From Heptranchias perlo (lineage: Eukaryota): 64,000 bases of DNA. Position numbers and translations under genes: made by a program. The notes beneath the pieces were generated by a model that saw only the letters and a list, made by a program, of their open reading frames with translations, did no database searches and had not been told where the DNA came from. Within the stretch, counting starts at the first letter, position 1, and every line of letters starts with the position of its first letter. The DNA lies in contig NC_090340.1 of NCBI RefSeq assembly GCF_035084215.1, positions 4,464,001-4,528,000 of the forward strand, given 5' to 3'. Below, one piece after another: positions 1 through 64,000 of this stretch.

Positions 1-1545
1 GCTAGTTTACTCTCATGCTCTATTTTTCCTCTCTTCATCAATCTCTATGTATCCTTTGCTGAATTCTAAACTGCTCCCAATCCTCAGGGTTGCTGCTTTT
101 TCAGGCAATTTTATATGTTTCCCCTTTGGATCTAATACTATCCCTAATTTATTTTGTAAGCCACAGTTAAGCCACCTTTCCTGTTTTATTTTTGCGCCAG
201 ACAGGAATGAATAATTGTTGTAATTCCTGCACACATTCTTTAAATATTAGCCATTGCCTAGTCACCGTCATCCCTTTTAGTAAAATTCCCCAATCTATGA
301 TAACCAACTCGCACCTCATACTTTCGTAATTTCATTTATTTAGATTCAGGACCGTAGTTTACGACTCAACTATTCATTCTCCATCTTAATGAGGAATTCT
401 ATCAAATTATGGTCCCTCTTCCCTAAGGGACCCCGCACAACAAGAATGTTAGTTGATTCTTTCTCATTGCACAACACCCACTCTAGGATCGCCTATTCTC
501 TAGTTGGTCCCTCAACGTATTGGTCTAGAAAACCATCACGTACACACTCCAGGAATTCCTCCCCGACAGTATTATTGCTAATTTGGTTTGACCAATCTAT
601 ATGTAGATTAAAGTCACCCATGATTATAGTTGTACCCTTCTTGGAAGCGTCTCTAATTTCCTGTTTAATGCCCTCCCCTACATCTCCACTACTGTTTGGG
701 GGCCTTTCGACAACCCCCACCAAGTTTTCTGCCCCTTGGTGTTTCTTAGCTCCATCCATACAGATTCCACATCGTGATTTTCCGAGCCAATATCCTTCCT
801 CACTATTACATTGATTTCCTCCTTTGCTTAGAACGCTTCACCGTCTCCTTTCTCTTTTTCCTGTCCTTCATAAATATTGAGTACCCCTGGATGTTCAGTT
901 CCCATCCCTACCGCCATGTCTCCGTAATCACAACTATATCATAACCATTAATATCTATCTGCGTTGTTAATTTGTCCACCTTATGCGAATACTCCGCGCA
1001 TTAAGCCAGAATGCCTTTAGACTTGTCTTTTTAAGATTGCTAGTCATCTTATTTTTATTTGGCACGATGGCCTTATTTGTTTTTCGCCCTTATTTTCTCT
1101 GCCTTCCACTATTGCTTCTTCCCTTTCTGTCTTTTGTTTCTAACCCGGTTTTCCCCTCCTCTGTCTTCCTGATCAGTTTCCCATCCCCCTACCATTCTAG
1201 ATTAAACCTTCCCCAACAGCACTAGCAAACAGCCCCGTGAGGACATCGGTCCCGGTTCTGCTCGGGTGTAACCCGTCCTGCTTGTACAGGTACCACCTTC
1301 CCCAGAATCTGTCCCAAGGTTCCAGAAATCTAAATCCTCCCTCCTAAACCATCCCTGCAGCCACGCATTAATCTGGTCTATTCTCCTGCTCCTATAATCA
1401 CGTGGCACTGGTAGTAATCCTGAGGTCACTGTCTTTGAGGTCCTGCTTTTTAATTTGTCTCCTAACTCCTTAAATTCACCTTGCAGGATCTCATCTCTTT
1501 TTTACCTATGTCGTTGGTACCGATATAGACGACGACTACTGGCTG
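1..1545 (-). mobile_element. CR1 LINE fragment (ORF1 esterase-like end plus ORF2 AP-endonuclease)
   Basis: ORF 493-759 IIMGDFNLHIDWSNQ...FLECVRDGFLDQYVEGPTRE (APE endonuclease); ORF 1202-1429 SGLLPVPR...INAWLQGW typical of CR1 ORF1; stops and frameshifts. Confidence 0.85.
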
Positions 1546-2989
1546 AATTGATTGAATGTGTTCACCATCAAATCAAATAAATCTCCAGCTCACTCAAATT
1601 TAGGTAATCACTATTAATGGAGGAGATATGGTGCCTATGTTCGTTGTTATTTGTCTATTAAATTGTATCTGACATTATTCTACGTATTTATATATTTTAT
1701 ACAACCGCTTCTATAATTTTTGCGCTGCTTCGTCCAATGTCAATGTCATTGCAGTTTGGTATCATCTGTAAATCTATAATGATCCATCGTTTTTAGCTAT
1801 CAATCCTAATTTGTATCTTAATACTACATTGCTTTGAATGTCGTGCTGAAGATTTCAAGGACAACAACAACAATCCACAAGCATCATTTCTACCCATATA
1901 AAACAGAAACTTACTCGGACATAAAACTACAGACCTCATGTGCCAGTGCATCATTTTACCTGTACATTTCTGGTAATGCCTGGAAAAAAATGATGATAAA
2001 CGCACTCAGAGCGTACCAGTTACGTTTTAATGAAGGGACAGTGGGAAACCATGGGAAGTCCACTCTGCAGCCCAGCAGCACAATATTTTCTGGGCAAAAT
2101 GTGCTAACACCACTAATTTACTGGAGGCAGAATATCAGTCCCTAGTTTATATCCTTTATTCAATCTCTACCTAAATCTGTCATTATCTGTTGGTTTGTGC
2201 GGCGTTAACAATGTCATAGTCTCCAGACACTAACATCTCCTTTTCCTGGTGGACAGACCAGGCCCACTAGGGCTCCAGCCCTTACCATGATTGCAAACTG
2301 AGCCCTGAACTCTGCTTTGAGCAGCGACTCAACGGTTTCTTGAACCGCTCGATGGATTTGTTCTCAAGTTGAAAAGTTTCTCCTTTAACTCCACTCACTT
2401 CCTCCCTATCAAAAATATTACTGGTAGAGATACATGGGTCCTAGCGCTGTGTATTTTTGTTGGATATGTAAAACACTCTTACGTGTAATTGAGACTTTGG
2501 GGGATGGTAAAAAATGGACGATATCCAACCATAGAATCATATAGCAGAGGAGGAGGTCATTTGGCCCTTCGTTTCTGCTCCGGATCTCTGAAAGAGCTCC
2601 CAATTATTCCCACTCTCTTTCCCCATAGCCCTGCAATTCTTTACCATTTTAAGTAGAGATCCAATTGAAATTGAAAGCACATTATACACATCACCCAGTC
2701 TTCCCTTCCATTTGCTGAATAATGAACACATCGCATGTTTTACACCGTCGCCGAAAGTTAAAATCGCTCCCTTTGGCGATAAAATTTGTCTTGGCGTGTA
2801 TTGCAAAACAAGCGATAGGGAATTGGCAGCGCGTTTGACACTCCGCTCGATTGTCTTTTCCATTAACTTTAACTGGAAAACAAATGCGCAGGATGTAAGG
2901 CTGTCGATTCCCTATTGCCCGTTTTGCGATATGGAGAAAGGCCAGTGTCATCTCCGCTCTATTTCTGTACCTTTCATATCTTTTCTGAT

Positions 2990-3640
2990 TTTTTATGCCA
3001 GGTCATTTCATGTTTCCACTCTGGAATGATTAACAGGACCGTCGCCTGTTTTTCCCCTAGACCCCAGGCTCCAATTGTTTCCCCACTCCCTCATCTCAGC
3101 GAAAACAGCGATCCCTTGTCCCCACATTCGCTTCCATTTCCCAATTTACCGTCGTCTATTTTTAGGACCTCTTTTGTCCCCTTTGTTGAAGGACTTGTCC
3201 CGCATAATATTCTTGTTGACTACCCTTGCTCTTCAGATGCCGTACCCCTAGCATCTCCATGTGTACCGGAGGAAATGCAATGGCCGTCCATTGGTATTCT
3301 CCCGCACTACTGTACAGGCTAAAAAGCATTCCTTCCATTTGTAATAGCATTTCATGCACACTTCCTACGATCTCGTAAAGCTTATTGACTGCTCTCTTCT
3401 AAATTGGGCAGTTTACATGATCATTTCGTTGATCATTTCATTGTACTTGCCTGTTTGATCCTCACCTCCTCACTGGCAGTAACTGTCACTTTGAGTAACG
3501 CTTTCATTCCTACTCAGGCCGCTTGTCCTCTAATTTCATATACTGTTCCAACGAAGCCAAATACAAGATTCAGGAGCAGTGTCCTGTCTTGCTGCTCCAC
3601 ATTCTGTAGCTATTTGGTTTGAACATTCCCTTTATTAATT
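2990..3640 (+). mobile_element. Degenerate Penelope-like element, 3' ORF (GIY-YIG region) remnant
   Basis: Decayed match to the PLE C-terminus near 3552-3630 (gaagccaaatacaagattcaggagcag...ggtttgaacatt, resembling EAQRKLEEQ...GLNI); heavily mutated. Confidence 0.45.
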
Positions 3641-3719
3641 TCATACCTCAGCAATATGCTCTATTTTCTCAATAGGGAAATTATCAACCTTCAACAGCAA
3701 AACTACATCATAGGACGAT

Positions 3720-3735
3720 AATTAGATAGCGAATG

Positions 3736-3809
<74 letters not shown>

Positions 3810-3936
3810 TTATGTAGATGATAGATATATAGATGATGTAGATTGATAGATTAATAGATGAGAGATGGATAGAGAGATAGATAGATAGATACATACATAC
3901 ATGCATACATACAGAAATGCATCGATACATAGATAG
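3720..3936. repeat. Compound microsatellite (AT)n(AG)n(GATA)n(CATA)n
   Basis: Directly visible; abuts the 3' end of the CR1 copy starting near 3940. Confidence 0.95.
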
Positions 3937-3939
3937 TAA

Positions 3940-4738
3940 CGTAAGAACATAAGAAATAAGAGCTGGAGTAGGCCATAAGGCCCATCGAGCCTGTTGGGAC
4001 ATTCAATAAGGCCATGGCTGATCTTCGACCTCAACTCTACTTTCCCGCCGGATCAATTTATCCCTTGGTTACCTTAGAGTCCAAAATCCACCGATCTCAG
4101 TCTTGAATATACTTAACAACTGAGCAGCCACAGCCCTCTGGGGTAGATAATTCCAAAGATTCACAACCCTCTGAGTGAAGAAATTTCTCCTCTTCTCAAT
4201 CCTAAATGGCCAATCCCTTATCCTGAGACTATGCCACTAGATATTGGCTCTCCATCCAGGGAAAACAGCCTTTCAGCATTTACCCTATCAAGCACTGTAA
4301 GAATCTTTTATGTCTCAATGAAATCTCCCCTTATTCTTCTAAACTAGAGAGAGTATAGGCCCATTCTCCTCAATTCCTCCTCATAGGCTCGCCCTCTCAT
4401 CCATGGGTTCAATCTAGTGAACACTTGGTGCACCGCCTCTATAGAAAGGAGATCCTTCCTGATGTAAGGAGATGAAAACTATACGCAGTACTCCAGGGAG
4501 TGGTCTCATCAAAGCACTGTACAACTGAAGCAAGACTTCCTTACTCTTGTACTCGAACCCCCTTGGAATGAAGGCCAAAATCCCTTTGGCTTCCCAATTG
4601 CTTGCTATACGTGCACGTTAGCTTTCTGTGTTTTGTGTACAAGGACACGGAGATCTGTCTGAACACCGACATTTAATAGTTTCTCACCATTTAAAAATAT
4701 TTTGTCTTTCTATTCTTCCTACCGAAGTGAATAATCTC
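3940..4738 (-). mobile_element. CR1 LINE 3' part; left half of the copy interrupted by ERV1
   Basis: CR1 3' terminus (aagaacataagaaataagagctggagtaggcc) and RT C-terminal sequence; breaks at ...gtgaataatctc (4738) and resumes as cctcacatttcccc at 11708. Confidence 0.85.
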
Positions 4739-5595
4739 TGTTTGAAATATGCTATTAGTAATGCTACCAAGGGTTGTTAATCCTTCTTAATAATAACTTC
4801 CGCAATGATTTTGGGCCCGAGTGCAAAAGCAATGTTCTAGTGCGGTAATGCCAAATAACAAGCATTCATATAACAACGTTATAATACAGTTATATCAAAT
4901 AAACAAGGATGGTATAACCTGTACCGAGGAAGTTTCAAGATAATCAGACCGGGTATCATAGGGTGTGTGGGCCTGCGTCACCCAGAAGCTACTTCAAACT
5001 CTAGTGGGTCAGTATTCGAGTTTATATAACTTTCTGAAGCGTACTTACTTCTAGTAGCTTCTTGTAGCTTAACGACATTAGTCCCATGACGTTGTCTGTC
5101 CCTGACGTCTCCCCCCAGGGCGCCCATCGTTCCAGATGTCTTTATCTATTCTATGTTGTTAACTGTTATCCATTCTATGTACCTTATGAGCGAAGCCTTG
5201 CAATTATCTTCCGGTGTATTTTGATTGTTCGGATGTCGACGTTCAAGTGGACTCATCCTGTATATGCCAATCACGAAAGTTACCTAATTATCTGAAAAAA
5301 AAGATCCTGCAATTAATATAACAGCATTAGTCTGTATCCAGGTCCTGAGTCTTTGATTATGCCTTGGGACGTTTCTGACAATTGGTCCTCCATGTCTCGG
5401 TTTCACAGTTTTATTGCCTCTGCAATATTCTCAGTCATTTGCTTAATGTCAGGCCTATCATTTCCTGTGGGATGCTGGTTCACATTTGTATTATTACAGA
5501 TGCAAGGCCTGCGCTTCGCTTTTTAGCCAAGTGTCTGAAGCTTTGTAGGACGGAATACATGACTATGATTTGATCTAGAAATCGTATTTCTTACA
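4739..5595 (-). repeat. ERV1 3' LTR
   Basis: On minus begins TGTAAGAAATAC right after the polypurine tract AAAGGGAGAGAGA (5596-5608) and ends ...TTTCAAACA at the CR1 junction; TATATAAA on minus near 5021-5028. Confidence 0.8.
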
Positions 5596-5841
5596 TCTCT
5601 CTCCCTTTGACCCTGAGTGCAACCACTCTGGGTCATTTTTCAACTTACTTCCGCATTTAACCTTTGTCATGGTCTTACCTAGCATCACCTTGGGTTTACA
5701 TTTTATCAATATTATGTTCATATAAACACACATAGACATATATTGCTTCAGCGGGCCCCGTTTGTCAATAAAGACCCAGTGAATCAATATGCGCAACATA
5801 ATTAATTGCCATAATACACAACATTGAAAAATAATTAATAG

Positions 5842-7929
5842 TTATAACACCATTCCACGGATGGACAGAGAAATTCGCGTCTTCAGCTTTTTATACGTTG
5901 AAAATATTACACAAAACATTACAGCAACAATTATAATCAGAACAAACTGAGGAGGGGTTAAATCCTCTGAGATAATTCTTGCCCAAGGATGTTGTCCTAC
6001 GTTATATACTATTTCCCACCATTCAGTTTCTCCTAGGTGTTCTATTTCGCTTTCTATGGCCGCATTTTGTTGTTGTAGATGAATTTGGTGATGCAATGCG
6101 GTGACAGTCCGGTCAAGTGCGGTTTGAACATTCACTGACAGTTTTGGAATCGGATGTCACAATTGTATAGCACCTTCTGAGCTCCTTTTCTAAACACAAA
6201 TTCCACCTGAATTTCCGTAGCATTATGAATGTTCACTGGGATCAGGACTGAACTCGCAACTCTCGGGGGTAACTCAGGAGTAAAACAAAACAATAGAGTT
6301 AGTACAGGACACTCTTGTTTGTCTTGGAGGTAAGCCAAGTCTGATATTGTCACGCAGTAGCAACATCTTCCCGTGTATCCATGCTTTGCCTGTCCCGATT
6401 TCCATCTTCTAATATTAACAATACAGTTAGGGGAGTGCTCATCTCGGGTGAAACCACAAGCTGGGATACCTATGTGGTGACATCGTACCAACAAATCCAT
6501 GTGCCCTTGACTTCAGTACAGCAAGATCAATCTGGTGTCCACCCTGATTTCACCATCCTTTTTGAACACCTTTGGATAGCTGACAAATTCTTTATGTATG
6601 TCACCTTCAAGGACGCCGATGGACTCCACCTTAAAGATCTTTGAAGGCTTCTGATCGGGTGAAAGGCGTAGAATGACCATAGCCACTGCGAAAACGTGTC
6701 CGTCTGTTATGTCTTCCCAGGACTGATTAAACTGGTTATACAGATCCCAGGCGCCAGATATTAAAATGGTTTCCTTCATTCTCCCAAGTCCATTTATCTA
6801 GCTGTTCATCCGTTATAAAAGAAGGGATGCGATTTTTCTCAATGTCTTCCAATCCCTTCCACACCCAAGATAGCATAAACGCATCTTACATGCTGCACAC
6901 AATTCCTATGGAGATCTCAATCTTAGATTCCTCCATGTCACTGATCACTGTATTAACTTTTTGCTGAGCCTGTCCAAAGTAGTCGACCATTTCCTTCAGA
7001 GATATTAAACTTGTTGCTTTTCATAAAATGACCCTGTCACTACCCTATTCGCGGCTTTCATTATGCCTTTTAATTGCTTTCGCATGACTTTATCGTGATC
7101 CCACATGTTCTCCATGTCTATCCTGTTCCAAGCGGCCGTTCCTGTTATAGCCCCTATGCCCAACTATTCAGCCATTTCCCGTTTCCTTTTCTGTCTACTG
7201 GGGGCTGTGGTGTTATTCCTTGGGACTTTTTCTATGTCCAGTCCTGAATTTCTCTCCATAAACTGTCTAAGTTTCTCGGACAACATCTGTTGGTAGAAAC
7301 TCTCACAAGTTTCATTACACAAACCTGGTAACAAAGCAACTTTTGAAAAATTAAACAGAACAGGGAAGATGTGAAATCTCACATCATTGTACAGGGTCTG
7401 CTATGCATTGAAAACCAATAAACCATTGATGGGACCTTTGCCTGCAACAAGACACCCAGTGGAGGCCGAATGGGCAGTTCCTTCTGAAAACTTTGCATTC
7501 TCGATTACTTTAGAGCAGAAAGACCAGGATGACAGCATTCTGGTTTCTTCTCTGGGTAGGTACCCATAACAATTGACATGCCGCTTCCAGACCTGAGGGA
7601 AATTCAGACTGGTTCTCATTGCCCGTGTTCCATTAGGGAACACACAAGTGTCCTTAGTGTTCCCCATATAGGGCATGCCAAAAGGTCACTCTCCGTACTG
7701 GTGTCCGCACTCATCCGATACCACTTGAGAGTAGCTGGTTTTGTTCCCTCGCCGATAAATGTACATGTCAATCAAAGCCCGTTCCCTCCGGGTACGTGTG
7801 CCGTGTTGGCCATGGCTTGGCCTCATTGGTGGTATAACTCATGGCAACACAGTCCCAGTCGTTCCAAAGGTGTTCGGCTTCACTGAGGAACAAGATGCAT
7901 CCTAACACGACAGCCACCAAAACGTTCAT
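5842..7929 (-). pseudogene. env: ERV1 env (class I fusion glycoprotein), disrupted
   Basis: Signal peptide MNVLVAVVLGCILFLSEA from ATG 7929; furin site RQKRKR near 7180-7197; fusion peptide EMAE*LGIGAITGTAAWNRIDME; heptad region and TM FVLIIIVAVMFCVIFSTY in ORF 5842-6135; internal stops and frameshifts. Confidence 0.8.
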
Positions 7930-8599
7930 GATTCAACCTTGGTAATGTGTAATATGCCTGCAAGATGTAATACATGTTCTTGGTGAATAGAATCATAGAA
8001 TATCTGGTAGCATTTTTATTTAATTAAATGACAAGCGTATAACATATGACTTGCCGCGAACAAATTAAAAACGGTGCTGTGTACCCATGTAAACCACAAA
8101 AAATTTCCTAAAATTTAGTTTGAAATGAATCACTTTTATAGATTTGTAGCAAGAATGCTTTTAAAAACTCTATCGTGGAATACAAGGCCACAGAGGGTTA
8201 TGCTGCGTTTCGCTTTGTGGAACGGAAAATAGGTCGGAGCAAACACCAAAAAAAGGTGGAGCTGCCACGAAAGCAACATCACACAGACATGTTTTAAAAA
8301 TAGGCTTTGAACCGAAAAAATGCAGCAGCCTTTTAAACATTTAAAAGCATTCTTGATGTTAAGCCATCAGCAAATTTACTGTTTACTGAATCGTGGACTA
8401 ATCATCAACCTCCTAACCTTCCTTCTTATTCTCAGTTGAGGGGGCATCATCATTACAGATTGTCTAAGGCAAGTTACTGTGGTTTCGTGCAAGGTCGAGC
8501 TCGAAGCTTCATGTTTGTTATATTCATACGATCAGGGTATGGACAACAGTCATCCACACTCTGTATTGTTATAATTCTCACGCTAGCCACAATCCCCTT

Positions 8600-8750
8600 A
8601 AGCTCGGGTCCGTTGTACCGTTTTAGCTGATTTGAATGAACCCAGCGATCGTGGGATCGATGGGTAGGTCATTCGCAGTCTATTTTTTATACCTGTTGAA
8701 TTAATTTGTCGATAATGGGATACGGGCTTTCAATTTTTGAACCGGGGTCA
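8600..8750 (-). pseudogene. ERV1 integrase C-terminal (GPY/F) remnant
   Basis: Minus-strand translation PYPIIDKL...DRWVHSNQLKRY across a frameshift; no DDE core seen upstream. Confidence 0.65.
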
Positions 8751-9198
8751 TATTGGGCACAAGTGACACATTGGTTTACCACTTTCCCAACAACATCACC
8801 CATTGCGGGCCATCACATTCTCTGCAGCAGCCTCTGAATCAGACCATCTCCCTTCTGATGTCCGCTGGATGTATGCGTCCACTCGACAATTTCCGATCGT
8901 AACAGGTAGGAAATTCTCTGTAATCTATGGTCAAATGCCATGAACCGTCTGATTTCCTGACTGACCAGATTGGGGAATTACAATTACTGGCCGTTTTTTA
9001 CAGTACACCCTGTTCAATTAGGAAGCGCACTATGGACATCACTGGCCCTTCTGCCTCCGTTGGGAACCGATATGGCTACCTGCGATCTGGACCTTGCGAT
9101 CAACCTTACCACGTTCGTTCTTATGTGTAGCCCAACAACCCGCATTCCTCAATATGGTCTCAACGACAACTCACTCATTACATAAAAGGCACCCCAGG

Positions 9199-9640
9199 TC
9201 ATACATTTGATTTGTCCCCACATACCAGATCTTCCCCTCGTGTCTGATAAAATATTCTTCCTTGTTTTGTCCCTTTTTCCACTTGCCACAGACAACGGTT
9301 AGCCATATCCACGATAATGTCATGGCTGCTTAGCCAGTCCACTCCCAAGATACCATTATGTGGCTCTCCCTGCATTCTAGTGTGCATTATATTATGACGC
9401 ATTGTCGATATTCCTATGATTAGGCCTGTTACCACTTTTTCTCCTTTCGGTCCACCTCTTCCAAATCCTCCTAATACTATATATGCCTTCAAACCAAACT
9501 GTTGTGGCATGTCTCTCCACAGAAACATGTGAGATGGCCAGCTTTTGAGTAATAATGCTCTGGGATGGGCTCCTATCCATGCATCTACATGGGGTCTACG
9601 GTGGAGGTCCATATGTAATCAACTAACGGATCCCTCCACC
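9199..9640 (-). pseudogene. ERV1 retropepsin protease, degenerate
   Basis: RPHVDAWIG...LGGFG...GILGVDWL...VDMANRCLW; the catalytic D(T/S)G is disrupted. Confidence 0.75.
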
Positions 9641-9696
9641 GGCGAGGCCGAGGATTGTCAACTTGCATGTTGGCAGTGATAATCCGTATTGAACGG

Positions 9697-11256
9697 CTAG
9701 ATGATATCTATCCGGCCTCCTTTTCCAAAATTACCTATATGCCTTTCCAGTTGTTCCACCTTTAACCTCAAGTGTTCTATCTCTGACTCCTTACTATTTC
9801 GGTTTGGGCAAGCTGCCTGCGCCATCTTCTTAGGACATTGCTGGGAGAAATGACCTGCCTTTCCACAACAAAAACACTCTGGTCCTGACTGGTCTCTCGT
9901 TGGGACTGATGGGCAGGAAGGCTCTGGGATGTTCCCTCGTACCTCCATGGTGGGCCATTGGGCCTCTTTGGAGTTGTACCGCATGTATATTGTCCGCCCT
10001 TGCACTATGGTTTTCCCCATTTGCGGTTCATCCACCTCATCATGGGCTTCTACCGTGGGATAATACATGTTATTATTAGTACCATATTTATTATTTAATG
10101 CCCCAAGGAGATAATGGACCCACTGCCTAGGGCCGGGGCGGTCCGAACCCTGATGATCATCCGCCGGGAAGACACCTTTATAATGGTTCCATAACTTGTC
10201 CACAAAAGCCTGTGGGTTTTCGTTAGTTTCCTGCCTACTTTCGAGTAACTCTTTCAAGGCTGCCCGTTTTGAATCTGTTCCGTGCCCCATGGTTTTACAT
10301 ACAATCCCTTCAGCTTCCTCCCAGGTGCATTTCCCATTTTAAGGTCTCCTGGCAGTACCTTATATACCTCGCGGTGACAGAATGAAGTACTAACTTTATC
10401 CTTTCATTGTTATCACATTCTTGTAGATCGGAGGCTTGCTCGATCATAGCCAAGCTCGTTCTAGACTGGGCTTTTATTATCGGGATGTCATGCGCCATTT
10501 CTTTTAACTGCCAGCTATTGTGTGGTGTGGCCATTTCCCCTATGGGCTCCTCTGTTCCAATCAACTTATGTGCCTTTATCGGCATTATGCCGGCCTTGGG
10601 ACGTCGGCCAGTTTCTCCCTTGTTCAGTGCGCTTTCTCTTTATTCCCCCTGCCTGTTCTTATACTCATAGGCTGCCTCAGCCAAATCTTTGTAGTTTATC
10701 TCCTCCCAGGTGGACCTACTCCCAATATTATTGGTATTAATTTGCCTTTTGGATACTGCAAACATCATATCCTTTCGTTGTTTCAATTGCTCTTTTAATT
10801 CATTAATCTCTTTTTGACATTGGTCCTGATTACCCTGTTTGTCAGCCTTACACTGATCTTCTTGACTCTGACTAAGCACCCCTCGCAGCGCGGACCCTAA
10901 TTCCTCCACTTTTACCTCGAGTTTTTTCACTAGCTCCGTTTGTTCCTATAGGGCTGTCTGGTATTCTTACATGTTTGTACTTTATAGCTATTATCTGTCT
11001 GCACACAAGATACTGACGCCCGTGAGAGTTTCACAATACAAAGTTTTGTCAGCAATAATTTCTGACATTTTTTCGCTTCTACTTCATGTTTATTTGATTC
11101 TGACATTAACTTGCTTATCTGTAGAGATTGCCACATTAAGAATACAGCTTTCCAACTACCGTTCTTAAGTTTCCTTTCCTTAGTGAGGGTCCGTACCAGA
11201 ACCTCCAAGACTTCTATACTATAAATATCTTTCAACACGGTTCTACATAACCCCAA
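9697..11256 (-). pseudogene. gag: ERV1 gag (N-terminal coiled coil, capsid, CCHC knuckle), fragmented
   Basis: Coiled coil KKLEVKVEEL...CQKEINELKEQLKQ; MHR-like RQETNENPQAFVDKLW; zinc knuckle CFCCGKAGHFSQQC. Confidence 0.85.
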
Positions 11257-11299
11257 TTTACAATCGACATATTAATGATGTGTGGACAGCAAACCATTT

Positions 11300-11706
11300 T
11301 GCCCTTATCTTTCTATGTATTTTGATTGTTCGGATGCTGTCATTTAAGATGTCTCATCCTGTATATGCTAATCGCGAAAGTTACCTGATTAGCTGAACAA
11401 AGCTCCTGCAATTAACATAACAAGATTAGTCTGTGTTCAGGTCCTGAGTCTTTGATTATGCCTTGGGACGTTTTGTTTTCTGTCTCTGACAAATGGTCTC
11501 CAATGTGTCTGTTTCACAGCTTTATTTTTTTCGCAATATTCTCAATCACTTTGCCTGATGTCAGGCAAATCATTCCCTGTGGGATGCTGGCGACCTTTTT
11601 AGTCTCAGAGACGCTAGGCCTGCTCTTCGCTTTTTAGGCAAGTGTCTGAAGCTTTGCAAGACGGGGTACATGACTATCATTTGGTCCAGAAAATGTATTT
11701 CTTACA
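11300..11706 (-). repeat. ERV1 5' LTR, partial (inner half apparently deleted)
   Basis: Direct repeat of 5199-5595; no counterpart of 4739-5198. Confidence 0.8.
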
Positions 11707-13250
11707 CCCTCACATTTCCCCACGTTATACTCCATCTGCCACCTTCTTGCCCTTTGTTTCCTCCTCACAGCTTACTTTCCCACCTAGCTTTGTATCATTA
11801 GCAAACTTGGATACATTGCACATTGCCCCTTCATCTAATCATTAATATAGATTGTAAACAGCTAAAGCACAAGCACTGATCCTTTAGGCAGCCCACTAGT
11901 TACAGCCTCCAAACCTGAAAATGACCTGTTTATTCCTACACTCTGTTTTCTGCCCATTAACTAATCCTCCATCCATGCTAATATATTACCCCCAACACCA
12001 GGATCCCTCATCTTATGTAACAACCTTCGGTGTTGCCTCTTATCAAATGTATTTTGAAAATCCAAATATACTATATCCACTGGACCCCTTTACCTACCCT
12101 GGTAGTTTCATCCTGAAAAAAAAACTTTAATATTTTTGTCAAACACGATTTCCCTTTCATTATAACATGTTGATTGTGCCTAATCATTAATTGTGAAATA
12201 TTTCTTTAAATGTTCACCTTGTTTATCTACCACCATAGCATTTAATCTAATTTCCCAATCAACCGTAGCCAACTCGTCCATGATGCTTATTTAATTGGCT
12301 TTGTTTAAGTTTAATTTCTGGTTTTGCACTAACGTACGTAATTCTCGAACTCAACTTGAAATTCTGTCATGTTATGATCACTTTGCCCCAGAAGATCCCT
12401 TACTGTGAGATTACTAATTAGCCCTGTGTCATTATACAAGACAAGATCTAAGATGCCCTGTTCTCTGGTTGGTTCTAAGTCGTGTTGTTTTAGAAAACTA
12501 TCTCGAATGCATTCCATGAACTCGTCCTCCAAACTACTTTTGCCAATTTGATTTGCCCAGTTTTAAGTTCCCCACGATTATTGCATTACCATTGCTACAA
12601 GCTCTCTTATTTTTTGATTAATACTCTGTCCAGCAGTATAACAACTCTTCGATGGCCTATAAACTACAACCATCAAAATTTCCTTCCCCTTGTTATTTTT
12701 GTATCTCCATCCATACTGATTCTTCCGAGCCAAGATCCTTTCTCACTACTGTTTTTATGTCAACCTTTATTAAGAGGGCTACCCCGTCTCCTTTTTCATT
12801 TTTTCTGTCTTTTAGAAAAGTCAAGTACACTGGAATATTAGTTCCCAACCTTGGTTACCTAGCTATCACTTCTCAGTAATGGTCATTAGATCAAATTCAT
12901 TTATCTGTATTTGTGCCATTAATTCGTCTATCTTGATACAAATGCTTCGTGCATTCAGATCAAGCGCATTTAATTTTAATTTTTCACTATTTTTCCCTGA
13001 TTTGACCTTATTGATTGATGTACTATTACATCAAACTCTCCGTTCGATCCTGACGCACTCTGCTTACATTCATCAAAATCGCTAACACTGCTCTATGGCC
13101 TTCATTTTTCACTTTAGATTTATAAATTACCCTTACTCGAATCTTCTACCTCTTTCTTTTAATTTAAAGCCCGATCTGCCTTTCTTGTTATTCCATTCGA
13201 CAGGAAATTGATCCCAGCCTGGTTTAATTTGAGCCTACCCAAAAGGAAGA
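11707..13250 (-). mobile_element. CR1 LINE 5' part (RT and endonuclease, internally deleted); right half of the interrupted copy
   Basis: FANDTKL-type RT sequence near 11790; ORF 12329-12532 FMECIRDSFLKQHDLEPTREQGILDLV (APE). Confidence 0.85.
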
Positions 13251-13449
13251 GTGTAAGGATTTTGGACATTGAGTCACACCCTATTTTAATCTTTTGAACT
13301 ACTGGACGATTCAAAATAAAGCATTAACCCTAACTCTAAACCTAACCCTGTAAGGATTTGTACATTCACTTGGATAGTACATTTGGAGTACATTTGAAAG
13401 AAAAGGGTTAACTTGGCCTGGACATGAGAGTATCAATACATATTTTGCT

Positions 13450-14995
13450 TTTATTCATTCATGGGCTGTGAGAGTCGCTGGCAAGGCCAGCATTTATTAT
13501 CCAGCCCTAATGGCCCTTGAGAAGGTGATGGTGAGCCGCCTACTTGAATCGCTGCAGTCCTTGTGGTTAAGGTTCTCCCACAGTGCTGTTAGATAAGGAG
13601 TTCCAGAATTTTGAACCAGCGACGATGAAGGAAAAGCGATATATTTCCAAGCCAGGGTTGTGTGTGAATTGGAGGGGAACGTGCAAGTCGTGGTGTTCCC
13701 ATGCCCCGTTGCGGGTTTGGGAGATGCTATTGAAGAAGCCTTGGCGAGTTGCTGCAGTGCATCTTGTAGTTGGAAACACTGCAGCCACGGTGCGTTCTGG
13801 TGGAGGGAGTGAACGTTTTATGTGGTGCATGGCGTGCCTATCAAGCGGGTTGCTTTATGTTGGACTTTGTCGAGCTTCTTGAGTGTTGTTCGCGCTGTAC
13901 TCATCCACGCAAGTGGAGAATATTCCATCACACTCCTAACTTGTGCTTTGTCGAAGGTGGGAAGGCTTGGGGAGTCATGAGTTGTGTCATTTGCCGCAGA
14001 ATACCCAGTCTCTGACCTGCTCTTGTATTCACAGTATTTATATGGCATGTCCAGTTAAGTTTCTTGCCAATGATGAACCCCAGGATGCTGATGGTAGGGG
14101 ATTCGACAATTGTAATGGCGTTGAATGTAAAGAGGAGGTGGTTAGACTCCCTCTTCTTGGAGATGGTGATTGCCTGGCACTTGTCCGGCACGAATGGCAC
14201 TTGCCACTTATCAGCCAAGACTGGACGTTCTCCAGATCTTGCGGCATGTGGGCATGGACTGCTTCATTATATGAGGCATTGCGAATTGAACTGAACACTG
14301 TGCAATCATCAGCGAACATCCCCACATCTGACCTTTTGATGGAAGAAAGGTCATTGATGAAGCAGCTGAAGGTGGTTAGGCCTAGGACGCTGCCCTGAGG
14401 AACTCCTTCAGCGATTTCTGGGGGCTGAGATGAATGGCCTCCAACAACCATCATCATCTCCCTTTGTGTTAGGCATGACTCCAGCCACTGGAGAGTCCCC
14501 CCCCCACCCCCACCAACCTCCCGCCTGACTTCCATTGCCTTCAATTTTACTAGGGCTCCATGATGCTACACTCGGTCAAATGCTGCCTTGAGGTCAAGGG
14601 CAGTCACTCTCACCTCACCTCTGGAATTCAGCTCTCCTGTCCATGTTTGGTCCATGGCTGTAATGAGATCCGGACACAAGTGGCCCTGACAGAACCGAAA
14701 CTGAGCGTCGGTGAGCAGGTTATTGGTGAGTAAGTGCCGCTTGATAATACTGTCGACGACACTTTCTATCACTTTGCTGATGATTAAGAGTAGACTGATG
14801 CGGCGGTAATTGGCTGTATTGGATTTGTCGTTCTTTATTGTGGCTAGGACATATCTGGGCAATGTTCCACTTGGTTGGGTAAATGCCAGTTTTGTAGCTG
14901 TACTGGAATGGCTTGGCCACTGGAGCGGTTAGTTCTCGAGCACAAGTCTTCAGCACTACAGCCGGGATGTTGTCGGGGGCCTTAGCCTTTACTCT
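13450..14995 (-). mobile_element. Non-LTR LINE family B (CR1/L2 group), RT 3' half
   Basis: VTALDLKAAFDRV, GVPQGSVLG, MFADDCTVF, RSVMEYSPLAW in ORFs 13818-15001. Confidence 0.85.
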
Positions 14996-15764
14996 ATGCA
15001 TTGCAAAGCATCAAAGTGCAGACCATTTAAACCGGACAGTTGGACATCAGTGTAACTCTGCAGGAGCTATCCAGTCCAGAATCCGTAGATAGGATGTGAC
15101 TTTCAATAACAACTGACAAGGCGAAGCTTCCAGAAGCTTCAGAAGCTTCCAGAAGATTTTCAAAGTCAACAACAACTGCGAAGGAAAGAAACTGATTGGG
15201 TAGCTGGTTTCATGTAGATTTGGGGATATAAGGCGTCCATAAGGTCCATGAGTGATCCAACTAGCCACCCATCTTCATGCTATGAACAAATTGGGACTTC
15301 TCGTAACTTGGTTCGCAACTATTTGCTCAGAAGCCTATAAAAATAAGATATCATAGCAGTCAAAACAACGGCCAACATCAGAGGAACTGGAAGAAGCTTA
15401 AAGAGTTAACGACTGCAGCACGAGCTTCTCCAACAATGAGCACTTGAATACTGTGCTTCTAAACTTCGACAAAAAGACTTTCATTCTGAGCTTCAACCAA
15501 ACCACTTTTTCCCCAATCTGAAAAGACGAACCTTGATGAGAAGAATCTCGGCACATCGCTCAACGTGTCTCTCAATAACGTACCTGTTACTGAAACAATT
15601 AATTACCTACCTTTGGACCTAAACGACTGCTTCGATGCATAAGGTTGTATATTTCACTTGCTCGCTTTGCTTCATGCCTGCTTATGTGAACTTTTAAATA
15701 ATTAAATATAAAATGTTCAGAACCCGAATTTGTATTACCGGGTAGAGTAATCAACGTATTGGAA

Positions 15765-17200
15765 TAACGGAGGCTCTGACTATCATTTTCCGATCCTCCC
15801 TAGCTACAGGTGTAGTTCTGGGGGATTGGAGGACTGCTAACGTTGTACCATTGTTTAAAAAGGGAGAAATATATTGATTGAGTAATTAGAGGCCAGTAAG
15901 TCTAATCTTGGTGGTGGGCAAATTATTGATATCGATTCTGAGGGACAGTATAAATCGTCATTTCGAAAGGCACAGGTTAATCAAGGACAGTCAGCATGGA
16001 TATGTTAAGGGAATTTCGTGTCTGACTAACGTGATTGATTTTTTTGAGGAGGTAACAAGGAGGATCGATGACGGTAATGTATTTGATCTAGTGTACATGG
16101 ATTTTCGCAAGGCTTTGACAAGGCCTCACATGGCAGTCTTGTCAAAAAAGTATAGGCCCATGGGATCCAAGGGAAAGTGGCTATTTGGATCCAAAATTGG
16201 CTCAGTGGCAGGAAGCAAACTGTAATATTTGACTGCTGTATTTGTGACTGGATAACTGTTTCCAGTGGGGTTCCACAAGGCTTAGTGCTAGGTCCCTTGC
16301 TTTTTGTGGTATACATTAATTATCTGGACATAACTGAGGGGGGCTTGATCAAGAAGTTTGCAAATGAAGGAAAAATCGGCCATGTAGTTGCTAGTGAGGA
16401 AGAAAGATGTAGACTGCAGGAAGATATCAGTGGACTAGTCAGGCAGGGACACAAGTGGCAAATGGAATTAAATCCAGAGAAGTGTGAGGTTATGCATTTG
16501 GGGAGGGCAAAGAAGGCAAGGGAGTACACAATAAATGGGTGGATACTGAGAGTTGTAGAGGAACAAAGGGACCTTGGAGTGCATGTCCATGGATCCCTGA
16601 AGGCAGCAGGACAGGTAGGTAATGCGGTTAAAAAGGCATACGGGTTTTGTTCTATCATTAGCCGATACAAAGAATATAAGAGCAGGGATGTCATGCTCGA
16701 ACTATATAAAACATTGGTTAGTCCACAGCTTGAGTACTGCGTGCAGCTCTGGTCATCACATTGCAGCAAAGATGACACAGCGCCTGAGAGGATAACAAGG
16801 AGATTTACGAGGATGTTGCCAAGGCTGGAGAATTCTAGTGATGAAGAAAATATTGGATAGGCTGGGATTGTTTTCTTTGGAACAAAGGAGGCTGAAGGGA
16901 CATTTAATTGAGGTATATAAAGTTATCACTGGACGAGATAGAGTGGATATGGAGGACCTATTTCCCTTAGCAGAGGGGTCAGTGACCAAGGGGTATAGAT
17001 TTAAAGTAATTGGTAGAATGGTTAATGTGGAGCTGAGGATATTTTTTTTCACCCAGAGGGTGGTAGGGGTCTGGAACTCACTGCCTGAAAAGGGGGTAGA
17101 GGCAGAAACCCTCAATTCATTTAAAAAAGTACTTGGATATGCACTTGAAGTGCTGTAACATACAGGACTACGGACCAAGTGCTGGGAAGTGGGATGATAC
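15765..17200 (+). mobile_element. CR1 LINE, 5'-truncated RT half
   Basis: SQHGYVKGISCLTN, GVPQGLVLGP, LEYCVQLWS, FFTQRVVGVWNSLP. Confidence 0.9.
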
Positions 17201-18014
17201 TACGAGTACAGATGAGCGTCAATACATAACTTTGTAGAGGAACAGAAATATCTCATTCCGATTGTAGATGTAAGACAGCTCAGTTAGAAAAAAGCCCTGC
17301 ATGTAAAACAAGGAATTACGTGCAACAAGAAGGGAGTTGATAATCATAGTGATTTAGACGACCAGGATTGGGGTGAATTAAAGAAAGATCAGTCAAGGGA
17401 AAGCACCCCTCCCCCAGGGTACCATTGGCCCCTCCAACGTCACGTATGGTACAGGTCAAGTACAATGTAAATGCCCAATGCGTCAGGGAATCTGTGGCCA
17501 GCAGAGTTAGCTTCCCTTATAGCCCACTGCAGCTACAGGAAATGGTCAAACAGATTCACAAATTTGATGAAAGGGTAATGTGGTGAAACTTTTCGCAGAT
17601 GTAGAACAAGTTGCTCAGTATAGTGGGATGGACCAAAATGAAAAAAGGTCCGCTTGTTGCTGTATACTCTGGGGTCAACGGTATATGGGGCTCTCCCTCA
17701 GGATAGGAAACATAGGAGAGGAACCTGGACAGAAGCTCAATTGTCCATATTCAATGCAATTGGATTTAACAGTGGGGTTCCCAGCGAAGTATTGACCAAG
17801 TATAAGCAAGAATCCAATGAGCATCCCGAGGTAGATGCTAACCATTTATAGCAACACTATGCTAGAGTCTATGGGCCAGAAGCAGGTCAAGCTGCCCCGG
17901 TAGACCGTCCCGCTGAGGCTAGGCGGTTGTGGACTTTGATTAGTCATGCACAACCGTACCTGCAAGCAGCGTGGGCGGATTTTGACCAGAAAATGAAGCC
18001 AAAACTGACCCTAT

Positions 18015-19622
18015 AATTCTGGCATGGATGATACCGAGAAACCAGTCTTCAACCAATTCGATTCACTCCACGTGATATCAAGAAACGGCTGAGTGCAATG
18101 GATACAGCAAAGGCTACGGGCCCCGACAACATCCCGACAGTAGTGCTGAAGAATTCTGCTCCAGAACTAGCCGCTCCTCTAGCCAAATTGTTCCAGTACA
18201 GCTACAACACCGACATCTACCCAACAACGTGGAAAATTGCCCAGGTATGTCCTGTCCACGAAAAGCAGGACAAATAAAATCTGGCCAATTACCGCCCCAT
18301 CAGTCTACTCTCAATCATCAGCAAAGTGATGGAACGTGTCGTCGACAGTGCTATCAAACTGCTCAGTTTGGGTTCTGCCAGGACCACTCAGCTCCAGACC
18401 TCGTTACAGCCTTGGTCCAAACATGGACAAAAGAGCAGAATTCGAGAGGTGAGGTGAGAGTGACTGCCCTTGACATCAAGGCAGCATTTGACCGAGTGTG
18501 GCACCAAGGAGCCCAAGTAAAATTTAAGTCAAAGGGAATCAGGGGGAAAACTCTCCAGTAGCTGGAGTCATACCCAGCACAAAGGAGGATAGTAATGGTT
18601 GTTGGAGGTCAATCATCTCAGCCCCAGGATATTGCTGCAGGAGTTCCTCAGGGCAGTGTCCTCGGCCCCACATTTTCAGCTGCTTCATCAATGACCTTCC
18701 CTGCATAATTAGGTCAGAAATGGGGATGTTGGCTGATGATTCCACAGTGTTGAGTTCCATTTGCAATCCGTCAGATAAAGAAGCAGTCTATGCTCGCATG
18801 CAGCAAGACCTGGACAACATCCAGTCTTGGGCTGATGAGTCAAAAGTAACATTCACGCCAGACAAATGCCAGACAATGATCATCTCCAACAACAGATAGT
18901 CTAAGCACTTCTCCTTTATATTCAACGGCATTACGATCGCCGAATTTCCACCGTCAACATGCTGGGGGTCACCATTGACCAGAAACTTAACTGGACCAGC
19001 CACATAAATAATACGTCTACAAGAGCAGGTCAGAGGCTGGGTATTCTGCGGCGGGTGACTCATCTCCAAACTCCCCAGAGTCTTTCCAACATCTACAAGG
19101 CACAAGTCAGGAGTGTGAAGGAATACTCTCCACTTGCCTGGATGAATGCAGCTCCAACAACACTCAAGAAGCTCGGCAACATCCAGGACAAAGCAGCCCG
19201 CTTGATTGGCACCCCAACTACCACCCTAAACGTTCACTCCCTTCACCACCGGTGCAACGTGGCTGCATCTAAAGGATGCAATGCAGCAACTCGCCAAGGC
19301 TGCGACAGCACCTTCAAACACGCTACCTCTACCACCTAGAAGGACAAGGGCGACAGGCATATGGGAGCAGCACCACCTGCACGTTCCCCTCCAAGTCACA
19401 CACCATCCCGACTTGGAAGCATATCGCCGTTCCTTCATCGTCGCTGTGTCAAAATCCTGGAACTCCCCACCTAACAGCACTGTGGGAGAACCCCACCACA
19501 CGGACTGCAGCGTTTCAAGAAGGCGGCTCACCACCACCTTCTCAAGGGCAATTAGGAATGGACAATAAATGCTGCCCTTGACAGCGATGCCCATATCCCA
19601 TGAAAGAATAATAAAAAAAATA
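18015..19622 (+). mobile_element. LINE family B inserted into ERV2
   Basis: SAPDLVTALVQTWTKE...DIKAAFDRVWHQG; YSPLAWM; A-rich 3' tail near 19605-19622. Confidence 0.85.
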
Positions 19623-19628
19623 AGTTTC

Positions 19629-20327
19629 GGTAGGAATGGAACATCTCAAAGCTGAGAGTGAAATGGGAAAATGTGTGACTTGTTAAGATGGTCTGGAAGT
19701 TGAAGGAGTGAGAGATGCATTTGAAGAGGTTTTAGAACGTGAACCGAGAAAGGGACTTCGAACAATGGAGGAGAAGGAGAAAACTTTTTAACAGGATAGC
19801 CAATACAAGCCTGGTAATTGGTCTTTCCCAAATGAGAAGGTAAATCGGTTTAAAATTGAGTTAAGTAAACCTTGGATATTGAAAATGGAGTTCATAGATA
19901 CAGGTTTTAAAACAGGAGAAAAGTGAAAAGGGAAGATTCCGTTTATTCTTCTGTTACAAGCTGGAGAATTTTTATTTGGATCAGTTTTTTATTGCTTTAC
20001 TTGTTTTCATTCACTTCGACCACTTACAAAACATTTTTCTTAATGTGGTTACATCGTGAAAACACGAATAGGACGCGGAGCTGCAAATTCCAAATTCAGC
20101 TGTCCTGGGTACATCTGTATGTGGAATAGTGAGGATTAATTTCAAATGGGATGCTAGCAAAAAGGAGAGATACCTTGGAAGTTAAGACAGAAATGTTCGC
20201 CAGTCTCTCCCATCTTTTGTCTCGACATATTTAGTTGTGCTTGTTTGAAATTTAGTTCTATTGTTGCATTGTTTCAGTCAACCTTTTTAATTGTTATCAA
20301 TTTCTTAATTTAAGATCGTTCCCTACA
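19629..20327. repeat. Possible solo LTR inside ERV2
   Basis: Non-coding block with imperfect inverted ends (ggtaggaatg ... cgttccctaca, ending CA); no TSD found. Confidence 0.3.
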
Positions 20328-20334
20328 TTGATAG

Positions 20335-21120
20335 ATGGATGCTATATCAGCAGTTATAACTCAAACGATTGCCGAGAAACAAAGATCAATCGCTTCTGCG
20401 TCCGGAATCCTTGGTCCAGTCGAAGTAAGTTATTTTGCATGTGAAAAACACTTGTTTGCGACGTTTTGGGGCATTACGCATTTTTATTATATTGTGGGTT
20501 TAGAGCCAGAACATCTAATAACCAATCACACTCCAACGGAGTTCTTGTTGGACGGGAGATTTATGGACCGGTCAGTGTCTCCCGTCAGCCTAGCCCGGTG
20601 GACCCTGTTTTTGCAGGTATTAAAGTCCATCAGAATCCAGAACCGCCTCATTTCCCAGGAAGTCTGATGCATTAAGGAGGCCAACTTAAATCATCACAAA
20701 GCTCCAATAAAATTTGAGTGTTGCCAGACACAAGTGATTTATCAGTAGATGGAACCAGTCGAGTAGAGAAGGGGGAAAGGAAGACAGGATGTGGTATATA
20801 CGACCCGGACAAACAAGTAGAATTAGCTATTCGACTGCCTGCACTTATGTCTGCACAGGTAGCCGAATTGGCAGCTGTAGCATATGTGGTCACACATCCA
20901 GTTGTGTTCCCAACTCACTTCACCATACATTCAGGCACAATGTTATGTGTCTAATTCTCTGACGACACACCTTCCGATCTGGGAAACGAGAGGCTTTACA
21001 TAGGCCAATGGGAAGGCATTACCCCTTGCCCCCGTTTTGAAAGTGATTTTTAACAGAGCACGAGAAGTACCTGGGGAAATACCAGTGTGCAAAGTTAAAA
21101 CACATACTAAGAATGGGCCT
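20335..21120 (+). pseudogene. ERV2 pol: Ty3/Gypsy-like RNase H (tether) followed by a second retroviral-type RNase H
   Basis: ISAVITQ...CEKHLFATFWGITHF...TNHTP...ARWTLFLQ, then SVDGTS...SAQVAELAAV...TIHS. Confidence 0.8.
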
Positions 21121-21399
21121 CTATGGGAATGAAATCAGAAAGCAAACGATTAGCTAACAAAGGAGGAGAGGAGGGAATGGAGTGGGTTCCAGTAGAAATG
21201 TTTCCCCTAATGGAAACCAATCAGCCTGAGAAATTGCCCTACACAATCGATTTGAAACAATTACAAAAAGATCCTGAAATAAAGGCAGTCATGGTGATGC
21301 TGGAAAGAAAGAAATCCAAGGGGAGAATATGCTCATCAGCTCAAGTTAAAGGTGAAAGATGGTATCTAGCTGTACGATAAAAAGTGGGTGGTACCACAA

Positions 21400-22755
21400 A
21401 ATGAGAACAAGGCTTTTCTTTACCAAGCCCATGACGCACCCACTTCAGGACATCCCAGTCCACGGGGAACATTAGAATGGCTCCAACAAGCAGCATGGTG
21501 GTCAGGAGTGAAAAGCCAGATGGAGCATTAATGTCAAAACTCTTTACCTTGTGCACCACACAACCCAGATGTGCATACCAAGACCGCACTGTTGCACCAC
21601 ACTCGGCCGACAGCCGGCCTTTGGACCGATCAACAGATAGATTATATTGGGCCATTTGCCTCTTCGTCTCGAGATAATCGGTATCTATATGTGGCAGTAG
21701 ACACATTCTCAGAGTGGGTAGAAGCATTTCCAACACCCAAATCAACAGCATAGGCCACTGCTAAAATACTGATGAACCACGTATTCACGAGATGGGGACT
21801 CCCAAATTCCATCGACTCGGACCAAGGTAGTCATTTTACGGGGAGGGGAATACAAACTGCTATACAGCTGTTAGGAATCAACAAACGATTCCATATTTCA
21901 CATGATCCTACCTCATCAGGCATGGTGGAGATTGAACCAAGCATCGAAAAACAATGCTGAAGGAGTTAATTGAGCTATCCCACAAAACAAGGGCCCAAGT
22001 GCTGCCCTTGGCATCAATGGCAATACGATCCACTGAGCCACGGACCACCAAGGACTTACCCCATGAGTTAATGACAGTGAGAGTGATGAGGACCCCTGAA
22101 CATTTGATGAGCCGCAGTGTCAGGTCTTGACTCAGGAGTGGTACATTAACTAGTTACGTGGTCGGCTGCAACAGATAATGGTCTTTGCAACCGTTAATAG
22201 TGCACGATATAAAAAGACCAATAAAATATATTTTGATATCAAAGTCAAAGGAGTAGAATGGACAGTCAGTGATAGTCATAGAGTCATAGAGTTATACAGC
22301 ACGGATAGAGGCCCTTCGGCCCATCGTGTCCGCGCCGGCCATCAGCCCTGTCGACTCTAATCCCATATTCCAGCATTTGATCCGTAGTCTTGTATGCTAT
22401 GGCATTTCAAGTGCTCATCCAAATGCTTCTTGAATGTTGTGAGGGTTCCTGCCTCCACAACCCTTTCAGACAGTGAGTTCCAGACTCCAACCACCCTCTG
22501 GGTGAAAAAGTTCTTTCTCAAATCCCCTCTAAACCTCCCGTCTAAACATTCCAATCAATCGGGCAATTTGTGGCTTGCTTTTCTGGACCATATCCCATTG
22601 TGGATAAAGCCAGTCCATCTGTGTACAAAGTAGACCTGAAACAGGAAAAAGGAAAATGGATCCAAGTCAACCAACTAAAAGAGTACAAGGGAAACGTACA
22701 TGGTGCAATGAGCCCGATGGAGGAAGAGATTATTCATGTCCTCCCTATCGGATGA
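21400..22755 (+). pseudogene. ERV2 integrase (HHCC remnant, DDE core, GPY)
   Basis: HDAPTSGH near 21430; QIDYIGP...VAVDTFSEWVEAFP; WGLPNSIDSDQGSHF; GPYPIVDKASPSVYKV...WIQVNQLK. Confidence 0.85.
22275..22545 (-). mobile_element. CR1 3' fragment inserted in ERV2 integrase
   Basis: ORF 22357-22554 KNFFTQRVVGVWNSL; catagagt terminal repeats. Confidence 0.85.
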
Positions 22756-24089
22756 GGAGCATCACAACATATTACACCCAACTCTGGTAGAACAGAGAGC
22801 TCCCAGACCTAGGTGACTGAGACAAAGATCAGTCTGTCCACTTGATAGATACACTTCTCCATGGGAGTACAGACAAAGACGGTTATGATATATAAATGGC
22901 AGAAGATATTTACACGAAACCGAATAAAGTCGATCACAAAAAGTAATAAGATATTAACAAAGATGAGACATTACCCATACGTTTAATTTCATCCTAGGTC
23001 CTGACTTGAGACCAAGATTGAGAAAGGCAAATGAAACATTTGCCTTTAATGAAATTAATGAAATTACTTTATATAAATGCTAATATTATGTGTAAACGGA
23101 TGTCAAGAAAGAAATGAAGAATGCAGCATAAGGGTATATCAAGGTAGCGACCCAACAGGGCAAAACTGGAATGTAAAGTTGGGATGGGTAAGAGTGGACT
23201 AAGTTAGACTGCATTGTAAATGCATGCAATCATTGAAAAAAGTGCAAATTTGCTTATCTGCCCAGCTGGAAAGTAACTAATTACAACACCAATGAGGTAC
23301 GCTTAAAACTGCAGGTCCAAACTAAGTTTTAACAGCGCAGCAAGCCTTAATGATTGCCAAACAACTAAAAAAATAACTTTTAAAACTGTACCATCTCATT
23401 ACACTTTATTTTAATAATTTTTGGTCATTAAAAAAATAAATGTAAAAATTAGTGATTTTTACTTTTCCATTCTGTCTATTTTATTTAATTCAATTATTTT
23501 TACCCTATCTTTTTTCGATGTCTGTATCTGTTTTTAGCCTGATTTAAATTGTTGTACTTTTGACTTCCTAATCTAACGCTGCAAGCCAACAGAGACTGTG
23601 AATGCAGCTATCAAAAATGCTGTTATCTGATTGGTCAAGGGGAGAGATCGATCCTCTCGCTTCTCCCGGAGTCCGAGCTTCACCAAAACTGACACTCTGC
23701 TTTCCTCCACGAAGTTTTGAGGAAATGGCCGATGGAAAAAACACGGTAAGTTTGTGGGTTAATATGAGTGTTGGTTTGCCGCTCCGAGCAATTTATACCC
23801 CAATGTGGTTACAATTGTGCAGCGGGTATTATTGTACACATTACCGACATTGTATTGTTTGAAGCTTCGTAGATCACATAATGCCAGAACGAAATGTGGT
23901 CTCCTGATAATTTAGATGATCTCAGCAATGGCAAAAGTAAGGGTCTCAATTATCCTGTGGGTTACCAATTAAAGATATTAAACAGCAAAGATGCCACTTC
24001 TTGTTGGTATCCAGTGACTCCCAGTTGACATTGCTGATGTGTAGAGGTTTGTCCCATTTATGGTGCCATCAAGGTGGAATAAGAAGAAC

Positions 24090-24510
24090 GAATTAGCATT
24101 TATATGGCGTATTTGGCATCTTCAACCGTCCCAAAACACTTCATAACCAATTAATTATATTTGGAGGTTTACTTATTATTGTAAAGGAAAATGCGGAAGT
24201 CAATTCCTGCGCTTGCAAACAACAATGCGTTTAGGCGTCTGTCAATCTGTATTGGTGGCATAGGTAGTGTGATCAATCTCGGCACTTGCAATAGTGTCAT
24301 GAGATCCTTTACATCCTGACTAAATGGAGAGGTATTCTATTTAATGTCTCATCCGAACAATGGTGCCTCTAACAAGTGCAACAGCAGAGAATAAAGCACT
24401 CCCTCCGAACAAGACAGAAATGTTAGGCGAGGTTATGCCTTCAAAACCTGGAGGTAGAGCGGATTTCAAATCACATCCCTCTGACTCAGACCAGAGTGCT
24501 ACCACACATA
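24090..24510 (-). mobile_element. Deu-domain SINE (tRNA head, L2-like tail), degenerate
   Basis: Deu-like core ttaatgtctcatccgaa near 24341; tRNA-derived head (ctgactcaga...agtgctacca) near 24480-24505. Confidence 0.55.
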
Positions 24511-24539
24511 GGTTCTTACACAAACGAATTTTATAGATA

Positions 24540-25380
24540 ACAGCAACAATTTGCATCTGTGTACTGCCTTTAAGGTAATAAAATGTCCCAAGGCGCTTTA
24601 CAGAAGCGTTAACAAACAACATTTGAAAACGAGTCACATAAAGAGATATTCGGACAGGTGAGCTAAAAGCTTGGTCAAAGAGTTAGGTTTTAAGGAGCGT
24701 AATCATGGAGGAAGGAGAGGTAGAGCGGTTAACGGAGGGAATTCCAAAGCTTGTGGACAAGGCAGGTGAAAGCATGATTGCTAATGGAGGAGCGATGAAA
24801 ATTGGGAATGCGCATGATGGCAGAATTGGAGGATCGCAGATATCTCCGAGGGTTGTAGGGTGGAAGAGGTTACAGGGATAGGGAGGAGCGAGGACATGGC
24901 GGCATTTGAAAACATGAATGAATATTTTTTTTTAAATGGAGGCATTGCCATACAGGGAATCAATATCAGTCAGCAAGCACAGGGATGACTGTTGAACGGG
25001 ACATGAGTGAGTTAGGATAGGGTCATCAGAGTTTTGGATAAGCTCAAATTTACGGAGGGAGCAAGGTGGGTGGCCAACGAGGAGAGCTTTGTAATAGTCA
25101 AATATAGATGTAACAAAAACTATGATGAGGGTTTCAGCAACAGATGAGCTGAAGCAGGGGCAGAGACAAGCAATGTTATGGAGGTGGGAGTAGGTGGTCT
25201 TAGTGATGGAGTGTATATGGGATCGGAAGCTCAGCTCAGGGTCAAATCGGATGCCAAGAATGCGAACGGTCTGCTTCAGCCTCAAACAGTGTCCAGGGAG
25301 TGGGGTGGAGCCGATGGCTGAGGAACTGAGATAACAGCGGTGTTCGAAGACAATGGCTTCGGTCTTCCCAATATGCATTA
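24540..25380 (-). mobile_element. L2 LINE 3' fragment
   Basis: ORF 24932-25378 GKTEAIVF...ILGIRFDPELSFRSHI...AETLIIVFVTSIFDY, typical of the L2 RT C-terminus. Confidence 0.8.
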
Positions 25381-25851
25381 TTTCTCAGATGTGAAGGACG
25401 TCGCTGGGGGCTGGGGTGGGGGGCGGGGTGGTTGGTGTTGCGGGGTGTTGGGTGGGAGAAAGAGAAATGAAGAAGGTGCTCTGTGTTTATGGTTACCACA
25501 GTGAATTGGCGCAATAAATATATATAATGAAAATGAATTTGTGAACTTTCTCTAATCGTTGTGTTATATGGATGCGCCCACAGCTTCAACGTCATTCGTC
25601 AAATCATTCAGAGGAAAGTAAATCAAAATTACTCTGAAGTGTTGGGAACTGTGTAACAGTTTTTTTTTAATGAGCAAGCGGATTTCCACAGTAGGGCGGT
25701 TGCGAGACACAATTGGCAAAAAGACACCAACTTAATTGAACCTGAAGCTTAACTCCAAGGAGCAAGGCACTGATCCTTGAATCATCACAGCGTTATTTTC
25801 TTTTTACTGTTTGCAAACCGTTGGCTAATTCCAAAACCTTATTTATTTATG

Positions 25852-26049
25852 ATATGGAGATGCCGGTGATGGACTGGGGTGGACAAATGTAAGGAATCTT
25901 ACAACACCAGGTTATAGTCCAACAAATTTATTTTAAAATCACAAGCTTTCGGAGATTATCTCCTTCGTCAGATGAATGAAGGAGATAATCTCCGAAAGCT
26001 TGTGATTTTAAAATAAATTTGTTGGACTATAACCTGGTGTTGTAAGATT
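25852..26049. mobile_element. Penelope-like element remnant: tail plus perfect inverted pLTR hairpin
   Basis: Perfect 77-bp inverted arms 25890-25966 and 25978-26054; flanking direct repeat ccttatttatttatg at 25837-25851 and 26050-26064. Confidence 0.8.
25941..25972 (-). ncRNA. Minimal hammerhead ribozyme core (Penelope-type)
   Basis: Minus strand reads CUGACGA-A-GGAGA(UAA)UCUCC-GAAA-GCUUGU: conserved CUGANGA and GAAA boxes, stem II, palindromic AAGCUU. Confidence 0.65.
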
Positions 26050-27780
26050 CCTTATTTATTTATGTAAAACGACCACCAAAGAGAGTGCAGTCAGTGGGTT
26101 AGATGAGAACCAACTGCTATTGTTATAGCCATAGCGCACAAATATTATATGTCAGAGGGCAAAATAAACAGTGAATAATTCGTCTGATAGGCACATCGGA
26201 TAAAACGAACATTATTTTAATTGTGAATGAATGAATGTTTTTCCTTTTGTAAGGAAGAGCTCCTTACGACTTGTTTCGGAGTCATTATAAAATTGAGGTC
26301 GCAAAGCCAGTCTTTGCGCTCCCTTGGAACGAAAATTTCCTCCGTTCTATAAAGAGCGGGCGAACTGCTCCACCAATTTACCGTCCGGACGATCAAGGTG
26401 AAAATTTACCCCAGACGCCGTTGTTGCATATTACCCGATGTGAATGCACGCGTTCTGTGCACAATTATCATAGCCCGCGAGAGGGGTTCACACTTTGACC
26501 TCCCGGAGAGAGGGTAACCAAACGTCTTGATCCGATACTGCCAGTGCATCGAAGTTGAACTTACTGCCCAGTCCTGATGTTGGTATTGCCAATCGGACGC
26601 CTGTTAATAATACAACACATTGATTTCAAGGGAAATAAAAATCGTGCAATTTCTGCAACGGGCCGCCAATCCTTTGAAAATGTCCCTCATTGGGGGTTAT
26701 TTCAACCTTACCACAGTGTGTGGAACTGACGCCGTCAGATGCCCAGTTTTGATTTCAAAGGAAAGTGAAACTAGGTGAGGTGATATATCTGACGATTAGG
26801 ATTGGGAGGCATATTTTATACCCGCCAGATATTGTTTTCAATGGAAAACAAAATCGCGCGGGTGTAAAGCGGACGACCGTTGAAGACAAATTACACCTCC
26901 ATTTGCCGAGTGATATGTAAAGTTTGGATTTAATTTCGGTAACTCTAGATGACAGCCTAAATGTAACAAACTAAAACTCTTAGAATATGCTATTGCAACT
27001 TGAGTAGCAAATTCTTCAAGAACACAGTAGCAATTTCCCAGTTATGAAATTGTTACTTTTTAATATCAAATGCTGAATGCAAACTTTTTGGGTGGTAATG
27101 TATAGGTTTTGTTGTTCATGAGACATGATTGATACAGCTGGTTACAGAACTATTAAAAAGAAGAAAAAAAGTAAAATTGGACAAATAACAGAAGCCGCCG
27201 AGGTGAGCTTTTGAATAATAGCAATATGCACACGATTAAAAAAAGCAATAGGCTGCATATTACACATAACCGTTCGGCCTAGGAAACCAAATAACAATCT
27301 CCCAAAAATCAACAAGCTAGCAAACTTTCACAACTGCGGGGCAAGTCAAAATCTATCCCATTACGCCTTTATATAATATGCCATTATTTGAGGTTCCAAA
27401 TACATACAAATATCTTGGTCAATCGGTGGTATACAATTTCAAATAATGGTTTAGCAAAATAAAATTGGCTTTTTGCACGTTGCCTTTCACGCTACTATTT
27501 TAAATTCGTCCTATTTAAGCATATTTCCTTGCAATCAATTGTCTAATTTCTAAGACTGCCCCGAAGACCGCAGGTACGATCCCCTGTTTCAATTACATTC
27601 AGGGAGTACTATCCATGCAAAGGGAAAAACAGATTGTGGAGAGTAATATTTCCTAAAACTAAAACGGAATAATATGGAAATAGTGAACTTCCCAGCTATA
27701 CGCTGTTCTTCTTATGTTGGGGTAATTAGCAGTAATAGTTCTTGAATTGTAAATTCTCGCAGTTTCAATCCTCCGATCTC

Positions 27781-27805
27781 TCATGTCCTGTTTCTTTTCG
27801 GATCT
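27781..27805 (-). CDS. Gene A candidate terminal cytoplasmic exon: (R)DPKRNRT*
   Basis: Acceptor gctttttgtgtttag|A; phase 2 matches the TM exon; stop TGA at 27781-27783. Short exon, so the assignment is tentative. Confidence 0.45.
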
Positions 27806-29074
27806 CTAAACACAAAAAGCAGAAGATTGTTTAGATTATTTCTAATTATTTGATCACTTGACCACTATCATTGGTTCCTGATTTTGTTTTCAACCCAAAT
27901 GCATTTCTTTAGCGTCTCATTGTGAGTTCCCCCAATTTCTGTCGAAGTTGAAGCAGAAGATCGGGTGAGCTCCCCGCAGAACATGCTGGGGTTTTATATA
28001 TAAACGATAAATCAGTGAAGATGCTAATTCGTAGATCTTTAATTTGGCTCAAACAAACTTAGATTCAAATGGCTTTGTTACAAATAGCAAATTCTTCACC
28101 CGGCTTCGACGCAACTTCGACCAATGCAACAGGGCAACCGCGCATCAATCTATTATTTTGTTCTTTTTCAGGAACGAAAGTTAGGGAGATGACCCCCAAG
28201 TGGGATTCTGCCCTCATGATTATATTTGTTGAACAAAGAACCAGACGATGAACGATGGGTGCATAAATTTGCGATTAACAACGGGTCTCACTCTAACTTC
28301 GGCAGGAGATCTGGGAAAGTCCCAGGTAAATGGCATAACCTGAAAACTGCAATTTACCTGTTCGTCTGGAGCTTCCCTGGAAGTGATGTCATTTTCTCAG
28401 TAAACCTGTTCAATCGATTGGGGCCTGGAATTCCAGGGGTGTTCTCCCGCTTTCCTTCCATACCGTTGATAGGGAAGCCAAGAAAAAAATGGCTGAAACC
28501 GCTGAAATGGTCGTTTGCGCCCTTCAAGTTGCGTTTCCACCTGTCCAAAATCGATGTTAGGCGGGACATCGGTTGATATTTTGGAGTCTTGGATAATAAA
28601 TGCTTCTCCAGGCACAATTTAGGCGGTAATACTCTTCCTGACGAATGTAATTTCGCGGGTTCTCCCCGACATCCCGTGTAACTTTGGCGGTCGATAATTG
28701 GGACCTCGGGAAAGCAGATAAAACCTACAATGCATACCAATTCGCCAATGTTTCCGCTGAAGTTAAAGCGGGAGATTGGGAGAATCAGACAGCAACTCAC
28801 CTCTTCCTCTATTCCGGTGATTCTATGGAGCTCTTCATCCACTTTTTAAAGGAAATTTGTACAATTTATGATAACAGTAGACAGAATTATCGGAGATTCT
28901 CCCTATCCGCCGCTGTAACTTCGACAAAAAACTTTTACAAGCGGTTTAGCGGGAGAACCCTGACGGAAGATTATCCCTGATAAGCGGGAGTGTCCCGCAG
29001 ATATTCACTCAATTTTATTATAGATAATTTTATATTAGAATAATAATTGTTGGGAATACTGAATGAAATCTTAC

Positions 29075-29189
29075 CTTTTGAAACAAATCGTTTTGCGGTA
29101 ATCCACAATTATGATGGCCAGCATCTGAATTAGGTAACTGGCCGATATATATCGGGATATCAAAACAATTCGGAAAAAATTATCAGTAC
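29075..29189 (-). CDS. Gene A transmembrane exon (GTDNFFRIVLISRYISASYLIQMLAIIIVDYRKTICFK)
   Basis: cttgcag| acceptor and |gtaag donor; phase-1 start matches C1; colinear with the gene B TM exon (115 vs 114 nt). Confidence 0.75.
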
Positions 29190-31849
29190 CTGCAAGATGT
29201 ACATAAAACAGAAGTGCGGTGTTTTATATTCCACTAAGAAACGTCACAATAATAGTACATAAATAAACGAATGAATGAATAAATGCATGGATGAATAAAT
29301 ACGTGAACGAATGAATGAATGAATTAATTATACAGAGGAAGGGCGCAAATTGCTGTTTCAGTCCTGTAGTTTTGCTAACTTGATTATTTTTATTGATATA
29401 TCTATTTTGCGACGACAACTTTCACTGTATTTGCTTTTTAGAAATGTAACAACATGATCATCACAATATCAGGCTTTAGCTCCGTTACTCTAAATATTGA
29501 GTTGTATTTTTCACAAGAGCGTTTTCCCCTTTAATAATTATGTGGTAATATTTCAGCAAAATACGAAATGATGAAATGCCAACAGGAGAAATGTTTATAT
29601 TTTAAGAGCGTTCAATGAATAAAGAATTGTTTAGACAGAATCCGATCACACGTTTTTCTGCTATATCCAGTATGTAATTCAGATCCAAGTTACTGCGAAA
29701 CCTGGTGGAGTAGTGGCTTATGTGTTGTACTTAAGTTCGATCTGAACATTGTAAGTTGGCTGGGCTTGGCTTTGCAATATCTCAATAGAGCATTGGAACA
29801 AATTGCATTTTCTTTTCATGATATAAACCAGCGATTTAATATCCCAATATTATTGATATTGAAACTAAACAATACTCCGTTAGAAATCGATGCAAAACAA
29901 AGTTAGGCTGAAAGGGCGCCTGTGAATTTTGTCATAGGTCTATGAATAATTAGGCTGATTTCAATTTTACCTCGAAGGCAATGAAGGAAAATAAAATGTC
30001 TGATTCTGTGTCCAGAGTTCATAGTCTTGAAGCAGCGCTGAATACGAGATCCAGAATTTTCCGAATTTCCATCCTTTTAAAATAAAGGGACGGAGGATCA
30101 TGCACCGCCTATTCATAGTTTCTGGCCAGCGCTGCCTGTCATCCCTGCTCCGCTCCAGGACTGATGGCCCGCCGAAAAAGCCCTAATGGGGTAGATTTTG
30201 AGCTGTCTCTTAAGCGAATGACCGAGTCCAAAGCCTCATTACTAAAACGGCCGCAGACGGCTCAATATTTTCAGTCCAATGATTTCAGTTGTGAGAAGTT
30301 TCTGCGCGATTATTCAATAAAAGTTTCCGATCCGACCTTCATACAGGAATATCTACCCAAAGTTTACATTATGAAAATAAGTCTGATACGTTCAATGCCT
30401 CATATCCTGTTCTATAAATAAAATATTTTTTGCGGGATATGGGCGTCGCTGGGAAGGCCCACGTTTATCGCCCAACCCTTGAGTGACTCAGAATGCTTTC
30501 TGACAGGTAAATATCCCTAACACCAATTTTGGCACATCATCAGGTGAAGATGATTCTGAACCTATCAGATTACTACTATTTTTCCAAACTGTGTATTTGA
30601 GTAGAGAATGTGTCACTATTTACAAATGTTTTTCTCCTTCTAATGATCGTCTCGTCATATCATGTTCTATAAATCAGAATAGTGGGATAAAATGATCCCA
30701 GGCGCCCTGTTTGTCTGAGGACAGATTCTACTGCAACCAGTCAACTGAGGGCGAATGTAGCCTGAGTTTGCTTTTGCCGATGCTGATGTTGGGCCAATGT
30801 GGCTCTCACTCGCCCGGCACTCTCATGCTCAACGACAATGGTGCATCAGTAGCCGGACAGCAGCGTTTCAATAAGTATTCGGCTTTCTGCACTTTTGCAA
30901 GCTAGTTTCAAAATGATCTAATTTCACATTTTATGCACTCAGGACTCAAGGCCTTGAAAACAGAGAGTGAATTGCGCCTGCTCGCGCTTTGCAATTATCT
31001 TCGCCTTCTACCTCGCTTCTGTTCAGGATTATGATTAGTATTAGCTCCCTGGGGTGCATTTTCAACGTGCTGCCGGGTCGTAAAAATGGCGTTGTGCATC
31101 AGCGGATACATTGAAGCCTCAGGTGGTTTCTCTATCGGGCGGCCGACCAGGAACGCCAATTTTACACCCGGGCCGCTAGTTAAAAACCTACCCATTTATT
31201 TATATTGTATGTCACTCCACCTACATCTTAGTGAAGTTATTTTCTTACCTGCGCACGGCAAGTGAAAGGAGCTTTAAAATGATCCCAACTGAACTTTCGA
31301 TGCGATCAGTCTTGTTTTTTTTTTACCTTTCTTGTTTGTTAGACATTTCACCATTGCATATTTCTTTGAATAGGATGTTTGTTCCATTTTTTTTTCATTT
31401 AAACCTTGCCGCTTGATTCCACCAAACCAACAAACCTGCGACCGCGAGCCGCTACGCCTCAGCGCAGCACGAAGCACAGCAGCAAATGCAAAATGTCATG
31501 CTTTTCCGCCAAGAGGACATGCAAGTGCCACTTTAAGAAGCTTTTAAGTCTATTTCTCCTACTGCATAGAAAAGCACGCTTTCCGTTTGTGACTCTGAAC
31601 ACACTGAGAGCGGACCAGCTGCATTTTAATGATGGGAGAGCGGAAAACCGATGGAAGTGAGCTTTGTGGCCGAACAGCGCAAAATGTTATGGCCAAAATA
31701 TGTAACATCGCTACGTTACTGGGGGCAAAATTTCCGGGTCCGAGCTTCTATCCTTTACCCTCTTGTTCAAAAGCTACCTATATCTGTGACACACTGTTGA
31801 ACTCTGCCGCGTTAACGATTTAATTTTCTCCAGAACTGGGTAACTCAAT

Positions 31850-32500
31850 TTTCCCTATGGATAAACATGCCCTCCAGCGATCATCCCTTACCGTGAGTGT
31901 TCCCGGGGCCCTGAATTCTTTGAGCAGTGATCCAACCTGTCCTTCTCCACCGCCGTCCTCTGCCTCGATGGACTTAATCATCCCTTGAACAACTTCTCTT
32001 TCAACTCCACTCAATTCTTCCCTATCAAGGGGTTAAGATGTGAATATACCTGGATCCCAGTTATGCCTGTATTTTTTTCAGGCTATGTGGAAATCATTGT
32101 TTCAGTCCTACTCTGCTTACATATTTCATCTCTGATTATTTTCATCCCTCCTCTGCATTCACTTATGGTAAAGGACTTTGCACAGATCGTCGCTTACAAA
32201 CCTATTGACTCTAAATACTGCATGAATTGTGTCTTTCCAAGCCTGCTTCATGTGAAGGCTCCATCGCCTTCTCCCACTTTATCGTTGTCAGATCTTCTCT
32301 AATCACACAACTTGCCATGCCAGAACAACCAATTCTTCCACACTACGACGATGAACAGGATCCTTTACTGTTTCTGTCCTATCTCCCAGACTTCAATGGA
32401 AATAAAAATCGGGGGATGGAAAACGGGCTGCTTATTGTCCAATACCTGTTTCAGACCATTGCACAAAGTCAAAGTTACCGCCAGTGTCTTTCAAACTGCA
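31850..32500 (+). mobile_element. Degenerate Penelope-like RT fragment
   Basis: LNNFSFNSTQF...PSYACIF...GYVE near 31985-32092 resembles PLE reverse transcriptase motifs. Confidence 0.5.
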
Positions 32501-32771
32501 GCCATGCGGTTCGAAAGTTCATTTTAGTAACTTCAAAGGCATGATATGCTGTATTTTCTCTAAGGCAGGGGATGCTTGAGATGTGCTCTGTCCGTGTCCA
32601 AACGTATGGAAGGTGGATTGATGTTTGGGAACTCGTTGTCAGAATATAGCGTAGATTGCTTTCTGAGCCTGTGATGTTGATTTGTGACTTCATATTATCA
32701 GGAAAGGAGCCATTCCAATTTAGCTTTTTAATTAAAATATGTTGCATTTCCACTCTGTTTGTGTTCGTTGG

Positions 32772-33994
32772 TTTCAATTCAATGTTACAGGAATAAATCC
32801 AGAACTATTGCAACATAGGATGATTCGACACTGCAGTTACTGGTCTGTAACAACAGCGGCAGTTCGAGTTCCAGACAGGCAACGTCATCTTTAGATTGCT
32901 GGAACTGTAAGGGATAAGATTCCCGCGAGCTTTTCGTGCTTGCCGGCATAATGCCGGTGCAAAAATCATGAAACGGTGAAATTTAGATTATTTCATACTT
33001 TTGTTTAATGCAAAATACACTCCAATGTATTGGTTCACTTTGCGGTTAACTTTTTTTTCCTTTGTTCGTCAATGAAGTTTAAAATGTTTTTCAAATTCTT
33101 CTCTCAATCCGCCAGATCCATATTCACTCTCTGATATCTTTTAAAGTCTTTCTGCTGCCTCACTCATGTTTCATACCGTCTAGCAGTTTTAGTTAAGCAC
33201 TTTATAGTAACATTAGTCCCTCGTTGCAACTGGATTGCATGTAGATTCTATCCATCTTCCCTTCTCCCTCTCCTTTTCAAACCAGGTCGGTTCACCTTTT
33301 AATCTTCAGTTTTGATGAACGAATACTCACCGATACACCGTGACCTCTACTTTCTCTCCACAGATGTTGTCTGTCCTGTTGTGTATTGATTTTCTTCTTA
33401 TTTCAGATTTAGAGCTTTAGCCCTTTTTGATTAGATTTTAATTTGCGTCTGTATGGTAAGTGATTCGACTGGACCAGTCGCTGGGCAAGGTCTACCCGAC
33501 TCCCGAATCAAATTCAAATAACATGAGCTTTATTATAGAAAGTCAGAGCAAGTCTGAAAGGTTTATTATTTATTCACGGCTTTCCCATAGATAAGTTCTA
33601 CCTTTCTCACAAAACATTCTCAATCAGGCTGCCTTCAGCTGGATATGGATCTGGCGGATTGAGAGCAGAATTTGAAAAACATTTTAAATTTCATTGACGA
33701 ACAAAGGAAAAAAAAGTTAACTGCAAAGGGAATCAGTACATTGGAATGTATTTTGCATTAAACAAAAGTATGAAATAATCTAAATTTCACCGTTTTATGG
33801 TTTTTGCACCGGCATTATGCCGGCAAGCACGAAAAGCTCGCGGGAATCTTACCCATTACAGTTCCAGCAATCTAAAGATGACGTTGCCTGTCTGGAACTC
33901 GAACTGTCGCTGTTGTTACAGACCAGTAACTGCAGTGTCGAATCATCCTATGTTGCAATAGTTCTGGATTTATTCCTGTAACATTGAATTGAAA
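32772..33994. repeat. Long inverted repeat, 352-bp arms (32772-33123 and 33643-33994), about 520-bp spacer
   Basis: The arms are reverse complements with only scattered mismatches; no TSD seen. Confidence 0.95.
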
Positions 33995-34035
33995 TAAATA
34001 AATACCTGCAGGTTATCATTATTCCGGCATCTTAC

Positions 34036-34347
34036 CAGGGTTCCAAATAGTTTCCAAATAAACAGCTAATCTCGGAGTCTGGAAGGCGGTGTGAGATACC
34101 AAACAAGTAAAATAGGTCCATCTCTGGAGTGGCTGTGTCTCTTGCAGAATACTGGAAGCTTCATACAGTTCCGCTGAGTTCAGCTGCTTCGTGGTTTTTG
34201 CCATGGTTACAATGTTCCTTTTATTGTTATACCAGCTGAGAGTGAGAGTCTCCTGGTTAAAGCCAAGCGCTTCGCATACGATAATCAGATAAATATTTGA
34301 ATTTCCGCCGGGCGTTTTGGAGACAATCGTCGCTGGAGCTGGCGGAG
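34036..34347 (-). CDS. Gene A C1-set Ig domain exon
   Basis: VCEALGFNQETLTLSWY...LYEASSIL...FTCLVSH; acceptor cctctatag| and donor |gtaag; phase 1-1; 312 nt. Confidence 0.9.
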
Positions 34348-36363
34348 CTATAGAGGGGTACAGGTAAAGCAAAACAAAACACGTCGTTTTAAATTTAGAA
34401 GATTATTTACTTTAGTATTGCATTTCCCCAAATTCAAATCAATTAAGATGATTCATAATCAGCATGTGTTTGTTGCATTTCATTGAAATGAAAATAATAC
34501 TATTGTACATATTTGCCGGACATCTGCTACTATTATAAATGCTCAAGAATCAGCTGTATTTATAATGCGTTTTCTCACGTCTCTCACAAGCATAACAATA
34601 ATCTCACATACAGGGAATTACCTTCAATTGCAGTATTTAATGGTTGTAATGTTGACACAACGGGGCCATGCTTCGACCAGTAAATCCCACAAATAGCAAC
34701 GAACAGCTCATCCTTTTCTATTGTTACGGATTGACTGGGGAATTCTGGATAAAATAACAGGAAATTGCTTGCATTCATTCCAATAATGCAGTGGGATTTT
34801 TGGATTCCGCAAAGAAAAGCTCACATACTTGTTGGGATACCTGTCCCCAAATACAGCAGTATTCCCTCACTTCTAAACTCAAGCGTCAGACTAGATTGAT
34901 CCTTAAATCCTGCAATATAGCTGGAATTCAAAGCCTGGGAATGCACAGCAGGGCTCCGATCTCCCCGCCCCCCCCCCCCCCCCCGCGAAACGGCAATAGA
35001 TCCGCTCGAACCTGGAAAACGGCATATACGCTGTTCATTCAACATTTACGCCGATATTCTGCCGAATTTAGAGCAGATCATGATCCCAGGAGAAAGTCAA
35101 TCCTCACTGCAGCTCCCCCTCCCCGAAAAAAAACTACTTTCTGATTTAGAGCAAAAGTGCAATTAACTTTGCTAAAATAAGACCCTGAGCTGGATATGTG
35201 ATTTCCCCACCAACTTTCCACCAGATATTCTGAATTAGATGCGGACTAACAGTATGATTAACGCTCTAAATAAAACAAAATAAATATCCCGCTCCATCTC
35301 ACTTTGCGTTGCAATCAGCGCTATGTTTGCAAAAAAATTCAATTTTGAACCTAAGCCGGGGTCCAGTTACCAATTAGGGCAGTTTTGAGGAAAAGTATAT
35401 AAGGACATAATCATAATGTTTATTTTTAAAAGTCAGATTATTAACACAAATAGGCGTCTGTTACTTTCACTGACTTCAATTGCGGAACGAAACTTAAAAA
35501 CAACGGTGATTACAATCCAAAAACAGATGATTTATGTGGTTGCATCCTTAGAGTCTGAAACTGCTTTATAAATTAAATTCCAATTTGATTTATGAACATT
35601 TTTAATATAGCTGTTGCTGGAACGTTATTTTACATGGACTCCCAGATATATTGATGGGAACTGTTCCCACATCATTGGTTGGTATTAATTTTAGAATTGT
35701 TTTATGTCTTTGTACTCGACAATACATTTTGAAACGATCAAACTTTCAGCCTTTGGATTTGTGAGAATGTACCCAATGTGATCTATTTTTACAATCACAA
35801 CATTACATGCATTCCCTACGGATACAGGTCATTCCACTCAAGTTGGTAATAAAGCATCGACAATTTATTTCATAATTTCTGTAATATTACCTGAGCTTGA
35901 GTAACAATATATATTGTTTCAAAATAAACATGAGGTACAATTCGCGCTGATTTTAACTTGCAATTTGTGCGTTGAAGGTATTTAACGTAGATTTTCATTG
36001 TGAATATTCAGACGTAATATCACGAATCCATGATAATAGATACAAGAAAGGTACAGGTGCCATTTTTAGGTATTGAAATTATTTGTCACACAATTCGTAC
36101 CAATTTACGGAAAACGATGTACACAAAAACACCGATTGGACCATCCAGTCTGTTTCACACAGTTGTAATGCCTTGTGCATCACAATATATACACGCCACC
36201 CTACCCGGTGTCGCGTTATTTCCTGGGAGAGGCAAAGAAACAGATAAAAAACAAAGATAATTCGGGAAAATATCTCGCATATTCCTCTCCGACGATTGAA
36301 ATAAGTCCAGGACATTACTCCGGGCCTGATTCCAACGACCCCATCCCCTGCAATATCACTTAC

Positions 36364-36681
36364 TGTGGACAACAAGATTTGATCCAGTTCCGTTTCTGAT
36401 CGTATTTCTCTGGTGTTTGTCTCCGCAGTAATAAATCCCAGCAAGCTGGAGACGGACATCAAGGAGCTGGAGAGAACCCTGCCCTATCCTAATTAAAAAT
36501 AGTTTCTTCCTGTCTGAGTTTGTTTGCAGAAATACGGTTTCGCCGAATCTCCACCAGTAAACATTCACTTGTGAATTAGCTGGAAAAGGAGTGAACGCAC
36601 AAGCGAAGGTAATGTTTGCACCGGCCATAACAATCTTGCTTTGGGGACTTTGTGACAATTGAAACACGGCATTGCCATCAA
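36364..36681 (-). CDS. Gene A V-set domain exon with germline J-like end (NGTGSNLVVH)
   Basis: LSQSP...ITFAC...VYWW...GIYYC...GTGSNLVV; polypyrimidine acceptor cttacacag| and donor |gtaagt; phase 1-1; 318 nt. Confidence 0.9.
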
Positions 36682-36821
36682 CTGTGTAAGAAAAAAAAAA
36701 CACATGTAAACTGCAACTAACCAAGTCAAACCTGATGGAAAATGGTTGATAGATAGAGATAGACAGTCGGGTAGCAACAGACCCCAAGATAGATATAAAA
36801 AGAGGAGATTACGGAAATAAC

Positions 36822-36876
36822 CTGTGAAGATCATCTCCAGAATTACAATGTACTGAAGCACAGCGCGAACAAACAT
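36822..36876 (-). CDS. Gene A leader exon (MFVRAVLQYIVILEMIFT)
   Basis: ATG at 36876, hydrophobic, phase-1 donor |gttatt; homologous to the gene B leader (ILVLEITYT). Confidence 0.75.
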
Positions 36877-38149
36877 ATTGAAGAAAGGAAGTTATCGTTT
36901 GCTGCCAATAAACGGGAAACTTTTTTTAAAATAGCGAAACCATCTCGTCTAATCCCCTATAAACTATGAAGCAATCACATGTGACACCACACGTTTACAG
37001 CAGACGTGCAATGAAATAAATGAAGAGGGGCAATGTGTGGGTGTAGCTATGGTTTGAAACATCACGGAAAACAGACCTTAGACGACACAAAACAAAGACC
37101 ACGCTTGTTAGCGCTGTATCCGGTACGTCGGTTGAAATAATGTTCAGCCGCAACAACAGACTGATAATATGAGCTTCTGAGTCACACTGGTGTTCAAAGT
37201 AATTGTTTTGGAACAATGAAAGTGCTGATAAGCTGACACATAATACAAAAGTAGTTTGTACTTGCTGCTTTAGCCGGCATCTCGTTCTCACCTGAGATGA
37301 CCAGTCTGTGCAATTTAATGGTACATGCAGTTTTATCTTGTTCAGCTGATCAAACAGACGGTTTTATGTTGCTCATTCCCACCTAACGCGCTTTCAGTTG
37401 TTTGTATTGAGGACGTTTTTAATTAATGTCAGCTCTTTCGTTACCTGCGTAACATCATGTACAGCGCAATGTGCCCCAGAAAACACAGACAGGATGCGCT
37501 AGGTTTCGGACCGGAGATGTGTATTCATATTAATCTGCCAAAAAAAGCTCATCCCTTCCCTACTTTACTAACAATGATTGTGCTAATGGAAAATTTAATT
37601 CAAACCGTTAACGGGTTTCACAAAGAAACTACTGTTTTTGAATGGAAAATAATGAACATTATATTCAGCACAGCACTTACATTACGTAGAATTCTGCTGG
37701 AAGCCGGTGTTTTCTCATTTTCAATTGAAAGTTATCAGCACTCTGGCATTAAAAATACAAAGTTATCTTTGACGGATATGCAGCAGTCATTGAGTTAGAA
37801 CTTGCCTTTGAGCGATAGTGCAAAACGGGTGGAAGCGAGTCGGCAGCCTGTTTTACATCCCTCCCGATTTTTATTTCCATTCCTCTGTCCTCTAATTAAG
37901 CAAAATCAAGATTGGCATCTCGAGAGACCGCGTAGTGCCGAACCAACGGGCGCTACACGGCACAATTTAACACCCGAAGCCTGCATATCTCATTCACCTG
38001 ACTCCAATGGAAGTAAACATCACACTATTGCATAGTCAAGATGCAGGCCCATATGTCTAGATCCTGCTGCTAATATCCGTTTTGCTCTACTTTATTCCTG
38101 CACGGCTGCATTCAAGTATCGGTGGTGTTCATATTGTCAGAATAGGTAA

Positions 38150-39090
38150 AGCACAGGAGAAGGCTATCGTGCCTGTGCCGGGTCTTTGAAAGAGCTATCC
38201 AATTCGTCCAATTCCCCTGATCTTTCAACATTGCACTGTACATGTTGTCCCCCAGTATTTATTCAATTCCCTTTTGGAAGTTACTGTTAAAACTGCTTCC
38301 AACACCATTTAAGGCACTGCACTCCAAATCACTACAACTCACTGCATAAAAACAATATTTCCTCATGTGGCCTCGGGCTCATTTTCCAATCACCTTAATA
38401 CTATGTCCTCTGGTTAGCGACCCTTCTGCCACTGGAACAGTTTCTCCTTATTTACTCTGTCAAAACCGTTCAAAATTTTGAACAGCTCTATCACATCTCC
38501 CTTTAACGTTCTTTGTTTTAAGACAAACAACCCCAGCTTCTCTAGTCTCTCTACAAAACTGAAGTCCCTCATCCCTGGTACCATCCTGGTAAATCTCTTC
38601 TCCACTCTCTCTCAGGCCTTGTCATCCTTCCTAAAGTGTGGTGCCCAGAATTGAACATAATACTACAAATGAGGCCCAGCCACTGTTTTATATAGGTTTA
38701 GCATAACTTCGTTGCACCTGTACTCCGTGTCTCCTTTAATAAAGCGCACGAACCCATATATATATTTTTAACAACCTTGTCAACCTGCCCTGCCACCTTC
38801 AAAGATTTGTATCTCTGCACCGCCAGGTCTCTCTGTTCCTGCACCCTGGTTAAAATTGTACCATTTAGTTGATAGTGTGTCTCCTCATTCTTCCTACCAA
38901 AATGAATAACTTTACAATTCTCTGTGTTAAATTTGATCTGCCATGTGTCTGCCCATTTCACCAGCCCGTCTATGTCCTCCTGAAATCTATTACTATCTTT
39001 CCCATTGTTTACTGCATTTCCGAGGTTTGTGTCATCTGCAAACTTTGAAATTATACGCTCTATACTCAAGTCCAGATCGCTAATGTACAC
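38150..39090 (-). mobile_element. CR1 LINE 3' fragment
   Basis: ISKFADDTNLG; RFTRMVPGM...LEKLGLF. Confidence 0.85.
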
Positions 39091-40775
39091 ATATTCTCTG
39101 CGGATCCAATCGATGTGATTGATGGCTCAGAAAACCGTGAATTGGACATAAGTTTACGGTCGAGGAAAAATTTTACTGACCGATATAGCATTGGCATAAA
39201 ACGCTATCAGGCATGAAATATGCAGCATCTGTTAAACACACGAAGACCGTCGTTTCATTCTGTTATGGAGGCCAAGCAAATAAACCAGGTTAATGCTGAG
39301 TTACAGCGGATATCTGATGGACTTTTAGCAGAAAATCTGCTAAAATGCAACAGAGACTCAAGGGAGCCTCGTAAGATGATTAGTCAGCCGCCTTTAAGTT
39401 ATTCTTATTTTCTTACGTCGGTTCATTTTGATAACGGAAATCGTAAGTTTTAGTTTATAGCTGATATTATTACCTGTTGGAAAAAAATGCCCATCAATTA
39501 ATTCAGCTAAAGGTAAGAAGTCACGTGACACGCGGCCCTCTGGCATTCCTTGCTGGAATCTTTGTCCTATATTGTTCATAGGAACTATCCCCATTATAGG
39601 TACAGGATCACTGGAGGTCACATTCCTCTTGGGCGGTATCCAAGGCGGGCGATAACGCACCCTGAATTCAATGGGGTAATTTTAACTTTGGGCGATGGTG
39701 TAAAATTAGGGATTCCTATGTTAGCCAGCGGTACCTGGAACTGCTATTTAAGTCGTTGCATTCATCTTTCACCTTTACTATGATCACTGGGGTATAATTC
39801 TGTCTTGGGCGCGGGACAGTTCAAAACTGGCTGCTGATTAGTAATCGTCCATTCTGCCCTATTATCCTTAACTGCTACCGCCAGTTAGTTGGGTAATGAC
39901 TTGCGGAATTCACTTATTCATAAGGAACTAATTCATCAAGTCCTTATAACTCAGCAAGTTCACTCCACGGTTCTTTTTTATGCTTCATGGCAGATAAACC
40001 TTTACTACTCCTGCCATTCAGGCCTCAAGTAAATATCATGTTCCCTTCAGGTCCAAGGGATGTTTATAGGTGGTTAAAGAGCACCAGAAAAGTTACTTGC
40101 TGTTCCTAGCCCAGATAACTCTTTTTGTTTATCAGCGTGACTTAATACAGACTTTCATCAATTCAAATAAGGATTTGGTGCTATTTTTGTGTTATTTACT
40201 TATTGGCCCCTTTCAGATGAACACAGTCTATTGATCCTGTTTCATCTCCCCAAAAACCCTGAAAATCCTACAATATGCTTAATCACAATCTATCTTTACT
40301 CCAGCTCTTGATTGATTTGAAGAGGCGTTAGGTTCTGCTTTAAAGGCCCCATGCCTTCAATGTGCAGTGTTATGATAGTTAAGCAACTTTTTTATGACTT
40401 CCTTTGCAAAGTCAGTGTAACGGTTGACCAGATCATCGGTAATCCTATTCAGTTTATCACAAACCACAATAACCAGATTCAAGAGTGCATGCAATATTCC
40501 GCTTGCAATTACGTGAACTTGCCCAATCGCAAATAGTGCAAAGACCAACAATCAGGCCAAGAAAATTGAAAAATGCTCTCTTTGTGCAGAACGTAACCAA
40601 TTGGTGATTGAAATTTTCCCAAAGATAACAATGGAATTGGAAAGCGAAAAGCCAACCTACGTATTCCCAACCACAGAATCAATTGTTATGTTAGTCTCAA
40701 ACTGACACCAGCACCATGTAATTGATCATCCCATGAAGGAATTAGAAAACACCACCATGAGTTAATTTTTTGCTA

Positions 40776-41222
40776 CATAGAATCATGCAGTATAGAGGCA
40801 GGCCATTCGGCCCATCATGCCTGTGGAGGCTCTTCGAAAGACAGGTCCAGTTAGTCCTATTCCCTTGGCTTTCCACATAGCCCTTCATTTTTTCCCTTTA
40901 AAAATATATATCCAGTTCCCTTTTGAAAGTTACAATTGAATCTATTTCCACCACCCTTTCAGGCAGTGTATTCCATAACAACTCACTCTGTAAAAAAAAT
41001 CTCCCAATCTGCACCCTGGTTACCGACTCTCCTCCAAGTGGAAACAATTTCTCCTTATTTATTCTACCAAAGCCCTTCATGATTGTGAACACCTCTATTA
41101 AATCACTCCTTAACCTTCTCAACTCTAAGGAGAACAATCCTAGCTTTTCTTGTCCGTCTAGATAAATTAAGTCCCTCATCCTTGTGTATCATTCTAGTAA
41201 ATCTCCTCTGCACCCTCTCCAC
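40776..41222 (-). mobile_element. CR1 LINE 3' end
   Basis: KLGLFSLELRRLRSDLIEVF; catagaatcat terminus. Confidence 0.8.
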
Positions 41223-41509
41223 CGTTGATACGCTAAGCTGATTTGTCGAAATCATCTATGAGGAGCAGTGGTGAATGACGATTTTGTTTCACCATATCAT
41301 CCGGAAATACACCAGGGTATGCCAGCATTCAGTAAAATTCAATTAATGAGAAGTTACAAGCGTAGACGCCTTTAGCGAATTCTTTTGTCCAAAAAAGATT
41401 AGCAAAGCACAACACAACTGCAACAGCAAGTATGTTCCATTCAACAATTGGAATTGCGACGCAGCGGCTATTTGCATGTAGACATATAATCAGTTCAAAT
41501 ATTTAATAA

Positions 41510-41720
41510 ACGCAAAATACTGCTGATACTGGAACTCTGAAATAAAAACAGAAAATGCTGGAAACACTCAGCAGGTCAGGCAGCATCTGTGGAGAGAAAA
41601 ACAGAGTTAACGTTAACTCTGATGAAAGGTCATCGACCTGATACTTTAACCCGGTGCCTCTCTCTACCGGTGTAGCCTGACGTGCTTGGTGTTTACAGTA
41701 TTTTCTGTTTTTATTTCAAG
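41510..41720. mobile_element. Penelope-like inverted pLTR remnant with degenerate hammerhead core
   Basis: Imperfect inverted arms (gaaataaaaacagaaaat / attttctgtttttatttc); plus-strand ctgatga-aaggtcatcgacct-gatac at 41619-41644. Confidence 0.6.
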
Positions 41721-42289
41721 GATTTAATATCTTAGAGTAATAAGCCAACGTCGTAAAGCTACAGCAGAGGGCCACCCTCAAGCTCAACACCAAAGGATGT
41801 AGGTTATTGACAGAGCGACGCAGTCTTACTACCAACCTCCAGATAAAAACTCTCTAGCTTTATAGCATTTATTTTGCAATTATGTTTGGCAATCAGGCAA
41901 CCAGCGACCATGCACTTCCCCATCACCATCTATGGTGGCAGGGCCTGTGTGTAATGTTCAGCCAAAAGTGCGAAGTGGACAATTCAACACAGTCTCCCTC
42001 TGACGTCTCTACCGTCCATGCAATTCGATTCAATCGAAGTAACAATAAGAAGCAACGGAGTGCATTGGATACCGGGAACTCGAAGGCAGGATCATTGCTC
42101 TCGTGCTGAAGACCGGCACTCCAAAATTAGCCACCTGTTTCCCTAGGTAAGCTGCTATAGTACAACTATGACACTGGCATCTATCCAAAATTGTGGAACA
42201 TTGTTCATTGTACTAACCAAAAGATAAACCCTAGCAAAAATCTAATCCAGACAATTACAAGTCCATCAGCCTCCTTCCAATTATCAACA

Positions 42290-43380
42290 GTGATGGAACA
42301 AGTCATTAATTGTGACATCATGTTACATGTACACACGGATATCGTGCGCGCTCTGCCTCCAATAGGGCCGCCAGAATCACTGAGCTCCAGACCTCTTGTT
42401 AGCCTTATTCCGGGCATACAAGAACTGAACGGCTTCAGAGAAGTGAAATCAGCTGCCCTGAACAGCAAAGCACCATTCCAATGCGTATGGCTTCAAGAAG
42501 TGACAGCAAACTAAAGGCTAGTATAGTCAAGGCAACATGCTTTAGTAGTTGGGCATTAAAGAAGAGGATCCCAGTTGTTGTAGATCAATCATCACAGCCC
42601 CAAAACATCCTTACAGAAGCATCCTCAGCGTAACAATCTTTAGCTGCTCCACCATCAGATCACGAGTGCGGCTGAATATTATACAGTGTTCAGCTCAAAT
42701 GACAACACCTTAGTTAATGAATCACCCCATAGCAGTAGAGCTTTCAAAAGAGGATTGGATATATATTTGAAAAGGATAGAAATTGCATGACTATGGGAAA
42801 AGTACAGGCGACTAAGGTTAAATGCATAGCTCTTCAGAAGAGCCGACATAAGCACGGTGAGCAGAATGATCTTTTACTGTGCTGCATGATTCTATCATGA
42901 TTCTCTGATACAATCCATTAAAGGACAACATTCATTCTGAGGTAACATTCTTGCCACAGAAATGCCAAGCAATGACCAGCTCAATGTCTAAGGAAAAGCA
43001 GATCCACTTCCCTTGAGCTTGAACCTCACCCTCTACATTCTAGGCATTAACAACTTCCTCGAAACTTAACTGAACCTGTCATATGAACAACTGTGGCTAC
43101 TAGAGCAGGGCAGAAGCTGGGAGCTTTGCAACGATTGGTTCACCTATCTAACTGTGAGCCGCTTTATGCCATCCACAAGGCTCAAGTTTGGAATTTGAAA
43201 CCATGCACATTATTCAACAGATGGGTACATCTGAAGATGCAAGGATCTCCGCACTACCAAGAGCACTGAATTCTGCTTGATCCCTGCCTTTGCCACATGA
43301 ATTAAATAAAAACGTCCTCTCCGCCACTGGTGCACCATGGGTTCAGTAAGTACTATTTACATGATGCACTGTAATAATCA
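42290..43380 (+). mobile_element. Highly decayed LINE family B with a nested CR1 3' end (about 42735-42905)
   Basis: Residual similarity to the better-preserved family B copies at 18 kb and 62 kb. Confidence 0.5.
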
Positions 43381-44156
43381 ATTCATCTACAATAGACTCA
43401 GAAATGACACGGGAAAAAAACCTACTGATGGAGAGCTTAGCTAAGCATTGGTCTAAAGTCACCTTGTTCCTCCCAAGAATGCTACACTTACCAGATGTCA
43501 TGTCTCAAATTACTCATATGCTGACGTTCTTCGATTAATCGAATTTGTACGAAATAGGGTTGATGTAATTTAGTGCTAACTGTTATATAGGCAACAGATC
43601 ACCTTGTCTTATCTATTTCGTGTCTTACCAGTAATACGACGTGGCTTTTATAGGAAAGAACCCAGTACACAACGGTGTTGCTATCAGAAAGGGTTGAACT
43701 GAATTATTTCGCTAAAGATTTTAAACGATTTATTAATGTCTGATTTAATATAAGTGGCAAAGGAATGTCATACATCAGGAAAGGATTTGAAGGCAGAAAC
43801 AAATTGGGTGAAGTGAATGCCATACACTGTGAAAAGTGATAAGTCAAGGTTGACGGAAAACAAAACATTGAAATACCAGAACGTCATTTTAATCATTGGA
43901 GAATGCAGCTTTGTTAAACATTAAGCAATTGATTACAAAAGGAAGGAATAAAATTCGAAGTGACTTTTTCAAGAAATCAACTGTATTAATATTTTAAGTC
44001 TTGACCACTTGATTCATTTGATGCATTTGTCTTTTAAAACTTGTTGCTCTTGAAAGTATGATGGCAGAATTTCAACGGAAATGGTTACAGTTGCAACAGC
44101 AAAGGCAAGCGCAAGCAATTTGTACGAATATAATGGTCTCTGAATAGGTGAACAAA

Positions 44157-44330
44157 TTATGTGATTTTTGTTTCGGTGTAGATGGTCTTTGCTGTTCCTC
44201 TTTGGGCTTCTATTGGTAACTGCGCATAGACTGAACTATTGACCTTTCGTTTAGGCTTTTCTGTTTTCTTGGATTCAGCCAATTCCAGCGCAGCGTATGT
44301 CAGATTGTTCTCTGCTGTCCCTTGCTTTGT
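44157..44330 (-). CDS. Gene B terminal cytoplasmic exon with ITIMs LTYAAL and SVYAQL
   Basis: TKQGTAENNLTYAALELAESKKTEKPKRKVNSSVYAQLPIEAQRGTAKTIYTETKIT*; acceptor ttttacag|; phase 0; AATAAA on minus at 43729-43734. Confidence 0.9.
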   Translation of the reverse strand, partial: TKQGTAENNLTYAALELAESKKTEKPKRKVNSSVYAQLPIEAQRGTAKTIYTETKIT

Positions 44331-44497
44331 CTGTAAAACGATCGTTAGGGAATACCATCAGTACATGGCCAGTGTTATGAGTCAAAGTAACAATCACAAG
44401 TAAGAAAGCCAACACGGAATGCGATTTAAATATACCAGATTAGCAAAACAATATAGTGACTCCGCTACCAGGGTGACCCGTTTTTTATGTTGCCTAC

Positions 44498-44599
44498 CTG
44501 GGCATACACAGTCCTCTCCTCTTGATACTTGGCTCTTGCAGTTTTCATTGACCTGGTCAAATTTAATACAGCGTAAGGCGCTGTCTCATTCGCCGATCC
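44498..44599 (-). CDS. Gene B cytoplasmic exon 2 (GSANETAPYAVLNLTRSMKTARAKYQEERTVYAQ)
   Basis: tgtgcag| ... |gtaggc; 102 nt, phase 0-0, open frame, paralogous to the terminal exon. Confidence 0.85.
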
Positions 44600-45244
44600 C
44601 TGCACAGATCGCAAAGTAATGCATATTATATAGTTTATTCATTACATTTGTGACATTGTAGCTTATTGATTACTCATTGAACCCAACGGTCAGTAGTACT
44701 AAATCCGGAGATGGAAAGTGAAACATTAAAGCAAGTTTTTACTCTTTCAATAATATAATAGGATATAATTAAGGCACCATATATAATAATTTACTCTCAC
44801 GATGTGGACTACGGTCATGTTATAACTAAAGTTGTTACACAAGTTACAATTTAGTAATTGCTACGTGTGATAGCACATAGGCCTAATGAAACCTAAATAC
44901 TTTGAGGCGCATGTACCCGCGAGTTTATAGTTTACTTGTATGTTGTTGCTAATAACTACATCAGCATTATAGTATGTACATCATGTCTTTCGGAAACGAT
45001 TTCAAAATGTAGCAAACTAGATTTAATACATGTAAGAGATAAATTGAATTTAGACTTTTCTCGCTGAAATATGAAAGAAACAATAATTCTGTATTTTAAA
45101 TGGTCTGATGGTTTCTATTCAGTAGCGAAATAACGAATTTCAGTCCAGCGGATTAATCGTACGAAGAAAGTATTTCATGCTTAACCTCACTACCCATTTT
45201 CACTTTACACGTCAAACGCGGTAGAATGAATGATAAGAACCTAC

Positions 45245-45288
45245 CGGAACTTTGGGGTGCTGTGGTCGCTCCATGACATCCCTTGTTC
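45245..45288 (-). CDS. Gene B cytoplasmic exon 1 (GTRDVMERPQHPKVP)
   Basis: ttaccag| ... |gtaggt; 44 nt, phase 1-0, exactly the phase needed to join the TM and cyto-2 exons. Confidence 0.7.
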
Positions 45289-45849
45289 CTGGTAATGAAT
45301 GGCATTGGAGATTTCCTCATCAATTATTTGATATATCATTCTCCATGATTCCAAATCCATTTCAGGCAGGCTTAATGGACAGTCCAACTTTATGCTCAGT
45401 AACACAACCTAAAACTTCCTCGATACCTAAATCTATTCAATGTTCACTCTCAAATACCCATCCCCCGATTTCGTGAAATTACTGGGTCTTAATCGAATCT
45501 GATCCCACGGGGTCTAGAGCCTTCCTATTTTGACGCGTAATAAACTTAATGTTTGAGCCTAGAGGATGAGTCTTATCAGTTTACTTGACGGGAAAACGCA
45601 CCACATCAGGTCCAGCCGTCCACTCACTTCCACACAGGTAATATACCTGCAGAAATAGGTCACAGCACTTTGATCCGAAACAATACCCATTGTCCTATCC
45701 TCTGTTAAGAGGTAAAAGGCGATTCGACCGCCTCATCGCTTTGGGACAGATTATTAAATTCAGCGCATAAAATCTGCTGACCCATCTCCCTGGCTTCTAT
45801 CACCAGTAGCGCACCACGCCATCCATTTACACTAGAGAAGAAATAACTC

Positions 45850-46274
45850 ATATTTAAACAGCGCCCTCCACTGCGCTAAAACGTCCCAAACAGATTCACA
45901 GCCAATGAAGTGCTTTTGAAGTGCAGTCACTGTTGTAATGCAGGAAACGCGAGAGCTGATTAGGTACAGCAAGTTTCCACACACAGCAATGTGATCAATA
46001 GGGAATTAAACTGTTTTACTGATGTAGATTGGGGGGTAAATGTTTGGCAGGATACCGAGGGACCTTTCTTCTTCTTTCGTAAATAGTGTCATGAGATTTA
46101 TTACTTCAACCTCATAGAGCAAACGGAGTCTCGGGTTAATGTCTCATCCGAAAGCAGTCCGTCAGTGTTGCACTGGGGAGTGGGCCTAGTTAATGTGTTC
46201 ATGTCTCTGAAGAGGAACTTGAACCCACGGCCTCGGACTATGAGATGAGAGTGCTACCGCTGAGCCAAGGCTGA
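45850..46274 (-). mobile_element. Deu-domain SINE in a gene B intron
   Basis: tRNA head (minus: tcagccttggctcagcggtagcactctc), Deu-like gttaatgtctcatccgaaag, L2-like tail. Confidence 0.65.
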
Positions 46275-46369
46275 AAGCAATTTATTTTATCGCCTCCCGA
46301 GGCATCTTCACTTGATCAAGAATATACTGAAGGACACGTGGAACTGATGTTAACTGGATTCTTTCCTAC

Positions 46370-46483
46370 CTTTGCACTTGATCAATGGACATTGCTTCCC
46401 AATGATTATCACGAGAAATACAACTAAGATGCCAACTCCTGCGGATCCATAGACTTGTATGTACCATAATACATTGTCACCTC
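46370..46483 (-). CDS. Gene B transmembrane exon (GGDNVLWYIQVYGSAGVGILVVFLVIIIGKQCPLIKCK)
   Basis: ttttgcag| ... |gtagga; phase 1-1; uncharged hydrophobic span. Confidence 0.9.
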
Positions 46484-47779
46484 CTGCAAAATAAATGTCA
46501 CTTATAACATTTCAAGTTGTACATTGTGACAAAGTGTTCTGCAGTCCCACAGATCAATATCTCTTACCAACCCTATGAACAGCTATTTCAATGTGTTGGT
46601 GTCCCACAGCATGAGGAGACAATTAAAACATTTAATGAGTCATTTTCTCCGTTCTTTAAATGGCAATTTTATTAAAAATTCAGAGTTTTTAGTTACCTCC
46701 ATTCGGTCTCTGTGCATTGCGGAATACGCTGTGTTCACAATGACACGGATAACAATTGGCAATTCTAATTTTAGGTGTTGTTTGGACGAAGCGACAGTTT
46801 ATTTCAGGCATGTATGTGCAGTCATATTAACCTTCTTATATTTCCTTTTCCATTTTCAGTCGTTACCTTTATTTAAACTATTTAAGCGAACTTTTCTATT
46901 GCGTGAAGCGTAACAGTTTACCACAACCCACCAACTCCCCCCACCCCCCCACCCCCCACACCCCCCACCGACCAAACATTATTCAAGACGATTATGGCTG
47001 GTTTAAAATACTTATATCACTTGTTACATTATCCCAGTTAAAAATGAGTTCGATATGGAGGGTGATTCTAGATCGGTCGCCAATTGTTAGTGAACCAGTT
47101 GGGCTGATGAGAAATTCGGCCAGCTTCATGGTTACTTTTACTGAAAGCAGCATTTTGTTTCCAGATTTTTCTTTCAACTGCCGTCCAATTCTCAAACTAC
47201 CATGCCGAGATCATTAGTCCATGCTCTGGATTTCTGTTCCAGTAACATAACAATTATACTACCGTACCTCTGCTCTCCATTGAATAAAGTACAGTACAAA
47301 GACCCATTCGCCAACAGGCCTGGAACTGTCCCATTCATCCATGTCCTTGTTCCTCTGAAGAGTTCTAACCCATCAATGCACTTTTAACGGACTGTGGACG
47401 GAATTGCGCAAATGCCACATACCGTCCATGACTTTAACTATCAGTCTTGGCTCAGTGGCAGCACTCTCGCCTCTGAGTCGGAAAGTCATGAGTTGAAGTC
47501 CTGCTCCAGAGCCGTCTGAACATCATTGGACCTATATCGTCGCTGGGTCATAATGCTCGAAACTCTACCTTACAGCATTGTGGAAGCAGTTTCACCACAT
47601 GGACTCCAGCGGTTCAAGAAGAAGGCCCACCCCCACATTCTCAACGGTAACTAGGGATTGGCGATAAATCAAGGCCTTGCCAGAGACGCCAATATCCCGA
47701 GAATGAATTGAAAAAATCTAAGCTGGAACTTCCATTTAGTTAGAAGATGTTGTTTGCATTTGTGAGAATTGGTTCTTAC

Positions 47780-48088
47780 CTCCAGTACTGGTAGAAAAGA
47801 ATCGGAAGTCGGCTGCCGTTTGGACGGTGAGGTGAGATACCTGGCAGGTAAAAATAGTCCCACTCTCCACAGAGTCTGCCTCTTCCAAAAAGCTGGACAC
47901 TTCATAGAGACCTCTTGCATTCAGCTGTTTGACTGTGTTTATGCCGGTGTCAATGTTCACACCATCCTTGTACCAAGTAATATTGATATTATCTGGGTAA
48001 AACTCCGCAGTTTTACACACAACAATCAGAGAAGCAGATGTGTTCCTTTCAGCCTCATTGGCGGCAATATGCAGTGGGGTTGGGGGAA
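47780..48088 (-). CDS. Gene B C1-set Ig domain exon
   Basis: VCKTAEFYPDNINITWYKDG...GLYEVSSFL...FTCQVSH; ctatacag| ... |gtaag; phase 1-1; 309 nt. Confidence 0.93.
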
Positions 48089-48230
48089 CTGTATAGCAAG
48101 TTACAGAAGAGGTTAGTACCTACTAGGATCTTTCGGAACGTCGGAAGTTATTCTATTTCTACTAGATCATAGTCATTGCGATATTAATAATTTATACACA
48201 TCAAATGGCATGTTCATTTATGGAAACGTT

Positions 48231-48310
48231 GGGTGAATTTTCAACTTTCTGTCTGGGTGGAATGCAGGCGAAGCGGATCAATCACTCGGCGTCGAGTTGA
48301 AAATCTACCC
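48231..48310. mobile_element. Tiny MITE-like element with 15-bp TIRs (gggtgaattttcaac / gttgaaaatctaccc)
   Basis: Inverted termini visible; related GGGGTA-type ends recur near 30187, 31190 and 39673. Confidence 0.5.
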
Positions 48311-49498
48311 CATTAACTTACAGAATACAATTTCTAACGAGACACTGGCAAGCTAAGCAATGATACCTTATATATCAATGCTCGAAAAAATATAGATGGA
48401 CGATAGAAATGTATGGAGGGTCATGAAATCACTGTAACAAATACATCTCTCAACATAACTCGCAATTAAGAACAAGTAAAAAGGGGTTCAATTGTTAATA
48501 TGGTTTGCAGTAGTTCGCATTTTGACGTTCTAACTTTTTAATTTTAAAGAATGATCGATTCACGATCAAATTGCTTTAATACTGTATATATTAAAAAAAC
48601 AGATTGAAAACCATTCATCTCAACTGGAATATTTTGAAAAGTTGTCAGAAGTTTAGTAACTTCCGAGGCAGTTTTAGAACGTTAGAGAGGATTTTGAAGT
48701 AGTTATTGGGAACAGTTTTGGAAAGGTTAAGTTGAAATACAGCTAAAGGTAGTTGAACAAGAGAGGTAAAAGAAGAACATAAGCTGGAAGAAAGGGAAAG
48801 CTGTACATAATAGACAAACAGGAAAGGTGCGGGGGACTCGTCGTAGAGGGACCCAATGATTAAACCAGAATGCTGCAGAGTGAGAGATATAACGCTTTGA
48901 ATTCAACAGTTAACTTGTCACCTAAGCATACATGTTATTCGTCATGTTCTCAGTCAAGAGTCAGGTTTAATAGTGAACGTCTACCAGTCGTCCTCCCTAA
49001 AATACATTCTACTCAGTTAAACCCAGCAAATGATGTTCCATCGTCGTAGTGAAATGAGATTTATTGCGCTCCGTGTGTTGATTTAAATATTGTTTATCTA
49101 TGCTAATATCAATAATGTATTTGTAACGATATTAATGTATCAGTAATGTTGAACCTCATATTCGTTACAAGTTGCATCTTAGTAGAAGCAATTAAATAAA
49201 ATCATCAATGGCAAATATGTGTCACGATCAGTCCTTGGTAGCATTATATTTAAATGTCACTTTACTGAACGTTATATTGCAGTGCTGTCCATTCCAAAAT
49301 GTTAATTAATTCGGAACGTCTGTACATGAAGCAAGGCATTGAATAAGAATTTAAATGTAACTTCCAAAAGAAACAATGCAAACTCGTGGATGCCTCACAC
49401 GTGGATCATGATAAAATATTAAAAAGCAGCCGGTACCGTTTTTTATTTTGTTCGCTTTCCAAGTTTGTGAAATAATTTCAGGTACAAATTCCACTTAC

Positions 49499-49819
49499 CG
49501 TGGATAAGAAGTTTTGATCCAGTTCCATTAGCAATCCGACCACCCGGATATTTCACTCCGCAGTGATAAACTCCAGAGTCCTCAGCACTGACATTCAGGA
49601 ACTGAAGACAGGCCTCACCTTTCTTCAAATGAATAAATCGTTTTCTGCTGTTTGAACCTAACTTTAGAAACTCATTTTCGCCGAGTTTCCACCAGTAAAC
49701 ACTCACATTTGAATTATCTTGAAAAAGAGGGAACTCACATTGAAAAGTAATGTTTCCACCTGCGATCACCTGAGCACTTTCAGGGGCTTGGAACGCTCTG
49801 ATCTGCGCATCTGCAACAG
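49499..49819 (-). CDS. Gene B V-set domain exon with germline J-like end (NGTGSKLLIH)
   Basis: AFQAP...ITFQC...VYWW...EDSGVYHC...GTGSKLLI; ttctcacag| ... |gtaagt; phase 1-1; 321 nt. Confidence 0.93.
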
Positions 49820-50249
49820 CTGTGAGAAAACAAATGCAGCAACAATTATATATATCGCACACACACTGCTTGCGGACAATAATTATCAACCTTTGGTAGT
49901 AAGAAGCATTTGCAGATGATTCAATGTAATCTTTGAGGCAACAATGTATGATATGACAAGCCTTAGCTGTGCTGTCTGTAATTAGTTGATTTTACTCAGT
50001 GAAATCCGTAGCATTTATTGTGCCTTATTTTCCAATTTCTATTTTCAAAGTAACCTGATATGTAGCGCAGACCACACCTGTAAATGTAAGTTGTACATGC
50101 CTTCTCTGACAGATGTTGAAGGTCAGATGGATCAAACATGGAGCAGATCAACTGAGATTTGGCTGATACAAAGCAGGGATTAGGTTCTTGAGGTAACTCC
50201 GGGACGAAAGGACTTCATTGAAAGATTTTTCTTGTATTATGTTCATGTG

Positions 50250-51450
50250 CCCTGGCAATACATACGATCACCATATTCACTTTGACAATAGTCTCGTGGC
50301 ACTGATCATAAATTATGGACTATAACCCTCACGTCTTTCTCCCACGAAATATCCTTGAGCATACCAGCCGGCATCGTGCATAAATGGGGTTGTCTCTATC
50401 CAAGTGCATGTCGCTATATGCGTCCATATTAAAATATATCTACCAGACACGATTCATTATTTCATTGAATCCAATTTGGTCTGCAGTCGAATTTAATTTT
50501 ATCTAAGTTCCTTATATCCGCACATATGTTCGTGCAAACTATATATTTGCATATAGCTTCCATTATGCCTCTGCCCAAATAGTGGATACATAATGCAATG
50601 GTCCTTGCATTAAGCCATTAATAACTCTCTTCTGTGCCCTGAATGTAACAACCCAATCAAAATCCGCTTGCTGATCCTCCAAGATCCAACCTGCGTTAGT
50701 AGCCTTTTATGCAGAATTCTAGCAAACTATTTTAAAAAGTTTAAATTCACAATATCAAAATGGCTTCTATCACCTTCCAAATTTGTAAATTATTGGAAAA
50801 ATGCAAGCAAGTTGTTGAGACAGAACCTTCTTTTTCAGAAGACATGCCTAGATTCCCTAACAAACCATTCTCTTTTAATGTGATAGTACAGCGCATATCT
50901 AATGATCCTATAGTTTCGAGGTTCTCACTTTGTGCGATTTGACATAGAGGTACGACATGGCCCCTCACGGATCCATGGGAACAATCCCACACAGGAAAGA
51001 ACTGTTAGGTATGTGTGCAAATGGCTAATATAACATCATCCACATTTATTGGAACACACTCGGGTGAATGCCTTCAGGGCCAGCATAGCGATCAGATTTA
51101 CCACACTAATTGCAGCAAGGACTGCATCCGTATGCAGATCAACAGGTTCAATTTTAACATCAGCCTCATGTTTTATTATTGGTAAAACGGCATCAGTGTC
51201 AGCAGGGAAGACAAATGCAAAATAACCTTTTAAAACCCCTGTCAGATGCTAAGACCCTGCTGAATCTGCCCAGGCGATCGTTCAATTGCCTTGTCCATTC
51301 TTTGATGAGCCTATGATGTTTAACATAGCTGAAAAAGAACTTGCTTTGCTACCACGACTTTTCACTATATTTTTACTAGTGTCCTTGTGGCTACTCATTC
51401 AGCAACTTGTATTTTCCCTAATGCCCGAACCTCGGGGCTTACATAATCTT
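50250..51450 (-). mobile_element. Ancient CR1-like RT remnant in gene B intron 1
   Basis: Minus strand near 50700-50850 resembles RSCLxNLL...DIVxLxF...HKRLL. Confidence 0.5.
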
Positions 51451-51551
51451 GGATTTGTGAACGAAAAAAAAAACAATAATAACAAGAAACAACTAAAAAA
51501 CATACCATAAAACACAAGAGATGAATAGAAATGTAGAACACAGGGAAATAC

Positions 51552-51621
51552 CTGTATATGTAATCTCCAAGACCAATATCCAGGGAAGTATAAACATGTT
51601 TAGAAATAGAATTGACTGCAT
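51552..51621 (-). CDS. Gene B leader exon (MQSILFLN-MFILPWILVLEITYT); start at 51621 or 51597
   Basis: Two in-frame ATGs, hydrophobic core, phase-1 donor |gtattt; homologous to the gene A leader. Confidence 0.8.
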
Positions 51622-53139
51622 GCTATGGGTAGTCGCCAATCTCTGATAGTTTGCAAACACTGGCTTACTCAGGACACGATTCGAACGGAGAGATGATGAC
51701 GCATGCGGCTCAAACTGTGCTGTCAGAACGGAAATTTGGTTAAGAGATAAGATCTGTGCACGTAGTTATGAGTTTATGGTGAGCTATAACTTCAACACAA
51801 CAGTTTTTAATACCAAGGCTGTAGCAGCAGCAAATATCTTTAAGGAACTAGAAGGATCCCACCTTTGATGGAATTCATTTTCTCGACAAAAAGTCAACAC
51901 GATTGGCTGATCTCATACAGCGCCATATGTCTTCATGTACATTCAACTAACTTTAAGACAAAATGATAGCGAACCGCCATCAATACAGCGAACGGCAGTC
52001 TCAGACTTGACGCTCAATTACAATACACAAAACAGCGCAATAAATACTGTCAGTTCTGCTTGGCATTGCGTTTAATGAACATAGACCTTTGTGAGTTTGT
52101 GTTTAGCATTTTGCGGTCTGTCTGTTTCCGTCCTGAAGAAATAAATTGAGTGTCATGTCTCGCTGATTTAACAATAAGACGGGCCATATAATTCATAAGA
52201 CATCAATTGATTCATTTCAGCGAGCGGGCCAGAAACAGCAAAGTAAGAACGATACAAATATCCAAAAAGTGCTAAGAAACTTCAGACATTGTGTGAAGGC
52301 GTACCAGTGGAATTTGAATCAATAAGTATACAGGTGAGTAGAATTAATCTGCTGTTTAATTGAAACAATATCTCAGCTTTTGAATATATGTTGAAGGATT
52401 GTGTAGAATAGTTCCAGGCAATAACTACATGCGTGTCTACACCATGTGTTGCAAACACAAAGCGTAGGTTTAGTGTCTGAACTGCCGGTACACGGAAATG
52501 CACGAATAAAGCATTGCCTTTCTTTACCCCGAGGCTTATGATTAAATCCACATTCAACAATTCAATCAAATAAAGCAGAAACCGCAATTCAGTTGAGGCC
52601 CAAAAGGTCACCTACTTCTTGTTCAATGTATGGACGGCCAGACCTGCAAATGTATTTTATTCGGATGCGTGAATAGCAGGCACCACAGTTTAAAACTACG
52701 ACTGTTGCAGATGAATTGTTTCATGTTCTTAACCAAATATCTTTTTTTAACCTGCATCATGGTTGTAATGTCGTGTTGTTATTAAGTGTGAAACAAACTG
52801 GCAATCATACCAAAGATCAACAGTCAAAGAGCTATTACATTTTCCAATACATTGATCGACGTATTATCACATTAATCAATCTGTACTTTATCCAACAATC
52901 TACTTGATCAAGCACGGAATCATCCCCACAAGGCAGTAAATTTGAGAGAAATGAGCCCATTCAAGGTCTCACAACATGTTCATTGAAAGATCATTGTAAT
53001 TAAGATATTCGAACATCTGGACAAAGATTCCTCAGTTTTAAGAATGAACTGGCCCTTTGTGCCTGTGCCAGCTCTTTGAAAGAGCTATCCAATTAATCCC
53101 AATCCCGTACTCTTTCCCATACTCCTGCCAAAATTCCCT

Positions 53140-54348
53140 TTGCAAGTGATTTATTTGGATTTTCAGCAGACCATTTACAAAGTCCCACATAAGAGGTTAG
53201 TGTGCAAAATTAAAGCACATGGGATTGGTGGTAATATATTGGCATGGACTGAAAAATGGTTAACAGACAGGGTACAGAGAGTAGGAATAAATGGGTCTTT
53301 TTCGGGGTGGCAGGCGGTGACTAATGGGGTACCGCAGGGATCAGTGCTTGGGCTCCAGCTATTCACAGTATAAATCAACGATTTGGATGAGGAAACCAAC
53401 TGTAATATTTCCAAGTTTACTAAAGACACAAAATTAGTTGGGGTCGACAGATGTGAGGGGGATGCAAAGAGGCTTCAGGGCGATTTAGACAAATTGATTG
53501 TGTGGCAAATACATGTCAGATGCAGTATAATGTGGATAAATGTGAAGTTATCCAGTTCGGAGGGAAAAGCAGAAAGGCGGAGTATTGCTTAAATGGTGGC
53601 TGATTGGGAAATGTTGACGAACTTCGGGACCTGAGTGTTCTTGTGCACCAGTCACTGTAAGCAAACATGCAGGAGCAGCAAGCAGGTAGGAAGTCAAATG
53701 GTATGTTGGGCTTCATTGCAAGAGGATTTGTGTACAGGAGCAAGAATATCTTGCTGCAGATATGCAGGGCCTTGGTGTGACCACACCTTGAGTATTGTGT
53801 GCAGTTTTGGTCTCCTTACCTAAGAAAGTATATACCTGCCATAGAGGGAGTGCAGTGAAGGTTCACCAGTCTGATTCCTGGGATGGCAGGACTGTCGAAT
53901 GAGGAGAGATTGGGTCGACCTGGCCTGTATTTACCCAAGTTTAGAAGAATGAGAGGGGACCTCATTGCAACATATAAAATTCTGACAGGGCTAGATAGAC
54001 CGGATGCAGGGAGGAGGTTTCCCGTAGCTGGGGGGTCCAGAAGGAGGTGTCACAGTCTCAGGATACGGGGTAGGACATTTAGGACTGAGATGAGGAAACA
54101 TTTCTTCACTCAGAGGGTGGTGAACCTGTGGAATTCTCTACCACTGAAGGTTGTGGAGGCCAAGTCACGGAATATATTTAAGAAGGAGCGAGATAGATTT
54201 CGAGACACAAACGGCATCAAGGGGTATGGGGAGAGAGCAGGAATATGGTATTGAGATAGAGGATCAGCCATGATCATATTGAATGGTGGAGCAGGCTTTA
54301 AAGGCCGAATGGCCTACTCCTGCTCCTATTTTCTATATTTCTATGTTT
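53140..54348 (+). mobile_element. CR1 LINE 3' half nested in an oppositely oriented CR1 (about 53040-53139 and 54349-54750)
   Basis: YLDFQ...VPHKRL, GVPQGSVLG, FFTQRVVNLWNSLP; 3' UTR hairpin and ttctat tail. Confidence 0.85.
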
Positions 54349-55869
54349 ACCCAATTCCGCTTTGATAGTTACTATTGAATCTGCTTCCAGCACCCTTTCA
54401 GACAGTGCATTCCCGATCAAAACAACTCATTGCATAAAATATATCTCATCTCGCCTCCAGTTCTTTTGCCAATTATCCTCGATCTGCTTCCTCTGGTTTC
54501 TCCTTATTTACTCAATGAAAATCCCTCATAATTTTGAAAACATCTATTAAATCTCCCCTTAAGCTTCTCTGCTCTGAGGAGAACAATTCAACCTTCTCTC
54601 GTCTCTGCACATAACTGAAGTCCTTCACCCTGGTATTATTCTGGTAAATCTCCTTTGCCCCATTTCCAAAGCCATGACGGCATTCCCAAAGTGTGGTCCC
54701 CAAAATTTGGCACAATAGCTAATGCCTAACCAATGATTTATAAAGGTTCAGATTAGGTTCAGAACCACGAGGAATTTAAACATATTTATTAATCAAGAAA
54801 CTAAGAATTCCTGATTAAATGAGAAATTAGCTTCTTAGAATAGAGTAATGTCACAGATCTGTATGCATCCTGGCCGAGGCTAATAAATCGCGACAAGATA
54901 CATGATAACTACGTAGTGATTGCAAACCAGGTGCATCACATTTCTGGTAATGTGAATTTAACAATAGTTGGGCAATAGTAAAAGTTGCTGGGAAATTGTT
55001 ATGAGGGTTTAGTGGGGTAATTGGCACTGACGTCAAAATCGTAATAATCCAGTCAGCTTGAACTTAAAAGTAATGATGAATAGGATTTTGCCAATTTACT
55101 TATTATATGGATGGCAAAGCAACTGCCATGCCTTGAAAAAAAAAACAATTCTGTTTATATTTCGCTGCTCCGTGGCTGATTTGATACTTCGGATTAAGCA
55201 ACTTCATCACAGATTCGAAATTAGATCTTAGGGCGCATTTAAAGGCAGTGTTGGTGTCCTGTCGAACAGTTTGGCCTTAGTTTCTATCCGAAGCCTGCGT
55301 TTTCTAAACTGCGGTTTAAGGCCTGAACCGTTCGGGCGCCAAGTAGGGTGACACACTCATTATCACCATACTTTGCTATAAGGTCAGGTTTGGTCGTGAA
55401 TCCAAAGTAAGCACTTTGGACCGATTTCCCAGTGTGGCCTGTGTCCAGGGCCTATAGCCAATCAGCCAGTTACACAGCAGCAGTCAGGCTGCCTCAGGAT
55501 GTAAGAAGTTCAGAGCTCCGTTGCCCCGACTTCCGCCATGGACTCTCCAATCTGAAAGTGTCTAGAGAAAAGTCTCAATCCCTGTCTCTTCGTGATAACC
55601 TTGCAAATGGTTGCTCAACAGCCGAAGCCACAGGAAGATGAGTTGAGGGCAGGTACATCATATTCTGACGCATTGAAATCCGTGTATTACAGGTACACGT
55701 CATGTTTTCCCCATCGGGTAAGCCGCAGAAATCCCTGGCTCCGTAGAGGAGGTAATTCCACGGGTATAAGCCATTATTCGTGACTTTGCAGTGTGGGAAT
55801 GGGCGTTCGCTGGGGGCTGATCGCAGAATTATTGGCCCAACACTAAATTTTGCTTTCTGGTACGATTGT

Positions 55870-57940
55870 TTTGCTTTTATTCTCGGGATGCAGCTGATAT
55901 TTGCAAGTTAAATGTTCTCCTGATTTGTAATTTTCCTGAGAATGTGCTTATGGACCTTCCTCTTCAACCACTTCAGTCCTTGTGGTAATAATGCTGCCAT
56001 GATCATTTAGGTAGGTGGTTGCGTGTTTTGGGGTTTTTCAGCTTTAAGATGGTGGATGTGCTGCCAATCAAGTGGACGGTTTGTCCTTGATGGTGTCGAT
56101 TTTCTTGAATTTCGTTGCAGCTTCTTACATCTAGGCAAGAGAAGGTTATTCTATCACACTGCTGGCTCGTGCCTTGCAGGTGGTGGAGAGACGTTGGGGA
56201 ATAAAAAGGTGATCCACTTCCTGCAGAATAACTAGCGTTTGACCTGCTCTGGTAGCAACCACATTTATGTGGTTGTACCAGTTGAGATTCTAGTCAATGG
56301 TGATCCCCAGGATGTTGATAGTGGGGTATTCGATGATGGTAATGCCATTGGTTGTCAAAGGGAGGTGATTAGTTTCTATCTCGTTCAAGGTGGTCGTTGC
56401 CTGGCACTTGACTGGTGCAATGTTCCTTGCCACATAGCAGCTCATCATTGATGCCAGCTGGTATGGACTCTTTCAATATCAGAACCATTCTTAATGGAAC
56501 TGAACACTGTGCAATCATCAGCGAACATTCCCACTTCTGATTTTCTGATAGAACGGAAGGTCATTGAGGAAGCAGTTGCAGACCGTTGGGCTAGTACACT
56601 GTCCTGAACAGCAAATGCAGCGATGTTCTGGTGCTGAAGTGTTTGACCTCGAACAACCAAAAATCATTTTCCTTTCTGCCAGGTATGATTCCTGCCACTG
56701 GAGAATTTTCCCTCTGATCCACATTGGCTTCGGTTTCACTAGGGCTCTTTGGTGCCGGACTCGGTCGAATGTTGCATTAATGTCAAGTGTAATCACCCTC
56801 AACTCACCTCTGGAATTCAGCTCTTTTGTCCATGTTTGCACCAAGGCTGCAATGAGGCCTGAAGCTGATTGCTCCTGACCGAACACAAACTGAGCATCGG
56901 TGAGCAGGTTATTGATGAGCAAGTGCCGCTTGTTCGCACTACGGTCGACTCCTTACATCACGTTGCTAATGATTGAATGCAGGCTGATTTGACGGTAACA
57001 GGGTGGGTTACATTACCTTGTTTTTTTATGGACAGGACATATCTGGGCAATTTTCCACATTGTGTGACAGATGTCGGTGTTGTAGCTGTACTGGAACAGC
57101 TTGACTAGAGGTGCGGCTAGAAATGGGTCACAGGCCTTCAGCCGGAATGTTTTTGGGAACGGTTACCTTTGCTCTATCCTGTGCGCTCAGCCGTTTCTTG
57201 AAATCACGTGGAGTTAATTGAAAAGGCTGAATACTGGCTCTGTGAAGATGGGGACCTCATGAGGAGGACGTGGAGGATCATCCAATCAACACTTCTGGCT
57301 GAAGACGGCTGTGATCGCTTCAGCCTTGCCTTTTGCACTCAGGTGCTGGGGTCAACCATCATTGAGGTTGAGGACGTACATGGATCCTCCTCCTCTCGTT
57401 TGTTTGATTAAATGTCCACCACCATTCGCGACTGCATATGGCAGGACTTCAGAGATTGGATCTGATCCGTTGGTTGTGGGATTGCTTAGCTCTGTCAATA
57501 GCATTCAGCTTCCACGATGTTAGCATGTGTGTTGTAGCCAGTTTGGCACCTCGTTTTCAGGCACCTCTGGTGCTGCACCTGGCATGCTCTTCTACGCTAC
57601 TCCTTAAACCAGAATTGATAATCTGACATTGATGGTAATGGGGGAGTGAGGGATATGCCGGGCCATGAGGTTCCAGATTTTGGTGGAATAAAACTCTGCT
57701 GCTGACGCACCACAGGGCTGCATGAATGCCCAATTTTTAGCAGCTAGATGTGTCTTAATCTATCCCACTTACCGTGGTGGTAGTGCCACACATCACGGTG
57801 GAGAGTGTCCTTAGTGTGAAAAAGGGACTTGGTCTCCATAACGTCTGTGTGTGATCAGTCCAAACAACACTGCCACGGAGAGATGCATTTGGGACAGGTA
57901 GAGTGGTGAGGATGACGCTACGTAGATTATTCCCTAGTGT
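55870..57940 (-). mobile_element. LINE family B, degenerate
   Basis: LTDAQF...QTWTKELNSRGE; MFADDCTVF. Confidence 0.8.
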
Positions 57941-59519
57941 TGCAAAACGTCTCTGGATTATTGATTTAGGCCTCTTGATTACTAGTCCAGTAACATAACC
58001 ACAACAGTAACGTACCCGAGTTTTCCCATGCTATAATCAACAGCTTCTTCCCAAATACCAAAGTTCTTGTCAACAAACTGCAAAGGCACCATCTACTGCA
58101 GGAAACTATTTGCAAGTAAATATTTAAAACAACATTATAGTTTTACCATGCCCTTCACCTTACAGAATGGACTACTAACTTATAGAAAGAACACCAACTT
58201 TTCTCACCTCTGTGTCTGCACTACTGTGTGTATGAACTGGTCTTGTACCTACACTAATTTTACTACAAGATCCCACTTATGGTTGTAAGAATGTAGGCTG
58301 TAATAGCTCTGACAGCTTCACTAGAGGCTCCTGGTTGTCGACCTTTGGGATCTCGGACCTGAGAGAGCCCAGATGGAGACTGTCTGATCTAATTTGCTTT
58401 TTGACACTAGGTTTCAGGGGGTTGCGAGCGTACAGAAGTGTGGCCACCATGAGATAATGTTCCATTCCCATCGAAGGACTAATGCTGATACTGCGCTGTA
58501 GCTCAGCGCACCTACTAAACAGTCAGAGCGCAGACTGTAGAAGTTCGGTGATTTGACTGAATCCTCTATCTATTTGCCCTCCCAGCTGCCCAATGCATCG
58601 CGATGGTTGAGCCCAGAGCTTGCATAGCACCAGACTGAACAGCCCTGAGAAATGCAGTTGCGAGTGTCACAGACTCCTGCAGCGTAGGACTCAACTGTAT
58701 TGGCCATGGTGGTGATCACACAACTCGATGTTGGACAGCAGAGCATCGATGCCATGCTTGCAAACTCCATACAAGTTGACAGTGAAATCCATCAGAATGT
58801 CTAGATCTTTTTTCATTAGTCCAATGTGAAAGAATAGATATAATAGTTAGAACAGCCAGCACCATATTGAGCTGGAAAACCGTAGTGTTAGAATTGATTA
58901 ATTGAGCTATAACAGTCCATGCAATGCAAAGGTACATTCAGTCTGACACTGAAGTGTGGGAAGATACAGGGAAGAATAATTTTACTATGGCTTGATGCCA
59001 GAACATCTGGTTTTAGGTTGGGAGTATGTGAGAATAATAGACTTTCTCTGTAATAGATATCTACAAGAGATAAGGAAGTGAAGGGATTATGGTAAAATGC
59101 AGTCAGAAATGGGAGAGGTTTACGAGAGAACAATAAACAGGTGGTCATTTAAGTCACGCGTGTGCATATGTACTTTTGAGATAATCACGGTAATAACGTG
59201 AAGTTATCACTAAAATGCATGCACGCATTAACGGCACGTAACGAAAACGCACTTACGTATTATCCTAACACCTGAATTACATAGTTAACCCGATAGTGGT
59301 ACAGCCCACCAGTACAGTTGAGGGACTTTTTCCAGTCTCGTGTTGGGCTAGCGTGAACTGCTAAGCAGTCTTCGCTTGCGACGCACCTCATGATTTTTCT
59401 GCTCATAAGGATTGTAATGACGATCTCATGAGCATTGCATGTACAATGTTATATTAGTTTCATTCAGCAATCGAGATTGTTAATCAGACGTCCACCTATC
59501 TCAAAAAAGGGTAGGATCG

Positions 59520-61700
59520 GGTACTAAATATTCCCGTGTTCAGGAAAAATAGGGAATATTAAAAAAGGAGGGGGTGACATTATTGATTAAGGAGAATATT
59601 GCAGAGCCGGAGAAAGAGGATGTCCTTCAGGGGTCAAAGACAGACCTATTTGGTTAGAGTTAGAGATAAGAAACAATAGACGTGCCATTTCACTACTGAG
59701 TATAATCTATAGAATAACAATTATTGGGAAGGATATAGATGAGCAAATTTACAGGGAAATTACAGTGAGGCGCAAGAACTATAGAGTGGTGTTAATGCAG
59801 GACCTCTAATACCCTACTATGGACTGAGATAGTAACGTGCTAAGGACAATGCGGGGAAGGAAGTGTGTTCAGGAGAATGTTCTTGGCCAATATGTGTCCG
59901 GCTCCATGTGGAAGGAGGGATTGGCCAAGGAGGAATGAGGTGGGTCAAGTGGAGCAAGTGTCAGTGGGAGATCATTTAGGGAATAATGATCATAGTATCA
60001 TAACGTTTATGATTATTTACGGAAAAGGACAAGGAGCAATCTAGAATAAAAATTCTTAACTGGAAGAAGGCCAATTTCAGGATCTTGACCTGGTAAATTG
60101 GAATCAATGATTGGCAGGCAAAACTGCAATCTAACAATGGGTGGCCGTTAAAGAGATGATTTGTGTACAATCTACGTACATTCCCCCCGAGGGAGAAAGG
60201 TAGGGAAAACAAAGACAGAGCTCCCTGCATGACGAAAGAGATAGGGAATAAGATGAAGCAGAAAACGGCAGATGTCAGGTTGATGATACAATTGAGAACC
60301 AGGCTGAATATAGAAAGTAAAGAGGATAGGTGAAAATGGAAAAAAGAGGTGCAACGGAAGATTTTTATAATAGATTGGCAGCTAACATAAAAGGGAAACC
60401 ACACGTCTTCCAAAGGCATATAAATAGTAAACAGGTAGTAAGAGGAGGGTTGGGGCCGATAAGGGACGAAAATGGAGATCTACACATGGAGGCAGAGGGC
60501 ATGGCTGAGTTACTAAGTGAATACTTTGCATCAGCCTTTACCAAGGAAGAAGATGCTGCCAAAGTCACAGCAAAAGGGGAGGTAGTTGAGACACTGGATG
60601 GGCTAAAATTGAGAAAGAGGAGGCACTAGAAAGGCTGGCAATGCTTAAAGCTACCCTGTCCGGATGGGATGCATCCTCGGTTGCTGCTGGAAGCAAGACT
60701 GGCAATTGCAGAGGTGCTGGCCATAACCGTCCAATCTTCCTTAGATAAGGGGGTGGTGCCAGAAGTCTGGAGAATTACAAATGTTACACCCTTGTTCAAT
60801 AAAACGGAATGAGGTGGATCAAATGGAACACGTGTGAGTGGGCGAAAATTCAGGGAACAGTGATCATAGTGCGTTTGGATTCGTTATGGAAAAGGACAAG
60901 GAGTAATTTAGACTAAAAATACTTAATTGGGGGAGACCCAATTTCAGTGGGTTGAGAACGGATCTGGACCGGGTACATTGGAATCAATGATTTGCAGGTA
61001 AAGCAGTAATCGAACAATGGGTGACCTTTAAAGAGGAGATGGTTCAGGTACCTTCGAAGTACATTCCCACAAAGGATAAACGTAGGGCAACAAAAGCCAG
61101 AATTCCCAGGATGACTTAAGATCTAGAGAGTAAGACGAAACAGAAAAGGGGAGCTTATGACAAATGCCGGGTTGAGAATACAAGTGAGAATCAGCCTGAA
61201 AATAGAAAGTAAAGAGAAGTGAAAAAGGAAATAAGATGTGCAAAGGGAGACTATGAGAATAGATTGACGGCTAACATAAAAGGGAATCCAAAAGGCTTCT
61301 ATAGGCATACAAATAATAAACGGGTAGTAAGAGGCTGGAGAATTGCAAATGTTACAAAGGGTGCAGGGATAAATCCTGTATCTACAGGCCAGTCAGATTA
61401 ACCTCGATGTTGCGGAAGCATTTAGAATTGATAATCCAGGACAAAATTATTAATCCCTTGGACAAGTTTGGATTAATAAAGGAAAGCCAGCACGGATTTG
61501 CTAAAGGCAATTCGCGTTTAACTAACTTGATTGAGTTTCTTCATGAGGTAACAGATGTGGCTGATGAGCATTATCAGTCTCATTGAAAAAAGTAAGATTC
61601 TGAGGGGGCTTGACCGTAGATGCTAAGAGGTCGTTTCCACTGGCTGATGAGTCTAGAACTAGGTGGCATAGTCTCAGCACAAAGGACTGGCCATTTTAGA
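59520..61700 (+). mobile_element. Jumbled CR1 ORF2 fragments
   Basis: RLAANIKGKP...MAELLSEYFASAFTKE; the post-endonuclease segment occurs twice (about 59930-60450 and 60805-61335). Confidence 0.75.
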
Positions 61701-61734
61701 CTGACAAATGGACACATTTATTCAATCAGATTTA

Positions 61735-64000
61735 TTTTTCGTTCATAGGATTTGGGCGTCGCTGGCGAGGCCGCATTTATTGCCCATCCCTAATTGCCCT
61801 TGAGAAGGTGGTGATGAGCCGCCTTCTTGAACCGCTGCAGTCCGTGTGGTGACGGTTCTCCCACAGTGCTGTTCGGAAGGGAGGTCTAGGATTTTGACCC
61901 AGTGACGATGAAGGAACGGCGATATATTTCCAAGTCGGGATGGTGTGTGACTTGGAGGGGAACGTGCAGGTGGTTTTGTTCCCATGTGCCTGCTGCTCTT
62001 GTCCTTCCAGGTGGTAGAGGTCGCGGGTTTGGGAGGTGCAGTCGAAGAAGCCTTGGCGAGTTGCTGCAGTGCATCCTGTGGAAGGTACACACTGCAGCCA
62101 CTGTGTGCAGGTGATGAAGGGAGTGAATGTTTAGGGTGGTGGATGGGGTACCAATCAAGCGGGCTGCTTTATCATGGATGGTGTCGAGCTTCTTGAGTGT
62201 TGTTGGGGCTGCAATAATCCAAGCAAGTGGAGAGTATTCCATCATACTCCTGACTTGTGCATTGTAGGTGGTGGAAAGTCTTTGGGGAGTCAGGAGGTGA
62301 GTCACTCGCCGCAGAATTCCCAACCTTTGACCTGCTCGCGTAGCCACAGTATTTAAATGGCTGGTCCTGTTAAGTTTCTGGTCAATGGTGACCACCAGGA
62401 TGTTGATGGTGGGCGATTCGGCGATGGTAATGCCGTTGAATGTCAAGGGGAGGTGGTTAGATTCTCACTTGTTTGAGATGGTCATTGCCTGGCACTTATC
62501 TGGCGCGAATGTTACTTGCCACTTATCAGCCCAAGCCTGGATGTTGTCCAGATCTTGTTGCATGCGGGCTCGGACTGCTTCATTATTTGAGGGATAACGA
62601 ATGGAACTGAACACTGTGCAATCATCAGCGAACATCCCCATTTCTGACCTTATGATGGAGGGAATGTCATTGATGAAGCAGCTGAAGATCGTTGGGCCTA
62701 GGACACTGCCCTGAGGAACTCCTGCAGCAATGATCTGGGTCTGAGAAGATTGGCCTCCAACAACCACTACAGTGTTCCTTTGTGCTAGGTATGACTGCAG
62801 CCAGTGGAGAGTCTTCCCCCTGATTTCCATTGACTTCAATTTTACGAGGGCTCCTTGGTGCCACACTCAGTCAAATGCTGCCTTGATGTCAAGGGCAGTC
62901 ACTCTCACCTCACCTCTGGAATTCATCTCTTTTGTGCATGTTTGGATCAAGGCCGTAATGAGGTCAGGAGCCGAGTGGTCCTTGCAGAACCCAAACTGAG
63001 CATCGGTGAGCAGGTTATTGGTGAGTAAGTGCCGCTTGATAGCACTGTCAACGACACCTTCCAACACTTTGCTGATGACTGAGAGTGGACTGATGGGGCG
63101 GTAATTGGCCGGATTGAATTTGTCCTGCTTTGGGTTGATCCCCTCGCTTGTTGGTAATGGTAGAGTGAGGAATATGCCGGGCCATGAGGTTACTGATTGT
63201 GCTGGAATACAATTCTGCTGCTGCTGATGGCCCACAGCGCCTCATGGATGCCGAGTTTTCAGCTGCTAGATCTGTTCTTAATCCCATTTAGCACGGTGGT
63301 AGTGCCACACAACACGTTGGATGGTGTCCTCAGTGCAAAGACGTGACTTCATCTCCACGAGGATTGTGCAGTGGTCACTCCCACCAATACTGTCATGGAC
63401 AGATGCATTTGCGACAGGTAGATTGGTGAGGTCGAGGTCAAGTAAGTTTTTCCCTCGTGTTGGTTCGCTCACCACCTGCCGCAAGCCCAGTCTGGCAGAT
63501 ATATCCTTCAGGACTCGGGCAGCTCGTTCAGTAGTGGTGCTACCGAGCCACTCTTGGTGATGGACATTGAAGTCCCCCACTCAGAGTTCATGTTGTGCCC
63601 TTGCTACCCTCAGTGGATCCTCCACGTGTTGCTCAACATGGAGGAGGACTGATTCATCAGCTGAGGGAGGACGGTAGGTCGTAATCAGCACGAGGTTTCC
63701 TTGCCCATGTTTGACCTGATGCCATGAGATTTCATGGGGTCCAGAGTCAATGTTGAGGACTCCCAGGGCCACTCCCTCCTGACTGTATATCACTGTACCA
63801 CCACCGCTGGTGGGTCTGTCCTGCCGGTGTGACAGGACATACCAAGGGATGGTGATGGACGAGTTTGTGACGTTGGCTGAAAGGTATGATTCTGAATATG
63901 GCTATGTCAGGCTGTTGCGTGACTAGTCTGTGGGACAGCTCTCCCAATTTTAGCACAAGTCCCCAGATGTTAGTGAGGAGAACTTTGCAGGGTCGACTGG
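61735..64000 (-). mobile_element. LINE family B, endonuclease plus RT (internally deleted); runs off the window end
   Basis: GDFNVHHQEWLGS...PTRGKNLLDL...SDH (APE); DIKAAFD; GVPQGSVLGP; MFADDC. Confidence 0.9.

Follow-up and report, generated by a model that had tools for sequence, protein, structure and literature searches.

Lokiretroviruses, or lokiorterviruses (PMC7947760, PMC9040795), form an RT clade sister to the other retroviruses and have an integrase closest to CGIN1/NYNRIN. They carry an F-type Env and a tether plus RNase H, features that recur (the Env type by prediction) in the shark family described here together with the integrase side (unrooted tree), and a separate smc-like gene occurs in some lokiretroviruses only. 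Cartilaginous fish, with 0 of 6 genomes positive in the loki paper, were not among the hosts first reported, as a preliminary description of the present DNA had stated. Snakehead retrovirus (SnRV) and its ERV relatives, assigned to clade Huo on the class III side, resemble the shark family in RT motifs and tree position, in a Gag with a single CCHC knuckle and a coiled coil at its N-terminus, in having gag and pro-pol in one frame, and in a long TM subunit without ISD. However, SnRV has an Env frame of 1134 aa, whereas the shark Env has about 700-750 aa and a short tail; accessory ORFs and a long Env tail are described for SnRV in PMC12193657, whereas the shark family has no room for a 3′ ORF, and the shark integrase is nearer to loki. 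CmiERV lineage I of the elephant shark (PMC4422223), also SnRV-related, is likened to the shark family by description, and the 'NYNRIN-like' pols of frog and coelacanth have the same domain order but reside in tetrapods and the coelacanth. The foamy virus Env (PMC11468914) has an F-like fold as well, but is of 990 aa and three-part.

Concerning the origin of retroviral Env, Wang & Han left four scenarios open and preferred independent gains, because the loki Env, unlike the canonical one, resembled F. This choice is directly affected by a lineage that combines the RT of a retrovirus with an integrase and a predicted F-type env that are both loki-like. In a window of 64,000 nt from Heptranchias perlo (NC_090340.1, 4,464,001 to 4,528,000), we find what is best explained, with a probability of about 0.8, as a defunct provirus with internal deletions from a multi-copy family of shark retroviruses, with an RT that goes with SnRV on the class III side, an Env of predicted F type, and a sister family from which one intact, likely domesticated env survives. 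The cartilaginous-fish host proposed in the preliminary description was right.

Anatomy of the window provirus

The element at 4739-11706 on the minus strand is a real but broken, internally deleted provirus (Table 1). The LTRs, polypurine tract, gag coiled coil and env of about 695 codons that had been noted from the letters alone were all recovered; the gag N-terminus is coiled-coil-like through weak coil-family matches, with no SMC family match in Pfam, and 234 nt separate the env stop from the polypurine tract.

Table 1. Features of the provirus, in window positions
Feature	Positions	Strand	Remarks
Left target-site duplication copy	4734..4738		5 bp, 1 change from GAGGT read on minus strand
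3′ LTR	4739..5595	-	full, 857 nt, TG...CA
Polypurine tract	5596..5608	-	directly before 3′ LTR; same tract in sister copies
env pseudogene	5842..7929	-	ATG 7929 to stop 5842, 695 codons; stops and frameshifts
Integrase C-terminal remnant	8560..8735	-	GPY motif
Integrase HHCC zinc-finger remnant	8736..8912	-	Pfam Integrase_H2C2, E 4.8e-10
N-terminal RT remnant	8913..9200	-	
Protease remnant	9201..9640	-	Asp_protease_2 in sister copy L020
gag pseudogene	9697..11298	-	coiled coil at the N-terminus; capsid region; single CCHC knuckle
5′ LTR remnant (U3 side)	11299..11706	-	deletion takes in the remaining LTR, the primer site and the leader
Right target-site duplication copy	11707..11711		5 bp

The LTR pair is 81% identical over 411 columns, with a distance of 0.18. 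About 20 differences had been counted over the first 155 bases, which proved too few (26-27 columns, gaps included, from either end), and the age assigned to the insertion, namely old, holds. The R-U5, primer site and leader absent from the window 5′ end are present in the paralogue L014, and the primer of the family is tRNA-Asn. The 5-bp duplication, a length also given for ERV3/ERV4 in PMC4299795, is perfect in L018 and has 1-2 changes in the window, L013 and L014. The insertion interrupts a LINE, the two halves of which adjoin each other in other copies of that LINE, and a chimeric LTR pair from two sites was ruled out, as the duplication and the split LINE agree.

About 2 kb, comprising the rest of the RT, the tether and the RNase H, is missing at ~8915, and a deletion of ~0.73 kb that removed the catalytic core joins the C-terminal part of the integrase to its zinc finger; these losses had been passed over in the preliminary description. 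The RT, tether, RNase H and integrase are all present in full-length sister copies, and the tether and second RNase H, a trait common to all retroviruses, were found in L021, L030 and L020; the dual RNase H is not visible in the window because this region is deleted there. Both junctions are spanned by 9 of 40 matches, equal to 7 independent sites, and the RT junction alone by 7 of 40. Since the two pol deletions are common to at least 7 independent insertions, the defective form appears to have spread in trans. One copy would first have lost the RT, tether and RNase H and afterwards the integrase core, both deleted forms would have been copied in trans by helper proviruses, and the window insertion may later have been duplicated twice along with its V-set immune-gene neighbourhood.

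Placement of the RT, integrase and tether

In an RT tree of 37 rows, built without ERV-L, epsilon, beta or Odin and with three motif-matched loki references (L094-L096), the window family and the sister family grouped at 99/92, and both joined the SnRV record L062 and the frog/coelacanth pols at 87/82, a moderate support in which SnRV is a long branch. The retrovirus side was split from loki plus outgroup at 99/95, the foamy virus RT stood separate from the shark family, and a Gypsy element was ruled out by the same tree. The closest named RT relatives are the 'NYNRIN-like' pols P0005-P0008 and P0012, with 49-58% identity, which fall on the shark family's side in the integrase tree as well. 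A viral-contig scan with a single RT query gave no match. The crocodilian and turtle ERV4 was ruled out by the presence of the CCHC knuckle and GPY motif, as ERV4 is described in PMC4299795 as without a gag zinc finger and without a GPF/Y motif.

The preliminary description had called the element lokiretrovirus-like and suggested that it could widen the hosts of this group to cartilaginous fish or define a new sub-lineage. In favour of a true lokiretrovirus, the Env TM profile matches the loki Env best, the integrase groups with loki at 100/99 (unrooted tree with a long-branch warning, CGIN1 not included), the tether gives 77 bits to loki vs 36 to SnRV, and the full copies have the dual RNase H. 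However, loki is defined by the RT, and a clade of the shark family with loki was rejected (AU p=0.002); the shark RT is 48% identical to SnRV vs 30% to loki, and in the loki paper's alignment its motifs agree with SnRV and not with loki, whose RT signatures are absent. Additionally, the gag is unrelated to that of loki, with no match at E<=1, the protease-RT stretch is short as in SnRV and unlike the long one of L094/L095, and the shark SU is longer, with an Ig-like stretch. The coil, put forward as the SMC-like trait of loki, is part of gag, where SnRV has the same kind of coil, and not a separate smc gene. Membership in loki is thus highly improbable, and as the RT lies next to SnRV and the loki clade is rejected, the element does not widen the range of loki hosts.

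The loki-like traits of env and integrase are nevertheless real, yet are carried with a class III-type RT. The lineage might be a recombinant whose integrase and env arrived as one block from a loki-like donor, instead of both being retained from the common ancestor, as the RT and integrase trees conflict, an integrase clade with SnRV was rejected (p=0.006), the integrase adjoins env, and repeated domain swaps were reported by Wang & Han. But the Env is just 18% identical to that of loki over 287 columns, the foamy Env is F-like too (PMC11468914), and the tether, upstream of the RNase H, is likewise loki-like; moreover, the integrase tree, which has no outgroup, brings together the long branches of SnRV and foamy, therefore shared ancestry explains the loki grouping equally. 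We consider such a block transfer unlikely, although a serious alternative.

Envelope type

The window env has a signal-peptide-like start, an Ig-like stretch, a furin-type site, a heptad region, a cysteine-rich F-type module and a membrane anchor. The furin-type site RQKRKR lies at 7196, ~445 codons from the end (~440 had been estimated), and CX6CC is absent in every frame, in line with the earlier observation. The proteins P0001-P0003 have neither CX6CC nor CXXC, no TLV_coat-type Pfam match was obtained for env, and a gamma/epsilon-type env was ruled out, as ISD and CX6CC are lacking.

The shark Env profile matched the loki Env at 87.5% (E 3.6e-6), and the TM profile gave E 0.011 for SnRV and a non-significant E 0.14 for foamy; the similarity of env to SnRV is small throughout (E 0.004-0.011). 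Pfam F0 was matched by 2 of 67 env pieces (best E 0.002), and by none of the window env pieces and intact shark proteins. The best Foldseek matches of an Env model of pLDDT 52 and pTM 0.31 were pneumo-/paramyxovirus F and foamy Env, at TM-scores of 0.09-0.15 for this weak model, with the foamy Env 8rm1 at E 4.2e-4; a full-length AF2 model was unusable (pLDDT 33). The VIA wide structure search listed only helical hairpins and no F proteins, and PDB sequence searches with P0002, A1 and A5 found nothing relevant. The profile and model matches predict an Env of the paramyxo/pneumovirus F type, as the preliminary description had suggested, similar to the fusion proteins of measles and RSV. The virus would have entered cells by means of an Env that is cleaved by furin and refolds in the manner of F.

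The intact env of the sister family

Outside the window, a single locus of the H. perlo genome (L033; G000:C6:50325215-50327470) holds an intact sister-family env of 754 codons, the only one of 81 env matches that is full length without stops. Its protein and those of three named sharks (genera Heterodontus, Chiloscyllium and Scyliorhinus; accessions, in no set order, XP_072333160.1, XP_067889054.1 and GCC29952.1) are 85-91% identical, and the furin site, fusion peptide, cysteines and membrane anchor are kept. The dN and dS are 0.076 and 0.223 between intact and decayed copies (9 pairs) and 0.106 and 0.217 between decayed ones (36 pairs), which by subtraction leaves a dN on the intact side of about one fifth of dS. 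At the level of codon substitution, this shows purifying selection on the intact env.

Each shark could instead have retained, separately and by chance or recently, an open frame of a related virus. The four intact envs do not form one supported clade, as L037, a decayed copy, groups with the G000 gene (SH-aLRT 90), and the two LTRs of the locus are just 0.068 apart over 199 nt. However, the pol directly upstream is decayed and lies 0.12-0.15 from other copies, the gene has 0 defects in 754 codons whereas all 9 examined paralogues are broken with at least 3 defects each, the envs of the named sharks branch like their species (98, 99), and the low intact-side dN argues likewise. Additionally, contigs of run X1, possibly RNA and from another organism with ~5% divergence, span the intact ORF and part from it at an AG immediately upstream of the ATG, and the loose end of one contig has a single genome match, 27 kb upstream and ending at a GT, as for a splice to a unique host exon common to both organisms. 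Separate retention is thus improbable, and the intact env is likely a domesticated F-type shark gene, a host gene of great age.

Run X7 contigs do not cover the ORF, run contigs on the upstream 10 kb are swamped by repeats so that exon structure is not visible, and the 8 stretches examined around the env showed no host gene in open frames with 170 aa or more. Word-based homologue searches with env found only shark proteins, and the ESM Atlas gave one chordate cluster at 0.83, a lead only. The gene would use a host exon, joined by splicing to the former acceptor of the viral env, and its product would be a cleaved, membrane-anchored glycoprotein. Since the gene has lost neither the furin site nor the fusion peptide, the cysteines or the anchor, cell-cell fusion is our best guess for its job, at about even odds, while receptor blocking against kin viruses and other surface roles are each distinctly less probable.

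Like syncytins, percomORF, the shark syncytin-like candidates and Ovex1, a domesticated env of birds from the class III side (according to PMC4299795), the shark gene is an env that stays intact next to a decayed pol, is retained in several species under purifying selection and is possibly transcribed. The shark syncytin-like preprint (bioRxiv 10.64898/2026.05.06.723177) kept only ISD and CX6-7C envs with epsilon-like pol, with synteny within one genus, whereas the present gene is of predicted F type, derives from an SnRV-side virus and occurs in at least three orders; no published account of an intact F-type shark env was found. Tentatively, and at somewhat less than even odds, an F-type env may have been captured once before the living shark orders split and have served since as a spliced, fusion-competent host gene, which would make it the first F-type syncytin-like gene and one of the oldest domesticated envs, with the lineage, through its class III RT and loki-type integrase and env, pointing to an F-type Env ancestral to retroviruses and lokiretroviruses. 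The intact gene offers a natural, expressible F-type Env for structure and assay, and a candidate host function invisible to ISD/CX6CC-based screens. Additionally, the shark neutral rate is calibrated by LTR distances of 0.07-0.09 in a family that predates the divergence of several shark orders.

Placement of the window provirus

We conclude that the element is a decayed member of a shark ERV family on the side of snakehead retrovirus (SnRV), carrying a lokiretrovirus (loki)-like env and integrase; its interest rests mainly on a likely domesticated env in a sister family and not on the host range of lokiretroviruses. The LTRs, polypurine tract, gag N-terminal coiled coil and env of 695 codons noticed in the preliminary description are all present (Table), as are the roughly 440 codons after the furin-type site (~445 by our count to the env end), and the CX6CC motif is indeed missing from this env. 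Gag also has one CCHC knuckle, and every gene is broken. The flanks are two halves of a single LINE with a 5-bp duplication, a perfect 5-bp duplication occurs at copy L018, and five copies retaining the 5′ end have a primer site that pairs with tRNA-Asn(GTT), as 4/4 host tRNA loci checked confirm. Near-exact tRNA-Asn 3′ matches number 180 in the H. perlo genome, strongly clustered on few contigs (C23, C1317, C1349 and others).

Table. Features of the window
Feature	Position	Strand	Remarks
Whole provirus	11706 -> 4739	minus	
3′ LTR		minus	857 nt, TG...CA; directly after polypurine tract
5′ LTR remnant		minus	408 nt left; 81% identical to 3′ LTR
Ig V-set exons (two)	36356-36808; 49443-49991	minus	
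LINE-derived stretches (two, inverted)	13443-15005; 18094-19619		78-86% complementary; flank third LINE piece
TA/GA/GATA microsatellite run	3712-3951		

The RT tree comprised 37 rows, namely 3 of 20 window-family and 3 of 8 sister-family loci (a single frame had to yield at least 110 residues), 11 of 15 protein matches, six foamy, six gamma, three loki and four outgroup rows and SnRV, a sampling that leaves out ERV-L, epsilon, beta and Odin. The SnRV reference was a 10,688-nt record (L062) whose RT agrees with the SnRV row of PMC7947760, the loki references were three contigs picked by loki motif, and the others were foamy, gamma and gypsy/caulimo-type records. Both shark families joined (99/92), grouped with SnRV and frog and coelacanth pols (87/82), and were split from loki plus outgroup (99/95). 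Lokiretrovirus identity, and with it the suggested extension of the loki host range, was rejected, as an RT clade with loki gave p=0.002. In the alignment of PMC7947760, the window family misses the loki RT signatures and shares those of SnRV instead. That cartilaginous fish were not among the first reported loki hosts agrees with the supplement of Wang & Han 2021, where 0/6 chondrichthyan genomes were positive (PMC7947760). SnRV-related ERVs, which define clade Huo (PMC6001957), are already described from elephant shark (PMC4422223). The three loki references (L094-L096) are near-intact, teleost-type lokiretrovirus loci from a metagenome collection, with gag, pol and env all open in L095.

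Loki-like integrase and predicted F-type env

The integrase shares 42% identity with loki and 31% with SnRV, and the tether (RT_RNaseH region) scores 77 versus 36 bits, whereas RNase H and RT are closer to SnRV. The integrase tree (29 rows, unrooted, with a long-branch warning) placed both shark families with vertebrate pols and loki, apart from SnRV and foamy (100/99). For env, a TM-side profile of 67 stop-free pieces matched loki Env at 87.5% (E 3.6e-6, 287 columns, 18% identity) versus E 0.14 for foamy and 0.011 for SnRV; the smaller alignment A1 gave 2e-4, 0.014 and 0.004, respectively. Pfam F0 is matched by loki Env itself and by 2/67 env pieces (best E 0.002). An AF2 model (pLDDT 52) was built from input that excluded loki, foamy and F sequences; each of the 33 rows that the structure search listed for it was either foamy Env or a pneumo-/paramyxovirus F protein (best E 8.4e-6). 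The TM-scores were low, however, at 0.09-0.15, and a VIA search returned helical hairpins only. Because good E-values go with low TM-scores and hairpins, the F-like env proposed from the sequence is kept as a predicted F-type: the loki profile and the F/foamy matches favour it, whereas the TM-scores and pLDDT do not. Foamy Env is described as F-like (PMC11468914), in contrast to the independent env gains preferred by Wang & Han 2022 (PMC9040795).

A weak Ig-domain signal (Ig_3, E 0.004) lies in the SU part, in the env N-terminal half of L016, L021, L024 and L025, and one protein record (P0001) is named Ig-like in UniRef; this stretch is possibly a receptor-binding module.

Copies, shared deletions and age

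Searching the 3.25-Gb genome with the window env (40 of 348 candidates scored) gave at least 55 matches, mostly 77-85% identical, and the 20 best non-self loci were fetched. The flanks of L013 and L014 match those of the window provirus at 99% and 89%, so these are later segmental duplications. The region with the two V-set exons, which resemble NKp30-type receptors, is triplicated on contig C18 at ~0.8-Mb spacing (99% and 89% identity), with the provirus carried along.

The window copy has lost ~2 kb (most of RT, tether and RNase H) and ~0.73 kb (integrase core). RT is retained in L016, L021 and L030, and stop-free stretches of sister copies match RVT_1, RT_RNaseH, RNase_H, rve and protease families. 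Among 40 junction-region matches scored (40 of 98 candidates), nine, at seven independent sites, spanned both deletions and seven the RT deletion alone; L028 has both plus a later insertion. Deletions common to independent sites, some with that of RT only, suggest a two-step origin of a defective form and its copying in trans. A young retroelement, which has an open RT of 784 aa plus a GIY-YIG-like end and which we take to be Penelope-like, has inserted into several copies (L031:3268-5619, L017, L018).

The LTR pair differs by K2P 0.181 (395 sites compared), the paralogues by 0.19 and 0.21, three other window-family copies by 0.05-0.14 and the sister family by 0.068-0.092. At an assumed shark rate of 2.2e-10 (PMC4422223), the window copy would date to ~410 My and other copies to 115-310 My. 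A mammalian rate would make all ages ten times younger. The shark orders sharing the sister env split roughly 200 My ago or more; since the sister family must be older than that split, the slow rate is favoured. A Mesozoic or earlier origin is likely for the window copy, in line with the old insertion first noticed, although rates may differ between regions.

The intact env of the sister family

With a natural env piece as query, the homologue search found nothing beyond unannotated proteins from three sharks, Chiloscyllium punctatum, Scyliorhinus torazame and (same cluster) Heterodontus francisci; their identity to the window family is ~45%. In H. perlo, one of the 81 matches listed (59 of 4613 candidates scored) is full-length and stop-free (C6:50325215-50327470). 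The provirus around it is decayed: its pol is broken, gag is absent and the LTRs are reduced to remnants. The four intact proteins are 85-91% identical and all keep the furin site, fusion peptide, cysteines and anchor, while 9/9 paralogues examined are broken, with 3 to 20 defects each. Intact versus decayed copies gave dN 0.076/dS 0.223, and decayed copies among themselves dN 0.106/dS 0.217; dN/dS on the intact side, obtained by subtraction, is ~0.2. In the env tree the three named sharks follow the known order relationships (98, 99) with the H. perlo gene outside them; decayed copy L037 groups with that gene at 90, and the four intact envs form no supported single clade.

Contigs of run X1, from another organism (RNA by our guess, ~5% divergent), cover the intact ORF; run X3 covers most, X2 parts and X7 none. 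One X1 contig departs from the locus at an AG that lies two bases ahead of the ATG; the remaining end of this contig matches the genome at exactly one place, 27 kb upstream, where the match stops at a GT within unique sequence. The contig is likely a spliced host transcript, and the sister-family env is likely domesticated. The literature search found no description of the intact shark gene, which Wang & Han 2020 on gene co-option may list, nor of any shark ERV on the SnRV side that carries an F-type env; the screens in the accessible parts of a 2026 shark preprint (bioRxiv 10.64898/2026.05.06.723177) and of Chen et al. covered gamma-type envs only. Further putative F-type env families are present in the genome, as at least 14 of 20 extra env matches (L120-L139) are just 35-47% identical to both studied families.

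What the first reader, a model, noticed from the sequence alone, without database searches (positions are those of the whole stretch)
27781..51621. Tandem pair of non-rearranging VJ-C1 receptors: candidate inhibitory/activating paired-receptor system
Seen: two paralogous minus-strand genes with matching exon order and phases (leader, V with J-like GTGS-L-V end, C1, TM, tail), both with open frames. Gene B: exons 51621/51597-51552, 49819-49499, 48088-47780, 46483-46370, 45288-45245, 44599-44498, 44330-44157; neutral TM and ITIMs. Gene A: exons 36876-36822, 36681-36364, 34347-34036, 29189-29075, probably 27805-27781; Arg in the TM (IVLISRYISASYL) and a predicted short tail with no ITIM. Established: C1 domains are largely restricted to Ig/TCR/MHC and a few relatives (SIRP, tapasin, B7 family). 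ITIM tail versus charged TM is the hallmark of paired receptors (SIRP, KIR, NITR), and NKp30 pairs a VJ domain with a TM Arg. Inference: these are germline-joined, antigen-receptor-shaped innate receptors in a cartilaginous fish, resembling the proposed pre-RAG VJ-C1 ancestor. Automated annotation would probably label them only as SIRP-like or NCR3-like.
Basis: partly seen in the sequence, partly recalled or inferred. Interest (0 to 1): 0.9.

Follow-up and report, generated by a model that had tools for sequence, protein, structure and literature searches.

The report
Two shark V-C1 immune receptor genes
Two neighbouring shark genes belong to a large, so far unnamed family of antibody-shaped but non-rearranging cell-surface receptors: one is a clear inhibitory receptor, and the other carries a membrane segment of the kind that usually marks activating receptors but looks worn.

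Summary
All 12 claimed exons lie where stated, with AG/GT borders. Pfam calls V-set and C1-set in both genes.

The window is from Heptranchias perlo. Gene B is already RefSeq XP_067853494.1, auto-named "SIRP-alpha-like". It has a neutral membrane segment and 2 canonical ITIMs.

Both genes belong to a multigene V(J-like)-C1-TM family. My searches found it only in sharks, rays and chimaera, under at least seven conflicting automatic names. The scan has already noted this family many times elsewhere in this genome.

The "pair" reading is only partly right:
- **Different lineages.** The A and B ectodomains share 46% (V) and 40% (C1) identity and sit in different old clades.
- **Gene A's true relative.** Its nearest kin is an ITIM-tailed paralogue elsewhere on the chromosome, P0158.
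- **Gene A's membrane exon.** It matches a conserved Arg...Asp/Glu-His short-tail type seen in six other shark proteins. It is weakly hydrophobic, and gene A has lost 5 of 24 conserved residues.
- **RNA evidence.** One spliced contig uses this exon and the 27805 acceptor, but adds an unforeseen exon and a one-base difference. It is not linked to gene A's C1.

I found no paper naming the family, but key papers were not held.

The parts
51552..51621 (-). Gene B leader exon (ATG at 51621)
   Evidence: translation and GT donor. It matches the start of P0001.
49499..49819 (-). Gene B V exon with J-like end (NGTGSKLLIH)
   Evidence: AG/GT borders. V-set E=4.7e-11; 100% identical to P0001 residues 25-130.
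47780..48088 (-). Gene B C1 exon
   Evidence: C1-set E=1.7e-13; 100% identical to P0001 residues 132-233.
46370..46483 (-). Gene B transmembrane exon, no charged residue in the hydrophobic core
   Evidence: P0001 residues 235-271. Kyte-Doolittle 19-residue maximum 2.5.
45245..45288 (-). Gene B cytoplasmic exon 1
   Evidence: It matches P0001 residues 273-286 by eye.
44498..44599 (-). Gene B cytoplasmic exon 2 (APYAVL and TVYAQ near-motifs)
   Evidence: P0001 residues 287-320.
44157..44330 (-). Gene B cytoplasmic exon 3 with two canonical ITIMs and the stop codon
36822..36876 (-). Gene A leader exon
   Evidence: It resembles the P0158 leader by eye.
36364..36681 (-). Gene A V exon with J-like end (NGTGSNLVVH); the conserved Asp before the second Cys is replaced by Leu
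   Evidence: 75% identical to P0158.
34036..34347 (-). Gene A C1 exon; 4 of 12 family-conserved columns are changed
   Evidence: 68.6% identical to P0158.
29075..29189 (-). Gene A transmembrane exon of the conserved Arg...Asp/Glu-His(Tyr) short-tail type
   Evidence: aligns in register with 6 shark proteins; hydrophobicity 1.65; present in a spliced contig, with one extra base in the T run at 29173.
28358..28704 (-). Unforeseen exon between the TM exon and the last exon, seen in one RNA-type contig
   Evidence: joints 29075>28704 and 28358>27805, both GT..AG.. No Pfam match, no copy elsewhere in the window, no likeness to family tails.
27191..27805 (-).
   Evidence: The contig lacks 27424-27489 and carries small insertions.

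Best explanation
The region holds two members of a large multigene family of type I membrane receptors. My searches found the family only in cartilaginous fish. Each gene has a split leader, one V exon that already includes a J-like G strand (so no rearrangement is needed), one C1 exon, a transmembrane exon and tail exons.

Gene B is an intact inhibitory member. Ligand binding to its V-C1 ectodomain would lead to tyrosine phosphorylation of its two ITIMs and recruitment of SHP-type phosphatases. That signalling step is inferred, not shown.

Gene A is a duplicate, within the Heptranchias perlo lineage, of a different and normally ITIM-tailed lineage. It is followed by the family's other membrane module: an arginine near the outer end, an acidic residue plus His/Tyr at the inner end, and a tail of about ten residues. 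This module most likely couples to an ITAM adaptor (inferred). It has been combined with at least four ectodomain lineages.

Gene A is therefore an activating-type or decoy version of the P0158 lineage, not the partner of gene B. It shows signs of relaxed constraint, so it may be on its way to being a pseudogene.
For: - Exon anatomy and domains.
- Gene B equals RefSeq XP_067853494.1. It has 2 ITIMs.
- Family extent: 46 of 46 hits with E<=1e-8 are chondrichthyan. In one search, 55 of 56 are, and the score falls from E=9e-50 to 6e-7 at the first outsider. All 20 proteins whose names I looked up are chondrichthyan.
- At least 11 H. perlo models lie on the same 66.5 Mb chromosome.
- The J-like N-G-x-G is at least 90% conserved in 56 members.
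- Clades: gene A sits with P0158 and shark orthologues (SH-aLRT 99 for V, 100 for C1). Gene B sits elsewhere.
- TM module: aligns in register with 6 shark proteins. It needs at least 4 changes on the V tree, and 0 of 500 shuffles were as low.
- No P0158-like TM or ITIM exons lie behind gene A.
- A spliced contig uses the TM exon and the 27805 acceptor.
- Relaxed constraint: gene A deviates at 4 of 12 conserved C1 columns, the most among 85 rows, and at 1 of 12 V columns. Unique C1 changes are 18 vs 9, 17 vs 9 and 18 vs 5 against P0158. TM hydrophobicity is 1.65 against 2.49-2.80.
Against: - No signalling, ligand or adaptor data exist. All function is inferred from motifs.
- The only RNA-type evidence is one Logan contig in one of three runs of one sample, labelled 'RNA?' by guess.
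- That contig is about 98-99% like the window. It has one extra T in the TM exon, which would break the TM reading frame.
- It contains an exon not in the model.
- Its 26 upstream letters were not placed. The three letters next to the exon match the intron (CAG), not the end of gene A's C1 (CTG). So a C1-A to TM splice is not shown, and the contig may come from a near-identical duplicate.
- The V-domain relative-rate test is not significant for 4 of 5 outgroups.
- All gene A exons are open with intact splice sites, so decay is not shown either.
- I could not see whether RefSeq annotates gene A (look-up of encoding contigs closed).
- Restriction to cartilaginous fish rests on word-seeded searches and on the top 150 of one exhaustive V search.
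Confidence: 0.72

Rival explanations
1. A and B are a matched inhibitory/activating pair that see the same ligand, as SIRP alpha/beta or KIR long/short forms do.
For: The two genes are adjacent, on the same strand, with the same exon plan. One has ITIMs. The other has an Arg-bearing TM and a short tail.
Against: The ectodomains are 46% (V) and 40% (C1) identical and lie in different supported clades, each with its own orthologues in other sharks or rays. Gene A's ectodomain is far closer to P0158 (75% and 68.6%).
Confidence: 0.1
2. Gene A is a transcribed pseudogene or gene remnant. On this view a duplicated V-C1 block lost its own TM and ITIM exons, and the downstream Arg-type TM exon is a decaying leftover that is spliced into non-coding transcripts.
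For: - Gene A has the most deviations of 85 C1 rows, and has lost the V-domain Asp.
- Its TM hydrophobicity is borderline.
- The contig has a frame-breaking extra base and an extra exon. In the window's frame that exon gives a stop about 200 bases before the last junction.
- The intron between C1 and TM is 5 kb, against 1.3 kb in gene B.
- No H. perlo protein closer than P0158 was returned.
Against: - All five model exons are open with canonical splice sites.
- The cysteines, the tryptophan and the GxG motif are kept.
- The V domain is not clearly accelerated.
- The extra base lies in a T run and may be an error or come from another copy.
Confidence: 0.38
3. Both genes are ordinary orthologues of a family already characterised, such as SIRP, NKp30/NCR3, B7H6/B7 or tapasin-related, as their automatic names suggest.
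For: RefSeq names are of this kind. The family profile hits SIRP alpha at E=8.8e-33. The V exon hits PD-L1 at E about 2e-07.
Against: - The names conflict within one family (seven or more different names), which is what best-hit naming gives when there is no orthologue.
- SIRP has two C1 domains; these genes have one.
- The profile scores Ig chains and UrIg2 as high as or higher than SIRP.
- No NKp30 or SIRP chain is among the 60 best V matches.
- All close relatives are chondrichthyan.
Confidence: 0.1

Closest known systems
SIRP family (SIRP alpha/beta/gamma)
   Same: It has a V domain followed by C1-set domains. It has an ITIM-tailed inhibitory form and a charged-TM short-tailed form. It is the source of gene B's automatic name. 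The family profile matches SIRP alpha at E=8.8e-33 and SIRP gamma at 2.8e-28.
   Different: SIRPs have three Ig domains (V-C1-C1); these genes have one C1. The match is no better than to Ig chains or UrIg2. No SIRP chain is in the 60 best V-only matches.
UrIg / UrIg2 (elasmobranch non-rearranging VJ-C1 genes; PMC12227049, abstract and section 7 read)
   Same: These are germline-joined VJ exons with a split leader and C1 domains, found in cartilaginous fish. UrIg2 is the second-best solved match for gene B's C1 (E=3.6e-15) and for the family profile (7e-38).
   Different: By that paper, nurse shark UrIg2 has a VJ and nine C domains, and UrIg and UrIg2 are presented as individual MHC- or AgR-linked genes. 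Here there is one C1, an ITIM or short tail, and a multigene family. The word ITIM does not occur in that paper.
B7 family (PD-L1, B7H6/NCR3LG1, CD276)
   Same: The plan is V plus C plus TM. PD-L1 V is the best solved single-domain match to both V exons. Several members are auto-named NCR3LG1-like or CD276 homolog.
   Different: The match stops before the J-like strand (query 12-93 of 106). The second domain scores C1-set 51.1 bits against CD80-like C2-set 28.1 bits.
NKp30/NCR3 and the shark NCR3 family (Kinlein et al. 2021, seen only as a reference-list entry; content recalled)
   Same: It has a non-rearranging VJ-type domain, and mammalian NKp30 has a TM arginine (recalled). One chimaera family member, P0035, lacks the C1 and so has an NKp30-like plan.
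   Different: NKp30 has no C1 (recalled). No NKp30 chain is among the 60 best solved V matches. None of the automatic names listed for family members is 'NCR3-like'. I could not read that paper, so overlap with its eight subtypes is not excluded.
PRARP (Fu et al. 2019, seen only as a reference and one mention in PMC10751288; content recalled)
   Same: [quoted passage not shown]
   Different: Not testable here. The paper is not held and no PRARP sequence was at hand. No non-chondrichthyan protein scored above E=6e-7.
Paired-receptor multigene families (KIR, LILR, NITR and others)
   Same: ITIM-tailed and charged-TM short-tailed members coexist in one clustered, fast-evolving family. The activating-type module is spread over several ectodomain lineages.
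   Different: The domain types differ (V-C1 here). The two genes in this window are not near-identical in their ectodomains.

Membership tests
Chondrichthyan V(J-like)-C1-TM receptor family (unnamed; RefSeq models with mixed names) | One V-set exon ending in N-G-x-G-x-x-L-x-V, followed by one C1-set exon | tested here: met
   N121, G122, G124 and V129 are at least 90% conserved in 56 members. Both window genes keep them.
Chondrichthyan V(J-like)-C1-TM receptor family (unnamed; RefSeq models with mixed names) | Sequence clustering with the family to the exclusion of other proteins | tested here: met
   Gene B is P0001. Gene A is 75% (V) and 68.6% (C1) identical to P0158. Clade support is 99-100. 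There is a sharp score gap to the first outsider.
SIRP | Three extracellular Ig domains (V-C1-C1) | tested here: not met
   There is one C1 exon per gene. P0001 has one C1.
SIRP | Specific sequence affinity to SIRP over other V-C1 proteins | tested here: not met
   In one search, IgA1 heavy chain (5e-40) and UrIg2 (7e-38) score above SIRP alpha (8.8e-33). There is no SIRP chain among the 60 best V-only matches.
NKp30/NCR3 | A single VJ domain without a C domain (recalled definition) | tested here: not met
   A C1 exon is present in both genes.
NKp30/NCR3 | V domain groups with NCR3 in trees | not tested
   No NCR3 sequence was available from the tools, and the Kinlein 2021 paper is not held.
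UrIg/UrIg2 | VJ followed by several C1-type domains (UrIg2: nine in nurse shark; PMC12227049 section 7) | tested here: not met
   Single C1.
Matched paired receptors (A with B) | Closely similar ectodomains in the inhibitory and the activating member | tested here: not met
   46% V and 40% C1 identity, and different clades.
Matched paired receptors (A with B) | One member with ITIMs; the other with a charged TM and a short tail lacking them | tested here: met
   B has 2 ITIMs. A has a conserved Arg and Asp at the TM ends, and no family tail cassette lies downstream. Function was not tested.
Matched paired receptors (A with B) | Association of the charged-TM member with an ITAM adaptor | not testable with these tools
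   Needs co-immunoprecipitation.
Non-rearranging antigen-receptor-like genes | V and J-like strand in one exon, with no recombination signal between them | tested here: met
   Each V exon is open from the leader end through NGTGS.L..H to a GT donor.

The most novel reading that the evidence does not exclude
Cartilaginous fish have their own large, so far unnamed paired-receptor system built on an antigen-receptor-like V(J)-C1 ectodomain. In it, a conserved inhibitory tail cassette and a conserved Arg...Asp/Glu-His adaptor-coupling membrane module are exchanged among ectodomain lineages by exon shuffling. Gene A would be such a swap caught in one species: an ectodomain lineage that is ITIM-tailed in other sharks, here joined to the activating module. 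It would be the functional counterpart of KIR, LILR or NITR in the oldest jawed vertebrates.
Probability: 0.35. Interest if true: 0.65.

Novelty: new variant of a known kind. Interest (0 to 1): 0.45.

Why it matters
No innate Ig-type paired-receptor family of this V-C1 plan came up for sharks and rays in the papers I could search, while bony fish (NITR, NILT and others), birds and mammals each have their own.

A family specific to cartilaginous fish, with a germline-joined V(J)-C1 ectodomain and both ITIM tails and a conserved Arg-type membrane module, would fill that gap. It would also add a third group of non-rearranging VJ-C1 genes beside UrIg/UrIg2 and PRARP to the debate on what the RAG transposon invaded.

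For this particular window the yield is smaller. Gene B is an already predicted gene. Gene A is a doubtful, possibly decaying member. The two are not a matched pair.

Tried and rejected
- **SIRP, tapasin-related, Ig lambda, CD276 or B7H6 orthology.** Considered and rejected. The names conflict within one family and the domain count does not fit.
- **Hidden tail exons behind gene A.** I searched for P0158-like or B-like TM and ITIM exons behind gene A's C1 with 12 family proteins. None was found.
- **The extra exon 28704-28358 as a repeat or a family tail.** It has no second copy in the window, no protein match with E below 0.27 in any of its three frames, and no Pfam hit. Its 115-codon open frame runs on as a 162-codon ORF into the intron and lies among long ORFs on both strands. 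I treat it as chance.
- **Tyrosine motifs in the extra exon.** In the window's frame it holds one ITIM-pattern match (IYYPRL) and a YxxL-x8-YxxL spacing. My rough hand estimate is about 0.1 for one ITIM-pattern match by chance in 48 residues. I do not count it as a motif.
- **Linkage to the MHC.** Earlier scan notes place the MHC genes on other pieces. I did not check this.
- **Locating P0158 by a sequence look-up in the scan's notes.** Blank, which means nothing.
- **Literature.** Seven searches found no paper that names this family. The library lacks Kinlein 2021, Flajnik 2023 (UrIg) and Fu 2019 (PRARP) (one search listed no PRARP paper), so prior description is not excluded. Supplements were closed and may hold gene lists that bear on this.
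- **Trees with named outgroups.** Not built, because no SIRP, NCR3, PRARP, UrIg, IgL or TCR sequences were available from the tools.
- **dN/dS against P0158.** Not possible without its DNA.

Full report
**Observation**

All internal exons are bounded by AG and GT on the minus strand. The V, C1 and TM exons begin in phase 1, and the frames are open.

Pfam gives these scores, all above the curated cut-offs:

| Exon | V-set E-value | C1-set E-value |
|---|---|---|
| Gene B | 4.7e-11 | 1.7e-13 |
| Gene A | 7.4e-07 | 6e-08 |

A tblastn of the exon translations against the whole window finds exactly two V and two C1 exons. The two genes are 46% (V) and 40% (C1) identical.

**Identity of gene B and of the genome**

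An exhaustive HMMER search with the V exon of gene B returned P0001, 377 aa, 100% identical over the exon. P0001 is RefSeq XP_067853494.1, [quoted passage not shown] of Heptranchias perlo, on a 66.5 Mb chromosome.

A second H. perlo model, P0151 (514 aa), differs by one residue and an N-terminal extension. The window encodes the P0001 version, so a near-identical copy probably lies elsewhere. That is an inference.

**The family**

- With P0001 as query, 46 of 46 proteins at E<=1e-8 are from sharks, rays or the chimaera Callorhinchus.
- With a 56-member alignment, 55 of 56 hits are. Scores drop from E=9e-50 to 6e-7 at the first outsider, a sole MUC18.
- All 20 proteins whose names I looked up are chondrichthyan.
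- Their automatic names are SIRP-alpha-like, SIRP-beta-like, NCR3 ligand 1-like, tapasin-related-like, Ig lambda-1-like, CD276 homolog, butyrophilin-like and even class II beta-like. This is the pattern expected when best-hit naming finds no true orthologue.
- At least 11 H. perlo models lie on the same chromosome.
- The scan's earlier notes list many look-alike loci on this chromosome. Those notes are unchecked.
- In the 56-member alignment the two cysteines of each domain, the tryptophans and the N-G-x-G of the J-like strand are invariant or at least 90% conserved.

**Two kinds of membrane and tail module**

I scanned 77 proteins of 600 residues or fewer that carry both a G[TS]G[ST] motif and a C.[VA].H motif.

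- **Inhibitory type.** Most complete members have a neutral TM ending in IIGK.C, with a long tail of repeated cassettes that carry ITIMs. Gene B is of this kind, with 2 canonical ITIMs.
- **Short-tail type.** A minority have short tails. Six shark proteins (P0003, P0173, P0200, P0201, P0005, P0107) share a distinct TM. It has an arginine at the outer end (Gln in one of the six), a hydrophobic core, then Asp/Glu-His/Tyr and 10-20 more residues.

Gene A's TM exon aligns with these six in register. Its Arg in LISRYIS falls on the conserved Arg, and its IIIVDY on the conserved end.

From memory, an outer arginine with an inner acidic residue is the pattern of FcR-gamma-coupled receptors. I did not test this.

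On a V-domain tree of 52 rows, the seven rows with this TM type need at least four changes, and starred branches force four. The module has therefore been combined with several ectodomain lineages, or lost many times.

**Where A and B sit**

Gene A falls in a clade of 10 rows in the V tree and 7 in the C1 tree, with SH-aLRT support of 99 (V) and 100 (C1). The clade holds one gene each from several sharks, plus H. perlo P0158. Where those models are complete, they carry a neutral TM and an ITIM plus ITSM tail.

Gene A is 75% (V) and 68.6% (C1) identical to P0158. It is P0158's sister in the C1 tree (support 83).

Gene B groups, with support of only 81-83, with the short-tailed P0003 and P0173 by V. 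By C1 it groups with ray proteins at 97.

So A and B are not a matched pair. If gene A has an inhibitory counterpart, it is P0158. No P0158-like TM or tail exons lie behind gene A's C1.

**Is gene A working?**

For:
- All five model exons are open with canonical splice sites.
- The structural residues are kept.

Against:
- It deviates at 4 of 12 family-conserved C1 columns, the most among 85 sequences (median 0). It has also lost the conserved Asp before the second V cysteine.
- Its C1 has about twice as many unique changes as P0158: 18 vs 9, 17 vs 9 and 18 vs 5, with p from 0.007 to 0.12. The V domain is not clearly faster.
- Its TM core scores 1.65 on Kyte-Doolittle against 2.49-2.80 for the six relatives.

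**RNA**

The run search found one sample with three small runs, guessed to be RNA. One run held 0.15 of the words of 27,700-36,900. I laid all three on 24,300-30,299.

One contig of 1054 letters, depth 27, minus strand, run X1 only, covers these pieces in order:

1. 29192-29073
2. 28702-28358
3. 27805-27490
4. 27423-27191

Both long skips have GT..AG ends once the stated 2-base shift is applied.

It also counts against the simple model in four ways:
- A 347-base exon (28704-28358) lies between the two.
- The contig has one extra T in the T run near the start of the TM exon, which would shift the TM out of frame. It also has 3 substitutions in that exon and several indels downstream.
- Its first 26 letters were not placed. 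The three letters adjoining the exon read as the intron's CAG, whereas gene A's C1 ends in CTG.
- Runs X2 and X3 show nothing there.

In the window's frame the extra exon adds 48 residues and then a stop about 200 bases before the last junction. That would normally mark a transcript for decay (inference).

The contig may come from the duplicate copy implied by P0151. Low-depth unspliced contigs in the same run (records 2, 3 and 5) show that the run also holds unspliced or genomic material.

**Comparison with known families**

- **Gene B's C1 against solved structures.** The best matches are an IgA1 heavy chain, UrIg2 and many Ig constant domains.
- **The family profile.** The order is IgA1 heavy chain, UrIg2 (7e-38), a chain named CT3 (7t62, 1.8e-33), SIRP alpha (8.8e-33) and SIRP gamma. 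Light chains follow at about 1e-25. None stands out.
- **The V exons.** They match PD-L1 V best (about 2e-07), then TCR alpha chains (1e-05) and PD-1. No SIRP or NKp30 chain is in the 60 best.
- **UrIg2.** By the paper I read (PMC12227049, abstract and section 7), it has a VJ and nine C domains in nurse shark. The word ITIM does not occur in that paper.
- **PMC10751288 (passages read).** It lists UrIg, NKp30 and PRARP as non-rearranging VJ genes.
- **Papers not held.** I could not read the UrIg 2023, PRARP 2019 or shark NCR3 2021 papers. Seven literature searches found no paper naming this family. Supplements were closed.

**Verdict**

The anatomy is confirmed. Gene B is an already annotated inhibitory member of a large V(J-like)-C1 receptor family that my searches found only in cartilaginous fish. 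Gene A is a diverged duplicate of another lineage, joined to the family's conserved activating-type membrane module, and its function is uncertain.

The "tandem pair" idea fails for these two genes but holds for the family as a whole. The family appears unnamed in the literature I could reach, so I class it as a new variant of a known kind.

I made no joined exon model.

Noticed in passing
not in the window (protein P0151, XP_067854360.1): A second H. perlo model is identical to gene B's product except for one residue in the tail and a 137-residue N-terminal extension. This suggests a very recent duplicate of this locus elsewhere on the chromosome.
   Followed up: partly
window 25870-26070: A stretch of about 200 bases matches many unrelated microRNA-precursor models on both strands, all below their gathering scores. 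That fits a long hairpin-forming inverted repeat. It has very high word depth (about 22,000 to 133,000) in all three runs, carried by contigs of about 60 letters. It is probably a dispersed repeat.
   Followed up: partly
window 16336-16626 (+), 62492-63076 (-), 38905-39054 (-), 18577-18654 (+): The N-terminal 125-180 residues of the Heterodontus model P0005 are unrelated to the receptor and hit several places in the window (E from 1e-16 to 4e-04). They are most likely fragments of a mobile element that were wrongly fused into that gene model.
   Followed up: no
window 28226-28980: Three ORFs of 98-162 codons overlap on both strands around the extra exon, with no Pfam match for the exon's open frame. 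This is unexplained and probably due to composition.
   Followed up: partly
family proteins P0012, P0183, P0172 (rays and Mustelus): Some members with a gene B-like TM exon carry an Arg or Lys inside the hydrophobic core and have short tails. This may be a second, independent activating-type design in the family.
   Followed up: no
protein P0035 (Callorhinchus): This family member has the V domain joined directly to the TM and the ITIM tail, without a C1, which is an NKp30-like plan. It may be a real variant or a gene model that skipped an exon.
   Followed up: no
window 44157-44599: Residues 284-317 of the paralogue P0163 hit both of gene B's last two tail exons (E=3e-05 and 0.036).
   Followed up: partly
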